A DNA stretch of 63,691 bases, counting the filler, from Reclinomonas americana ATCC 50394 (Eukaryota): NCBI GenBank assembly GCA_048213135.1. It is 15 parts of 13 records of this genome, joined end to end, with 100 filler letters (N's around TTAATTAATTAA, not from the genome) between each part and the next. Parts side by side here need not be neighbours in the genome. Positions count along the whole stretch, not along the records: positions 2,511 to 3,544 come from AFZH01016487.1; positions 3,645 to 4,952 come from PS016029.1; positions 5,053 to 12,345 come from PS016029.1; positions 12,446 to 15,045 come from AFZH01016490.1; positions 15,146 to 27,354 come from PS016030.1; positions 27,455 to 30,651 come from AFZH01016493.1; positions 30,752 to 37,617 come from AFZH01016494.1; positions 37,718 to 41,652 come from PS016031.1; 7 more parts are not named here. One strand, 5' to 3'. The first letter of the stretch is position 1, and each line of letters begins with the position of its first letter. Positions 1 through 63,691 of the stretch are shown here, one piece after another. The notes beneath the pieces were generated by a model. That model was not told where the DNA came from, ran no database searches, and saw only the letters and a list, made by a program, of their open reading frames with translations. The position numbers and the translations under genes were made by a program.

Positions 1-1112
1 GTCGTTGACGGGCCTCTACCGCTCGCTCATCGGCTCTCTGCTCGAATCCGAAACCACGCAGCCGCAGGCTGCGACCGAGGTGGCAGCAGCAGCAGCAGGC
101 GGTGACTCACGAGCCGCAGCCGACGAGGGTCGGCGGTCGGCTTCGAGGAAATCCATCGACGGCAACCTGGCCAACAGTGTGCCGGATGACTTTGTGTTGC
201 CGCGGCTCGTCGAGTGGTTCCTGTCTGCGTCGCTGCAGGATGATGGTGAGTGGGGGAAAGGGATGAAGGGGGAAGGGGGGAAAGGGGGAAGGGAGAGAGA
301 GAGAGAGACAAGAGAAGAGGAAGGAGGGAGCGGGATTTTGAGGGGAGGAGAGGAAGAAAGAGCAACAGGAGAATTGATGAGAGTGGGAACGGAGGGAAGG
401 AGGACTGAGAGAAGAAGGACAAGAGAAACGGAGGAAAGTGGGAGTGTGGGTAAGGGAGAAGGAAGCGGCACGAGAAGGAAGGAGTGAAAGGGATGGAGGG
501 GAGGAAGAAAAAGCGACAGGAGACGCGATGAGAGTGGAAGAAAGGGACAAGAGAATAGGGAGCGGCACAAGAAACATGAGATTGGTACACCGGGAGGCAG
601 GAGAGGAAGAAAGACCGATAAGAGCAAGGGAGCGAAACGAGAAGGGATGAAGGGAGGGAGGAGTGAGAGTCGAGAGATGAGAGTGGGAATGTGGGAATGA
701 TTTTGGGAGGGAGGCGAGGAAGAAAGCGTAACAAGAGAATAGAGATTGACTCGTGATGGGAGTGAGGGATTAGAGCGACCAGAGAAGAGGGATTGGCACA
801 AGAAACACGAGAGGGAGGAGAGGAAAAAAGAGTGACACGGGAAGATATGAGAGTCGGGGTGACAGGGAAGTAGTTCTGCAAATGCGCGAGACAGACAGAC
901 AGACGGAAAGTGTTTGTGAGGGGTCGTGCGTCCTTGTGCACGAGTGAGTGCCTCTGTGTGTGCGTATGAATGAGAGAGAAGGCAGTGATTGAGCACTCGC
1001 CACAGCCATCAGAGAGTGTGTGTGCTTGTGCGCGAGTGGGTGAGCGCAAGATTCATGCATTTCGTCTCGGCGGTGCAGCTCACGATGTGTTCTTGTTGCA
1101 GATTCGAGATAA
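1..1112 (+). CDS. 3' part of an unknown protein (exon <1-245, intron 246-1101, last exon 1102-1112)
   Basis: Open frame ...DDFVLPRLVEWFLSASLQDD, then donor G|GTGAGT at 246 and acceptor TTCTTGTTGCAG at 1101. Splicing gives D-S-R-TAA, with AATAAA just downstream. The antisense frame is also open, so the strand is not certain. Confidence 0.5.
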
Positions 1113-1249
1113 CCGCGTGAATAAAAGACTGTTTAGCCCAATAACCATCTGTAGTTTACACACGCACACACACTCTCTCTCTTTCCGCAAAACAAAAAGC
1201 AAAACAAAAATCAACACCGACAGGCAGAAGAAAAAACCGCATTTTCTTT

Positions 1250-1555
1250 TTAGCGGTGGCGGCGATTGCACGGACGCGGCGGGTCTTGGTGCAAGTGGTG
1301 ACGATTGATGCGCTGGTCCGCCCGCTCGTGCACGTGGCGACGGAAGCCGCCCAACTCATAATCGAAGAACACGTCCGAAGCCGGGCCCTCGCGACGCGAG
1401 GCCGCCGAGGCCGCGCACCCGCATCGCTGCTTGCGGCAGTCCTGGAACTTGGAGCAGTCGGGCTCGCGGTTCGGCAGTGGGCGCGCGTAGCACGTGACCG
1501 CCAGCAGGGCAAGAGTGGCCAGTACGAGCAGGAGGACGAGTGAGGAGGATGTCAT
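1250..1555 (-). CDS. Small secreted Cys-containing protein, 101 aa, intronless
   Basis: Hydrophobic N-terminus MTSSSLVLLLVLATLALLAVTCYA with a likely cleavage site before RPLP. GC-rich codons, 5 Cys in the mature part, TAA stop. Confidence 0.6.
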   Translation of the reverse strand: MTSSSLVLLLVLATLALLAVTCYARPLPNREPDCSKFQDCRKQRCGCAASAASRREGPASDVFFDYELGGFRRHVHERADQRINRHHLHQDPPRPCNRRHR

Positions 1556-2220
1556 CTCTCGAGAAACCGATGAAAAAGAGTAAAAAATGCGTTTCTGTCG
1601 TCGTCCCGAGTTGTACTGTAAATTTGCGCGCTTACAGTGAGGTGAAATACTCCGTTTCGAGAAGGGAGGGAAGGACGAAGGAAGGAGATATATGCGGTGC
1701 AGCTAGCGCTTTGCTGCGTTTGCCTTTTCCCGATGTCGAAAATCAAAGGAAACTGAACAAATCGGTTTCTCAATGCAAATACTGTACACCCCACAAAACA
1801 TGAACTCCCCGACGCAGGAGTCACAACTGCACTTCTCGGCTTCTTCGTACCGCTACATACTGCTGCTTGTGATATCGGACAAGAAACACGACAAGTCAAT
1901 GCCAACAATCGAACTGACCAATTTGCGCGATATGCGCATCTTTCATCTGCAATTGCGGCCGCCACCCCTCCCCCCACCGACCCCTCCCTGCATCACCCTC
2001 AACGGCAATGTGTATTTGTGGCGATGCACTAAGCGCACCACCCCCGAATGCGCGCGCGCGCACTCGACAAACTGCAAAGATAAAAATAGCTGAAGCGTGT
2101 CAGGCTCTATTTATGCGCGGTTCGCCTCCTGCTAATCATCGCATCTTATTATCACTCGAGTGCGCGAGCAAGCACCACCCCAACTCAACAACTTTTCTTC
2201 CCGCTTCCTCTAATCTAATC

Positions 2221-2337
2221 ATGGGCAAGACATTCAGCCGCCTCTTTGAGTCATTTGGCTTTGGCAAGAAGGAGTACCGCATCGCGCTGATTGGCCTCGA
2301 TGCGGCCGGCAAGACCACGGCACTCTACAAGCTCAAG
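2221..2337 (+). CDS. ARF: ADP-ribosylation factor (ARF/ARL family) GTPase, exon 1 only; the rest is lost in the gap
   Basis: [39 protein letters not shown] has a myristoylation Gly2 and the P-loop GLDAAGKT, followed by donor AAG|GTACC. Confidence 0.9.
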
Positions 2338-2410
2338 GTACCACACTCCCTCCTCCCCCCTCTTCCCTTATCCCGCTCGCTCAACCCTTCCCCCTCCTTC
2401 GCAGCTCAAC

Positions 2411-2510
2411 NNNNNNNNNNNNNNNNNNNNNNNNNNNNNNNNNNNNNNNNNNNNTTAATTAATTAANNNNNNNNNNNNNNNNNNNNNNNNNNNNNNNNNN
2501 NNNNNNNNNN
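2411..2510. other. Artificial scaffold linker (N-run + TTAATTAATTAA + N-run), repeated at many contig joins in the window
   Basis: An identical 12-mer with stops in all six frames is embedded in N runs, e.g. at 2455, 3589, 4997, 12390, 15090, 27399, 30696, 37662, 41697, 45762, 48118, 49695, 60715 and 61884. Confidence 0.97.
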
Positions 2511-3794
2511 CGAAGGGCAAGGAAGGGGAAGGGAGAAGGGCGAAGGGCAAGGGCGAAGGGGAAGGAAGGATTAGAGGACGGGAGAAGGGGAAGACAAAAA
2601 GAAAGAGAATGCGAAAGGAAGGGGTAACGAAGAACAAGGAGAAAGGAAGGTGACGAGGAGAAAGAGAGAGTGAAGAGGAACAAGAACACGAATGAAAACA
2701 ATGCAGTGGATGGGGGCGAAGTAGAGCAAGGAGGTGGAGCAAGACAGCTTGACCGACTGCATACGAGTGAGGCTGAGTTTGTGGCAATGCTCACAATCCT
2801 CATCAACAATCCTGTTCCTTGTCTCCAAAGGCAGAGTTCGGAGCAAAGAGTAAGACTCACTCTCACCCACCCAGTTATACATCTCTCTCTCTCTCTCTCT
2901 CTCCCCTCTCCTCATTGAGTTGTCTCACTCGCACCCATACAAACAACACAACTCTGTGGATATATGCCGAACTCATATCCTTCTGCCACTCCTCTGCAAC
3001 TCTTGCTTTTCTCATGGAGAGGGCCAAGACTCTCACTCCCACCCACCCAGCCTCTCAAAAAATGGATGACAGAGTTCGCGGCGAGTTGTCTCACTTCCTT
3101 CAATGTCAACAATATGACTCTGGATACACGATGAACTCATATCCCTCTGCCATACCTCCGCAACTCTTGCTTTTCTCATGGAGAGGGTCAAGACGCTCAC
3201 TCCCACCCACGCAGACCAACAGCACATCTTTTCTTCTCACTCCCTCTTATCATCTCATGATTAACAGAGTTCGCGACGAGTTGTCTCCCTCCCACGACCT
3301 CATATTCCTCCTGCTTCTCTACATCTACCATAATTCTCGCTTTTCTTATGGAGTGATGCAAGACTCTCACTTCCAGCCACCCAAATCAACAGCACAACTC
3401 TCCCTCTCCTCGTCCTTCTCAACTAATGCACAACAGCTCGTGGAGATGAGTCTCACTCCCTCCCACCATATCAACAACACACATCTGTGGGTACATGACG
3501 GTCTCGTGTTCCTCCTCCACAACTCTCCTCTCTCCCTCTCTCTTNNNNNNNNNNNNNNNNNNNNNNNNNNNNNNNNNNNNNNNNNNNNTTAATTAATTAA
3601 NNNNNNNNNNNNNNNNNNNNNNNNNNNNNNNNNNNNNNNNNNNNAGGACGAATAGAAGGATGAGGAGGAGAAGGACGAATAGAAGGAGGAAGAGAACAAG
3701 CAGCAGAGGAACATGGAAGAGGAGAAGAAGAATGAGGAGGATCAGGAGGAAGAGGAGGAGGGGACGAAGAAACTCATGAGTGCTTGAGCGCAAC

Positions 3795-4092
3795 TTGCAC
3801 GAGTTGTCCGTGTCGAAAGCCAAAGGGTTCCAGCACCACATCACTGATATCAAACTCTTTCATTTGCCCGCTCAGCGTCCTGTAGCTGATGGTCTGTGAA
3901 GAGGAGAAGAGAGTGAGAGAGTAATGTGAGGAAATCACAGTGACTGATTGAGCGAGTCAAGGCCAAGCGCCAAGAGAGGGCCTTCTCACTCCTCACTCGC
4001 TCTTTTGTGTGTGTGTGCGTGTGTGTGTGAGTGTGTGTGTGTGTTTTCGTGACAAAGAGTGCTCTCTGCCTCTGTTCCACACTCACCGGCAT
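3795..4092 (-). CDS. 5' part of an uncharacterised protein (MP|TISYRTLSGQMKEFDISDVVLEPFGFRHGQLVQ|...)
   Basis: ATGCCG|GTGAGT at 4092-4087, acceptor CACAG, then a 99-nt exon 3893-3795 and donor GTTGCG. Truncated by the gap. Confidence 0.6.
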
Positions 4093-4763
4093 CCTTCCAT
4101 GCCTTCCAGACACTCACACAGCTATCGTCCACTCACGTGCACTCTCTCACTCACGCACGCGCTCGCCGACTGACAACTCGAGTGATTTCCCGCCCACTCG
4201 CGACGTCGCGGTCCTGTACCGAAAAAACGCATTGTATTCACCAAAACGAGCGCGTGGAGCCACAGAACTCGTTGTGCCGCATGGCGGGGTGCAAGTGCGT
4301 CGATGTGGCAGTGCGCACAAACGAATTGCATTTTTTCTAAGAATTTGATCATGATCAGCATGCACAGCGCGCTCAACGGGCAGCAGGCAGCCTCTGGGAA
4401 CATAGTGTGCTTGCTGTATCTTGCTGCAATGCGCACGCAGTCAGTGGAGATGGAATTCAGAGCCAGCGGCGATGTCGAGCTTGATATCGAATGCGCGACG
4501 TCGACGCGTTATTGCTGACAAGCAAGCAATACACGCTGCAAACGCGTTGGGAAACGAAGGAAGGCGAATTCTTTGTGTATTCAAAGCCGTGGTTTCTACT
4601 GCAGGGTCGCTAGACCAACCTGAAGTTGCGATCGATTTTGCGGGGTTTCGTTGCCTGTGCTTGCCTCCGATGCTGAGCACCATGCAACTGCGTTACAGCA
4701 CCATGAAGTCCTGGGCTACGCCAGCCAGCCCGCGTTTGCTTGGCTTGCCTCCTGACAGGAAGA

Positions 4764-4815
4764 TGTGGGCGTTTTCCGCATTATTGGAATGTGGTGAATG
4801 AAGTGTTTTGTTTTG
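4764..4815 (+). repeat. Dispersed ~40-55 bp element (CGCATTATTGGAATGYGGTGRATGAAGTGTTTTGTTT), copy 1
   Basis: Near-identical to 16782-16820 (+) and 15998-16050 (-). Confidence 0.85.
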
Positions 4816-5052
4816 GACTTATGTTGGTCATTGTCGGGGCGGCTCTCACTCAATCACCACAAAAAAGGAAAGCAAAAAGGCGGGAAAACAAGTCAGCAAC
4901 GGTTGTCAACTGTGTGGCAACGACAGCTGCAGGGGAGGGGGTGCAAGGGCAANNNNNNNNNNNNNNNNNNNNNNNNNNNNNNNNNNNNNNNNNNNNTTAA
5001 TTAATTAANNNNNNNNNNNNNNNNNNNNNNNNNNNNNNNNNNNNNNNNNNNN

Positions 5053-5113
<61 letters not shown>

Positions 5114-5599
5114 AGACAAGAACACGGAACACGCTGTTTAGGGTGAGAAGAAAAGCGAAGGCGGAGAAAGCAAAGAAGATTGTGTCGAGGAAGCAGCAGA
5201 GAATGAACGAGTGAGAAGAATACAAGACGTAAAGAAGAGAGAAGAAATACGGAACACGACGAATAATGTGTGACAGGCGGAGAAAGAAGAGAAGAGACTG
5301 AGAGGAACATTGTGGCGAGTAGGACGCAAGAGAGAGAGAGAGAGAGAACAAGAACAAAGGCCGCAAGACAAAGAAGAGAGAGAGAGAAGACAAGAAGAAT
5401 ACAGAATGAGTGACAGGTGGATAAAAATGAGAAAAGTCGAGGAATTAAAAGTAGCAGAGAATGAACGAGTGAGAGAAGAATACGAAACACGACGAAAAAA
5501 GCGCAGAATGACAGACAAAAGAGTCTCGACAATCACTCCTCCCTCGCCCACCTCCCACATGCCATTCTCCTGCCCATCTCCCCCACTTTTCCTCCTCAC

Positions 5600-5919
5600 C
5601 AAGACTCGACGTATTCGGCATTGACGCACTCGACAACAATCGATTCACTCCCACCGGCGACGACATTGCCACCGAAGCCGAAGACGAAGAAGATTGAAGC
5701 TTAAATGTGCGCGTATGCAGCGCCTCATACGACATATCCTGCGAGAGCGCCTGCCCGAGCAGAGTCGACATTTTCTGCATCCCGTGCTGCTCTCACACGC
5801 ACAGTGTGTGTGAGAGGTTAAAGAGTGTGTCTTGTGCGTGTGTGTGTGTTTTTGCGTACTTTCAAGTCGCGCTTTTCGTGCGCGGAGCCCGTGAAGAGTG
5901 TCGAGAGTCGAGTGCCCAT
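5600..5919 (-). CDS. 5' part of an unknown, possibly N-myristoylated protein (exons 5919-5860, 5786-5600)
   Basis: MGTRLSTLFTGSAHEKRDLK|HGMQKMSTLLGQALSQD... has an MGxxxS motif. The GT-AG intron keeps frame; next donor is G|GTGAGG. Confidence 0.55.
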
Positions 5920-6141
5920 TATGGAAAATGTGAACACACAAAGCGTGGGAGTGTGTGCGTGTGTGTGTGAGAGAGAGACAGCGCTCTCCTCTTGCGCGCG
6001 CGTGCACAACACACACACGAGCCTCGCTTTCTGTGTGTGTGTTTGTCTAATTATTGTGGTGTTTTCCCGCTTTTTCACGACGTTTTCATTGCGACCGATC
6101 GCACACTCTCCCTTGTCACTCTGGCTGCTGGGTTATGTAGT

Positions 6142-8681
6142 TTATCCAAAGTTGATTCCCTGCGCCAGCGGAAGCGTCGAGCCGTAGTTGATGGTGCTGT
6201 GTGCGATGCAACAAAGTGTGAGCGAGACATATGCGTTCGTTCGCTTTTTCTGTTTCAAAGAGCACGTACCACGTGCTGCGTCGCATGTACTGCTTCCACG
6301 AGTCGCTGCCGCTCTCGCGGCCGCCGCCAGTCTCCTTCTCACCGCCAAAGGCACCGCCAATCTCCGCACCCGACGTGCCAATGTTGACGTTGACGAGGCC
6401 GGCGTCCGAGCCGTGCGGGCCAATCCACTTGAACGCGGCACGCATGTCTGTCGCCCGCACACCCCCCACAGCACGTGAGCCGTGTGACAACATCTCAACT
6501 CAGGGAACAGCAAGAACGAACCGCGAGTGAAGATGGCACTGCTGAGGCCCTGCGGCACCTCGTTGTTCATCTCAATGGCCTCGTCCAGCGTCTGCAACAC
6601 ACGCACACATGCGACACAGTTCAATACGTGCACATACACACACACACGTCCACGCCCCACGTGACGGGAGACGCACCGTGAACTTTTGCACGTGCAGAAT
6701 CGGCGCAAAGATTTCGATCTTGACAATCGGCATCTCGCGGTTCGTCTCCACAATGCACGGCTCCACAAAATTACCCGGTCGGTCCATGGTCTATCACAAA
6801 CGAGTGAGTCAGAAAAGCGACGACAAACAAACATGAATCCCACCCCCGACTCGTCTGCAACCGTCTCCCTTCTTCACACACCTTGCCACCAATCAGCACA
6901 CGGCCGCCCTGGCGCTCAATCTCCTTGATGCCGTCCAAGTACTCCTGCACCGCGGCCTTGGTGTGCAGCGGGCCCAGCAGGGTGCCGTCCGCCAGCGGAT
7001 CGCCAGACGGAATGGTGTGGTAGGCAGTCACCAGGCGCGACACGACCTCGTCGTACACATCGGCGTGGATCAGCAGACGGCGGGTTGACGTGCAGCGTTG
7101 GCCAGCAGTGCCCACGGCGCCGAAGAGGGTGGCGCGGATGACCAGGTCCAGGTCGGCGTCGGGCATCACAATGATGGCGTTGTTGCCTGCGGGAAGCAAA
7201 AAATAAATAGTGAGACACCCTTGCCTCTCTCTACAACACATGCGTGTTGTCCACGAACCGCCGAGCTCAAGAATGGTGCGGCCGAAGCGCGAGTGCACCT
7301 GGGTGCTCACACGGCGACCGATCTGTTCGAGGACAAATCACTGAGCTCGGAGAACCAAAATAAACAAAGAGGAAAGCACACGGACCTCAGTGCTACCGGT
7401 GAAGGAGATGAGCTTCAGGCGCGGGTCGCAGATGATCTTCTCGCCGACCTCGCGGCCAGAGCCAATCACCACCGAGGCGATGGCGCCGGGCAGGCCGTTG
7501 CGCTCAAACACCTCACCGACCAAACGGCCGACGGCGCACGTCACGAGCGAGGTGGTCGAGGCGCCCTTCCTGTATCCAGCAACACAGGAGTCAGATCACA
7601 CGACGGAACACGAGAAGAAAAGCTATCGACACGCACCATACTTGGACGTTGCCGCACACCAGGCTGATGGCAGCGTTCCAGGCGAACACGGCTGTGAGCA
7701 AAAGGCGCGCATGTCAGCGAGGTTGATGCGCGGACAGAGAAAAAAAAACACGTCAAAAACGAACCGCACGGGAAGTTGAAGGCCGAAATGATGCCAATCT
7801 ACACAAAGGAGAGTGAGCACCCAAGAGCGTCACTCTCTATCATTACCGAGTCTCTGCTCCCGTTGTCGTGCTCACCTTGCCAAGCGGGTTGTACATCTCA
7901 ATGATGGTGTGCTCCGCGCGCTCCGACGGGATCACCTGGCCATTGATCTGGCGCGACAGGCCCACGGCGAAATCGCAGATATCGACGGCCTCCTGCACCT
8001 CGCCCTTGCCCTCGGGCAGAATCTGCGTTGCACAAGGGCGGGAAGTGAGTCGCACGTAAACAGAGAGGCAATGTCTCATTCCACACACAATGGTACCTTG
8101 CCCATCTCCAGCGAAACGAGCTTGGCCAGCGCCTCGTGCTTGGCACGGAAGGCCTCACCAATCTGGCGCACAATCTCACCACGCTTCGGCGCCGGGTACT
8201 ACACACAAACAGGAAAGAGAGAGAGAGAGGTGAGGCGACTTCCGACGCAATCACATGGTCACACGACGCACCGCCGCCCACATCTTCTCGACGTCGTCCA
8301 TCTTCTGCAAGACACGCTCGTACTCCTCCGACGACGCACCACGCACGCGGGCAATCGGCTTGCCGGTGGTGGGCGAGTAGGAGGTGATGACGGCGCCGGA
8401 GCCGAACCACTCGCCATCGTAGGCACCCGGGTTCTCCTCCTGCAGGCCCAGCTCGGCCAGGAAGGGGTACTCGTGGAATGTCAGAGGCTCAGATGCTGCC
8501 ATGGTGGATTGGTAACGCTGCACATGGAACAGGGATCTGCGCATGAGTACAAGGGAGAGAGGGCATGCACACAAAGTGGAGGAGGAGTGTGAGACAGAAG
8601 AGAGTGTGCGAGAGAGACAGACCGACAGTCACACCTTCGCAGTCCCGTCGCGAAGACGCCGCCACCACCGATGCGCAGCAT
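6142..8681 (-). CDS. ALDH7A1: Aldehyde dehydrogenase family 7 (antiquitin / aminoadipate-semialdehyde dehydrogenase), 13 exons, with N-terminal mitochondrial-type presequence
   Basis: Motifs [40 protein letters not shown] (catalytic Cys), [39 protein letters not shown] and [14 protein letters not shown]. 12 GT-AG introns restore the frame. Confidence 0.97.
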
Positions 8682-9748
8682 GAACTGACTTGCAAGAAAG
8701 AGAGAGAGAGAGGAGGGAGGGAAGAGCGACGAGATTGAGAGAGACTGAGACACCATAGCATAGTGCAGCATGAACTGACTTTGCACACAGAAGGGAACAA
8801 TGGAAGAGGGAGAGAGGGAGAGAGAGAGACAGAGGCACCTCGCGAAGACACCACTACCGATGCGCAACACAAAGACTTTACAAGAGAACAGTGGCAGAGG
8901 TTGAGGAAGAGGGGAAGAGTTGAGCACCGGAGTTGTCGGAGGAGAATCTCGGAATACATGGGGGTCAACTTGGGCGCACACAAGCATGATGCTCAAGTAA
9001 GAATTATGCATGTGCACATGAGAGAAAGAGCACGAGCTTGTGTGAGCAGGGGAGGTGAAGAAGGCAGGGCGGTTGTCAAGGCCATTTCACACCACAAACA
9101 CAAACAGCAAAAAAATCACGAGAAACTTGAACTTGCTCTCACAAGAGAGAGCGAGAGAGGCACACGCATCAACGTGCTCGGCAGAGACTCTCGCGATCAG
9201 TCAGAAAGCAGAGAGTGAATGCAGTGCAAACAGAAACATGCACATCGCTCACTTTTCACTTTGCCCCCCCTCACCCCTTGACACAAGACGTGCGGAATAA
9301 TAGAAGGCGAGAGGGAAGAAGACGAAGCGAGAGAGGGAGCGCAGAGCAGGAGGAGACGGAGGATGGCTCACCGAATGTGGCGAAAAATAACGTGGGACAA
9401 CACGAGGACGGAGGTTGGAGAGGATCGATTGTGACGTGAGGGTAGTAGCTGCCGGATGCCAATCACATGCACGTGCGTGGAAAGACGCAGCGATATCGCA
9501 TCGACCGACGTCCAGGTTTGTCGACGTTGAAGCATTTCCCCGATCGCTGTCGAGCTGACCAATTGCAATTGCATGCGCACCTCCGACCACATCCCAAACA
9601 CCACCACAGACACCAGTCTTGAGGGCAGCTGTAGATTTTCTCGGAGCAAGTGGATAACTTCGATTTCACCGCAAAACAAGCACGAAAGTCACGGGAACAT
9701 CTCCGCGATCTCTACGTACTTGTCTCATATATATGCAATGGCCACTGA

Positions 9749-12171
9749 TCAACTACGACTGCCGCCCTGGATATTCTCCTTCAGTGGCAACGTCACCGTC
9801 GTCGACACGCGTGGCTTCGCTGCAGCAGGGGTCGACACGGTGTTGGCACTACGTGTGGCAAACGGCATTCTCGGCCGCGGCGCCGGCTGTGCACACGCAC
9901 ACGCAGTCAAACACCACACAAAGAATTCTGCACAGTGCATGCACGCACGTTACCAACCTCAATCGCGACCTTGCCGCGCGCCGCCACTGGCGGATGAGGC
10001 CGACGCGGGTCGACGAGGCGTCGACACAAGTGCGCCTGCAACTGGCACCGGCGCTGACAATTCCTGGCCACAGTCGCTTACCACTGCTGCGGCTACCGTC
10101 GCCGCCGTCGGTGCCATCGTGGCGACTGCACCTGTGCAGCTCTCCTTGCTGCGCAAGTCCGCAAACACTTCATGCTGCAGTGCCTCCGCTGCCGTGATCC
10201 GCAAGGCCTCGCGGACCGCTACCATCCGACTAATGAGATCCACTAAATCGTACCACTCGTCGGCTGTGTCGTCTCCGCATTCCAGATCTTCCAGATCATC
10301 CAGCAGCTCCTCCACTCGATCATTTGGGTGGCACCACGTTCGCATCGCCATCGGTGCTTCCGAACGCTCGCCCAACGCCACAGCGGCAATGGTGACGCCG
10401 GCGCTGTACACATCCGACGCAAAGCCACCACCATCAAAATCGTCCCAACCCTCCACCTCCGGCGCCTGTACACGTACACGTAGTCTCGTCAGTGCACAAC
10501 ACAATCGAGGAACCCTCATTCCCCCCCCTTTTTTTGCCTGCTCACGTACCATGAATCCGCGCGTGCCAAACGTCCCGCGGACGAACGGACGCTCGGAGGT
10601 GACCACCGACGACGATCCGAAATCAATCAGACGGCTGCACTGCGTCACACGATCGAAAAGCACATTCGACGGCTTCACATCGCCGTGCACCACCATCCGA
10701 GAATGGCAGTGCTGCAGAGACACCAGCAGCGTGTAGCTGTATCGCCGCAGCTCGTCCACCGACTCCACAATGTCGTCCACATAACTTGGCGTCACCATCA
10801 AGCACTCCGCCGCACGGAACTCCACCACCTCAGGCAGACACTGCCGCACCAGAGACTGCTCATCCACATCGACCAACAGTCGCTGTATCACTTGCGCCTC
10901 GTTCAAGGCGCCACCGGCAGTCGGCTTGTTAATCGTCTTGGCACACAGGCGCCGTGCACGTTTGGTGATTGAGTCTTTCATGATTATCTTACCAGCTGCA
11001 GTTGACCACGATCCGAACAACGAGTGAGAGGCTCATTCAACAATATGCACACACATGCACACACACACACACGACACACAAATGTGTTTCTGACGCACGA
11101 TTAGGCAAGCGAGCAAACGAGTTGACTGACCCCGTCTCCTTCGTCTGCGTTGTAGCTTTGTAAGCCAGCTTGCACACCTTGTCCAAAGCTTCGGTGAAAT
11201 GGACACCAGACGTTGAAACGCCGGTTTTCTGCCGCATTGCTAGTGCCAGCAGGCGTGCATTGTTGACCGCCTGTTTCGCCACAAACAGCAGCGCCGCCAG
11301 CAGTGACTTCGTGCTGCCCACTACATGCATGCACATCACAAAAAAATCACTCATAAGTCCATTCGCCACATGCACAAACCTTGATGACCACACATATCCA
11401 TCGTCTGCCACTGCGCCACATCAGCAATCTGCGAACTGGCAAAGGGGGCCAGTTGCCACATGCCAATCGGCGACAGCCCCAGCGGTGGCAGCTGCTCTGT
11501 CGACGACTTCCACTCTTCCGTGTATCGCTTCGCATCGAACTCAGCACGTACAGGCTGATGCTGGCGTCAGTTGACAGTCCAAAGCACTGCGACAACTCAC
11601 ACCACATGTCTTCGGGTGTGTTATTCATCCGCTGCCACAGCAAGATGGCGGCGTTGCGGCAGGCCTTTGGCCAGTCCGGGTGTCGAGAGGAGACGCTGAG
11701 CAGTGTGTCGAAAAACACTGGTGTGAGGTGACCAACTGCAACCGTTGAATCAACGACTTGTCCACGCGGGCCAGTGTTCCTCATGACGCCGTCCACATCC
11801 AGCAACCTCGCCGCGTCACCCAGCTCGACGGCCATTGCAGACAAAGCTGGCGGTGCAACGCGGCCCGTGCTGATGTACGAAGCACAAAGAACCACATACA
11901 AGTGAATCACCGCTCGCATCTATCTCCTACGAAAACGAAGTCCCTTGCACGCAACACGATATACCCGTGACCGGCCTTGCATTCGATGAAAAACGGATGG
12001 TCCACGCATCTGGTGTCGCTCGACGAATCCATATCAAACACTGCGATGCACACGTCTGGCTTCTGACTAGTCGAACCGGTTCTGGACTTACGCTTGGACT
12101 TCTTCTTTTTCGCATGTTTGGATGCTTCCACGTTGCTGACCACATTCGTTGTGGAGTACAGCGGCTCTGCG

Positions 12172-12245
<74 letters not shown>

Positions 12246-12582
12246 CGACGACGACGACGACGACACGACCGACCACACAGTACGACGTAGGTAGTAGTCG
12301 ACACGACGAACGAAACGAACGAAACGAACAAACCAAAACCAAACCNNNNNNNNNNNNNNNNNNNNNNNNNNNNNNNNNNNNNNNNNNNNTTAATTAATTA
12401 ANNNNNNNNNNNNNNNNNNNNNNNNNNNNNNNNNNNNNNNNNNNNACCGGTACGTCGTACGTTACGTACGTTCGGTACGTCGTCTTTCGTTTCGTCTTTG
12501 GTTAGTAGTGTTCCTACCGTTACGTCGTCGTACGTACCTCCTCGTTCGTCGTCGTCGGTACGTACGTTACGACGCGTCGCGC

Positions 12583-12655
<73 letters not shown>

Positions 12656-14748
12656 CGCAACGTGAGCATCGCCACACATGCAGGTAGATTGCATCGCGAA
12701 AGCAAAGAGCAACAAAACTCCAACAAAATGGATGCCCGTGGCTTGCCACCATGTGGAGGGGCCACTCGGAATCCGTGTCCACCATGATTTCATCACAGGC
12801 ATCTGCGACACGGAAGTTATGAGTATCACGACTTTGTGTGCGCAAGACAGATGAAAATAAGAAAGAAAAAAGAAAAAAGAGAGGGCGCGTGAGTGCGTTC
12901 TGCTTTACCTCGCCCAGCTGCGCTTGCGGCGTCTGGTGCAACTGCAGACGCATTGCTGTCGTCGGTGCCAAGCCTCGACAGGGATACAGCCAGTTGTTCC
13001 ACCTGGTCATGCTCGCACTGACGTTGAAATTGGTGCTGGTAGTCCTTGATTGCAACTCGCAAGAACGGGAGCAGGTGTCCGAACAGGACTATCTCACAGG
13101 CAGCCTCCGAACTGAGAGAGCAATCAACTGCCGGTCGACACGCATACGCGTCAGTACACAGTACACACACAAAATGGCGCAGCAATGGAATGTCAACAGG
13201 CGACGCACAGCGGTCAAGTAGTTCGGGCTGAAGTTCAGCTAGCCCCACCAGAACAGAACGAATCTTCTTGCTCATCGGCGCCGCAGATCTTTTGGGAGTG
13301 CACCAGAAGTGGCCAAACACAACAACGTCGGCAGGTGTGATGAGCGTCATAAACTCGCACGTGAATGCAACAGCGCGTGCACTGCACAAGGAAAGAACGA
13401 AAACCAACGCAACTCGGTGCCGGGAGTGGCCGTGACATCGATCATTGCAGCCGTGGAGACGAAGCGGAAGCACTCATCGAGTGCCTTCTGAACTCGGTCA
13501 GAGCGACGCATACCGTCCACAACAAACACAAGCGGTTCCGCGTGCAGCGAGGAATCATCGGAGCGCAGGTATCGAAATGTGTCGTACGCAGTCTTGTTCA
13601 GCGACGACATTAGCCCTGGGGGGATGAGTAAGAAAGAGAGAGAGAGAGAGAGAGAGAGTGAGACTGTGGAAACATTGACACCATCTTGCAGCACCTGCCC
13701 CGTACCTCGGCGAAGACACTCCTCCAGCCGATAATCGAGCGCATTGCCATCGGCTTCCTCCTTGCAGCGCCGCATGTACTCAAAGAAGTTGCACACCGTT
13801 TGCTTCTCACGATGAACTTGGCGCGCAAGGAGCACGCCATCAATAGTTTCCCACACGCGTGAGGCATCGCCATCTTCGTGGTCGACTGTATGCCAGCGCG
13901 CACCACACGTCAACACCTCGCACTTACAAGCAAGCACACGCAATCACACACGGACCGAGGACATCCGGATCCTCAACGTCCACCGCCGCCGCCGCCGCTG
14001 ATGGCTTCACCCCCATGCGCTGATATTCGGCGTACAGGCCACGCAAAGTTTCCTCGTCGCCTGCAACGCCATGTTCCTGCAGCATGATTACTCGTTCCAG
14101 AAGCTGTTGCAGCGGATAGTCGGCGGTGCTCGTGACTGACTCCGGCAAAGTCATGATTGAAGTTCGCAGTCGCGCTGCGTCACTCCTGACTGCGGGAGTG
14201 TGAGAGCGTGGGGAGGAAATGATTTCGACAAGAGAGAAGAAGCGAAGCGAGTGATGACGCTGATACGCACATACACACACACACGTACACACACCTTTGA
14301 TATCAGGGTACTTGACAAGAATGGCGTCTAATGCCTCCTCGATCTGCTCCAGCTCAGCCTTCGCAAGCGCAGCTGAGTCGTCCGTGATCTTGACACGCCT
14401 CACTGAAACTTGGAGATGGAACAGACCCGAGTGAAGTTCATCATCGGAATCAAGACACTCAATTGCAAAGGCGCAAGTAGCAGCACTGAAGACGCGAGAC
14501 GTCAACATCTCACGCTCAGCATCCAGCTGCGTGGCTGTGCGAAGAGAGCATGAACACGCAAGCACAAGCAATGTGTGAGTCAGACACACACGCACACATG
14601 CACAGAGAGAGAGAGAAAGAGAGAGACCAATATGCAATGCGTGCGTACCGGAGAACTCGACTGGGGCGGAAGAGCCACTTGCCATGCTTGCCTGGCAAAT
14701 AACAACGTGAGGTCGTCTCACAGCAAACATTACAAGACTCCAAGCCAT
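9749..14748 (-). CDS. Multi-exon protein: unknown N-terminal region + PD-(D/E)xK nuclease-like segment + non-RD protein kinase (Crinkler/CR-like architecture). It spans a gap and may extend to about 15940.
   Basis: Kinase motifs IIMKD, NEA, HGDVKPSNVL, LIDFG, GTRGFM|APE, SDVYSAG and RITAAEALQHEVF. Upstream KPDVCI...FFIECK and a helix like AVIHLYVV. The kinase is certain; the exon model and continuity across the gap are less so. Confidence 0.7.
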
Positions 14749-14827
14749 TCAACGCTGGCACACAAACAGCAACAACTAGACGAGGAGAAAGAGTGAAACG
14801 AAGTACCGCATGCAATTTCTGTGAGTT

Positions 14828-14897
<70 letters not shown>

Positions 14898-15164
14898 CTA
14901 CTACCTACCTACTACTACTACTACTCTACGTGTGTGTGTCGACTAGTGTGTACGAACGAAAACGTAAAAGTACGAACAAACGTAGGTAGGTAGGTTATTT
15001 CGTTAGTTAACTTAACAATAACGACTATAACGAACCAACAGAACGNNNNNNNNNNNNNNNNNNNNNNNNNNNNNNNNNNNNNNNNNNNNTTAATTAATTA
15101 ANNNNNNNNNNNNNNNNNNNNNNNNNNNNNNNNNNNNNNNNNNNNCGTCGTCGTCGTCGACGTC

Positions 15165-15231
<67 letters not shown>

Positions 15232-15964
15232 CATTCCTACCACTGTACATCTCACTGTGTGTGCATGTGTGCGACAAAAAAGTGCAAACAGTGAGGATTT
15301 CTTGATTTACATAAGCATTAGACCAACAGCGAAAAGCATCAGCGCCACCACCACCACCACCACCACCACCATAAAGGGCGCGTGGGAAACATAGAGAAAC
15401 AGAGACTGGCAAAGGAATAGTGTGCACAGAAGCAAACACAACCACAAAGTTGGTGTCTAAGTGCACGCAGCGCAGCGTGAGAAGAGATGGTGTGCTTGTG
15501 TGTGAACAAGGCGCAGGAGAATGAGGGAAAAGCGTAGCACGATGGTTTATGCTCACCTGAGTAGCGGCGAAAGAAGTGAAACGGACTTCGAAAATTCGAG
15601 GTGCCGCTGCTCCTCGAGCGAAGCTGCGTGCTCAGTGTCGTCGCCGTTGTTGTGTCCTCGTTGTTGCCTATGTTGTTATTACCACCGTCGTTGGCAGCTT
15701 GCAGGCTCCACTACGATGCACTGGTCAATCGACCCAGCAGCTTCTTCTCCACAACCTGCTGCTGCACCTCCACGGACAAGCCGCGATCGCGGAACGCTCC
15801 TTGAATCGTCGCGTGACACATCACCGTGCTGCAACAACACACATGGGTGAACGTCAACGCAGTGCATCGGCACCCGAAAGCAGTGTCACACGAACGTGTC
15901 TGCGTGATTGCACAGCCGCAGCGCACGGATGTTTTGCCATCAAAGACACTCAGTCACAAACTCG

Positions 15965-15996
<32 letters not shown>

Positions 15997-15997
15997 A

Positions 15998-16820
15998 CAA
16001 AACAAAACACTTCATCCACCGCATTCCAATAATGCGATAAACGCCCACAGATCCCTTGCCGACAACATAAACACATAATTCTCCGACAGTCATCACACAC
16101 ACACACATGCACACTCCCCATCCACGCGCACCAACAATGTCATTGCCAGAACACTGCGCAGGTGGCCGGCTGTCGCGCTGCCCGCAGGAGCACACGAGCA
16201 CACCACTCAAAAAACGCAGCACATATATAACAGAGATGGGACAGAAAGTCACTTCCATCGAGCTCGCGTGTTCAGTGGAGACATGTACAGTGGCAGCCGG
16301 AGATGCCCTGCACGATCACATACACATGTACGCGTGGGAATACGCAGCAAGGCGATATCCGGACCTTTCCAGGCAACGTCGACCTGCTATAAACCGCGGC
16401 CGCGGCCGGGAAGGATAGCGACCTGGTTGAAAGCTTGTATGCACGTTGGTGGATACAACCGCGTGAACCTCATATGCTTGAGCGGCATGCGCATGCACAG
16501 CTGGTACCATGCCAACCTCTCCACCTGCGACGTCGACGTCGACGTCGACGCAGCGTTTCTTCGAATGCAGATTCAGATTGCAACGCTCGCAACTCAGAAA
16601 GACGCGCACTGAGACACACTCTCACACTACGTGTAGACAACTCGTTGCACGCGCTGTGCAGCTCGTGGAAACGAATTCGAAGTTGCAATGACTTTGCCTC
16701 CGGATCCTGATCATGAAAGGGAAGATTACTGTTGGAGAAGTAATTATGTGTTTGTATATTGTTGGTTTGCCAAGGTCATTGTCGCATTATTGGAATGTGG
16801 TGAATGAAGTGTTTTGTTTG
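15998..16820. mobile_element. ~820-bp non-coding segment bounded by ~40-bp inverted repeats (MITE-like, or paired promoter elements)
   Basis: 15998-16037 is the reverse complement of 16782-16820 with 2 substitutions and 1 indel. No clear target-site duplication. Confidence 0.55.
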
Positions 16821-16879
16821 TCGATATCTCGCCTCGCATTTTCGCGCGCAAATTGGTTTTCATTATCTTTTCTTACAAC

Positions 16880-18899
16880 ATGGACGCGAAAGACGGTGTT
16901 GTCAGTGAAGGCAGTGGCACCACTCGTCTTCTCATTGACTTGGCAATGATCTTTGGGCCTGTTGTTGGCTACGTGGGCCAGTTCATCGAGATTCGTCGCA
17001 ATCGCTCCCCGGCCGGCTTCTCGCTCTCTTGGCCGCTCATTCTCATCACGGCGATGATTCTGCGTTTGTATTTTCGGTGCGTGTGTGCGTGTGTGTGAGA
17101 GAGAGAGAGATGCTCATCAATCAGTGATTGATCATTCCTCGTGCATTTTCTCGTGCATTGTGCTTTTTCTTCTGCTGTTGCTCTCTACAAGCGATCTTGT
17201 CTTCTTCTTGTTGTCTTACTCGCATCTGTCTGGTCTCTCACGCGCACTCTCTCTCTCTCTCTTGTGCTCTCCTCCTCTTGAGGGTGCACACTGCTACTCA
17301 GCGCCTCGTTTCTCTCTCTGTCGCTCTGTGACCGTTCTCACCTCAGTGACAGGCGTACTCGCGTCTCTCTTGTCTCTCACACACGCACTCTCTCTTGTGC
17401 TCTCTGGACCCTCCCTCTCTCGAGCGCGCACTCTGCTACTCAGCTCCTTCTCGCGCCTCGTTTCTCTCCCTTGTTGCTCTGGCCGCAAATCGACAAGGCA
17501 CGTTCTCTCTCTCTCTCTTTCTCTCTCTCTCCTTTCTCTCTCTCTCTCTCTCGCTCTCTCTCTTCTGCCCTCTGTTTTACTCATTCTCTCTTCTCTCTCT
17601 CCCTCCTCTCCCTCCTCTCCCTCCTCTCCCTCCTCTCCCTCCTCTCTCTCTCTCCCTCCCTCCCACTTTCCCTCTTTCCAGCGCCGGCGTCGAGTTCGAG
17701 AGCGCTCTGGTGTGGCAAGCCGTGGTGATGATCATCGCCCAGCTGCTTCTGCTGTACGAGTGCGTCAAGTGGGCACCGGCGCAAGTGCGCGCCAATCGCC
17801 TCACCGACTGGGACCTGCGGCAATTCTGGAACTGGGGCGACTTTGCCTCGTACCTGTACACGCTGGTCGGTTTCGCCGCCATCATCGGGCTCGTCACCCT
17901 CGTCATGTCGGGCTCGTTGTGGTACTTTGAGCTGCTCGGACTGGCGGCGTTGATGACCGAGGCCACCCTGGCCTTCCCTCAGTGGAAGAAGAACTACGAC
18001 AACAAGAGCACCTATGGATTGAGGTTCGTTTTGCAAAGAGGCGTGTTGCGCTTTGTGTCCTTACCCACTAATTGTACCCCTCGCACCCCGCAGCACGTTC
18101 CTTATTGCGTTCTTGTTCCTGGGCGACCTCGCCAAGACCATTTACTTTGTGTACGCTGGCCAGCCGTTCCAGTTCATTCTGTGTGGCACGGTGCAGCTGG
18201 CGCTCGATGTGGCCATCTGGTACCAGTTCTTCACGTACAAGGTGAGCACCGAAGAAGTAGGAGGGGGGGCGGGGGTACGGGCGAGGGGGGAGGAAGATCA
18301 CGCACACATAGCTGCTTGTATGTGTCTCCTTTTTCGTTCTTTTCATTGTATGCATGTGTGTTTATGCGTGCGCGCGCTCAGGCGGCGGATAACTGGATGC
18401 CTCACTGACGGCCACCCACCGCGCTGTTTGCTCGTCTTGATTCTCGCTGCTGTCACACCACCCATCATCCACCACATTTCGCACACGTAGAAACCAAATG
18501 AACAAGATGACTTTCACACATATTCATCGATACTTTGCCGGAATGTGCGCACCCACTTCTGCCGTCCTACGCAGAGAGGACCGTCGGTGGCCGAGATCGC
18601 CGCGTACAGAGACCTAGAGGTGTTTGACGATCAGTCGTCTTCCGCGGGGACACCGCCCAATGGCCCCGCGGTTCCGAGCACCAGCAACAACAAAGGTACG
18701 CATCCTGTGCACTTGAGGGGAGAAGCACGCCCACTGACGCGCGCGCACGCACACACCTGCGACAGGCGGTCAGCCGAGGCCGTTTGGTGTCGTGGACGAC
18801 GACGATGACGACGACGACGATGACGATCTCAGCCTGGACGGAACCGATTCGAAACCCTTTGTCCGCGGTGTACAGCAGGGAGGGAGCACACAAAAGTAA
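16880..18899 (+). CDS. PQ-loop repeat transporter (PQLC1/SLC66A2-like), 5 exons, acidic C-terminal tail
   Basis: YVGQFIEIRRNRSPAGFS, FWNWGDF, EATLAFPQWKKNYDNKSTYGLS and GDLAKTIYF...PFQFILCGTVQLALD, with multiple TM helices. GT-AG introns keep frame. Confidence 0.88.
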
Positions 18900-18996
18900 T
18901 TAACGCGTGTGCACTTTATCTCGTTCCACCAGCCGGTGCTCGTTGTACATTCACCCTCCATGCCGCCGGAGAAAAAAACACACAATCCGCCATGCC

Positions 18997-21816
18997 TCAC
19001 GACATGTGCGCCGCGTCCACCATGCCCTTGAGTGCCCAGTGTCGTGCGACGCTGGGGTTGTCGCGCAGCTCGGTGATCACCAGCGCAATGAACTGGTCGA
19101 CCGGCGGTCCCAACTCGTACGTCCGGCTGACAAAGTCAATCGCATTGCGCTCGCACACGGCATCGTCGCCATTCGGTACTTCCTCCGCCAGCAAGATCTC
19201 CATGGCTTGTACCAACACCGGTGCCGTCTGCACCATCACAACACGTGAGCGGGAAAATAAGCAGAGCACAATAGGGTGTGGCTGTGACGCAACAGGGAGC
19301 ACGTTGGCGCGCAGAATATCAAAGAAGCGCAGCAACACTTCGGCGGCAAAGCGGCACACTGCCGGATCGCAGAGACCAACGTAAAGGAACTCGCGCAGGT
19401 CGACAAAGATCTTGCTCCACACCGAGATATCGTCGGTGGACACGGGGTCGGAGATGCAGGCCAGCAGAATCTCCCAGTGCACCAGCTCCAGGTTTTGCAA
19501 CTCACTCGCAAATACCTGCACGCTCCACAGTCAGTCCACACAATGGACAATGGAGAGACGAATGGAACACACAACGCACCACATCGCGCAGCTGCGTGCC
19601 GACTTTGATGTTGTCAAAGTATGGCCTTATGTGCACGATTTCGTAGACGCACACTTGCGTGGTGACCAGCTGTTCGCCTTCGGGGTGTGGCGACAGCAGT
19701 GAGCGGCGGACCTCGATCGGTGAGTCGACCAGCAGCTGAATGAACGGCTCGTACAGGGCAGGGAAGTTGTCGAGGAACGGCGCGAGCTCCGAGAGGGCTA
19801 CGGTTGTGAAGAAATGAGTAAAGAGAACTGGGGAGAGGGGGAGAGGGGGAAGGGGGAGTGCTCTCTCACCAATTTTGGAGAGAATCGGCGGTACAGCGCC
19901 GTCAATCGACGCCAGCAGCACATCCGTCACCTTCTCCACGTCTTCGGCGCGACCCAAATGTTGCATCTCCTTCATCAGCGCGAGGCACGTGCGCAGCACT
20001 TGCACACGCACCTCCCACCACTCGTCGCTGGTGAGCGTGGCCAGTCGATCTGCGACGACAGAGTCAGTAAGGGAAAGAGAGGACGACAGGAAAGAGGGGA
20101 AGAGAGAGAATGGGTGGACAAGACGGAACGAGACATCAGCACAAACAAGAAGTGACACACAATTATGCTTGCTTGGGGGAAAAGTGGAAAATATAGACAA
20201 CGAGCGAGGGTAACAGTGGAGAATACAGACGAGCACGTACATGACAAGAAATATTATTTCTGGCTCCGGAAGACGAGAGTGGAGACGTAGACAGCGAGAC
20301 AGACGAAAGTGACGAGACACATCTTCTCTGGCTTGCCAGGTAAGAGGCAGTGATTGCGCGCACAGAAGACAGAGGAGAGACGACGAACAGGCACGCGCGC
20401 AAAGGTGATGAGACACACATCTTCTTTGGCTTGAAACACACAGCGCGCGTAGGCGAGACAAAGGAGACGCGAAACGAGATGATGAATGGCAAGGAGCACA
20501 TAAGTGACAAAGAAATGTCACTCTGGCGTGAGAGACAGGATTGGAGACGTTTAGAGCGCTCTGAGAAGTAGCTTGAGAAACAAGAGCGAAGAAGCCAAGT
20601 GAGTCCAACAGAGAAAGATACGAGGGTGACAGAGGAGGAGAGAGCCAGAAGCACTCTGTGTGTCAACAACACTCACCGAGCATCTTGAACACCAGATCGG
20701 GATTGTGATGCGCAATGTGCGGCAGCATCGACACAGCGCCGGCGCGCAACACCGGCGACGACATGGTAAAGCCGATAACGCAGTAGAACACGTACATGTC
20801 GATGAGCTCAGGCGAAAAGTCCTCTTCCATGTGCGACAGTGCCGTCAGGCAGTGCAGGAACGCCGATTGGTTGTCAATGGTCTCCTGCAGGCTGCGAATG
20901 GCTCGCATGTGGGCGCTGAAATCCGACGCGCAGTAGCTGTACATGATGCGCATGAGGGTGCGGCGCCGGTCGGGGAACTTGAAAATCACGGGCCGGAATC
21001 GCGGCAGCGCAAAGTCCTCAAACAGGCTCCACGCGGTACGCGAGTCGCGAGCACACAGGCTGCGACCGACTTGCACAAAGAGAGAGACGGCCTCTGTGCG
21101 GCGTTGCGGAAGAGAGGTGAAGTGAGCAGGAGATGGTCGCGGAGGCTGAAGTATGAGCAACACAACACACACCGTTGAAGCCGGGCTTGTCGGAGACTTG
21201 GCCGAGAAGCACGCCAAAGATGGACACGAGCTTCCAGAACTCCTTGGGCGCGCGGATGCAGGATTCGGTGATGGCGCTCACCTGGGAGGGGGGAAGAAAG
21301 GAGGAAGGAGAGAGGGAGGAGAAGGAGGGGAAGAGGAAGGGGAAGGGTGAGGGGAAGAGGGGAAGGGAAGGGGAAGGGTGAGGGGAAGACGGGGAGGGGA
21401 AGGGGAAAGGGAAAGGGAAAGGGAAGAAAAGGAGAAGGGGGATGGGGAAAAGAGAAATGGAGAGAGAAGGGTGAGAGGGATGGGAGAAGTGAGGAAACAC
21501 GAAGAGGATGGGAAAAGGTGCGAGAAAAGCAGAAATGGGAGAGCGTGCGAGAGAGTGAAGCCAGAGACTTCGACTGCGTAGGCAGAGACAGACAGGCAAA
21601 CAGAGATGGAGACACACACACACGGGCAGATAAGTAGACAGACAGATAGTCAGCCGGATAGACAGACAGACAGACAGACAAGCAGACAGACATGGATAGA
21701 AAGAGAGAGGGAGACAGCATAGGAGAAAGAGAGAGAGAGAGAGAGAAAGAGAAAGAGAAAGAGAAAGGGAGAGAAGAGAGAGAAACAGACAGAAAGCCAG
21801 CCAGCAAGACAGACAT

Positions 21817-21907
<91 letters not shown>

Positions 21908-22461
21908 NNNNNNNNNNNNNNNNNNNNNNNNNNNNNNNNNNNNNNNNNNNNNNNNNNNNNNNNNNNNNNNNNNNNNNNNNNNNNNNNNNNNNNNNNNNNN
22001 NNNNNNNNNNNNNNNNNNNNNNNNNNNNNNNNNNNNNNNNNNNNNNNNNNNNNNNNNNNNNNNNNNNNNNNNNNNNNNNNNNNNNNNNNNNNNNNNNNNN
22101 NNNNNNNNNNNNNNNNNNNNNNNNNNNNNNNNNNNNNNNNNNNNNNNNNNNNNNNNNNNNNNNNNNNNNNNNNNNNNNNNNNNNNNNNNNNNNNNNNNNN
22201 NNNNNNNNNNNNNNNNNNNNNNNNNNNNNNNNNNNNNNNNNNNNNNNNNNNNNNNNNNNNNNNNNNNNNNNNNNNNNNNNNNNNNNNNNNNNNNNNNNNN
22301 NNNNNNNNNNNNNNNNNNNNNNNNNNNNNNNNNNNNNNNNNNNNNNNNNNNNNNNNNNNNNNAAGAAGAAGAAGAAGAAGAAGGAAGAAGGAAGGAAGGA
22401 AGAAGAACGAACGACGAACGAACGACGACGACACACGACGACGACACAACACACACACTAC

Positions 22462-22543
<82 letters not shown>

Positions 22544-25500
22544 TAGCCAGATAGACAGACAGACAGACAAGCAGACAGACATGGATAGAGAGAGAGAGAG
22601 AAAGGGAGAAAAAGAGAGAAAGACAGACAGAAAGCCAGCCAGCCAGCAAGACAGCCAGACATATATAAACACACACACACACATACACTGAGAGAGAGAG
22701 AGAGAAAGACCGACCAGACTGACGGACAGACAGGGTGAACAGTGTCAGCAGGAAGCAGTGAGAAAAGCCCGAGTGTGTGCTTGCATAGATCCCTCTCCGA
22801 CCTTCCCCCTTTTCAACTTGCCTTTTGTGCCAACAACTGGAACACCTCGGCCACCACGTGTGGCGGAATGTACTCGATCTGGTCCACAAAGCTTAGCACG
22901 TAATCCTTTTGGCGATCAATCTGGTTGATGACCTCGGTCTTCTTCAGCACGTCCTCCACGGCGCCATTCAGGATTGGCATGATCAGCGGGCCCGAGCCAC
23001 TGGCACCGGCGGGCGACAAATGGCCCTCGGAAAACATGTCCTGTGTGCGTGACCCTCTCAATCAGCACATTCGTCATTCTCCCTCTATTGCGCTCTTCAT
23101 CGCCCACGCAACATCGGCAGCCGACGATGCACCGCCCGCAGTCCTCACGCTCTGTGCATATGCCGAGCGCGCCGTGTCCTTGGCGGCACGAATGGCGGCC
23201 ACATTACCCTCCACAGGCTTGACTTGCACGGCCTTGAACTCGATCTTGGCGGCAGGGTCCTCGCCGGGTGCCGAGCGCTTCGTGGGGGCGCGAGTGACTC
23301 GCTTGATGCTGAACGGGCGCAAGCGGGTGAGCCACAGTGGACCGACGAGGAGGAGGAGGAGGAGGAGGAGGGGATAAGGGATGTACCTTCGCGTGGAGGA
23401 GAAGCGACCGGGTTCCGACACGCGCTCCGCACGCAAGTTTTGGTAATGCTGATCGAGAATGGCTTGCGTCTGCGCATGTTTCGTCAGCACTCGCGTTGCA
23501 GAGTGAGGGATTCTCTCTGTCGTTTGCTTGCCTTTTGCGACACGGTGGACAAGTCGGAGACCACCGACATTTCCGAGTCGGGAATAGAGTCCTTGATGCG
23601 CTGGGTGGCCGTCGGTCGTGCAAAGGGCGGGACTGCCACCTCCGGCTCTGGTTCGGGTTTCTGGAACATGACTCTGCAGGGTGCGAAGGGTGAGGAGGGC
23701 GAAAAAGGAGAAGTGGGAAAGAGGAGATGGAGGGGAAGGGAGAGGGAGACAGAGAACACGATTGGAATTGCCAGTGACTTGAGAATGGGAGATACAGCAA
23801 GTTAATTGAAGAAACATGCTGACTGCCACACTGCGAGCGACAAAGAGTGACAGGGTGGGAGGACAAGAGGAAAGACACCAAGACTCGAATAGCAAGGAAG
23901 AATCCAAGACTCGACCCGCAAATGACACGAGCTGCTGGTGAAGGAGACGTTTAGACTGGCAGGCACGCCAGAGTGAGAGAAGACAACGAGAGATCAGAGT
24001 GCGTGCTGGAGAAGGCGAACGACCGTGCAAGTTTGAAACGGGCGTACAGTGAGTGAGGGAGACGGAGACGGGTGGTGGACACGGAAGAACCAAGACCGAA
24101 CTGCGAGTGACTTGAGAATGGGAGGAGAACGAACAACACGCTGAGACTGGCAACAGTGACACAGAGGGAGAGAAGACGATGAGAGATCAGAGTACTTGCT
24201 GGAGAAGGTGAACGAGCAGGTTTGAGACTGGCGTACAGTCAGTGAGAGAGACGGAGACGGGTGGTGGACACGGAAGAACAAGGCTCGACCGAGAATGACA
24301 CAAGAAAGGGAGAGGCAGCTTGTCAGAGAGAAGGATAACAAACAGATCAATGAGATGGCAAGAATGTCAGAGAGTGGCACGCAGACGACGAGAGATTAGA
24401 GCGCGGTCCGGAGAAGGTTAACGTAGTGACGTACAAGGGAGACAGAGAGGGAGAGAGAAGGAAGACATAATAACGACCGAGAAAAGCAGGCACACAGCTC
24501 TCGTCCATTCACACACAACTTGCGACTCGTCAGCAGCGTATACAGCGTGCGCAGCAGCACCGTGGCTCCCTCCGGCTTGCAGTGCACCACATCATCAATC
24601 ATCTCTCGCGTGACCGGCAGATCGCGTTTCCGGAAGAACCGCTCCAGTTGCGCCCAGTTGTCGAGCTTGCGTTGCAGCGACAGACCCGTGTCGTACGAGT
24701 GCTGCATGCAGAGCGAGATAGAGCGGGTGAGGGAGGGAGACGAGAGAGAGAGAGTGGGTGAGGGAGGGAGACGAGAGAGAGAGGGGAAGAGTGGGGTGAG
24801 AGTGAAAGAATGAGGGAGTGGACAAGTCAAGCGTGTTGTGTGGGATAGAGACAGGAGGAAGAGTGTGCATCACAGGCGCTGATCTCGAGAGGCCTGTCTC
24901 TCTCTCAGTGAGTAAGTGAGTGAGTGTGTAAGAGAGTGCAGTGAGGGACAGGAAGGGAGAGAGAGACAAGAGGAAGAGTGTATCACAGGTACTGATATCG
25001 AGAGGTGAGTGAGAGAGTGAGTGCAGTGAGGGAGTGGACAAGTCAAGCGCGTTGTGTAGAGTGTCTATCACAGGCGCTGATCTCGAGAGGCCTGTCTCTC
25101 TATCAGTGAGTAAGTGATTGAGAGAGTGCAGTGAGGGACAGGAAGGGAGGCAGAGTGACAAGAGCGTCACAGATCGCTGCCTCGATTTCGTGAGTGACTT
25201 CTCGCGCTGTCTGTATCTCAGCATGGGGCCGACAAGCTGCCTGTTCTTTTTCCACTGTGTGTATGTATGAGTGTGCAAGTCAGTCTTTCGTCACCTGTTT
25301 GTCTGCTCTCACTTTGCTAATTCGCCCTCTCTCGTTCTCTCTCTCTCTCTTTGTGCTCTCACCATCTGAATGTCAGAAGGGTAATAACGCGAGAGGCACT
25401 CCGCAATGAGCACTGTGTTGTTGTTGTTGTTGTTTGTGAGTGAATACAACTTGCACACAATCACACACTCACACGCACGCAACTGCCATTTGCAAAGTCT

Positions 25501-25724
25501 CTGTGTGTGTGTGTAAGAGAGAGAGAACGAGTGAGACACAACAATCATGAGAGAGAGAGAGCGTGTGACTGACCTCTTCGGGTTCTTGACACTGAAGCTG
25601 AGATCGAGGCTCTGTGTGCACACACACATGAGTGAGTCACACAGTCACTCTGTGAGTGTGTGTGTGTGTGAGTGAGAGAACGTGCCTGCAGCCACTTCAG
25701 AATCTCTCGAGGCACTGCCGACAT
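18997..25724 (-). CDS. SPATA4/SPEF1-type CH-like domain protein with a long helical C-terminal region
   Basis: MSAVPREILKWLQ|SLDLSFSVKNPKR|DFANG|MLIAECLSRYYPSDIQM|HSYDTGLSLQRKLDNWAQLERFF matches the SPATA4/SPEF1 CH-like domain. Downstream exons join in frame to the TGA at 18997. The model requires three GC donors. Confidence 0.88.
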
Positions 25725-25892
25725 GTTTTCGTGTACAAACTCACAACGGCCAATGATGTGTGTGACTCATGTGACGGGACAATCGAGATTGGCGCGTTCG
25801 GGAGGCTCTCAGGCAGCAGCTGCTGCTGCTGGTTCGCGAGCTGGATGCATATGTGTCGTCTCTTGTCTTCGTGGTTGTAGTGTGTGATCTGA

Positions 25893-26090
25893 ACTCGAAT
25901 TCGAATTCGCAGTTGCGCAAGAAATCGATATTGGGTCGCAGTCCTTCGTACAACAACAGCAACGACAACAACTTTACTAATCCAAACAGCAACACAGCTG
26001 TATGATGATCGCCATGTTGAGTGAGCGTCAGAAACTGAAAAAAGCGATAAAAATCGAATTGTCATGCTGGCGTTTCTGCAAGAGAAATCG
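25893..26090 (+). repeat. Dispersed ~190-bp repeat, copy 1
   Basis: Shares GAATTCGAATTC, ACAACAACTTTAC, CAGCTG.ATGATGATC, AAAAATCGAA.TGTC and ATGCTGGCGTTTCTGCAAGAGAAA in the same order with 37726-37910. Confidence 0.8.
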
Positions 26091-26680
26091 TGCGCAAAGG
26101 TGCTCAGCAAGCTTGCCCAAGCAAGGAATTCCTCCCGCATGTGGAAGACAAGGTCCAGCTGGCGTGCATTAGCCTTCAGAACAGCAGGCGATTTGATTGA
26201 GTTTCGAAATCGAATTCGCTTCAGCGACAACTGGCTGCGACGTCGAATTCGTTCTTACGAACCGGACTGCGGTTGCATGCTCCCGCCGACGCACACAGCC
26301 CACCAGCAACACTGCCCAGGCACGCAGACAAACGCAACACCTCACCGGACGCACTCCGCGCGCGAACAAACGTCGACGTCGACGCAGTGAAGCATCGCAT
26401 CGGAGCCCCTCCACCGCACTCCGCAACACTCTCCACACTCATCACATCATTCTACGCATACAATACACTCTCCGACGCCACTCCGACACAAGCCACTTCT
26501 GGCGCACTTGCGCAGAGGACATTTGCATTTTTTCGATCAACGTCTGCGCTCCACCACACTCCGCAACACTTTCCACACTTACCACATCATTCTACGCCCG
26601 CACAACACTCTCCGACACCACTCCGACAACTTCTAGCACACACAGGACAACACTCTCTTTTATTTAATTTTTCAAAATCC

Positions 26681-29740
<3,060 letters not shown>

Positions 29741-29893
29741 TAACGATAGGATGAGTGGGAGAAATGTTGATGTATGAAATGATGAAGCGAATGCGTTTAT
29801 TGATACACTGCCTAGTCTCGTTGCCACCACCTATTCTTTTTTTCACACACGAATTCAAACACCCTCCATTCAGAGATAAAGAATGCTTTTCTG

Positions 29894-30618
29894 TTATCGG
29901 TAGTACTCGGCCTCGGCGCCGGCCACCGAGTAATCGCCGCCACCGTATTCGTCGCCGTACTGTGCTGTCGTGTCTCCGCTCTCGTCCAGCATGCGTGCAA
30001 TCAACTCGCGATTCTGGCCCTCGTTGGTCTTTGGCGCAAACGTGCATACCTGCGCAGGTCACGTGATGAGAGAGAGAGAGACACACAGCGATGCACGTCT
30101 TCGAAGATGAGAGCACGCACCTCACGCTCCTGCTGCAATAGTGCATCGCGAATGCGCTTGGAGCGCTGCTCCGAATGGTACGTCTGAGCAGCATGAGGTC
30201 AGTACTTGCACTACGGCACGCTGAATAGACGCTTGCTCGTGACACACCTTGTGCAACGCAAATGGCTTGGGCGCGGTGAAGAGAGTGGCGGGACCGGCCG
30301 GGTTGACCTTGAACACCTTCTCCTCGCGCTCCTTGAGCTCCTGCTGCTGCTTGATGGCCATCTCTTGTCGCTCCAGATGCCGGCCAAAGCCGCGAATGAC
30401 AATTGGTCCACTTGGCGCCGATACCTTGCTGCGAGAGGTGTCGGGCTTGAAGGTGCACCCGTCAAGCTCCTCGTACTCGCGCTGCTTTCTGATTTCCTCC
30501 AGCTTCTTCTCCTGTTATTTAAAAGGAAGAGAGTTAGCACAGCGCGCAGACCATTCCTCTCTCTCTCTCCCTCCTTCTCTCTTGCGCGCACATGCTGCTT
30601 TCCCTCCGTCAGTCTTTC

Positions 30619-30651
<33 letters not shown>

Positions 30652-30777
30652 NNNNNNNNNNNNNNNNNNNNNNNNNNNNNNNNNNNNNNNNNNNNTTAAT
30701 TAATTAANNNNNNNNNNNNNNNNNNNNNNNNNNNNNNNNNNNNNNNNNNNNTCTCGTCTTCCTTCCGTCCTCGTCTT

Positions 30778-30829
<52 letters not shown>

Positions 30830-33800
30830 CTCCGTCAGTCTCTCTTCTCTACAATAGAAACTTCACTGATCCATACACAACAATGAGCATCTACCAGTGA
30901 TCGCCAACAAGTCTCGTGTGCTTTCCTTCTACAACTAAAACTGTTTTAAGTGTGTTGTCGATGTTGAAGAATAAAGCCCTATTCAGGACACACAGCCTCC
31001 AGGCCAAAGAAGACTTCGTCAGCAGTGACCACTAGAAGACGTCCCTCCCTCTTCCTGTCTGTCGCATTCCCTCCCTCCCTCCCTCCCTCCTCTCTCTCTC
31101 CCTCCCCCTCCCTCCCTCTCGTACACACACCTTGGTCTTGCGTTGCACCTCGAGCTTCTGCAGCAGACGATCGGGATTCTTCACATCCAGTCGGAACTTG
31201 CTGTTGGGAATCGGCGTCGAGTGAATGTGTGGCCGGAACGTGCACTCCTGCGAGAGCTCCGCATTGACGGCCTCGGCGACCTCCTGCTTGATGATCTTGG
31301 CGCGCTCATTCGACACGAGCTCGTCCAGTGAGCTGGGGCGACCAATGGCTTGCGAAATGCGGTTGATGTTTGGCTTGAACTAGATTTGAAGAGAGAAGCG
31401 CGTGTAAGAGAGGCGAAGGGGCAATGGAGGGAGGTGGGGTGAATAGAGACGCAACAGAAAACTGTTGATAATAACTCTCCTGCTCACAAAAACAACGATG
31501 GGCGAAATGATGAGATAACGAGAAGCATCGCGCGACTGCTGCGGCGAACAACGCAACTGCAATACTCTCGCGCAACGCCTCGGTGCGCTCGCGGTCGTGG
31601 AACGCCAGTCTTTCGACCACATCCTCCTCGCTCTCGCCGTACCGACTGATCTTGCTGCTGACGAGAACCTCGCTCTCCCGGGAGATTTGCGGCTTGAACG
31701 TGAGGTCCTCGTCCACCGTCTCGTGCTGACGCTGCCGTTTCCGTCGCTCGTACGTGTTCTGTCGCTCCAAGAAGTCGCGGTTGGCGCCCGCAAACAGGTC
31801 GCTCTCTTGCACAATGCGCTCGCTGGTCGGGTTCACCGACGGCGCAAAGGTGCAGTCCTCGCGGAGCTTGCGCTCGTATTCCTCTTGCTTGCGGAGTTTG
31901 CGCTCGTAGACCGCCGCCTGGCCGTCGTCGAAGGAGCGTGACATGCGTTCGGTGATTTTGGCGGAAGTCTGCATGGGGGGAGAAGGGGGGAGAAGGGGAA
32001 GGGTGAGGGGGGAGGGGGGAAGGGGGAAGGCGGTGAAGGTGAGGGGGAGGGGGGAAGGAAGGGAGAGGGAAGAGGGAACAGGACCGGCGAAACTGACGAT
32101 GGGAGCGGAAAGAGACAATTTGAGACGCTCGTCACACTGCCGCTGAGAGAAAGATAACGCAATAGACAAGAGACGAGAGAGAACGGACGACAAACGCGGC
32201 TAGGGAGCAGAGCAACAAGGCGCTTGGCTCTTGTACCACACCCTGCTGCTTCGCCAGAGTCACAGCATTGAGGTAGAACTGACGGCAGACATGGGAAGGA
32301 GAAACAGAGAAAGAGGAGATTGTCACTCCATTCCCGTGCTGCCGCGATACGACAGCGCAGGAGGACCAGAAATACGAGAGAGAAGGAGTGAATGAAGACA
32401 AACGTGGCACAGGAGCAGAGCAAGGCGGCGCTTGTCGCTTGTCTCACTGCTGGTTCGATAACGCAGCACCACAGATAGACAGAAAGAGAGAGAGAGAGGA
32501 GGCACAAGGAACGGCAGACAGGCAGACAGCGAGAACAAGAGACGAGAATTACACCAAATGAAAGACAGGAAAAGAGAGAGAGAGAGAGAGAATGAAAGAC
32601 AGAAATGAAAGCCTCTATCTTGCCAGGGAAGCAGGTGAGTGTCGTCGCGTCAAACTCACCGGATTGAGTTTCGGGCTGAACGTCAGGTCGGGATTGTTGT
32701 ACTCGTACTCCAGACGCATCTTGTGCAGCTTTTCGCTCTTTTCTGCTCCCCCGAGGCGCGTTGGCGAACAGGAATGCACACACTGTGAGGCACAGAGAGA
32801 CGACAAACCTCGCTGCAACTCGCCGACTCGCTCGTGCGGCGGCTTGTACGAGGTGGGATCAAAGAATTGCGGGTTGACGCGCACTTGTGGCTGGAAGCTC
32901 AATTGCTGCACCAGCTGCTCCTCCTCCGCACGCTTCAGACGATCGCGCATCGCCGCACGCCTGTCTGCCTCGTGGTGCAGGCGTTCGGTGAGCGGCAGCT
33001 GCTGCCGCAGGACCGCCATGGCAGAGCGCTTCTGCGCCGAGCCGAGCACAGCCTGCAGACGATAGAGTGAGCCAGACACACCAGAAAGCGACCGCTGCGC
33101 GAAAATCACAACGCAACGGCTGGCACTCGCGTGTTCACGGCCGGCTTGAATGTGCACTCTTGCTCCAATCTCTGCCGCTCCGCCTCCAGACGCTCCTGCT
33201 CGCGACGGCTCAACTCCTCGCGTCGCGACCGCGACAGCGCGGCAAAACGCTCGCCACGTGTGCGCGGACCGCCCTGCTTACTTGACGAGTGTTCGTTGAT
33301 CTTGGGCGTGAATGTGCACTGCATGAACTGTGGGTAAGCGACATGTCCAGTGTCGTCGACAACGACAACTCACGTCACACAAACCGTGCTCTTCTCTTCC
33401 TCCTCCAGCTGTCGCGCAATGAGTTCCTTGCTCTTGCGACTGGGCTTGAGCTCGCTCGAAGCGAAGCGGAACTCCTCCACACGAGTCACCCGACGGTCGC
33501 CGCGGTGCGACGGCGACTGTGGCCGCGCACCCGACGAGTATCCCGCCGACCCGTCACTCACCCCACTGCCGGCAGACACAGAGCGCGACGGTCGACCACT
33601 GTCGCCGTTGCTCTGAGCGCGGCGGTGCTGCGGTCGCGAGGCGCGCTTCTCATCGTCGTCATCCAACTGCGATTGCACACGGCGATGTGGCTGCTGACGC
33701 TGCGGCTGTGGCTGCTGACGTGCCTGTGCCTGCGGTCGTGCACGTCCTCGTGGTTGCTCCTCGTCCTCATTGCCGCCGTTGCGATAGTAGCCGCCACCCC

Positions 33801-36456
33801 GATCATCGTCGTCGTGATCACCGCGCTCCTCGTCCTCGTCTCCCACATCATCGTCGTCGTGATGTCCCACCGCGGCACCTTCCTCCTCCTCCTCGTCCTC
33901 CTCTTCCTCCTCCTGTCGACTGTCGTCATACGGCGCGCCACCGTCATCGTCGTCGTGCGGCTGGTAGCGTGAACGACGTGAGCGCTCAATGTACGCATCC
34001 TCCACATTGGGCTCGCCTGTCGGAGGATGGAATGAGAGAATACCATGAAGATCTCTTGACAGCAAATGAACCAACCGTCGGCGTCGTACGTCGGAACCCC
34101 CGAGCCATTCGGGTACCAGCTCGGTCCTCCGTGCGCGGCAGGCGCCGCCGAGGGTGCGGAGCGCTGTGATTGGGGAATGAGGAGACATAAAAGCAGGCGA
34201 CTGTGTGATGACAGAAGAGCATACCCTGTCAGCAGCGGGCGGATCCTGCCAGGCCACGGCTGCGGAGCGTCGCGAACCCGGTGAATTCTGCGCATGACGG
34301 TTGGCATAGTGGCGCAACGATACAGACGAGAAAAGGGGTGCACACAACGGCTTCCGACGGAGTGGTGGAGGTGGTGGTGGCGGTGGAGGCCAGCGGGCGC
34401 TGAGAGGCGGCAGCAGAGGCCGACACACCGCCCTTTTGCTGCTTGTGCTGCTCGCGAAGCCGTGACACTAGCTCTTCCTTTTTCGAGTCCTGCAGACGAG
34501 GCCGGTAGTCTCGTGGTTGAACGGCCAGCAGCTCGGCACTGGCGGCCAGGGCGTCTGCGGAGGTGTGAGCGAGAGAAGGGATGGCGAAGAGAGAGAGAGA
34601 GAGAGAGAGAGACATGAGGAGGACCTTGTGATGGGAGAGCGCGAGCGGCAGCAGCAGGGGATGGACCGCCTCGCACGGTGGCGCCGAGTCCACTGCTCGA
34701 GGGGGCCGCGGAGTTTAATCGTTCCATGGCCTCCTGGCGACGCGTGTCCTGTGGCGCGGGAATGAGGATCGGGAGATGAATAGAGAAAGGGTGGTGTGTG
34801 AAAGAGCTCACCGACAGGCGGGAGGGTGAGCCGCGGCCACCACCGGAGGAGGAGGCGGGGGAGGCGGAGGCGGCGGCGGCGGCGGCGGCGTAGACGGCGG
34901 AGGGGGCGGGGGTGGGGGTGGGGGTGGGGGTGGGGGTGGGGGTGGGGGTGGGGGCGGAGCGGGTGGGTCCTGGGGGGAAGGGGGGAAAGGGGGGGAAAGG
35001 GGGAAGGGGGAGGTGAGGGCGAAGGGGAGGGAGGGGGAGAAGCAAGGGAAAGGGGGAGAAGTGATTCGGTAGAGCAGAGAGAACGCAGAAGAATGAGTGA
35101 GGGAAAGTTGTTCTATGGACGTGCATGCGACGTGGTAACACGGCCTGTGCCACTCACCACAACGCACACACGCGATAAGAGAGAGACAGAGACAACGAAT
35201 GCGCTTCCCGCTCGCGGCAAACGCAAATCACAATTCAATCATGCATGATCATCGCCCCCGTCGTCATTGTGGCGCGAGACCAAACAAACAAGCAACATGA
35301 AGTGGCGGAAAGAAGGACAAAGAGAAGATGTTGAATTCTACATGACGAGCAGAGAACGAAGAGAGCGAGCGAGGCGTAAAAAATTGAAAGCGTTCCCACG
35401 ATCGCTGAGGACGAAGGGCAGATACAGACGCAGCTGGGACAGATGCATTGAGATCGAGTGCAGAGGGAGATAGAAGCTGACGCTGTGAAGCGTGGACTCC
35501 GTGCGTGCGAAGAAGAGAGCGTGAGACTGCGAGAAGGAGAAAGTGTAGCGCGTCCAACATGTGGCATTCACACAGAGGGAGCGAGAGAGACAAGCTGAGG
35601 CCATGAAGCACCGAGAGACGAAGGATAGATCGTGCATGAAGCACTGACAGCGAGAGAGAGAGAGAGAGAAACCGAGGCCGTGCTTGAGGGCAAGTGCATG
35701 GGAAGGAGAGCATGGGAAGGCGAGAAGGAGGGACAGTAATGCATCCAGAGAAACCGAAGTTGTGTACACAAAGAGAAGGAGATTAGGAGAACGAGAGACA
35801 CAAGATGAGTGTGAGAATGCGAGAAGGAGAGACAGTGAGGCATCCAGGGTGAGAGGCAGAGAAGTTGTGTACACAGAGAGAAGGAGAACGAGAGACACAA
35901 GCTGAGCGTGAGAATGCGAGAAGGGGAGACAGTGAGACATCCAGGGTGAGAGTTAGAGAAACCGAAGTTGTGTACACAACGGGAAGGAGATCAGGAGAAG
36001 GAGGGACACAAGCTTAGCGCGAGAATGCGAGAAGGAGAGACAGTGAGGCATCCAGAGATCAGGAGAACGACAGACACCAGCTGAGCGCGAGAATTCGAGA
36101 AGGAGAGACAGTGAGGCATCCAGGGTGAGAGGCAGAGACAGTGAGGCATCCAGAGATCGGGAGAACGAGAGACACAAGCTGAGGCTAAGAAGCACAGACA
36201 TCGTGTGCACGCGAAGGAGAGACTCCAGTGGAAGGAGAGGTTCCCTCTCTCACAGGCACTCACCAGCCACCGGAGCCTGCGCACTCAACAACCTATTCTC
36301 ACTCTGCACTTGAGGCACAGTCACAGGCACTGCTGCTGCTGGTGGTGCTGTTCCTGGTGTTTGCTGCTGGGCAACTCTCAATGAAAACATGTCGCGTTCC
36401 AGGTACGACTCGCACAGACGGATCTGAGCTTCCACTTCCTCGAGAGTCGAGTCCAT
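29894..36456 (-). CDS. Large coiled-coil protein with repeated (E/D)CTFxPx(I/V)N motifs (TPX2-like repeats, probably microtubule-associated)
   Basis: Repeats QCTFTPKIN, ECTFKPAVN, LTFSPKLN, DCTFAPSVN, LTFKPQIS, FSFKPNIN, ECTFRPHI, GCTFKPDT and VCTFAPKTN, plus IVIRGFGRHLERQ. First coding exon MDSTLEEVEAQIRLCESYLERD; stop TAA at 29894. Confidence 0.75.
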
Positions 36457-37131
36457 TCTGTAAGAGAGAGAGAGAGAGAGCAGAGTGAGTGAGAGAGAGT
36501 GTGTAAGTGTGTGAGGGAGGGAGTGAGTGAGTGAGTGAGTGAGCGAGTGTGTGAGTGAGAGTGAGAGTGATGTGTGTGTGTGTCTGTGAGAGAGACTGTG
36601 TGTGTGTACCTGTGTGTGTGTGAGAGAGAGAGTGTGTGAGTGAGTGAAAGAGTGTGTGCAAGAGTACGTGCAAGAGTGTGAGTGAGAGACTCATTGCTCG
36701 CTCTCTATCACACTCTCACTCCTCTCTCTCTCTCTCACTCTCACTCTAAGAGAGTAACTGTTTGTGTGAGAGAGTGATTGCAGCGGTTTGTGTGTGTGTG
36801 TGTCAGAGTGGCACGTGCTCAGGACGCATATTGGATGAAAAGACACATAGAGAGAGTCTCTGTGTGTGCGTGTGTGTGTGCGTGACATACTGTGTGAGAG
36901 AGACAGACAGACAGACAGACGCGTGCAGTTGATCAAGCGAGTGTGATTGTGTGTGTGGCAATGAGGCCCGCACCCGTTCTGATCTTGAAACGGAATAGAT
37001 TTTCACGGTTCGCATGGGTCGACGGACATAGAAACTGATATTTAATTGTTCGTGTTCGTTTTCGTGGACGTGCAAGCTGCTGCGGCGCATGGTGATGAAG
37101 AATAACACTTTCTGAGTAGCGTGTGGAATAG

Positions 37132-37617
37132 TTGGGAAAGAATTCGCCACCTGTGCGCGTTCTCGGGCTCTTCCACAACTTCGGCGAGGTGGCCAACACA
37201 CCCGGCCTGAACAAGGTTACCGAACTGCTCGACAAGAAGATCAAGGTCAACGGGCAGACGCTGGCGGACTCGATGCTGCATCCGACCCACAAGGTCAATG
37301 CCATCAAGCGGTTCATTGTGCCATCGGCAGCGTTCTACTCGCTGGGCGGTATGGTGACGGACACCATGGCCAAGAACTACGACAAGGCCATCATCCGGCA
37401 ATGCAAGATGTCGCTCGGTCTCACCACCACAACAAAAACCAGACACGGTGGCGAACGAGACAAGGGTATCAAGACTGCCAGCAAGATGATCAACTGCAAC
37501 GGCCCTGAAGGCTTTGGTGTCACACCGCTCAACCAGCACAACGACGCCATGCGGATGCGCCACTCTGTCTACATGATGGAGAAGGCCGCACCCAAGAGCC
37601 GGGCCATTTACCTTCAA
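37132..37617 (+). mobile_element. 5'-truncated non-LTR retrotransposon ORF fragment (RT domain 7 / thumb region), cut by a gap
   Basis: VRVLG ... SMLHPTHKVNAIKRFIVPSAAFY ... YDKAIIRQCKMSLGL ... GPEGFGVTPL resembles the YLG ... LxPxxKxxxIxxxxxP ... GGLG layout of non-LTR RT thumb regions. Intronless, with a different codon style. Confidence 0.65.
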
Positions 37618-37725
37618 NNNNNNNNNNNNNNNNNNNNNNNNNNNNNNNNNNNNNNNNNNNNTTAATTAATTAANNNNNNNNNNNNNNNNNNNNNNNNNNN
37701 NNNNNNNNNNNNNNNNNTTTGTTAG

Positions 37726-38156
37726 GAATTCGAATTCAGCAGTTGCTTGTCATCGCGCTTCACCACCGACCTGAGAAAACAACAACAACTTTACCAATCC
37801 AGACAGCAACGCAGCTGCATGATGATCACTATCTTGAGTGAACTGAGACATCACGAAAAAAAGCGAGAAAAAATCGAACTGTCTTATGCTGGCGTTTCTG
37901 CAAGAGAAACCACGGCAGGTGACAAGCATGGATATGACGCCGGAAAGCATTACCACGCAGAATGCTCGTCTCGTGGCCTCGCAGTGACAACATCACCCTT
38001 CTTCTTCTTCTGCAAACTGCTCTATTGCTGCCTACATTCTTCACGATAATAGCATAATGTTGGCTTACTGCATACCTATGATTGATTCCCTGGCCGACCA
38101 GATGTACGTCTCAAGATGGCGATCATCACGCAGCTGTTTAGTAAAGTTGTTGTTCT
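37726..38156. repeat. Dispersed repeat copy 2 plus an inverted partial copy
   Basis: 37726-37910 matches 25893-26090. 38110-38156 is the reverse complement of the ACAACAACTTTAC...CAGCTG..TGATGATC...TCTTGAG core. Confidence 0.75.
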
Positions 38157-38240
38157 GCAAAAAACATGCCAGCACAATGCACCCACCACCACATTTCGCA
38201 TAACGATACAATTAATTAGAATCCCCTTCCCTCCCCTACA

Positions 38241-40356
38241 TCACGATGCACCCACACCACCAATCCCTCCTCCCCCTCCGCCCACCTCCTCCGCCCGCAC
38301 CAAGTGCAAATGATAAAACACTTGCTGCTTCGGGTTGCGCGACTGAATATCGGCGAGGAAATTGAGCGGCGGGTTGCCGAGGAACATGCCGTCGTACAGC
38401 GACCGCTCCTGCCACACGCATACCACATCGTCAGCACTTTCCCTCCTTTCCCTCTACCTCCCTCCCACCACACGCACCTCCAAATCCTCCAAATTCTCAC
38501 TGTGCAACACCGGCTGGTAAAACATCGGGCTCTCCACCAGCGTGCCAAACGGGAACTTGGAGCCCGGCTCCCACCGCGTCGTCGCCTCCGACTGTGGGGG
38601 CAACGACATTCCTCCTCCTCCGCCCACGCCCACACCCACCGCCATGGCGGCAATGGGCATCGCCGCCACGTCTGCGCTGCGCGACCGTCCAGGCGGGCGT
38701 GGCGGAACCGGACTCGGCGATAATCTCTCGCGCTTGCCGAGTCGCGACGAGTCGGTCTGTGACAATTTCTTCGAGTCAGATCAATCGTCATCATCGCGCC
38801 AATAGTTAGAGAAGCTGGCACGCAACAGCATCCACGGATTTCCGGCCTGGTCTCGGGCGGCCAACCTCCTCCCCCGACGGCACCACCTCGCTCTCACTTT
38901 CGCCGCGCCGTGCCCGCGCTCCGGACTTTCGCGCCGACGCATCGTCCGACACAGTGGCATTGCGCCGGCTGCTCGGCGCTCCGACTCCACCGCCCTGCAG
39001 GCGCACCTTCAACACGCGACCGCTTTCGACCGGCTCCGCCATTTTCACGTCGACCGTCCGCGTGGCCTTGCCACTCTTGTGATTGTCCACACCATTGGCC
39101 TTGCCATCCTCGCCGTCATCGTCTCCGTCCTCCTGCTCCTCTCCCTCTCCTGCCCCCTCCTCCGCCTCCTCGTCATCGTCGTCCCCGCCAATCGCCGACT
39201 GTGACTTGCGTGGTCTCAACCGCGTATGAATGCCGACTCGAGCGCGCGTGGCTCCGCCGCCGCCGCCGCCGCCACCGCTGCCGTTGCCACCATCAAAGTC
39301 CGCATCGCCCATGGCCACATCCATCGCCTCGAGCCCACTGTCGTTGGTGCCGGCGGTGACCGACAGGTCGGAGCGCGTCGAGTCCACCGACCCAAACGTC
39401 ACGCGCTGCATGCGGAAGCGCGACTGTTGTGGGTGTTGGAGAAGGAGAGCGGGGGGTGGAGGCGGCTGCCGCGTCGATCCGTGTTGCTGCTGCTGCTGCT
39501 GTTGTAGCAATTGCTGTTGCACGTGCTGCACGTGCGGATGCTGGTACTTGTACGACGACACAACGTCCAGTGCGGCGGCAGGCGGCGTGCTGGCCACCAT
39601 TTCTGTGCGGGACGACAATGCATGAGAATTCATGAACACGAGAGAGAGAGAGAGAAAAAACGAGTGCACGGACCTCCCGCCACTCGCGCCGTCGGTGTGC
39701 CCGGTGCCTCGCTACCGGAATCAGCGGGTGGCGTGGGCGCCACGGCGGCAGTGCCTGGCGTGGCCGGACTCGCAGCGGTCGGCTGCCGGGTACGACGCCG
39801 CGAGGACGACGCCCCGGCCATGGCGCCGACTCGCAGCAGTTTCGAGTCCGAGTCGGCGGAGGGATGGCGTACTGCGACCGAGAGAGTGAGAGGCGAAGAG
39901 ACATTCAAAAGGGGGAAACCGAGCCACTCAACTGTGCAGCGTTGCCGGCAGGACCATTGGCAGCAGCGGCGGCGCAGTGTGCATTGCATCACTCGACGTC
40001 TTGGCTGTGTCCGAGGCCGACGACGCCGTGGGCGTGCCGGCGGGCGTGATGGAAGTGGTGCCGTTGGCATTCGTCGGCGTGGTGGCCGTGTAGTGGCCCG
40101 TGGCGGGCGACGCGGCGCTCACCGAACCCGTAGCTGGCGAGCGAAACGCCACGCTCTGCGAGCTGACCACGCCGACGGTCGGCGTGGTGGTGGTCGTCGG
40201 CGCCATGGGCGACGGCGGTGACATGGTGTCCATGTACTGCTGGTAGCTGCTGTCGGTGGCGGAGCCCTCGTCGTCCTCCGTGGCCGGGTCGCCCTCCTTG
40301 CGCTTGTTTTTTCGCCGGCGGTTTTCGAACCAGATTTGGATGCGGTTTACGTTGGT
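38241..40356 (-). CDS. Homeobox transcription factor, 3' part (helix 3 + long low-complexity tail); upstream exons not found
   Basis: TNVNRIQIWFENRRRKNKRK is a recognition helix, followed by poly-Q, poly-G and acidic tracts. Introns restore the frame to the TGA at 38241. Confidence 0.8.
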
Positions 40357-40599
40357 CTGCAAATGAGGACGAGAGGGGAAGGGTGAGGACAAAGGCGGAA
40401 GGGGAAAGGGTGGAGTGTGAGGGGAAGAGGGAAGGGGGAGAGGGGAAAGGGTAAGGGGAAGGGTGAGGAGAAAGGGAAAATGAGAGAGTGAGGGCATGAC
40501 ACCAATACGACTCTACTGAACAGGCGCGACGGATAAACCTGCGCAGCAAGCGGATCGCTGCGGCCATCAGGCCATGGTTTCTCTCTCTCTCTCTCTGTG

Positions 40600-41513
40600 C
40601 GAGAGTGAACGAGAACGCAAACATCACGTATCTGCCTCCCTCGCAATTCGTGCACAAGGAAAAGAATCCGCAAAGAGCAGATCCCTTCATCTCGTGCAGG
40701 CACACCGACACGCAGTCTGCCTCCCTCTCTATCTGTGCACATCCAACGGGGTCTCTGTTAAGCGAATCTTGGTATCTCTGCGCACACCACGGGTTCTACA
40801 TGCCTATTTTGATCGTACCAATGCAAAAGGATCTAGTGACGAGTGGATCCCTCCCTCTCTCTTTCGAAGGTTCAAACGACAGGTCGCCACGCATCTGCCT
40901 GCCTCTCTATTTCGCGCACACGCAAAGGTATCTGCAACGAGCACATCTCGAAATGTTCGCCAATGAACACACCACGCAATCGCCACAAAGGTATCTGCGA
41001 CGAGCAGATCCCGGCATCTCCCACCCTCCATCCTCCCTCTCTACTCGCACACTCACTCTCTCTCTCTCCACGCAAGGATGCAAGTAGATCCCTTCCTTAT
41101 ACTTTCTCCTCATTCTCTCCCTCTTTCTCTCTCTCGCTTCGTGCGCACGTCTGAGATGTCGCAAAGAAACACAACAGAGCGCAACTTTCACAGCTCTCGA
41201 AAGACAAGCAGACCCCTTCCTTCTTTCTCTCTCCCATATCTTTCCTCCTGCATTCTCTCGCCTCGTCCGCACGCAAGAGACCGAACACACCACCGCACAA
41301 TCAACAACGTCACCAAGCGTCAAGCAGATCCCCTCTCCCTCGTCTCCCATGCATGCTCTCTCTCTCTCTCTCACACAGACATTCTTTCTCTCTATTCCTT
41401 CTAATCTCCCCTCGTGCGCGCAAGAGAGATATCGCAAACGAACATATCACCGCACAATCAGCAAAGCCACGATGCGTCAAGCAGATGCCTTCCACTCTCG
41501 TCTCCCAAGCATG

Positions 41514-41551
<38 letters not shown>

Positions 41552-41652
41552 TTCTGTTTCTTTCTCGCTTCCTGCGCACGTAAAAGATATCGCAAACGAA
41601 CAGATCACCGCAAAAGAAGCAAAGCCACCACGCGTCAAGCAGATGCCTTCCA
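40600..41652. repeat. Degenerate tandem duplications (probably intronic)
   Basis: Recurrent GATATCGCAAACGAACA.ATCACCGCA...GCAAAGCCAC...GCGTCAAGCAGAT units, e.g. at 41428 and 41586. Confidence 0.7.
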
Positions 41653-41768
41653 NNNNNNNNNNNNNNNNNNNNNNNNNNNNNNNNNNNNNNNNNNNNTTAA
41701 TTAATTAANNNNNNNNNNNNNNNNNNNNNNNNNNNNNNNNNNNNNNNNNNNNTGTCTCCCTCCCTCAC

Positions 41769-42052
41769 CGATTGGCCAATGTGGATCGCAGCAGAATCGG
41801 CCACACCTCAAAGTAGTCGGCCACAAAGAGGGCAAGGGCGACCCAGAACACGCGGCTCAGCACGTTGACAATGTATGCCACCCATGAGACACTGGCAGCT
41901 GCGTTGCCAGCAGCTCCCGCGCTGCATCCGAGAGGGTGAGTGATGGGGGATGTTGTTATGTGAGTGTGTGCACACACGCGCCTGTTGCTGGTGGCGTCGT
42001 TTGCCTCGGCGTTGCGACGTTCGGGGGTGATGCGGCGGGGTGGGTCGTGCAT
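41769..42052 (-). CDS. 5' part of a small membrane protein, TMEM128-like
   Basis: MHDPPRRITPERR...|...VNVLSRVFWVALALFVADYFEVWPILLRSTLANR|GTGAGG. The FW-hydrophobic helix-D/YF...NR pattern recalls TMEM128; the family call is from memory only. Confidence 0.55.
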
Positions 42053-42192
42053 GGTGGGGGATCGAGACAAGTGAAGGACGACTCGATCGGAAGAATGCAG
42101 GACAACTGCCTCCGCCCGCGCGCCGGCTTCTGCAACGCAACTTCGTTCCCTCTTCTGCATCTCACCGACCACCGAGCTCCTACTATATCATC

Positions 42193-44999
42193 ATGAGCGA
42201 CACCCCGTCTCTCGTCAGTTGCGAGCCTTCACACACACACTGCACACCAAAGCGCAACACTCATTCCCTTCCTCTCTTCCTCAAGTTGACAATGGCTCCG
42301 GTGTGTGATCACAACAATCACAACTCCCTCTCTTACTCTCTCTCTCTCTCACTGCCTCCCCATTCTCGCCTTTCTTGAACATACAGACAAGTGCAAGGTG
42401 CTTACCTCCCCGCCGCATGCATGCACAGAGCTGTACATTCTCATTCACCACTCCTCCTCACGCAGGCCGGCTTTGGCGGCGATAAAACTTTGCGTGCCGT
42501 GTTCCCTTCGGTCGTGGGCCGGTGAGTGCTCCCTCCCCCTCTCAGCCACCATTATCGATTTCCTTGCGTCTTTTATTGAAATCTCTCTCTCCCTCCCTCC
42601 TATCCCTCCCCCTCTCCCCTCCAACAGCCCAAAGCACCCGGGCAACGGCATCAAGGAAGTCTACGTGGGCGACGAGGCGCAGGCCAAGCGTGACATCCTC
42701 GCGCTACGCTACCCCATTGAGCGCGGCATTGGTGAGTACGAGCACCGTCCCTCCCCGCGGCCCATCATGTGCGTCTCACTTCCGTCCTCCAATGCGCAGT
42801 GACCAACTGGGACGACATGGAGACGCTCTGGCACCACACATTCCACCACGAGTTGCGTGCGGCCCCGGAGGAGCACCGTGTGCTGCTCACCGACGCGCCA
42901 CTCAACCCCAAGGAGAATCGCGAAAAGAGTTGCGCTCCTGTCCGCCCCTCCACCCGCTCTCTCTCTCTTCTCACTGTTTTTTTTAACGCAGTGACGAGCA
43001 TCATGTTCGAGACCTTTAACGTGCCGTCCATGCAGGTTCGGATCCAGGCCGTGCTGTCGCTGTACTCGTCGGGCCGCACCACCGGCGTTGTGGTCGACTC
43101 GGGCGACGGTACGACGAGCTGCGTGCAGATCTACGAGGGCTTTGCGCTGCCGCATGCCATCCAAAAGGTGTTGCTGGGCGGTCGCGATCTCACCGAGTAC
43201 ATGATGAAGGTGTGTGTGTGTGTGTGAGAGAGAGGGAGGGAGGGAGGGAGAAGGGAGGGAGAGGGAGAGAGAAGCGCGAGGGCTTGGTGGTGAAAGAGCA
43301 AGAGAACTCTCTCTCTTTCTCTCTCGTGCTTCACGTTTTCAAAGCTTTTCTTCTGCTGTTTGCGTTTCTCTCACCAGCCTCTCCTTCTGTGCGTGAGAGA
43401 GAGAGAGGGAGAGAGAGGGAGAGAGAAGGGCAAGGACTTGGTGGTGAACGGGCAAGGGAACTCTTTCTCTCTCTCTCTCGTGATTTACGTTTTTAAAAGC
43501 TTTTCTTTTGCTGTTTGCGTTTCTCTCGCCAGCCTCTCCCTCTCTTGTACATGTGCANNNNNNNNNNNNNNNNNNNNNNNNNNNNNNNNNNNNNNNNNNN
43601 NNNNNNNNNNNNNNNNNNNNNNNNNNNNNNNNNNNNNNNNNNNNNNNNNNNNNNNNNNNNNNNNNNNNNNNNNNNNNNNNNNNNNNNNNNNNNNNNNNNN
43701 NNNNNNNNNNNNNNNNNNNNNNNNNNNNNNNNNNNNNNNNNNNNNNNNNNNNNNNNNNNNNNNNNNNNNNNNNNNNNNNNNNNNNNNNNNNNNNNNNNNN
43801 NNNNNNNNNNNNNNNNNNNNNNNNNNNNNNNNNNNNNNNNNNNNNNNNNNNNNNNNNNNNNNNNNNNNNNNNNNNNNNNNNNNNNNNNNNNNNNNNNNNN
43901 NNNNNNNNNNNNNNNNNNNNNNNNNNNNNNNNNNNNNNNNNNNNNNNNNNNNNNNNNNNNNNNNNNNNNNNNNNNNNNNNNNNNNNNNNNNNNNNNNNNN
44001 NNNNNNNNNNNNNNNNNNNNNNNNNNNNNNNNNNNNNNNNNNNNNNNNNNNNNNNNNNNNNNNNNNNNNNNNNNNNNNNNNNNNNNNNNNNNNNNNNNNN
44101 NNNNNNNNNNNNNNNNNNNNNNNNNNNNNNNNNNNNNNNNNNNNNAGAGGGAGGGAGAGGGAAGCGCAAGGACTTGGTGGTGAACGGGCAAGGGAACTCT
44201 CTCTTTCTCTCTCGTGTTTCACGTTTTCAAAGCTTTTCTTCTGCTGTTTGCGTTTCTCTCTTCAGCCTCTCTCTCTCTCTGTGCATGTGTGTGTGAGAGA
44301 AAGAGGGAGAAGGAGAGAGAAGGGAGAGAGAAGCGCAAGAACTTGGTGGTGAACGGGCAAGGGAACTCTTTCTCTCTCTCTCTCTTTCTCGTGTGTGAGT
44401 GCGCCCACTCTTTCGTGTCAGTTGCATCTCTCTGAACGATTACATGCCTGCAGCTGCAGACAGAGTGCGGCCACAACTTCACGTCGTCGGCCGCCGACCG
44501 CGAGATCGTGCGTGACATCAAGGAGAAGCTGGCGTACGTGGCACTCGACTACGACGCCGAGCTGAAGTGCTCGGCGTGTGAGACGACGTACGATCTGCCA
44601 GACGGGCGCGTCATCACTGTCGGGACGGAGCGCTTCCGCTGCCCGGAGGCGCTCTTCAAGCCGTCGCTCATGGGCATGGAGCACGATGGCGTCGACGTCA
44701 TGACCTTCGACTCCATCGAGCGCTGCGACATGGACATTCGCAAGGACCTGTACGGCAGCGTGATGCTCTCGGGCGGCAACACCATGCTGCGCGGCATCGC
44801 CGACCGCCTGCAGAAGGAGCTAAGCCTCCGCGCACCGCCAGCCGTCAAGGTCAAGGTGGTGGCGGCTCCGGAGCGCAATAAGTCGGTGTGGATCGGCGGC
44901 TCCATTGTCGCCTCGGTGTCGTGCTTCGAGAGCGCGTGGGTCACCAGGGCCGAGTTCGAGGAGTCCGGCGTGAGTATCGTGCATCGCAAGTGTTTTTGA
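42193..44999 (+). CDS. Divergent actin / actin-like protein, 8 exons
   Basis: [108 protein letters not shown] and IVHRKCF-TGA. Confidence 0.95.
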
Positions 45000-45269
45000 G
45001 GGCGATGCGGGGATACAGAAGAATAGCGCGTCGACAGGAGTAACAGTAATAGGAACCTTCACTGACCACCTGTGATCGCCAAATTAATTGTAAAACACAA
45101 TCTCCTTTATTGGATGCATCCGCGCCTCCTCAACAACCTCCGCCTTAGGTGTTTTGTGGAAAACAAGAGTGAGACAAGTTCCCGCAGGTCGGGGTGTGTC
45201 CCTATGTGCGCGCAAACCATCACGCGCGAGGTACAGTGGAACCGTCTAGAACACAATCGCCACGAGGCG

Positions 45270-45717
45270 TGGCCATGTCTTGGACGGAGAGTCGACGGCG
45301 TCATCGACTGGAGGAGGAGGAGGAGGAGAAGGAAGGGCCATGTCACATACCTGTGTCTTGAATCGAACCTTCTGAGAGAAGCGGGTGCCATCTGCTGGAG
45401 AGGAAGGAACGTCCATGTCGCATAACCGAGTCTTGGGTCGATCCTGGACGGAGACATGAGGGCGCCATCGACTGGAGGAGGAGGAGGAGGAGAAGGAAGG
45501 GCCATGTCACATACCTGTGTCTTGAATCGAACCTTCTGAGAGAAGCGGGTGCCATCTGCTGGAGGGGAAGGAAAGTCCATGTCGCATATCTTAGTCTTGG
45601 GTCGATCCTGGACGGAGACATGAGGGCGCCATCGACTGGAGGGGCAGGAGGAGAAGGAAGGGCCATGTCACATACCTGTGTCTTGAATCGAACCTTCTGA
45701 GAGAAGAAGGCGCCATC
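45270..45717. repeat. Tandem minisatellite, ~162-bp unit, at least 2.5 copies, running into a gap
   Basis: GGCCATGTCACATACCTGTGTCTTGAATCGAACCTTCTGAGAGAAG recurs at about 45336, 45500 and 45661. Confidence 0.9.
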
Positions 45718-47299
45718 NNNNNNNNNNNNNNNNNNNNNNNNNNNNNNNNNNNNNNNNNNNNTTAATTAATTAANNNNNNNNNNNNNNNNNNNNNNNNNNN
45801 NNNNNNNNNNNNNNNNNTCTCGTCTCTTTCACTCTGTCTTCCTTCGAGCTCTCTTGGCTCTCTGTGTGCCACCGCTGCGACTGTCCCTTCCACTCTTTGG
45901 AACCGCGACGATCTGTATACATGTATGGTGTATATGAGTGCGATCGATTGTTCCTCGCCAACCACTGGATGTTCGCAGGGTCTCGCTGTGCCTGGGATGA
46001 AGAGAACACTGTTTCGAGTGGAAGCAGTTCATCGACAAGCGGTGCGTCTGGATGCTGCGCTGCTGTGTGCGCTCTCCAATTTCCAACATGTGCCCATCCG
46101 AACAGATCGCCGAGAGACTGCGGAAGCGATAGCCGAGGTTGAAACAACGAACGGGGCGCTGCGTCGCTTCGCAAAGCGGTGGAAGGTATTCTTGTGTGCT
46201 TGTCGCGCGCTGGTGTCGCTGGTGCACCAAATTGATGTCGCTTCGCAGAATCATGATCTGCCTCTTGAGTTGGTGCCGTGGACATTCGTGGTCATATGGT
46301 GAGTCTGGAGTAAGCAAAGGGAAACCGTTCACTCCTTGCCCCTGTCTTTAGGGGGAAATTGGGGGCGACATTGCTGATTCTGTGTTGCGAATTAGGCTCA
46401 CCGGCATCTTCCTCATCATCATGACCCTGATCACGGCGTCGCGGTGGGTCTCCATTCGCCAATGTAGGCCATTTCGATTGCCCTGTTAGATTCACGTTTC
46501 GCGCTTATACAGAGTGCTGAATGATTTGGAGGCGGCTGGCAACGGTGGTCTGATTGCCTCGGCGTGTGGAATCAGGTATGGGAACGTGTCCTTCTGTCGC
46601 TTGAGCATTGCACAAGATCGCGTACGTGCTAACTGACAATAATGTGCACGGCAGCGGTGTGTCTGCGTGTGTGGGTACTGTTGTTCTTCTGTCTGTGTTT
46701 GCTCACGAATAATCCCCTCTGCGTACTTTCTGCCGCACCTGGTCGCACATAATCAGTGGTGAGTGCTTTGGTCTATCACACACTGCCTGCTTGAGTTTTG
46801 AACGCAAATGCCTCTGCCTGCAGGGTCAAGGTGTGACGAAGAGGGTATGAGTGTTCTTCGCAAGTCAAACTCACTTTGCGTGTTGCAGACATCCTGATCA
46901 ACGAGCCGCTCAAGATCGTCTTCTTTGCCTTCCTCGGTGCGTGGCGTGGTCGGCGGTATGGATGGCGATGACTCGATGCTGACTCTGTTTTTGCGTCGCA
47001 GGGCTGAGTCACACAGCCATGCTGTCGAGTGCGACTGCTAGCGCTGTTGTGAAGGTTGTGAACGTGGCGACGTGAGGAAACCAGTGAACCACAGCGAGTT
47101 ACATTGTACGGGGAAAAGAGAAGTCACGCGAGTGGGAGGAAGATGCACACAACGATCCACACAAGCACGAGAATGCGAGGTGCCGTAGGCCACTCTACTG
47201 GCTGGCAAGGATGAACAACTAAGAACCGAGAGAATGGGAGGGCTCACCAGCCGAGAATAGCCAAATGTGAGAGAATGGGAGGCTCCTCCGCCCGTTTTT

Positions 47300-48060
47300 G
47301 CGTAGAACATGGGCAACAGGAAATAGTACACAGCTGCACGGAGCAACCAGGTACGAGAGAGTGAGAGGCAACAAATTGGGAGCAACGGACAACGAGAAAA
47401 TGAGAGGCTCATGTACCAGTCTCCGCGAGGAACGTGGGCAACAGGATATAGTACACAGCTGCACGGAGCAACCAGGTACGAGAGAATGTGAGGCAACGAA
47501 CAGAGAGCAACGAAGAACGAGAAAACAAGAGGGCTCACGTGCCAGTCTCCGCGTAGAATATGGGCAGCAGGAAATAGTACACAGCTTCACGGAGCAACCA
47601 AGTATGAGAGAAGGAGAGGCAAAGAAGAGAGAGCAACGAAGAACGAGAGAACAAGAGGGCTCACGTGCCAGTCTCCGCGTATAGTATAGGAAACAAAGAA
47701 CGAGCGAGAGTGCTTGTCAGTCAACCTCCGCGCAGAATGCGGGCAACAGGAAATAGCACGTGGAAAATAATGACAGTGACCAACAGGAGAGAGAAGTCAG
47801 CCTTTTCACAGACGACAGCCAGCGAACGACAGAATGGAAGGCGATGTTGTCGCGGTCGCCAGAGCCGAGAATTGCACTAACAAGCCCCATATATTCAGCG
47901 TAGGCATGCAGAGTGAGAAATAGCACGTGGAAAACAATGACAGTGACCAACAGGAGAGAGAAGTCAGCCTTTTCACAGACGACAGCCAGCGAACGACAGA
48001 ATGGAAGGCAATGTTGTCGCGGTCGCCAGAGCCGAGAATTGCACTAACAAGCCCACATAT
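47300..48060. repeat. Degenerate ~125-bp tandem array (47300-47700) followed by a ~167-bp direct duplication (47750-48060)
   Basis: GGGCA.CAGGA.ATAGTACACAGCT.CACGGAGCAACCA occurs three times. GAAATAGCACGTGGAAAA...GAATTGCACTAACAAGCCC occurs twice. Confidence 0.85.
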
Positions 48061-48715
48061 ATTCAGAGTGGGCNNNNNNNNNNNNNNNNNNNNNNNNNNN
48101 NNNNNNNNNNNNNNNNNTTAATTAATTAANNNNNNNNNNNNNNNNNNNNNNNNNNNNNNNNNNNNNNNNNNNNTCTTCCTCTCCCTCTCCCTCGCTCCTT
48201 TCTCTCTCTCTTCTTGTATGCTGCCTCCCTCCTCTCTCTCTCCCTTCCTCCTCCTTTTTCCTCTCCCTCCTTTCTCTCTCTCTCTCTTCCCGCACTCTCT
48301 CTTCCTGTGTGTGAGAGAGAGCACGGTTGCCTTCCCGACTTTCTCCCTCTTACTCTGTCACCTTGTGCATGCGGCATGCGTGATTGTGAGGCATGTTTGT
48401 TTGCCTGCCTCACTCTCTTCCTCTCCCTCTCCCTCTCCCTCTCCCTCTCCCTCTCCCTCTCTCCCTCTCCCTCTCCCTTCCTCCCTCCTTTTTCCTCTCC
48501 TTCCTTTCTCTCTCTCTCCGCACTCTCTCTTCCTGTGTGTGAGAGAGAGCACGGTTGCCTTTTCGACTTTCCCTCTCCTCCGCTCTCTTCTCTCCTCCCT
48601 CTTTCCCTTCTCCCCTCTCCCTCGCTCCTATCTCTCTTCTCCTCCTTCTCCCTCTCCTCCCCCCCCCTCCTTCCCTCTCTTCCCTCCTCCTTACCCTTCG
48701 TTTCTCCCTTTCCAG

Positions 48716-49650
48716 GTCTTTCGGGGACACACTAGTTGGGTGCTTTTTGTTGCCATCACCCCCGACAGCCGCCACATTGTGAGCGGCAGCTGGGACAATA
48801 CCGTGCGCGTGTGGTCCCTCGCGAACGGTGAGGAGGTGCGACGATTGGAGGGACACACTGGAGCGGTGCTGTCGGTCGCTGTGAGCCGTCGCGGTCAGCT
48901 CGTTGTTAGCGGGGGTGGGGATCGGACAGTGCGAGTGTGGTCGCTGACGAGCGGGAAGGAGGTGCGACGACTGGAGGGTCACACTGGTCGAGTGAACTCG
49001 GTCGCCGTGTCTCCCGACGACGAACACATCGTCAGCGGGGGCGGGGACATGACAGTGCGTGTGTGGTCGCTGACGAGTGGAGAACAAGTGCGTCGATTGG
49101 AGGGACACACCTCCGACGTGATGCGTGTCACGATGACGCCGGATTGCCTGTACATTGTGAGCGGGAGCGACGACACAACCGTGCGAGTGTGGTCCGTGGC
49201 GAGCGGGGAAGAGGTGTGGCGGTGTGAGAGACACACCGATATGGTGCGGTCTCTCGCCGTGACTCCCGATGGTCAGCACGTAGCCAGTGCAAGTGACGAC
49301 GCGACCATTCGAGTGTGGTGCATGGCGAGTGGAAAAGAAGTGTATTGGTTGAAGGGGCACATCAATGGGGTGACATCTCTCGCCATCTCTCTCAACGGGC
49401 AGCACCTTGTGAGTGGGAGTGACGATATGACGATCCGAGTGTGGTCCACGCTGTGTGGCCTCGCCCATCTCGAGCTCGACTGCGCACGATCGGTCATGCT
49501 CATCGTCCAGGAGATGCAGGAGGCAGGCACCGGAGAGGAAGTGGACTCGCGATGCCTGCCAGAGATGGTGCTGCGCTGCTTCATCGTCGAGGAGGCGGAG
49601 GTAATGGTGCACCGTCGAGGCCTCGTTGACCAGCCGCAGTTTTGGAGTGA
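48716..49650 (+). CDS. WD40-repeat protein copy 1 (6 repeats + type A C-terminal domain), main exon
   Basis: Acceptor TTCCAG|GTC, then GH...D..VRVW repeats of 42 aa and the tail GLAHLELDCARSVMLIVQEMQE...DSRCLPEMVLRCFIVEEAEV. Confidence 0.92.
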
Positions 49651-49750
49651 NNNNNNNNNNNNNNNNNNNNNNNNNNNNNNNNNNNNNNNNNNNNTTAATT
49701 AATTAANNNNNNNNNNNNNNNNNNNNNNNNNNNNNNNNNNNNNNNNNNNN

Positions 49751-50268
49751 CGGTTTGGTCTGTCGCTGTCACTCCCGATGGTCGGCACATTGTGAGCGGA
49801 GGTCGGGACACTACTGTGCGATTGTGGTCTGTCGCGAGTGGAGAAGAGGTGCGGCGGTTGGAGGGACACACTGGCCATGGTTGGGTGCTCTCTGTTGCCG
49901 TCACCTCCGACGGCCAGCACATCGTGAGTGCGGGTTCCCAAGACAGCACCGTTCGGGTGTGGTCGCTGGCGGGTGGCGAGGAAGTGCGGCGGTTGGAGGG
50001 ACACACTGACTCGGTATGGTCTGTTGCCGTCACTCTCGATGGACAACACATCGTGAGTGGCAGTCGGGACGGGACGATCCGTGTGTGGTCCACGCCGCGT
50101 GGGCTTGTCCGGCAAGAGCTTGCGGCCGCGCGATCAGCCGTGCTGGCTGTCAACGAGCTGCTTGCTGACGACCACCATGACTGGAACCTGGTCGACGTCG
50201 TGCTGCGGTGTTTTGTGCTGGAGGATGCAGAGGTGATTGAACGCCGTGCGCCAGAGTGGTTGATGTAG
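49751..50268 (+). CDS. WD40-repeat protein copy 2, 3' part (3 visible repeats + type B C-terminal domain)
   Basis: ...GHTDSVWSVAVTLDGQHIVSGSRDGTIRVWSTPRGLVRQELAAARSAVLAVNELLADDHHDWNLVDVVLRCFVLEDAEVIERRAPEWLM-TAG. Confidence 0.9.
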
Positions 50269-50352
50269 AGAATGTCGTCCTTGTCGCCGCAATCAAGTCG
50301 ATTCATTTCAGTCGGATAATAGCTGTTGATCTCACGTGTACGCGAGAGCGGA

Positions 50353-50364
50353 ATGTCGACAAAG
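50353..50364 (+). CDS. First micro-exon (MSTK) of another WD40-family gene; the body is in a gap or is copy 1
   Basis: ATGTCGACAAAG|GTGTGA matches the MATK/MTTK first exons of the other copies. The following intron resembles 48290-48420. Confidence 0.65.
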
Positions 50365-51764
50365 GTGTGAGCGCCTGTGTGTGTGAGAGAGAGAGAGAGA
50401 TGTCATCTCTGTCTGCCTGTCTCTCCACACTCTCCCTTCTTGTGTGTGAGAGAGATCGTGGTTGCTTTCCTGAATCTCTCTCACCCACTCCGTCTCCTTG
50501 TGTATGTGAGGTCTGCCTGTCTCCCCCCCCACACACACACACACTCTCTCTCTGTTTCTGTTTCTTTCTTTCTTTTCAGAGAGAGCATGGCCTTCCCGAC
50601 TTTCTCTCTCTCTTTTTCTCTCTGTCACCTTGTGTCTGCTGCGATACGTGTTTGTGAGATCATGTTTGTTTGCCTGCCTCACTCTTTCTTCTCTCCTTCT
50701 CCCTCGCTGCGCTCCTTTCTCTCTCTCTTCTTGTTTGCTCCCTCCCTCTCTCTCTCTCTCTCTCTCTTCTCCCTCCNNNNNNNNNNNNNNNNNNNNNNNN
50801 NNNNNNNNNNNNNNNNNNNNNNNNNNNNNNNNNNNNNNNNNNNNNNNNNNNNNNNNNNNNNNNNNNNNNNNNNNNNNNNNNNNNNNNNNNNNNNNNNNNN
50901 NNNNNNNNNNNNNNNNNNNNNNNNNNNNNNNNNNNNNNNNNNNNNNNNNNNNNNNNNNNNNNNNNNNNNNNNNNNNNNNNNNNNNNNNNNNNNNNNNNNN
51001 NNNNNNNNNNNNNNNNNNNNNNNNNNNNNNNNNNNNNNNNNNNNNNNNNNNNNNNNNNNNNNNNNNNNNNNNNNNNNNNNNNNNNNNNNNNNNNNNNNNN
51101 NNNNNNNNNNNNNNNNNNNNNNNNNNNNNNNNNNNNNNNNNNNNNNNNNNNNNNNNNNNNNNNNNNNNNNNNNNNNNNNNNNNNNNNNNNNNNNNNNNNN
51201 NNNNNNNNNNNNNNNNNNNNNNNNNNNNNNNNNNNNNNNNNNNNNNNNNNNNNNNNNNNNNNNNNNNNNNNNNNNNNNNNNNNNNNNNNNNNNNNNNNNN
51301 NNNNNNNNNNNNNNNNNNNNNNNNNNNNNNNNNNNNNNNNNNNNNNNNNNNNNNNNNNNNNNNNNNNNNNNNNNNNNNNNNNNNNNNNNNNNNNNNNNNN
51401 NNNNNNNNNNNNNNNNNNNNNNNNNNNNNNNNNNNNNNNNNNNNNNNNNNNNNNNNNNNNNNNNNNNNNNNNNNNNNNNNNNNNNNNNNNNNNNNNNNNN
51501 NNNNNNNNNNNNNNNNNNNNNNNNNNNNNNNNNNNNNNNNNNNNNNNNNNNNNNNNNNNNNNNNNNNNNNNNNNNNNNNNNNNNNNNNNNNNNNNNNNNN
51601 NNNNNNNNNNNNNNNNNNNNNNNNNNNNNNNNNNNNNNNNNNNNNNNNNNNNNNNNNNNNNNNNNNNNNNNNNNNNNNNNNNNNNNNNNNNNNNNNNNNN
51701 NNNNNNNNNNNNNNNNNNNNNNNNNNNNNNNNNNNNNNNNNNNNNNNNNNNNNNNNNNNNNNNN

Positions 51765-52427
51765 CACTAGTGTGTCCCTCCAACCGTCGCACCTCATCCA
51801 GATCGCGACTCGCGAGAGACCACACTCGCAGTATGGTGTCCTCACCTCCGCCCACAATGTGCTGGCAATCGGGCGTGACAACGATGGACCACACCATACC
51901 ACAACGATATTTAGACTGTCGAACCTCTGCGCCAGTTGCCAGCGACCACACACGCAAAATGCCATCGTGACTGTCACTCACGATGTGCTGACCATCGGGA
52001 GAGATGGCCACAGCCGGCGCTCCTGCGACAGCTTCATCGAACCGTCTCACTTCCTCTCCGCTCGGAAAGGACCACACTCTCACTGTCTTGTCCATGCCGC
52101 CAGTCACAATGTGCTGGCCGTCGGGAGAGATGGCGACAGACCACACCTTGTCAGTGTGTCCTTCCAACCGTCGAACTTCTTTGCCACTCGCCAACGACCA
52201 AACTCGCACAGTCTTGTCGAAGCCTCCGCTCACGATGAACAGGCCGTCGGGAGAGACGGCGACACACTTCACCGCGTCTGTGTGGCCCCGCAAGATCTGT
52301 GTCGACCATGGGTACAAGAGTGAGAGAGAGAGAGAGGGAGAGAGAGAGAGAGAGGGAGAGCAACAGCCACCAACACGACTCTCTCCCAAACACACACGCG
52401 TGTGTGTAAGCGCACCTTGGTTGTCAT
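51765..52427 (-). CDS. WD40-repeat protein copy 3, 5' part (MTTK|ILRGHTDAV..., 4+ repeats)
   Basis: ATGACAACCAAG|GTGCGC, acceptor GACACAG, then WD40 repeats until the gap. Confidence 0.9.
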
Positions 52428-52559
52428 TGGAATGAGGAACAATAAATGACTCTGCAGTCCTCTCTCTTTGCAGGATCGCGTCTGTTGACTTCCTGTCTTC
52501 GGAGAGCAAGCCACTTGGTTGGTACTCTACTGCGGTGGTCTCGAAGAGTCTGTTCTCGC

Positions 52560-55500
52560 GAGCGTGTGTGTGTGTGTGATATGCTCGCTCACGATTGTCA
52601 GCGTTTCCCGCCTTTCTTCTCCCGCCTTGCTCCGAGACGTCATTCATCCCTCGCTTGAATGTAGCCAGCACCCCACACAGCATACAGCAGTATGAGAGCG
52701 ACGTGGCTTCTTTGCTGCGTGTGGACTTTCGAAGACCGACACGGGAATCATGCGATATCGGCAGAATGGATATCGATCCATGGATGTGGTGACACAAGAG
52801 GGCGCTCCACTGCACCGTGCACGCACAGCTTCGACTGATCTGCATTCTCTATCAACGAGGACAGGAATGTCGGGCTGCTTGGATGTGCAGCTCTGGCTGA
52901 TGCCACGCACAGAACACCCGGAGTCTATTGCGAGTCATCGAAACCTCATACCTCCTTGGATCGGCCCACAGCGAGGTTGAGGTGACGCAATGAAGAACGA
53001 GAGCCACGAGGAACAGAAGAGGAGCGACCACATGGAAGAGGCAGCTGCGTCGTGAGGCTCGCCTCCCATCACCCAAATCACAATCACTGCCTTGTGCCTT
53101 CAATCACACTCACAGTCGGTCAGTGAATCATCTCACGCAGGTACAGTGTGGCACAGAACCAAGTGTCTTCGCATGCAAGTGGCCAATCACTTGTCGCCTG
53201 TCACACAAACATTTGTGTCAGTCAATCTCCAAGTCTCGCCAACTTGTTCCTCAACACGAGTGTAGAACACGCACTCACCATGTGTTGCTGGCGTCGCACG
53301 TGTGTGCAGTCTCCCATGGCCACCACCAACAAACTCACTTGGCAGTGCCAGCAGCAACCAATGTGCGTACATCATCGATCCGCTCCGACTTGGCAGCCGG
53401 GATTGAAAACGATCCACCGACCAGGCCACCATCGCACATCACGACACGCATGTGTACACCCACCCAGCCACGCACTCCATGACATGCACGGCCTGCACGA
53501 ATGAGGTGAGTGAGTGGGAAGGAGGAAAGAGGGATCAAGACGAACAAGGCCACCCACCTGCTTCGTGCATGGTGGGATGCGAGAAGGGAACCGAGTGAGT
53601 GAGGTGAGAGCCGGCAACGGGCAATGCACACCACGGACTCAAGCGTGTGCAGGAAAGGAGAGGTGGATGACTGGAGACGTAGATGAGCGCACAAAGGAGG
53701 GAGATGGTGGAGAAAGAGAGATTCAGCAAGGAACAGAGAGGGAGGGCTCGCGAGCGGAATGTCTCGCATCCTGCAGAGTCGGAAGGAGAATGTCCGCGGC
53801 GCACAGGTACAATGGGAAGCAGAGTATAGCGGCGCCAAGGAGGTGCGCAAAACAACACGCGAGGGAAACAATCATCGGCGACTCGCTCTCATGAGGCACG
53901 TACATCAGCGACGAAAGATGCACGCACAACAGACATCACACCGAGGGGAAAAGAAATCACAGACTCCAACTGATTCATCTCGCTTGCAACACACAAACTG
54001 AGGTGAGAAAGAGACACCCATACAGAGAGACATGCTTCACGCCGCACCTTCTCATTCATATGACAGGGAAACAAACACGGGAGAACAATTCATCATCATC
54101 ATCATCAACGACCTTTCTCTCCTCCTCTGTCGTCCTCTCTTCCCCCTCCAGAACCCCGCACAGCCACCCACTCTCCCTTGTACGACACGAAACAACTCAC
54201 AATCACCAGCAACCACCGCTCTCCCTCCCTCCGACTCACCAGCTCAGCACCGAAAAAGGACAACCTCGGCATCCTCGACGATGAAACAGCGCAGAACCAG
54301 CTCCGAAAGGCATCTTGAATCTACTTCCTCTTCGTCCTCCTGCATCTCTTGCACAGCCCGCGTGGCCGACCGCGCAGCGTCAAGTTCGAAGCGAGCAAGG
54401 CCACGCGACGTGGACCACACTCGTATTATTGTCATGCCACCGCCACCCGCACTCACAATGTGCAAACCATCGGGAGAGACGGCCACAGACGATACCCATT
54501 CGTCATGAGCCTCCAACCGTCGCACTTCCTCCCCGCTTGCCAGCGACCACACCCGCACGGTGCTGTCTCCGCTCCCGCTCACGATATGCTGGCCATCGGG
54601 AGTAACAGCGACGCAATGCACCCAGTCAGTGTGTCCCACCAGCCGACGCACTTCACTTCCAGTCGCCAGCGACCACACTCGCACGGCGCGGTCGTCGCAC
54701 CCACTGACGATATGCTGACTGTCGGGAGTGACGACAACAGACTGCACCCATCCAGTGTGTCCATCCAGCCGACGCACTTCTTCGCCGCTCGCCAGCAACC
54801 AAACCCGCACTGTGTTGTCCCCACCGCCACTCACCACATGCTGACCATCGGGAGTGACTGTGACGCAATACACCCCTCCAGTGCCTCCTTCTAACCGTCG
54901 CACCTCCTCGCCACTCGTCAGAGACCATACCCGCACGGTCTTGTCCCAACTACCACTCATGATGTGCTGACCATCTGGGGTGACGGCGACAGAGTATACC
55001 ACATCAGAGTGGCCCCCCAACCGTCGAACCTCTTCTCCACTCGCCAGCGACCACACACATACTGTGTTGTCTTGACCCCCACTGATAATGTGCAGGCCAT
55101 CAAGAGTGACGGCGACAGACATTACCCAGTCAGTGTGCCCCTCCAGCCGTCGCACCTCCTTGCCACTTGCGAGAGACCACATTCGAACGCTGCTGTCGTC
55201 ACACCCACCGACAATGTGTTCGCCAGTGGGAGTGACGGTGACGGATCGCACTACTGTGAGACCCTGAATGATCTGCGTCGATCACCCGCGGGTGAGACGC
55301 GCACACAGCAGCGACATTCGAAGACACGCACACACAAGCACACAAACAACTGCCGCTCACATGCACAGGCACACGAATGCACGCACAGACACCAACCACG
55401 CAAAAGTGCGCATACTTTCACACCTTTGTTGCCATTCTCCGTGTGTGTGATTTGCTCGCTCGGGATTGTTACTGTTTCCCGCCTTTCTTCTCCCGCCTTG

Positions 55501-57590
55501 GTCTGAGACGTCGTCCATCCCTCGTCAGGCTGCAGCCAGCAAACAACAGCAACCGGCAGTGTGAGTGACGTGGCTTCGTTGATGCATGCGGGCTTTCGAA
55601 GACCGACATGTGACAGGTCGATGAGAAATCGGCAGAATGGACTAGCAAGGTGACGACACGAGGTTGGCGCTCCACTGCACGGTGCATGTCCAGCGACACT
55701 CTCTTTCGACTGACCTGCATTATCTCTCAACAAGGACTCGCATGTCGGGCTCCCTGGTGTGCTGATGCCATGGCACACCCGAGAATCCATAAAGCACCAA
55801 GTCTTTGAAACCTCACGCCTCCTTGGATCGGCCCACAGCGAGGTTGATGAGGGCACCATGATGGTACAAGGGAGAATGAGAGTCACAGGGAACAGGAGAG
55901 GAACGACCAGTACAGTAGCACGTGCACAGTGGTGGAAGAGGCAGCTGCGTCGTGAGGCTCGCCTCCTCTCACCCAACTCACAATCAATGCCTCGTGTCTT
56001 CAATCACACTCACAGTCGGTCGGTGAATCGTCTTATGCATGCACTGTGTGGCACGGAACCACGTGTCTTCGCATGCCAGTCACTTGCCAGCACGCCTGTC
56101 ACACAGAATTGAGTTAGTCAATCTCCAAGTCTCACCAACTTACTCATCAACGCAGATGCAGAACACGTACGCACCAGGCCACGCGCGCGTCTGCAGTTTC
56201 CCATGGCCATCACCATCATTACTTGGCGGCGACAGCAGCAACCAAGAAGCGCACATCATCGATCCGCTCTGACTTGCCAACCGGGATCGAGAACGATCCA
56301 CCGACCAGGCCACCCATCGGGAAACACGACACGCATGTGTCCACCCATGAGTAGATTGCCGAGCACGCGTCTGCAGTCTTCCATGGCCACCAGCATCATC
56401 ACTCGACAGAGACGGCGGCAGCCAAGGTGCGCACACCATCGATCCGCGCAGACCCGCCAGGCGGGATTGAAAACGATCCACCGACCAGGCCATCCATCGC
56501 ACATCACGACACACATGTGTACATCCACCCAGCCACGCTCTCCATGACGTGCACGGCCTGCATAATTGAGGTGAGTGGGAGGGAAGGAGGAGAGAGAGAT
56601 CACGAAGAACAGGGCCACACAACTGCTGAGTGCATGGTGGGATGCAAGTGGGGAGCCGAGTGAGCGAGGTGACGGTCGACAACGGGCGATGCACAGTACG
56701 CCTGCAATCATAACGGAACAACGAGGGGGACCTGCCCCTAAGTGTGAACGAAGAATGGAGGAAGGAGAGAGATATCTGCTCTGTCTCAACGACGAACACA
56801 CCGATCAGCACCTGATGCCAACACGCGGTTGGTCAAGAGGCAAGCCAAGGGACGCTCACACAACCATCCTGCAAGGGAGAGAAGGAGCAGAGTCAGTATG
56901 CAGGTATGCCACCTCACACACTTCGGCATCGGGAAGCTCACCATGATGGACTGGCAGGATGGCAATCGGAAAACGGTGAGCAGACCAGCATGCTCAGTCT
57001 CGAGCTTGTGCGGCAAGGATGGGGTGGATGACTGGGGAGCAGATAAGCGCACAAAGGAGGGAGACGGTGGAGAAAGAGAGAGACTCTGCAAGGGAGAAAA
57101 AGGGAGAGCGGAATGACATGCATTCTTCGGGGCGGAAGAAGAATGTCCGCGGCGCACGTGCACGATGAGAGGAAAAAATGTGGCACCAAGAAGGTGAATC
57201 AAGAAGCGAGGAAACAAACATCGGTGACTCGCTCTCCCGAGGCACATACATGCACGGCTCAGGATGAACGCACAACACAACAAATATCACAACGAGACAA
57301 GAAAGACACAACAGCCTCCCAAGCAATCCATCGCGCTCGCACAGAAAACTCAGGTGAGAAAGAGACGTACAGAGGGAGACATGCTTCACGACTGCACACT
57401 GTCATTCACATGGCACAACAAGATGCACGGGAGAACAATACACCACCACCACCAACGATCTCTCTGCCTTCCTTTGCCATCTTCTCTTCCCCCACCTGCA
57501 TCCCGCATGATCATGACCACCCGCTCTCCTTCGCAAGACACGAAAAACAACTCACAGTCACCAGTAGCCACCTCTCTCCCTTCGACTCAC
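52560..57590. repeat. Segmental tandem duplication unit of the WD40 array (non-coding flanks shared between copies)
   Basis: 52560-54240 aligns block by block with 55440-57590, e.g. GGAAGAGGCAGCTGCGTCGTGAGGCTCGCCTCC, GATTGAAAACGATCCACCGACCAGGCCA and GAATGTCCGCGGCGCAC. Confidence 0.85.
54244..55435 (-). CDS. WD40-repeat protein copy 4, complete (MATK + 7 repeats + type A C-terminal domain)
   Basis: ATGGCAACAAAG|GTGTGA, acceptor GACGCAG|ATC, seven WD40 repeats, tail GLARFELDAARSATRAVQEMQEDEEEVDSRCLSELVLRCFIVEDAEV. Confidence 0.93.
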
Positions 57591-57594
57591 CGAC

Positions 57595-58784
57595 TCAGCA
57601 CCGGAAAGAGACGACCTCGGCATCCTCCGCGATGAAGCAGCGCAGAACCAGCTCGGCAAGACATCGTGAATCTTCCTCCTCCTCGGTGGCACTCCTCTCC
57701 TCCTGCATCTCCTGCACAGCTCGCATGGCCGAGCGTGCGGCATCGAGTTCGAAGTGAGCAAGGCCACGCGGAGACGACCACACTCGCACGGTGCTGTCTC
57801 CACCCCCACTCACAATGTGCTGACCGTCGGGAGAGACGGCGACACAATACACACATCCGCCATGTCCCTCCAACCGTCGCACCTCCTCACCACTCTCCAG
57901 AGACCACACCCGAATGGTGCTGTCTCCACTCCCACTCACGACATGCTGGCCATCGGAGGTGACGGCGACAGACGTCACCCAGTCAGTGTGTCCCTCCAAC
58001 TGTCGCACCTCCTCACCACTTGCCAGTGACCACACCCACACTGCGTGCTCACTGCCACTCACGATGTGCTGACCATCGTAAGTGACGGCAACAGAGTACA
58101 CCCATTCAGTGCGTCCCTCCAGCCGTCGCACTTCTTCCCCGCTCGCCAGCAACCACACCCGCACGGTGTCGTCGAAACTGCCGCTCACAATGTGCTTACC
58201 ATCGGGAGTGACGACGACAGACAACACCCTTGCAGTGTGCCCCTCCAGCCGTCGTATCTCCTCCCCACTCGCCAGTGACCACACCCGGATGGTGCTGTCT
58301 CCACCACCACTCACGATGTGCTGACCATCGGGGGTTACGACGACACAATACACCCATCCAGTGTGTCCCACCAGCCGTCGCACCTCCATTCCACTCTCCA
58401 GCAACCACACACGTAGGGTGTTGTCTCCACCGCCACTGACAACGTGCCGGCCATCAGGGGTGACGGCGACAGACTGCAACCACGCAGTGTGTCCCTCCAG
58501 CCGTCGCACCTCTTTGCCACTCGCCAGTGACCACACTCGGACGGTAATGTCCATGCATCCACCAACAATGTGCTTGCCGTCGGGAGTGATCGTGACGGAT
58601 CCCACTACTGCGAGACTCTGAATGATCTGTATCAAGCACTCGCGATGAGACGCACACACAACATCAACTTTCAGAAGACACGTACATACACACAATCAAC
58701 AACCGCACACACGCACGAGCACACGAATGCACGCACAGACACCAACCACGCAAAGTGCGCACACATTCACACCTTTGTTGCCAT
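57595..58784 (-). CDS. WD40-repeat protein copy 5, complete (MATK + 7 repeats + type A C-terminal domain)
   Basis: Same two-exon structure, tail GLAHFELDAARSAMRAVQEMQE...DSRCLAELVLRCFIAEDAEV. Confidence 0.93.
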
Positions 58785-58789
58785 TCTCC

Positions 58790-58821
<32 letters not shown>

Positions 58822-59728
58822 GCGTGCGTGTGTGTGTGTGTGCGAGAAAGAGAAAGAGAGTTTGTGTGTGTGCGTGCGTGCGTGCGTGTGTGTGTGTGTG
58901 TGAATTAAATAGAAGCACCAACTAGTACTGTGATTCATCCGACGGAACATCAACATCAACTCTCTCTCGCGCGTGTGTGTGCGCCTCGTGGTGCTGTCTG
59001 TGTTTCTGTACCCCCTGTCTCTCCGCATCCTCGTCGTGGTGCTACATTCTCAACCAGCAATGTGAGCGAGATGTTGCGGCATTGAATGTGCATGCATGCA
59101 TGCCAGTTCTTACTCGACACGCCTCGAACGTCAACCCCTCTGTGTCACGGGCGGAGAGTCCAGCAACACACGATTCACAAAGAGAGCAACGAGGCAGCGC
59201 AGTTCGTGAGTGCGGTGCGTCACACCATTTGTTCAGGACACACACACATGCGGGAAACGAGTGCGCAGGGCAAGTGCACTCCCTCCCTCCTCGTGGCGTG
59301 TGTGGCGAGATGGGTGGCCCTCTGAATCGATGCTTAATGCGCTCTCCATGTTCATGCGGTGCCGGCGCCAGTGTGAGAGGGGGAGGCGGGCAATGATTGC
59401 CAGTGGCCGCTGCTTCAACGCCGCGTTCGAATGACAGGGCGACATGAAGGCACAAGCACAAGGCGGGTGGGTGGGTGAGAGAGCGAGGACTCGCCCAACG
59501 CCGAGCAGCACGCATATCTATTCATTCCATGGCCTCACCTCAACCACCCACACACACACGCCTCGCACTCGGGATTCTCTTCTTGCGCACTGCACCGTGC
59601 TGTGTTGTATCTGCTTTCCGGCTGCCTCCACTTGACAAGGCAGTGGAGAAGAACGTGTGAGGCCGTGTGGCGGTCAACAGGAGAGAGTTGCACACACACA
59701 GCCATCGGTCTTCGTACATTCATTGAGC

Positions 59729-60022
59729 TCACTCCGTCCAGCACCATCCAGGCGCACGGCGTTCAATCACCTCTGCATCCTCCAGCACAAAACATCGCAG
59801 CGCGACGTCGACCAGGATCCAGTCGCGATCATCTTCGTCGACAAGCACCTCGTTGACGGCCAGCACGGCCAGTCGTGCGGCCGCAAGCTCTTGCCTCGCA
59901 AGCCCACGCGGCGTGGACCACACACGGATCGATTTATTCGCACTGCCACTCACGACGAGCTGGCCATCGGGAGTAACGTCGACAGAGTATACCCATCCAG
60001 TGTGTCCCCCCCAACCGTCAAC
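59729..60022 (-). pseudogene. WD40 family copy 6, truncated to one repeat + type B C-terminal domain
   Basis: GHTGWVYSVDVTPDGQLVVSGSANKSIRVWSTPRGLARQELAAARLAV...DWILVDVALRCFVLEDAEV. The preceding VRRLEG linker is frameshifted (GTGTTGACGGTTGGGGGGGACAC) and unrelated sequence follows upstream. Confidence 0.65.
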
Positions 60023-60459
60023 ACTGCGCAACAGGAACAAAGGAAAGAAAGAAGAAACAATCAGATGAGAGAGTGGGTTGTGACGCAAGAGGACAGACAT
60101 CGGCGAACGGGATGCAATGAGGGGAATGAGTGAGGAGTAGCGTGCTGCAATTACGTGGGTGCAAAAGGAAGAGAAGAGAGGGTAGGCACAAATCGGAGTG
60201 GGGAGGAAGAGGATAGCAAGCGAGGAACGCGGCACAGTGACGAGCAAGCATCCCTCAATCGACACGAAGCAGAACAATGCGAGACGAGAAGAAAGAGAGA
60301 GTGGGCGCACGGAGGCATGAACAATGCAAGTGCATGACATGAAGGAAGGAGAAAATGGCGGATCTTGAGAAGCGGACGATGGAGAGGAGGGAGGCATTGA
60401 AAGGGAGGCCACTGAAGAGCGCTCAGCTAATTATAACAAAGAAGAGAACGAAATGAGGT

Positions 60460-61840
60460 GAGAAGGAGAGTGGGCGGATGCGTGAAAGATGCAAGTGAAA
60501 AGAGATCAAAGAAGGAGAAAGGGACCGAAAAGGGAAGTCCTTGAAGCACAGAGAGGTGAGGAGAAGGAGAGTGAGAGTGGATGGAGGCGTGAAGGATGCA
60601 AGTGAAAAGAGATCAAGGAAGGAGAAAGGGACCGAAAAGGGAAGTCCTTGAAGCACAGAGAGGTGAGGAGNNNNNNNNNNNNNNNNNNNNNNNNNNNNNN
60701 NNNNNNNNNNNNNNTTAATTAATTAANNNNNNNNNNNNNNNNNNNNNNNNNNNNNNNNNNNNNNNNNNNNAGACACACAGCCGTGCTCTCACCAAGAGAG
60801 GAGGAGGAGAAGAGGGATAAGAGAGTTGAGAGAGAGAGAGAGGAAGGTGAATAGGGAGAGAGTATGTGGGAGGAAGAATTGTGCAACCAAGCGGAGCAAT
60901 GGCGAGTCAATGCACGAAGACACACAACACGTATGGCGAGAGAGGAGGAGGAGAGAAGAAAAAGAGAGGCAGGGAGAAGAGAGTTGAGAGAGAGGAAGGG
61001 AGGTGAATAGGGAGAGAGTACGTGGGAGGAAGAATTGTGCAATCACGCGGAGCACTGGCGAGTCAATCCACTTTCAGCAAGAGAAGGGACGAGAATGAGT
61101 GAAAGCGAATGAGGTGAATGAAACAGGAAATACAAAGCAATTCGAGTGGGCGGAATGGTATACATCAGGCGATTCCACGCACGCAGACACACACAGCCGT
61201 ATACATCAGGCGATTCCACGCACGCAGACACACACAGCCGTGCGTGCTCTCAGCAAGAGAGGTAGACGAGGAGAGGAAGGGAGGCGAAGAGGGATGCGTG
61301 TGGGCGGAAGAACTGTGCAATCAAGCGGAGCAGTGCACGAAGACACGCAACACGAATGGCGAGAGAGGAGGAGGAGGAGAGGGAGAGAGTGAGACAGAAG
61401 AGAAGAAAGGGAGAAGAAGGGAGGCGAAGAGAAAGGAACGGTGGAAGGGAGGAAGAGAGGTAGAATTGTGCAATCAAGCGGAGCAATGGCGAGTTGATGC
61501 ACGTTGGTACACACAGTCATGCTCTCAGCAAGAGGAGGAAGAGGAGAGGAAGGGAGCTCGAGGCGAAGGTAGGTGAAGATTGCGTGTGGGCGGAAGAACT
61601 GTACCATTACGAGGAAGCAGTGGCGAATCCAAGCACGAAGACACGCAACATGCACGGCGAGAGAGGCGACGAGATATATAGAGAAAGAATGAGACAGCAA
61701 GGTAGGTAGGGAGTGGAGAGAGGGAGAGAGGAAGAGAGAGGAAGGGAGGAAGGGGGAAGAATTGTGCAATCACGAGGAGCACTGACGAGTCAATGCACAC
61801 AGATACACACAGCCGTGCTCTCAGCAAGAGAGGAGGAGGN
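60460..61840. repeat. Degenerate direct repeats in purine-rich sequence
   Basis: GAAGAATTGTGCAA.CAAGCGGAGCA.TGGCGAGTCAATGCAC and ACACACAGCCGTGCTCTC recur many times. A ~110-bp duplication lies at 60485-60670. Confidence 0.8.
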
Positions 61841-61942
61841 NNNNNNNNNNNNNNNNNNNNNNNNNNNNNNNNNNNNNNNNNNNTTAATTAATTAANNNNN
61901 NNNNNNNNNNNNNNNNNNNNNNNNNNNNNNNNNNNNNNNTAG

Positions 61943-62156
61943 ATTGTCGGCCACTCTTGATCCCGAGTCTCCGTCGGAGGCTGCCGCCGCCACTGCCACC
62001 TCTGGCAGCGGTTCGTCGGGTGCGCTCCCCACTGCTTCTGGCAGTGGCAGCGGCTCTCGTGGCCACGCTGCTCACGGTGGTAGCAGTGCTGCTGCACCGT
62101 CGTCGCCGGAAGGCCGCCGCTCTCCTCGCCGGTCGCGCAGCACGCGACACAAGTGA
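61943..62156 (+). CDS. Probable terminal exon of an unknown gene (Ser/Gly/Ala-rich)
   Basis: TAG acceptor at the contig start, then open frame LSATLDPESPSEAAA...RRSPRRSRSTRHK-TGA. Confidence 0.45.
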
Positions 62157-63691
62157 GAGGAGTGTGTTATCCAGTCCTTGTTTATTGCTTTTTCTCCTTG
62201 GCTTGCTTGTTTAATGTGCCTGCACTTTCTGCTCTGCGCTTTTACGCGTCGGCTGTGTCTTTTTGCTGTCGCTCCTGCTTCCGTTTCCTCCTGCAGCATT
62301 GCTTGATTTATTGCGTGCTGTTTTATGCATCGTCGCCGGTGTGAGGAGACGGACATGAGCGGCACAGCTGCGCAGCTGGCGTGAGTGCCGAGCAAGTAAC
62401 TCCCCCTATTTCTTCTCTATCCCCCCCATCTATGTGTGCGGCCGCGTGAGTCGTGGCCACGTGGCTCTCGAATCGGCTACCCCTCGTGTGCTTGTGTGTG
62501 TGCGTGCATGTGCGTGCGTGCATGTATGTCGGTGTGTGTGTGTGGCGGTGGATGTGGAGGTATCTGTTGGCGGAACGAGTGAGTGTGTGTGCAGTCTGTT
62601 TGGGCGAACCTGGTTTGCTGTTTTTTCCGGCAATTCTCCCGGTTTCGCCTTCGTGTCTTGCCTGCACTCGCCGTCCGTTTTCTCCACTCTCTCCCCCCCC
62701 CCTGTACCCCGTCTCTGTCGCTGTCGCGCTCTCTTCACCACCTACTGCGGTGTTGTTGCCGGAACCCGAATCCCCAAATCCAAAAATCGTGTCTCTGTGG
62801 CTCTCTGTCTCGTTGTATTTCGCGAATCTCTCCTTCTTCCTCTGTGTATGCATATTTCTCTTGTAGGCAATAGTGAAAGTAAAGCAAGGAAACTGGTGAC
62901 ATTGACGTGGCGTCAGTACTACTGGCGTCCACAGAAAAAAAACTTGCAATTGTGCAAGTTTTAGTTGTAGAAGGAAAGCACACGAGACTTGTTGGCGATC
63001 ACTGGTAGATGCTCATTGTTGTGTATGGATCAGTGAAGTTTCTATTATATGCATGATCTCATCCAATTAGCTGGTAATAGATTATTGCCCAAATAGTTCC
63101 GCCCATTCTCTCTTCCCTCTTGCCTTCCACCTCTCCATCTCCTTTCCTTTCTCTACATATTTTCTATCCGCGAGGCGGGGAGAAAGGGGAAACATGATCG
63201 CGACCGTTTCGAACAAAAGCGCCCAATTGTCCCCACCGTAACGGTCCAGCACGCATTTTCACAACACACACACACACACTTCACACGCACGCACGCGCGC
63301 ACGCACCTGCGTTTCGCACACACACGCACACACACGCACACACTTCACCACCCCCACGCGCGCGTGTGCACACACATCCCCTGCGCGCGCACAGTGGACA
63401 CAGTGTGCCTCTCCAGCAAAGCGCGGGAATTTCGAAAAAGGTGGTTTATCGTTCCTCCTCTCTCTGCTCGTTCCTTTTCAATCCGTTGTGCATCTTTCGT
63501 TGCTTATTACTTTGGTCGTTGTTACGCGTGAGTAGGCAACCTGCACTCTCGCACACACACGCACACACGATTGGATTGATAGAGTCATGTGGACGTCTGT
63601 CTGTCTCTTTTCCCTCTCTCTCCTCTCCTGCTGGTGTGCCTGCACTCCTCTTCATCCATGTGCGTGTGTGAGTGAGAGAGAGAGAGCACGC

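What the first reader, a model, noticed from the sequence alone, without database searches (positions are those of the whole stretch)
3789..42935. A common one-base-shifted class of 5' splice sites (H|GTTGCG), coupled to non-G exon ends
Seen in sequence: 19 frame-restoring introns begin GTTGCG (donor G at 3794, 13413, 19293, 23112, 25483, 31455, 31557, 33117, 38826 on minus; 27989, 28337, 28684, 29115, 42218, 42929 on plus), GTTGTG (24519, 28139, 34348) or GTTGAG (39932). In all 19 the last exon base is A, C or T. By contrast, all 12 ALDH7A1 introns follow an exon G and use unshifted donors (GTGCGT, GTTCGT, GTACGT, GTCCGT, GTGAGC, GTGTGT and similar). G|GTGCGT and H|GTTGCGT superimpose if shifted by one base. 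Actin fixes the cut before GT: only that cut gives LVIDNGS and REKMT. Established: shifted or bulged U1 pairing (GUUAAGU-type sites) is known as a rare class in mammals, and +5G normally pairs with the U6 ACAGA box. Inference: here this register is a major splicing code in which intron G+1 replaces the missing exon G-1, possibly needing variant U1/U6 or special factors. Exceptions exist: AAA|GTACGC at 5859, and weak G|GTTG models near 9957 and 15755.
Basis: partly seen in the sequence, partly recalled or inferred. Interest (0 to 1): 0.88.

Follow-up and report, generated by a model that had tools for sequence, protein, structure and literature searches.

The report
Second, one-base-offset splice donor class
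In this unidentified protist-like genome, about a quarter of the checkable introns start with GTTGCGT instead of the usual GTGCGT-type signal, and they do so exactly where the exon does not end in G, which points to an unusual way of reading splice sites that still needs RNA data to confirm.

Summary
All 19 cited sites carry GTTG[C/T/A]G after A, C or T. Profiles built from homologs place the cut before GT at 6 of them (actin-like 2, RNF113A/CWC24-like 4, two of those tied with another donor). A seventh, in the SPEF1-like gene, has partial Pfam support. Nineteen other donors in these genes and in ALDH7A1 are GTNNGT-like, and all follow G. Fisher p = 1.5e-6. A gene finder given only GT and AG picked GTTG[CT]G donors 5 times in 73, against 1.06 expected. 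The offset class also prefers CA before the cut, as a one-base shift predicts and a bulge does not. The proposed mechanism is only partly supported. With the standard U1 5' end these donors pair worse than random GT sites in every register tested, so a changed U1, U6 or protein factor is needed. No U1, RNA data, whole genome or close relative was available. Unverified ab initio models show a weaker association. I found no published description.

The parts
42218..42224 (+). S-type donor A|GTTGCGA, actin-like intron 1 (68 nt)
   Evidence: The only donor among in-frame GT-AG alternatives. It gives ..LVIDNGS...
42929..42935 (+). S-type donor A|GTTGCGC, actin-like intron 6 (63 nt)
   Evidence: Top junction by 27 bits over the alternative. 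Also chosen by the motif-blind gene finder.
27989..27995 (+). S-type donor C|GTTGCGT, RNF113A/CWC24-like gene (80-nt intron)
   Evidence: Top of 6 variants by 2.1 bits. Chosen by the motif-blind gene finder.
28139..28145 (+). S-type donor C|GTTGTGT, RNF113A-like gene (68-nt intron)
   Evidence: Beats T|GTGTAC, 3 nt downstream, by 4.5 bits. Chosen by the motif-blind gene finder.
28337..28343 (+). S-type donor A|GTTGCGC, RNF113A-like gene (57-nt in-frame intron)
   Evidence: Scores 322.5 bits against 322.3 for T|GTGGCA and 305.3 for intron retention, so it is tied with another donor.
28684..28690 (+). S-type donor A|GTTGCGT, RNF113A-like gene (66-nt intron)
   Evidence: Scores 322.5 bits against 322.7 for G|GTTCCA, so it is tied. 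Read-through meets a stop after 9 codons.
29115..29121 (+). Candidate S-type donor A|GTTGCGT in the C-terminal tail of the RNF113A-like gene
   Evidence: The motif is present. The acceptor is uncertain and there is no homology here.
25477..25483 (-). S-type donor A|GTTGCGT, SPEF1-like (CH_2 domain) gene, 71-nt intron
   Evidence: The reading ..RDFANG|MLIAECL.. joins a 17-nt exon to the next exon. Pfam CH_2 positions 21-41 fall on the exon C ORF and 41-96 on exon D.
31551..31557 (-). S-type donor A|GTTGCGT, repeat-motif gene (78-nt intron)
   Evidence: Frame logic. Used in the signal-aware model with a longer intron.
31449..31455 (-). S-type donor T|GTTGCGT after a 24-nt exon (76-nt intron)
   Evidence: The junction ..QQFS|FKPNIN.. 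recreates the gene's own repeated (C)TFKPxI(N) motif.
33111..33117 (-). S-type donor C|GTTGCGT, repeat-motif gene (65-nt intron)
   Evidence: Read-through meets a stop after 4 codons. Chosen by the motif-blind gene finder.
38820..38826 (-). S-type donor T|GTTGCGT (70-nt intron)
   Evidence: 294 open codons upstream and a stop 7 codons downstream. Chosen by the motif-blind gene finder.
39926..39932 (-). S-type variant A|GTTGAGT (61-nt intron)
   Evidence: Read-through meets a stop after 1 codon. Chosen by the motif-blind gene finder.
19287..19293 (-). Candidate S-type donor T|GTTGCGT (66-nt intron)
   Evidence: Used by the signal-aware model. The motif-blind model used a donor 9 nt upstream with the same acceptor.
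23106..23112 (-). Candidate S-type donor T|GTTGCGT (about 69-nt intron)
   Evidence: A stop lies 13 codons downstream, and an open frame resumes after a CACACAG acceptor. No homology.
24513..24519 (-). Candidate S-type donor A|GTTGTGT after the CH_2 exon
   Evidence: Ambiguous with T|GTGTGT, 3 nt downstream. The acceptor is unverified.
34342..34348 (-). Candidate S-type donor C|GTTGTGT (185-nt intron)
   Evidence: Ambiguous with T|GTGTGC, 3 nt downstream.
13407..13413 (-). Candidate S-type donor A|GTTGCGT with a 32-nt intron
   Evidence: Restores the frame, but the length is atypical; the other modelled S introns are 57-86 nt, plus one of 185.
3788..3794 (-). Candidate S-type donor A|GTTGCGC
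   Evidence: The exon-like ORF ends 7 codons later. There is no acceptor before the contig end.
11949..11955 (-).
   Evidence: Used by the signal-aware model only.
6143..8517 (-). ALDH7A1-like gene: 11 checked introns, all G|GT (GTGCGT x3, GTTCGT x3, GTACCA, GTGAGC, GTCCGT, GTGTGT, GTACGT)
   Evidence: Each junction is top-ranked by at least 4.4 bits against a profile of 12 homologs.
42193..44999 (+). Actin-like gene: 7 introns, 2 S-type and 5 G|GTG-type, with an 11-nt micro-exon
   Evidence: Profile of 8 actins. Six of 7 junctions rank top; intron 7 lies in a GT repeat and across an N run.
27938..29737 (+). RNF113A/CWC24-like gene: 4 S-type donors, 1 G|GTTCGT, and 1 candidate in the tail
   Evidence: zf-CCCH and RING domains. 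Profile of 112 homologs.
24520..25724 (-). SPEF1-like gene, 5' part: G|GCACGT (GC-AG), G|GTCAGT, A|GTTGCGT, G|GTGAGA
   Evidence: Reading of the frames and Pfam CH_2.

Best explanation
The window holds ordinary short GT-AG introns with two kinds of 5' splice site.

The main kind follows an exon-final G and reads G|GTNNGT, with consensus G|GTGCGTG. The second kind follows A, C or T, most often CA, and reads |GTTG(C/T)GT(G).

The two are the same signal displaced by one base. The intron's own first G sits where the exon's last G sits in the main class. A U replaces the usual G+1, and the conserved U-G-C-G-U-G block lies one base further from the cut.

Most likely one recognition helix, the U1 5' arm, binds both in a single frame. 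The catalytic spliceosome then cuts before whichever GU is present.

Shown here:
- the motifs themselves;
- the cut position in the actin-like and RNF113A-like genes;
- the complete split by the -1 base among the checkable introns;
- the CA| preference before the offset donors;
- shared branch-like (CTCAC/CTGAC) and pyrimidine-rich 3' ends.

Inferred: This works only if U1 positions 5-6 (or another factor) match G+4/C+5 of the offset class, because the standard U1 5' end hardly pairs with it.

My confidence that the second donor class is real and cut before GT is about 0.85. My confidence in the single-helix, shifted-register mechanism is about 0.45. The figure given is for the whole statement.
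For: - Motifs at all 19 coordinates.
- Homolog-profile junction scans: actin-like 42218 and 42929 rank top. RNF113A-like 27989 and 28139 rank top, and 28337 and 28684 are tied. ALDH7A1 has 11 of 11 G|GT junctions ranked top.
- SPEF1-like 25483 is consistent with Pfam CH_2 continuity.
- Fisher 0/7 against 19/19 G at -1, p=1.5e-6; 2.4e-5 without the two ties.
- Motif-blind gene finder: 5 of 73 donors are GTTG[CT]G against 1.06 expected (p=0.004). Among its 16 GTNNGT donors, 11 follow G, against 144 of 1093 for all such sites.
- One-base offset of the consensus, including +7 T in 15 of 19 and +8 G in 8 of 19, against C-type +6 T in 16 of 19 and +7 G in 9 of 19.
- Exon side of the S class: A at -1 in 11 of 19 (p=1e-4), C at -2 in 11 of 19 (p=0.002), CA in 5 of 19 (p=7e-4), G at -1 in 0 of 19 (p=0.003), all against verified coding sequence.
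- Both classes have similar lengths and 3' ends.
- A hypothetical U1 with G,C at positions 5-6 gives S-type -7.2 kcal/mol in the shifted register (best register in 19 of 19) and C-type -9.2.
Against: - There is no RNA evidence, so every junction rests on protein homology or frame logic.
- With the standard U1 5' end, S-type donors average 0 / -0.99 / -0.44 kcal/mol (canonical / shifted / bulge+3), and 9 of 19 have no favourable register. That is worse than 400 random GT sites (-2.08).
- C-type -3 is C in only 2 of 19, so the CA| preference is not simply the main class moved by one base.
- G depletion at -1 against unclaimed motif sites is not significant on its own: 0/19 against 16/123, p=0.13.
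- In unverified ab initio models outside the training genes, 11 of 26 GTNNGT donors follow a non-G and 1 of 8 GTTG donors follows G (56864).
- Two of the seven verified S donors were tied with other donors and were chosen by motif.
- GTTGTG sites carry an in-frame T|GTGTG alternative.
- The sample is one 64-kb window of joined contigs.
Confidence: 0.55

Rival explanations
1. Bulged-nucleotide register. U1 and later U6 pair with GU and with GCGU in the usual frame, and the extra U at +3 (or +2) is looped out. The exon end plays no pairing role.
For: GTTGCGT is GTGCGT with one extra T. Bulge +2/+3 registers are documented in human: 68 predicted sites, per Table 3 passages of PMC4856993. With the hypothetical G,C U1, the bulge register still gives -5.2 kcal/mol. 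U6 pairing downstream of a fixed GU would need a bulge in any model.
Against: A bulged helix should keep or strengthen G at -1 and A at -2. Instead G at -1 is 0 of 19, and the preference is C at -2 and A at -1. The bulge is never the best of the three registers in either U1 model.
Confidence: 0.17
2. Separate reader. The organism has a second U1-like snRNA, or a protein factor, whose recognition surface matches GUUGCGU in the normal register. The two classes would then be two parallel recognition systems and not one helix in two frames.
For: The S-type core is far more rigid than the main class: +3 T, +4 G and +6 G in 19 of 19. It has almost no complementarity to the standard U1. Expressed variant U1 genes exist in human (PMC3561869, search-listing abstract only).
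Against: This does not explain the exact one-base superposition of the two consensus sequences or the CA| preference. The 3' ends and lengths of the two classes look the same. No snRNA could be examined.
Confidence: 0.15
3. Modelling artefact. The GTTGCG sites are chance motifs near real donors, and the true cuts use other GT sites or the sequences are retained.
For: Two RNF113A-like junctions are tied with other donors, and one intron (28337) is in-frame and stop-free. GTTGTG sites have an alternative 3 nt away. Several cited introns lack any homology.
Against: In the actin-like gene no other donor is possible at 42218, and 42929 wins by 27 bits. The motif-blind gene finder enriches the motif five-fold. 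The same 7-mer recurs at frame-compatible positions in unrelated genes with typical 57-86-nt introns.
Confidence: 0.05
4. Copies of a mobile intron ('introner') that carries its own GTTGCGT end and inserts after non-G bases.
For: The 5' end is uniform. Introner families with characteristic donors exist in Micromonas (PMC3879977 passages).
Against: An all-against-all blastn of 17 modelled S-type introns gives only 8-13-nt CT-rich matches, none with E below 0.1.
Confidence: 0.02

Closest known systems
Shifted-register 5' splice sites of human genes (Roca and Krainer 2009). I saw only citations and descriptions in PMC4856993 and PMC9311317; the paper itself is not held.
   Same: All U1 base pairs are displaced by one position, so intron G+1 pairs where exon G-1 normally does. 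The test oligo printed in PMC4856993 Table 2 is ACA|GUCAAGUAUA, which also has CA before the cut. The cut still falls before GU.
   Different: In human this is a rare exception. Here it is 7 of 27 checkable introns and is strictly tied to a non-G exon end. The human sites pair well with standard U1 when shifted, whereas these do not (mean -1.0 kcal/mol).
Bulge and asymmetric-loop registers (Roca et al. 2012, not held; Tan et al. 2016, PMC4856993, passages read)
   Same: A 5' splice site with one extra nucleotide between GU and the downstream paired block.
   Different: Those sites keep exon pairing (AG|). Here G at -1 is absent, and the bulge register is never the best of the three modelled.
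AG|GTGCGT(G) donor consensus of Mamiellophyceae green algae (Ostreococcus, Micromonas; PMC2483917 and PMC3879977, passages read)
   Same: The main class here has the same unusual consensus, G|GTGCGTG, with C at +4.
   Different: No GTTGCG class is mentioned in the passages I read. This window's genes are far more intron-rich, and its organism is unidentified.
Compensation between exon and intron positions of ordinary 5' splice sites (recalled from general knowledge, no call)
   Same: Donors lacking G at -1 carry a stronger intron-side signal.
   Different: Here the intron side is not a stronger version of the same hexamer. It is displaced by one base: +5 C and +6 G instead of +5 G and +6 T.
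U12-type (minor spliceosome) introns
   Same: A rigid donor motif with no requirement for G at -1.
   Different: The donor is not RTATCCTT. The branch-like motif and pyrimidine tract resemble those of the main class.

Membership tests
U2-type GT-AG spliceosomal introns | GT at the 5' end and AG at the 3' end; removal restores the reading frame and the homology | tested here: met
   26 of 26 checked GT-AG junctions, plus 1 GC-AG.
U2-type GT-AG spliceosomal introns | Branch-site-like YTNAY motif and a pyrimidine-rich tract upstream of AG | tested here: inconclusive
   CTCAC, CTGAC and TTCAC motifs and CT-rich tracts are visible by eye in both classes. No statistical test was done.
Shifted-register 5' splice sites | Canonical-register pairing to U1 is poor | tested here: met
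   0.0 kcal/mol for 19 of 19 S-type sites with the standard U1 5' end.
Shifted-register 5' splice sites | Pairing shifted by +1 is clearly favourable with the organism's U1 | tested here: inconclusive
   Standard U1 gives a mean of -0.99 kcal/mol, with 9 of 19 sites at zero, below random GT sites. A hypothetical U1 with G,C at positions 5-6 gives -7.2. The real U1 is unknown.
Shifted-register 5' splice sites | Exon -1 and -2 complement U1 U10 and G11 (A and C) | tested here: met
   A at -1 in 11 of 19 and C at -2 in 11 of 19, against 0.176 and 0.247 in verified coding sequence.
Shifted-register 5' splice sites | Rescue by suppressor U1 in the shifted register only | not testable with these tools
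   Needs experiments.
Bulge +2/+3 register 5' splice sites | Exon pairing (G at -1, A at -2) is retained around a looped-out U | tested here: not met
   G at -1 in 0 of 19. The bulge register is best in 0 of 19 sites.
U12-type introns | Donor RTATCCTT and branch TCCTTRAY (motifs recalled) | tested here: not met
   The donors read GTTG[C/T/A]G, and the 3' ends are like those of the main class.
Introner elements | Intron bodies similar to each other | tested here: not met
   blastn of 17 introns against each other gives only 8-13-nt CT-rich matches.

The most novel reading that the evidence does not exclude
A eukaryote lineage in which the 5' arm of U1 has itself changed, to an ACGCACC-like sequence that matches G|GUGCGU. 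In this lineage one U1 helix is routinely read in two cut registers. The last base of the exon decides which register is used, so roughly a quarter of all introns use a 'shifted' 5' splice site that in humans is a rare curiosity.
Probability: 0.35. Interest if true: 0.8.

Novelty: new variant of a known kind. Interest (0 to 1): 0.64.

Why it matters
Shifted and bulged U1 registers are known as rare exceptions in human genes. An organism that uses an offset register for a large share of its introns, with a clean rule set by the exon's last base, would be a natural system for two questions. The first is how U1 binding is uncoupled from the choice of the cut site by U6, U5 and Prp8. The second is whether U1's nearly invariant 5' end can co-evolve with splice sites.

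It also matters in practice. Gene finders with a single donor matrix would mis-model about a quarter of the introns in this genome.

Tried and rejected
- RNA evidence: no RNA holder was listed for window:27400-33400.
- Whole genome: not held.
- snRNA and tRNA genes in the window: none at Rfam gathering scores, and none by ARAGORN.
- Organism identity and close relatives:
  - the best RNF113A hit was 60% identical, a Paulinella micropora EukProt entry;
  - the best ALDH7A1 hit was 63%;
  - the actin search returned only hits of 64% or below, many of them multi-actin fusions;
  - 13 metagenome loci were at most 61% identical;
  - the SPEF1 exon search found nothing.
  The lineage stays unidentified, and no comparative test of intron positions was possible.
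- Pairing between the 5' end and the intron body (hairpin idea): seen in 1 of 7 S introns only. Rejected.
- Mobile-intron idea: rejected.
- U12-type: rejected on the motif.
- Automated best-acceptor scoring around each donor was unreliable for short exons. I used it only for the open-frame and stop counts.
- Literature: GTTGCG + splice site + intron gave 8 unrelated papers. GUUGCG + intron gave 3 unrelated papers. A broader term search found nothing relevant. Without the organism's name, a genome paper describing this could have been missed. Supplements were not consulted.

Full report
**What the window is.** The window is 63,691 bases at 53% G+C. It is cut by 14 identical linkers (44 N, TTAATTAATTAA, 44 N) and three longer N runs, so it is a chain of small contigs and not one continuous locus. 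It is eukaryotic and rich in introns. Pfam found these on stop-to-stop ORFs: an ALDH family gene, a protein kinase, a PQ-loop protein, a CH_2 (SPEF1-like) gene, a zf-CCCH plus RING gene (RNF113A/CWC24-like), an actin-family gene and two WD40 genes. No whole genome is held. No RNA run was listed. No snRNA or tRNA gene lies in the window.

All 19 coordinates carry the stated motif on the stated strand: 15 GTTGCG, 3 GTTGTG and 1 GTTGAG. The preceding base is A in 11, C in 4 and T in 4. Window-wide, 48 GTTGCG occur on both strands and only 1 follows G. A maximal-order Markov model expects 6.7 GGTTGCG, and 9.4 AGTTGCG against 18 seen.

**Fixing junctions independently of the donor motif.** I fetched homologs, built profiles in the script box and scored every in-frame, stop-free GT-AG alternative within about 36-40 nt of each junction.

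- ALDH7A1-like gene (profile of 12 homologs): all 11 testable junctions were the top variant by at least 4.4 bits. All follow G. The donors are GTGCGT x3, GTTCGT x3, GTACCA, GTGAGC, GTCCGT, GTGTGT and GTACGT.
- Actin-like gene (8 actins): six of seven junctions were top. At 42218 no other donor is compatible. At 42929 the cited junction wins by 27 bits. The other five donors are G|GTG-type. Intron 7 sits in a GT repeat and is ambiguous by 1.1 bits. Neither S-type actin junction can be slid, because the flanking bases differ.
- RNF113A/CWC24-like gene (112 homologs): 27989 is top by 2.1 bits. 28139 beats T|GTGTAC by 4.5 bits. 28337 and 28684 are tied within 0.2 bit with T|GTGGCA and G|GTTCCA. 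The one G|GTTCGT junction is unambiguous.
- SPEF1-like gene: reading the frames gives M..LKWLQ | SLDLSFSVKNPKR | DFANG | MLIAECLSRYYPSDIQM | HSYD... The donors are G|GCACGT (a GC-AG intron), G|GTCAGT, A|GTTGCGT (25483) and G|GTGAGA. Pfam places CH_2 positions 21-41 on the exon C ORF and 41-96 on exon D. This is partial tool support. The match of the short exons to SPEF1 is from my recall of that family.

**The split by the last exon base.** The checkable set is 7 S-type donors with 0 G at -1, 19 C-type donors with 19 G at -1, and one GC-AG intron after G. Fisher's exact test gives p = 1.5e-6, or 2.4e-5 if the two tied S junctions are dropped.

**A motif-blind control.** I wrote a small generalised HMM gene finder that knows only codon statistics, GT and AG. 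It is noisy. Even so, 5 of its 73 donors are GTTG[CT]G against 1.06 expected from the share of such sites among all GT sites (p = 0.004). With GTTGAG included the count is 6 (p = 0.002). Of its 16 GTNNGT donors, 11 follow G, against 144 of 1093 for all GTNNGT sites.

**Results that weaken the rule.** I ran a second version of the gene finder with donor scores taken from intron positions only, so that -1 could not influence the choice. Outside the training genes it gave:

- 8 GTTG-type donors, of which 1 follows G (56864);
- 26 GTNNGT donors, of which 15 follow G and 11 do not.

These models are unverified and several are demonstrably wrong. In the SPEF1-like gene the model misses the short exons. 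In the two WD40 paralogs an ATGGCAACAAAG|GTGTGA first exon is at least as plausible as the modelled one. Taken at face value, though, they say the rule may not be absolute.

**The remaining cited sites.**

- 31557, 31455 and 33117 lie in a gene with a repeated (C)TFKPxI(N) motif. The two-intron model around a 24-nt exon gives typical 78- and 76-nt introns, and its junction ..FS|FKPNIN.. recreates the repeat. At 33117 read-through meets a stop after 4 codons.
- 38826 and 39932 have long open frames upstream and stops 7 and 1 codons downstream. The motif-blind finder chose both.
- 19293 and 23112 are plausible by frame only.
- 24519 and 34348 (GTTGTG) cannot be told from T|GTGTG 3 nt downstream.
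- 29115 lies in an unconserved acidic tail.
- 13413 needs a 32-nt intron.
- 3794 runs off its contig.

**Anatomy of the two classes.** C-type (n = 19): -1 G in 19; +3 G 11, T 4; +4 C 11, A 5, T 3; +5 G 17; +6 T 16; +7 G 9. S-type (n = 19 as claimed): +3 T 19; +4 G 19; +5 C 15, T 3, A 1; +6 G 19; +7 T 15; +8 G 8. Moved by one base, the two coincide from the first G through the TGCGTG block, except that S has U where C has G+1. On the exon side, S-type prefers C at -2 (11 of 19) and A at -1 (11 of 19). The background in 5.6 kb of verified coding sequence is 0.247 and 0.176, giving p = 0.002 and 1e-4. CA occurs in 5 of 19 against 0.039 expected. G at -1 occurs in 0 of 19 against 0.266 expected, p = 0.003. 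So CA|G looks like the classical CAG| with the G supplied by the intron. A shifted U1 register predicts exactly this (C:G11, A:U10, G+1:C9). A bulged-U register predicts AG| instead. Against a simple shift, C-type -3 is C in only 2 of 19. Intron lengths (S-type mostly 57-86 nt) and 3' ends (CTCAC/CTGAC-like motif, CT-rich tract, YAG) look the same in both classes.

**Testing the mechanism as far as sequence allows.** I evaluated forced duplexes between each donor (-4 to +10) and the standard U1 5' end (AUACUUACCUG, as printed in PMC4856993) in three registers: canonical, +1 shifted and bulge at +3.

| U1 5' end | Donor class | Canonical | Shifted | Bulge +3 |
|---|---|---|---|---|
| Standard | C-type (n=19) | -6.6 | -0.25 | -3.5 |
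| Standard | S-type (n=19) | 0.0 | -0.99 | -0.44 |
| Hypothetical, G,C at 5-6 | C-type | -9.2 | -0.25 | -3.6 |
| Hypothetical, G,C at 5-6 | S-type | 0.0 | -7.2 | -5.2 |

Values are mean kcal/mol. With standard U1, the canonical register is best for 19 of 19 C-type donors. For S-type, 9 of 19 have no favourable pairing in any register. For comparison, 400 random GT sites average -2.08 for the best of the three registers. So the standard U1 does not explain the rigid GTTGCGT core in any register. With the hypothetical U1 arm, which is complementary to the main consensus G|GUGCGU, the shifted register is best for 19 of 19 S-type donors. This is a model and not an observation, but it gives a sharp prediction for the organism's U1.

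**Ideas tested and dropped.** Pairing of the GTTGCG end with a CGCAAC inside the intron occurs in 1 of 7 introns. S-type introns share no body sequence, so they are not copies of one element. They are not U12-like.

**Comparison with what is known.** Shifted and bulged U1 registers are described for human 5' splice sites as minority cases. The passages of PMC4856993 describe the shifted register, list a shifted test site ACA|GUCAAGUAUA, and count tens to hundreds of predicted sites per noncanonical register. PMC9311317 summarises the same. The original papers (Roca and Krainer 2009; Roca et al. 2012) are not held, and I know them only from these citations and from recall. The main-class consensus has a precedent in Mamiellophyceae: AG|GTGCGT in Micromonas, and GTGCGTG in Ostreococcus, where the authors themselves raised possible snRNA changes (passages). 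Full-text searches for GTTGCG or GUUGCG with splice or intron terms found nothing relevant. Because the organism is unidentified (best protein identities 60-64%), a description in a genome paper could have escaped me.

**Verdict.** The offset pattern and its coupling to the exon's last base are real in this window and far beyond chance. The shifted-register reading is the best available explanation, favoured over a bulge by the CA| preference. It requires a non-standard U1, or another reader, that could not be examined. RNA junction data and the U1 sequence would settle it.

Noticed in passing
2411-2510, 3545-3644, 4953-5052, 12346-12445, 15046-15145, 27355-27454, 30652-30751, 37618-37717, 41653-41752, 45718-45817, 48074-48173, 49651-49750, 60671-60770, 61840-61939: There are fourteen identical linkers, each 44 N, then TTAATTAATTAA (stops in all six frames), then 44 N. 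The window is therefore a chain of separate contigs, and neighbouring genes across a linker need not be neighbours in the genome.
   Followed up: partly
25684-25685 (minus strand): The first intron of the SPEF1-like gene appears to be GC-AG: CTGCAG|GCACGT...CACACAG|AGC. It matches the main consensus apart from C at +2.
   Followed up: partly
42387-42397 (+): The actin-like gene has an 11-nt micro-exon (ACAAGTGCAAG), needed to give ..GSDKCKAGF.. The gene is a divergent actin paralog: its last exon is about 60% identical to ordinary actins.
   Followed up: partly
27938-29737 (+): The gene with the most offset donors (4, or 5 with the tail candidate) encodes an RNF113A/CWC24-like protein. From recall, that splicing factor contacts the 5' splice site in the activated spliceosome. 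This is probably coincidence.
   Followed up: no
54247-55413 and 57598-58766 (minus strand): Two paralogous WD40 genes share a conserved start region, GAGAATGGCAACAAAG|GTGTGAA. This suggests a 12-nt first coding exon and a G|GTGTGA donor. The ab initio models chose a different start.
   Followed up: partly
30982-33324 (minus strand): A gene without a Pfam match encodes at least five copies of a short (C)TF(K/R/T)PxI(N/S/H) motif, one of them split by an intron.
   Followed up: no
60928, 61351, 61649 (minus strand); 26427, 26567, 26606 (minus strand): Two small repeat families carry the GTTG[CT]G motif in the same context (ctcgcc..cgt|GTTG[CT]GTGTCTTCG, and agtgtgga.agt|GTTG[CT]G). They add to the motif count without being shown to be donors.
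   Followed up: no
48001-52000: This stretch has lower G+C (0.41 against 0.48-0.60 elsewhere). It spans two contig joins and a 988-N run, and its content was not identified.
   Followed up: no
13382-13413 (minus strand): If real, the frame-restoring intron here is only 32 nt, about half the usual length in this window. A frameshift error in the draft contig is an alternative.
   Followed up: partly

Follow-up and report, generated by a model that had tools for sequence, protein, structure and literature searches.

The window that we analysed (63,691 nucleotides, made of joined parts of the Reclinomonas americana ATCC 50394 assembly GCA_048213135.1) contains a tandem array of WD40 genes from a family of several hundred members that multiplies by tandem duplication, and in which a single seven-bladed WD40 propeller is followed by a constant two-helix tail. 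On the reading that we favour, to which as a whole we give a probability of roughly 0.4, the variable face of each propeller would bind a different foreign or fast-changing protein, and the tail would dock the propeller on one common partner, most plausibly the ubiquitin-transfer machinery, which would tag the target for destruction. The more general part of this proposal, a variable binder joined to a constant dock, is probable; we infer further that the targets are foreign, non-self proteins, and that the tail serves for docking, with its partner in the ubiquitin system. How free-living protists recognise intracellular viruses and bacteria is largely an open question, and variable propellers by the hundred, all carrying one constant 55-residue tail and sharing repeats with a large NLR family, would make one effector arm testable across a whole repertoire. 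We found no published description of this WD40 and tail family in the open literature.

The array in the window

Six WD40 loci (G1 to G6) and one orphan first exon lie in the window, and the features named in the sequence-only reading are all present: paralogues on both strands, four-codon first exons, 42-amino-acid repeats and a common tail. The window contains gaps: G1 lies on contig C1132 (45818-49650) and G2-G6 on contig C1133 (49751-60670). The features are as follows.

48716-49650, + strand: coding exon of G1, six WD40 repeats and the tail; the first exon is absent from contig C1132
49751-50268, + strand: 3' part of G2, the last three repeats and a type-B tail; the contig start truncates the 5' end
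50353-50364, + strand: orphan exon 1 of a seventh gene, MSTK then GT; its intron enters the 988-N gap
50353-50776, + strand: the orphan exon 1 with its intron, the intron being 73-85% like the DNA preceding G1
50777-51764, no strand: assembly gap of 988 N; the seventh gene's body and G3's 3' end fall within it
51765-52427, - strand: G3; exon 1 (MTTK) at 52416-52427, a 119-nt intron, then exon 2, which starts at 52296 and is cut by the gap; four repeats visible
52750-58798, no strand: duplicated units of about 3.2 kb that include non-coding flanks, with two aligned flank pairs
54244-55435, - strand: G4; exon 1 (MATK) at 55424-55435, a 151-nt intron, exon 2 at 55272-54244; seven repeats and a type-A tail
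54247-54417, - strand: tail of G4, about 57 amino acids; a helix, an acidic linker and a second helix that carries L[P/V]xxVLRCFxxEDA; unmatched in Pfam
57595-58784, - strand: G5; exon 1 (MATK) at 58773-58784, a 146-nt intron, exon 2 at 58626-57595; seven repeats and the tail
59729-60022, - strand: G6 relic, a single repeat and a type-B tail

Wherever a first exon is visible it has four codons (MTTK in G3, MATK in G4 and G5, MSTK in the orphan). Pfam detects seven WD40 repeats in G5, seven in G4 and six in G1. The structure model of G4, with seven PF00400 matches, is a predicted seven-bladed propeller with two helices (pLDDT 93.7), and the best fold match of the propeller model is 5yzv (PkwA; rmsd 1.1). 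G3-G5 contain no NACHT domain, the four-codon exon directly preceding the repeats; G1, G2 and G6 miss their 5' ends. Full-length homology searches found repetitive WD40 proteins of a general kind, most of them bacterial or without a name, with bacterial relatives reaching 58% identity across the repeats.

The decayed copy and duplicated flanks proposed earlier were borne out: G6 is a relic, and the two flank pairs are 77% (53638-55449 against 56999-58798) and 74% (52750-53462 against 55621-56347) identical. Relics of the G6 type, one repeat followed by a type-B tail, also sit at the edges of other arrays. The array is not an assembly duplicate, since the closest other genomic copies of 52300-58900 are only 73-87% identical (13 of 1855 candidates scored); the best non-self protein match of G5 is 83% (116 of 3530 candidates scored). 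Among the candidates scored, the window array has no near-identical second haplotype, whereas ordinary loci have one. The repeats are alike, but by the fungal criterion of 85% over 100 amino acids (PMC4986451) they do not count as highly conserved internally: the best internal repeat identity is 0.69-0.73 (G1, G4, G5).

Family size, variable sites and blade exchange

A genome-wide count of the exact tail motif gave 477 matches, against 0 in a reversed control; because both haplotypes are often assembled, the true gene number is perhaps half of 477. Arrays of tail genes sit on many contigs, and 128 of 139 sampled genes with at least four repeats are intact (92%); the family also includes relics and broken copies. 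Exactly seven repeats are present in 126 of these 139 genes, so that variation in repeat number, seen in the window (six in G1, seven in G4 and G5), is minor family-wide. Transcript evidence is limited to a single EST, and its match in the genome is preceded by an in-frame stop. The genome matches a jakobid, with a Reclinomonas americana EST protein matching at 100%.

Among 408 type-A repeats, variability is concentrated at positions 4, 5, 7, 23 and 25 (3.0-3.7 bits; at most 2.2 at other positions), and the four-site codes of 224 repeats include 164 distinct ones. Positions 5/7 and 23/25 bracket an invariant V and D, spaced as are codons 7/9 and 25/27 in Podospora (PMC1805685), and from this match the variable sites would form the top binding face of the propeller. 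A codon model of 41 paralogues gave dN/dS of 2.0 at the a-priori sites (LRT 177), 0.25 in the framework and 0.15 in the tail, tree-based values of a kind that recombination can inflate. When the variable sites were given their own synonymous rate, dN/dS was 1.41 (LRT 9.8), with positions 4 and 23 alone significantly above 1. Independently of any tree, codon positions 1-2 at variable sites differ by 0.53-0.59, compared with 0.33-0.40 at four-fold sites.

Blades are also exchanged between paralogues. We found that 27 of 147 blades are at least 92% identical to a gene that is otherwise at most 82% identical, where about six are expected, and G5 is a mosaic whose blades 2, 3 and 7 are 93%, 95% and 99% identical to three different paralogues. 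The nearest neighbour of a repeat is the same blade of another gene for 179 of 224 repeats; blade swapping between paralogues is mostly in register. Four-fold-site identity between blades of one gene is 0.60 against 0.38 expected, which rules out that the repeats are alike merely through protein constraint. HNWD-like repeat shuffling with changing repeat number, as first suggested, is only partly supported, with repeat number near-fixed at seven and most exchange being blade for same blade. That the genes form a birth-and-death family whose binding face diversifies is supported by the tail-motif count, the arrays on many contigs, the coexistence of intact and broken copies, the raised replacement rate at the HNWD-type sites and the mosaic blades.

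Such variation might instead reflect genomic drift of a recombination-prone, recently amplified WD40 cassette, with exposed loops unconstrained, copies mostly redundant and no target driving change. The closest pairs, which show no excess of replacement and count against the favoured reading too, are consistent with this, with four-site dN/dS of 0.53 (8 pairs at 93% identity or more) and 0.92 (8 pairs, 88-93%), rising to 1.22 (8 pairs, 84-88%), and a five-site value of 0.72 (bootstrap 0.56-0.88) for 16 pairs; so are the relics and broken copies, the duplication of units along with their flanks, and the tendency of young repetitive WD40 proteins in general to vary at these hot-spot sites. We nevertheless consider drift unlikely, given the high proportion of intact genes, the purifying selection on framework and tail, and a replacement distance at variable sites about twice the four-fold distance, which relaxed constraint alone does not produce.

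The two-helix tail

The tail is a portable module that is older than these repeats. It occurs on very divergent, intron-rich WD40 genes of this genome and on propeller proteins of other organisms, and it also follows an E2-like ubiquitin-conjugating domain, in a frame that is open in both allele-like copies. This last case is one gene, on contig C5123, with a sub-threshold Pfam match (21.5 against 27 bits), and may be a chance fusion. Two long tail-bearing ORFs (on C980/C1360 and C51) have no Pfam match. A further hit, P0132, was set aside, being repetitive and unrelated. We suggest that an older intron-rich family of propeller and tail gained the intronless NLR-type 42-amino-acid repeat and then expanded.

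Pfam searches of the tails found no family common to more than one of 40 members and no F-box match. The tail profile matched no PDB sequence at E 10, and the tail model matched no viral structure at E 0.001; a search of the ESM Atlas with the tail gave one unnamed match (0.77). Against 48,161 solved chains the best match of the tail model (Z 9.0, rmsd 2.3, 63 aligned) was tied with many unrelated helical hairpins. Of the pattern matches to the tail, 1 of 12 in viral contigs and 3 of 68 in metagenome contigs passed tblastn, and all four were chance motifs in unrelated frames. The tail is nearly devoid of lysine (17 K against 761 R, counted over tail residues that are not independent samples), with K/(K+R) of 0.02 against 0.16-0.18 in propeller and NACHT parts.

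The BC-box consensus is [STP]LxxxC/S/AxxxPhi. A strict BC-box is found in 8 of 251 tails against 4 in shuffles, and a looser pattern in 115 of 251 against 53. The Cul2 box PhiPxxPhixxxPhi, a short, degenerate and weak pattern, occurs in register in the second helix of 153 of 251 tails, or 231 when V is allowed for P, a replacement seen in 82 of 251. Compared with 12 F-boxes of this genome, the tail profile scored a probability of 0.3%, and none of 4 candidates in the genome matched the SOCS_box model. The genome has both Elongin-C-like genes and Skp1; neither Skp1 nor Elongin C was found in viral contigs. The recurrence of the tail on other propellers and after the E2-like domain, the Cul2-box fit, the near-absence of lysine and the presence of these adaptor genes speak for the favoured reading, and the rarity of strict BC-boxes and the negative F-box and SOCS_box results speak against it. 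Complex prediction without alignments, for the tail with an Elongin-C-like protein and a related Skp1, scored 0.01, which we weigh neither way. If the tail is a ubiquitin adaptor, it would be a new type of box, and would extend the 'variable E3 receptor' strategy of nematodes and plants to Discoba.

The NACHT-WD40 sister family and known systems

At least 125 NACHT-pentapeptide-WD40 genes in this genome are built from the repeat found in the tail genes, and their variable sites are the same too. The absence of NACHT noted from the window thus stands for the window genes but not for the repeat, and sequence is exchanged between the two families. One tail subfamily shares repeats with the NLRs: the repeats of four tail genes have a mean best framework identity of 92% to NLR repeats but 80% to those of the window subfamily, and form a common clade with NLR repeats (support 0.96). 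Internal identity of at least 0.85 over 84-amino-acid windows is found in 1 of 87 stand-alone genes and 7 of 18 NLR genes, and the scarcity of lysine in the propeller equals that in NLR repeats. The jakobid NLRs also carry a possible HEPN-like head, from a weak Pfam match.

The shared repeat and the common clade, together with NLR and tail genes on common contigs and a broken NACHT-pentapeptide-WD-tail chimera, would fit a model in which the tail proteins serve the NACHT-WD40 receptors as detached sensors, helpers or decoys, meeting the same kinds of ligand and acting through or against NLRs without ubiquitin. This, too, has a low probability in our judgement: the window's own subfamily has had no recent exchange with NLRs (best identity 83%, against 91% within the subfamily), a window-type tail is absent from all 20 NLR frames examined, and the tail predates the NLR-type repeat and is also found on unrelated propellers and the E2-like domain. 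Variable binders with a constant dock that act on proteins of the cell itself, or that tell self from non-self among individuals (in regulation, mating or fusion), are less likely still, since hundreds of fast-turnover specificities would exceed the need of conserved self targets, even though the HNWD sensors of Podospora, in which the selected sites are the same, serve allorecognition (PMC1805685) and the window array, among the candidates scored, lacks the near-identical second haplotype of ordinary loci. For the favoured reading of foreign-protein binders docked on the ubiquitin system, a more specific version is doubtful: the tail would be an undescribed ubiquitin-system docking box, and one shuffled pool of WD40 repeats would feed two immune arms of a deep-branching bacterivorous protist, namely the NACHT receptors (at least 125), which would signal, and several hundred receptors with a single propeller, which would bring in an E2 or a cullin ligase so that the bound targets are destroyed, possibly by pairing of the tail hairpin with the same hairpin of the E2-tail protein.

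Like Podospora anserina HNWD/NWD genes (HET-D, HET-E), the jakobid genes have 42-amino-acid WD40 repeats whose DNA is similar, exchange sequence between loci, include pseudogenes, and have the same paired variable sites around a conserved V and D (PMC1805685). Unlike them, the window genes have no HET or NACHT domain, form one propeller of near-fixed size with a constant C-terminal tail, have internal identity of about 70% rather than 85-100%, and belong to a family of hundreds of genes rather than ten. The NACHT-pentapeptide(PPR)-WD40 NLRs of Mortierellomycota and Mycoavidus share the architecture of the jakobid sister family (bioRxiv 2021.12.02.471044), whereas the window genes are without the NACHT and pentapeptide parts. 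The highly and moderately repetitive WD40 proteins of Hu et al. 2017 (PMC5587647) are likewise propellers of recent origin with similar repeats, and they too vary at hot-spot sites, but as described there they are scattered genes without a comparably large shared-tail family. Parallels to the favoured reading are found among expanded cullin-ligase substrate receptors (PMC8120010, PMC3355856): nematode and plant F-box families form tandem birth-and-death arrays with a selected substrate-binding part and a conserved adaptor part, and the nematode genes show the same pattern of selection as the jakobid family; WSB1 joins WD40 repeats to a C-terminal SOCS box as the jakobid proteins join them to a C-terminal helical tail; and VHL-box proteins resemble the tail in the Cul2-box-like pattern of its second helix. 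Unlike known cullin-ligase receptors, the tail has no canonical BC-box, SOCS box or F-box, and is predicted to form two long helices.

An array of WD40 genes and its genome-wide family

Window positions 48716-60022 carry six WD40 loci together with an orphan first exon:

G1 (+): 6 repeats
G2 (+) and G3 (-): incomplete, interrupted by assembly gaps
G4 and G5 (-): 7 repeats and a tail each
G6 (-): relic with one repeat

In G3, G4 and G5, a first exon of four codons (MxTK, followed by GT) precedes a phase-0 intron of 119-151 nt and a single long exon. The sequence-only reading, which described WD40 paralogues with a 4-codon first exon, 6-7 repeats, a tail and a decayed copy, is borne out. In the organism's own assembly (G000), the array lies on two contigs, C1132 and C1133, with gaps. 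An AlphaFold2 model of G4 (58-sequence alignment; mean pLDDT 93.7) gives a seven-bladed propeller followed by helices 288-312 and 321-340, and its top fold match is 5yzv, a bacterial repetitive WD40 domain.

Window gaps (e.g. 48074-48173) take the form of a 12-base stop linker flanked on each side by 44 N. Contigs C1128, C1129 and C1131, numbered between the window's pieces, are missing from it; C1131 carries three further broken family members. Upstream of the array lies a divergent actin-like gene (42709-44999; last exon 44436-44999, +), named by sequence likeness alone.

Counted genome-wide, as the sequence-only reading had proposed, the tail motif gives 477 exact matches to a tight DNA pattern that skips diverged tails, and the reversed pattern gives 0. 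At other loci, eight pairs of contigs look like alleles (89-96% identity); hence, both haplotypes were often assembled and there may be only about half as many genes. With many loci in such pairs, the assembly is evidently highly heterozygous and partly duplicated. In this genome, G5 as query found at least 127 matches (116 of 3530 candidates scored), and the two tail types, A and B, at least 150 and 151 (150 candidates scored each). No near-identical twin of the array was among the candidates scored. The 41 genes of the window's subfamily have a mean identity of 80.6% and a maximum of 95.1%.

The fetched loci hold 235 distinct tails (187 complete), a sample biased toward close relatives. Among 139 sampled genes with at least 4 repeats, 128 are intact, 7 frameshifted and 4 interrupted by stops; exactly 7 repeats occur in 126, and the 4-codon exon pattern in 89 of 135 genes. 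A profile from 40 tails matched 12 proteins among 1.84 billion representatives. The top match, an EST-derived protein from the jakobid Reclinomonas americana by its EukProt label, is 100% identical to G000:C5977 over 116 aa; thus, one family member is transcribed. Since a stop lies upstream of the matched part in the C5977 frame, this may be a transcribed pseudogene.

Variable sites, selection and exchange of blades

When each repeat is numbered from its GH dipeptide, hypervariability falls on positions 4, 5, 7, 23 and 25, with both tail types and in the repeats of the NACHT-pentapeptide-WD40 (NLR) genes of the same genome. In Podospora repeats, selection acts on codons 7, 9, 25 and 27, as pairs around conserved sites (Paoletti et al., PMC1805685, available portion). 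Because positions 5/7 and 23/25 flank an invariant V and D with the spacing of those codons, we used them as a-priori sites; the same match would place the variable sites on the top face of the propeller.

A codon model fitted to the 41 genes, with the tree held fixed, gave dN/dS of 2.0 (LRT 177) at the a-priori sites, 0.25 in the framework and 0.15 in the tail. With their own synonymous rate, the a-priori sites gave 1.41 (LRT 9.8), and only positions 4 (4.5) and 23 (2.0) were clearly above 1. Tree-based values may be inflated by recombination. A comparison that needs no tree gave differences of 0.53-0.59 for codon positions 1-2 of the four sites and 0.33-0.40 for four-fold sites. Disjoint closest pairs drawn from every subfamily speak against an excess: they gave dN/dS of 0.53 at ≥93% identity (n=8, mostly allele-like), 0.92 for the next-closest 8 and 1.22 for 8 pairs at 84-88%, and the 16 pairs at ≥88% gave a bootstrap value of 0.72 (0.56-0.88). 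We read these results together as duplication followed by diversification, with alleles under more constraint.

Repeats are 73.7% identical inside one gene, 76.9% for the same blade (one 42-aa repeat) across genes and 73.9% for different blades. Four-fold sites between blades of one gene match at 0.60 versus 0.38 expected, so the likeness extends to DNA. Internal conservation in the genes falls short of the 85% of Dyrka et al. (PMC4986451, in part); by a measure other than the exact one of Hu et al. (PMC5587647, in part), they lie near the 0.7 boundary of that repetitive WD40 class. Exchange between genes is upheld: 27 of 147 blades are mosaic (≥92% to a gene ≤82% identical at the remaining blades; about 6 expected by a crude binomial), G5 being a mosaic of blades matching different genes, and the nearest neighbour of a repeat is mostly the same blade in another gene (179 of 224; another blade in 37).

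Repeats in common with NACHT genes

One tail sits behind a broken NACHT-pentapeptide-WD gene; a search with the NACHT region of this gene, in which 125 of 229 candidates were scored, gave at least 125 matches, 77-88% identical:

G000:C99:103000-107200 (L097): broken chimera of NACHT, pentapeptide, 3 repeats and a stand-alone tail
G000:C400, C131, C56:37840, C360, C85 and others (L134-L183): NACHT-pentapeptide-WD40 genes

Twenty long NLR frames (1190-1660 aa), from 19 of 20 fetched loci, run from a head through NACHT, pentapeptide and WD40 repeats (no more than about 14, sharing the consensus) to a different C-terminus. NACHT and pentapeptide score above cut-off; the head is a weak Swt1-HEPN match (E 0.04-0.07), below it. 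The genome holds at least 125 such single-frame genes, with a possibly HEPN-like head whose RxxxxH-like motif differs among copies. The layout is known in Mortierellomycota and Mycoavidus (bioRxiv 2021.12.02.471044, in part).

For twenty repeats from four tail genes, the best framework identity averages 92% against NLR repeats and 80% against the window's subfamily; a clade with support 0.96 unites 13 of the twenty with 7 NLR repeats. The window's subfamily repeats are 91% identical to their own kind and 83% to NLR repeats. In a 270-repeat tree, of low resolution given such short sequences, the NLR/stand-alone label switches 43 times (shuffled mean 75). That the stand-alone genes, which carry the tail without NACHT, act as helpers or decoys for the NLR proteins seems to us unlikely.

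The constant tail and a candidate function

The tail comprises about 55-65 aa, with two predicted helices joined by an acidic linker. No Pfam family matched it in the window genes or the tail sample. An older form, EPLPxxVLRCF, terminates very divergent, intron-containing WD40 genes and also propeller proteins of other organisms (of 4 long hits, 2 match a WD40 or propeller family in Pfam). The tail also follows an E2-like domain:

G000:C5123:743-1673 (L126) and allele-like copy C4521 (L240): gene of two exons in which a ubiquitin-conjugating (E2-like) domain, divergent and with an uncertain catalytic cysteine, precedes the helical tail

In each copy the reading frame stays open from the E2 strands through the tail. 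The domain matches PF00179 below cut-off (E 1.8e-4); its PDB matches are almost all E2 enzymes (best E 0.008), and its Atlas score is 0.89, with 173 features in common. Tails also follow frames of 780-830 aa, beta-rich in look and without Pfam match (G000:C980/C1360, L260/L268), and a helical region (C51:381528-382571, L263), before which a short stretch presumably resembles the start of ubiquitin.

In 153 of 251 tails, helix 2 matches the Cul2-box consensus, as taken from part of PMC3355856. The tail lacks a strict BC-box (8 of 251 tails versus 4 when shuffled) and shows no likeness to 12 F-boxes of its own genome, and the SOCS_box model had no match in that genome. Lysine is nearly missing from the tail, as is reported for VHL and SOCS1 (PMC10665810, in part), but the lysine content of the propeller is not below that of NLR repeats. 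The genome encodes Skp1 and two Elongin-C-like genes:

G000:C46:181450-181830 (L081) and C568/C210 (L187/L188): divergent Elongin-C-like paralogues

The C46 paralogue has a loop insertion in common with an ENA protein (P0133).

WD40 repeats, HNWD-type sites and tandem birth and death are already known; the tail, the scale of the family and a repeat pool common with NLR genes were not found in the literature searched, most subscription journals and supplements lying outside it. Among the alternatives, genomic drift is improbable, and self or allorecognition targets are the least probable. We favour, with a probability of about 0.7, a repertoire of binders: the variable propeller face of each member would bind its target, and the constant tail would dock the propeller onto one partner common to the family. 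Ubiquitin machinery is a tentative candidate for that partner. The preference for binders with a docking tail comes from nematode F-box receptors, which join a variable face to a constant part under purifying selection (PMC8120010, in part, citing Thomas 2006), the same pattern as the variable face and conserved tail of the window's family.
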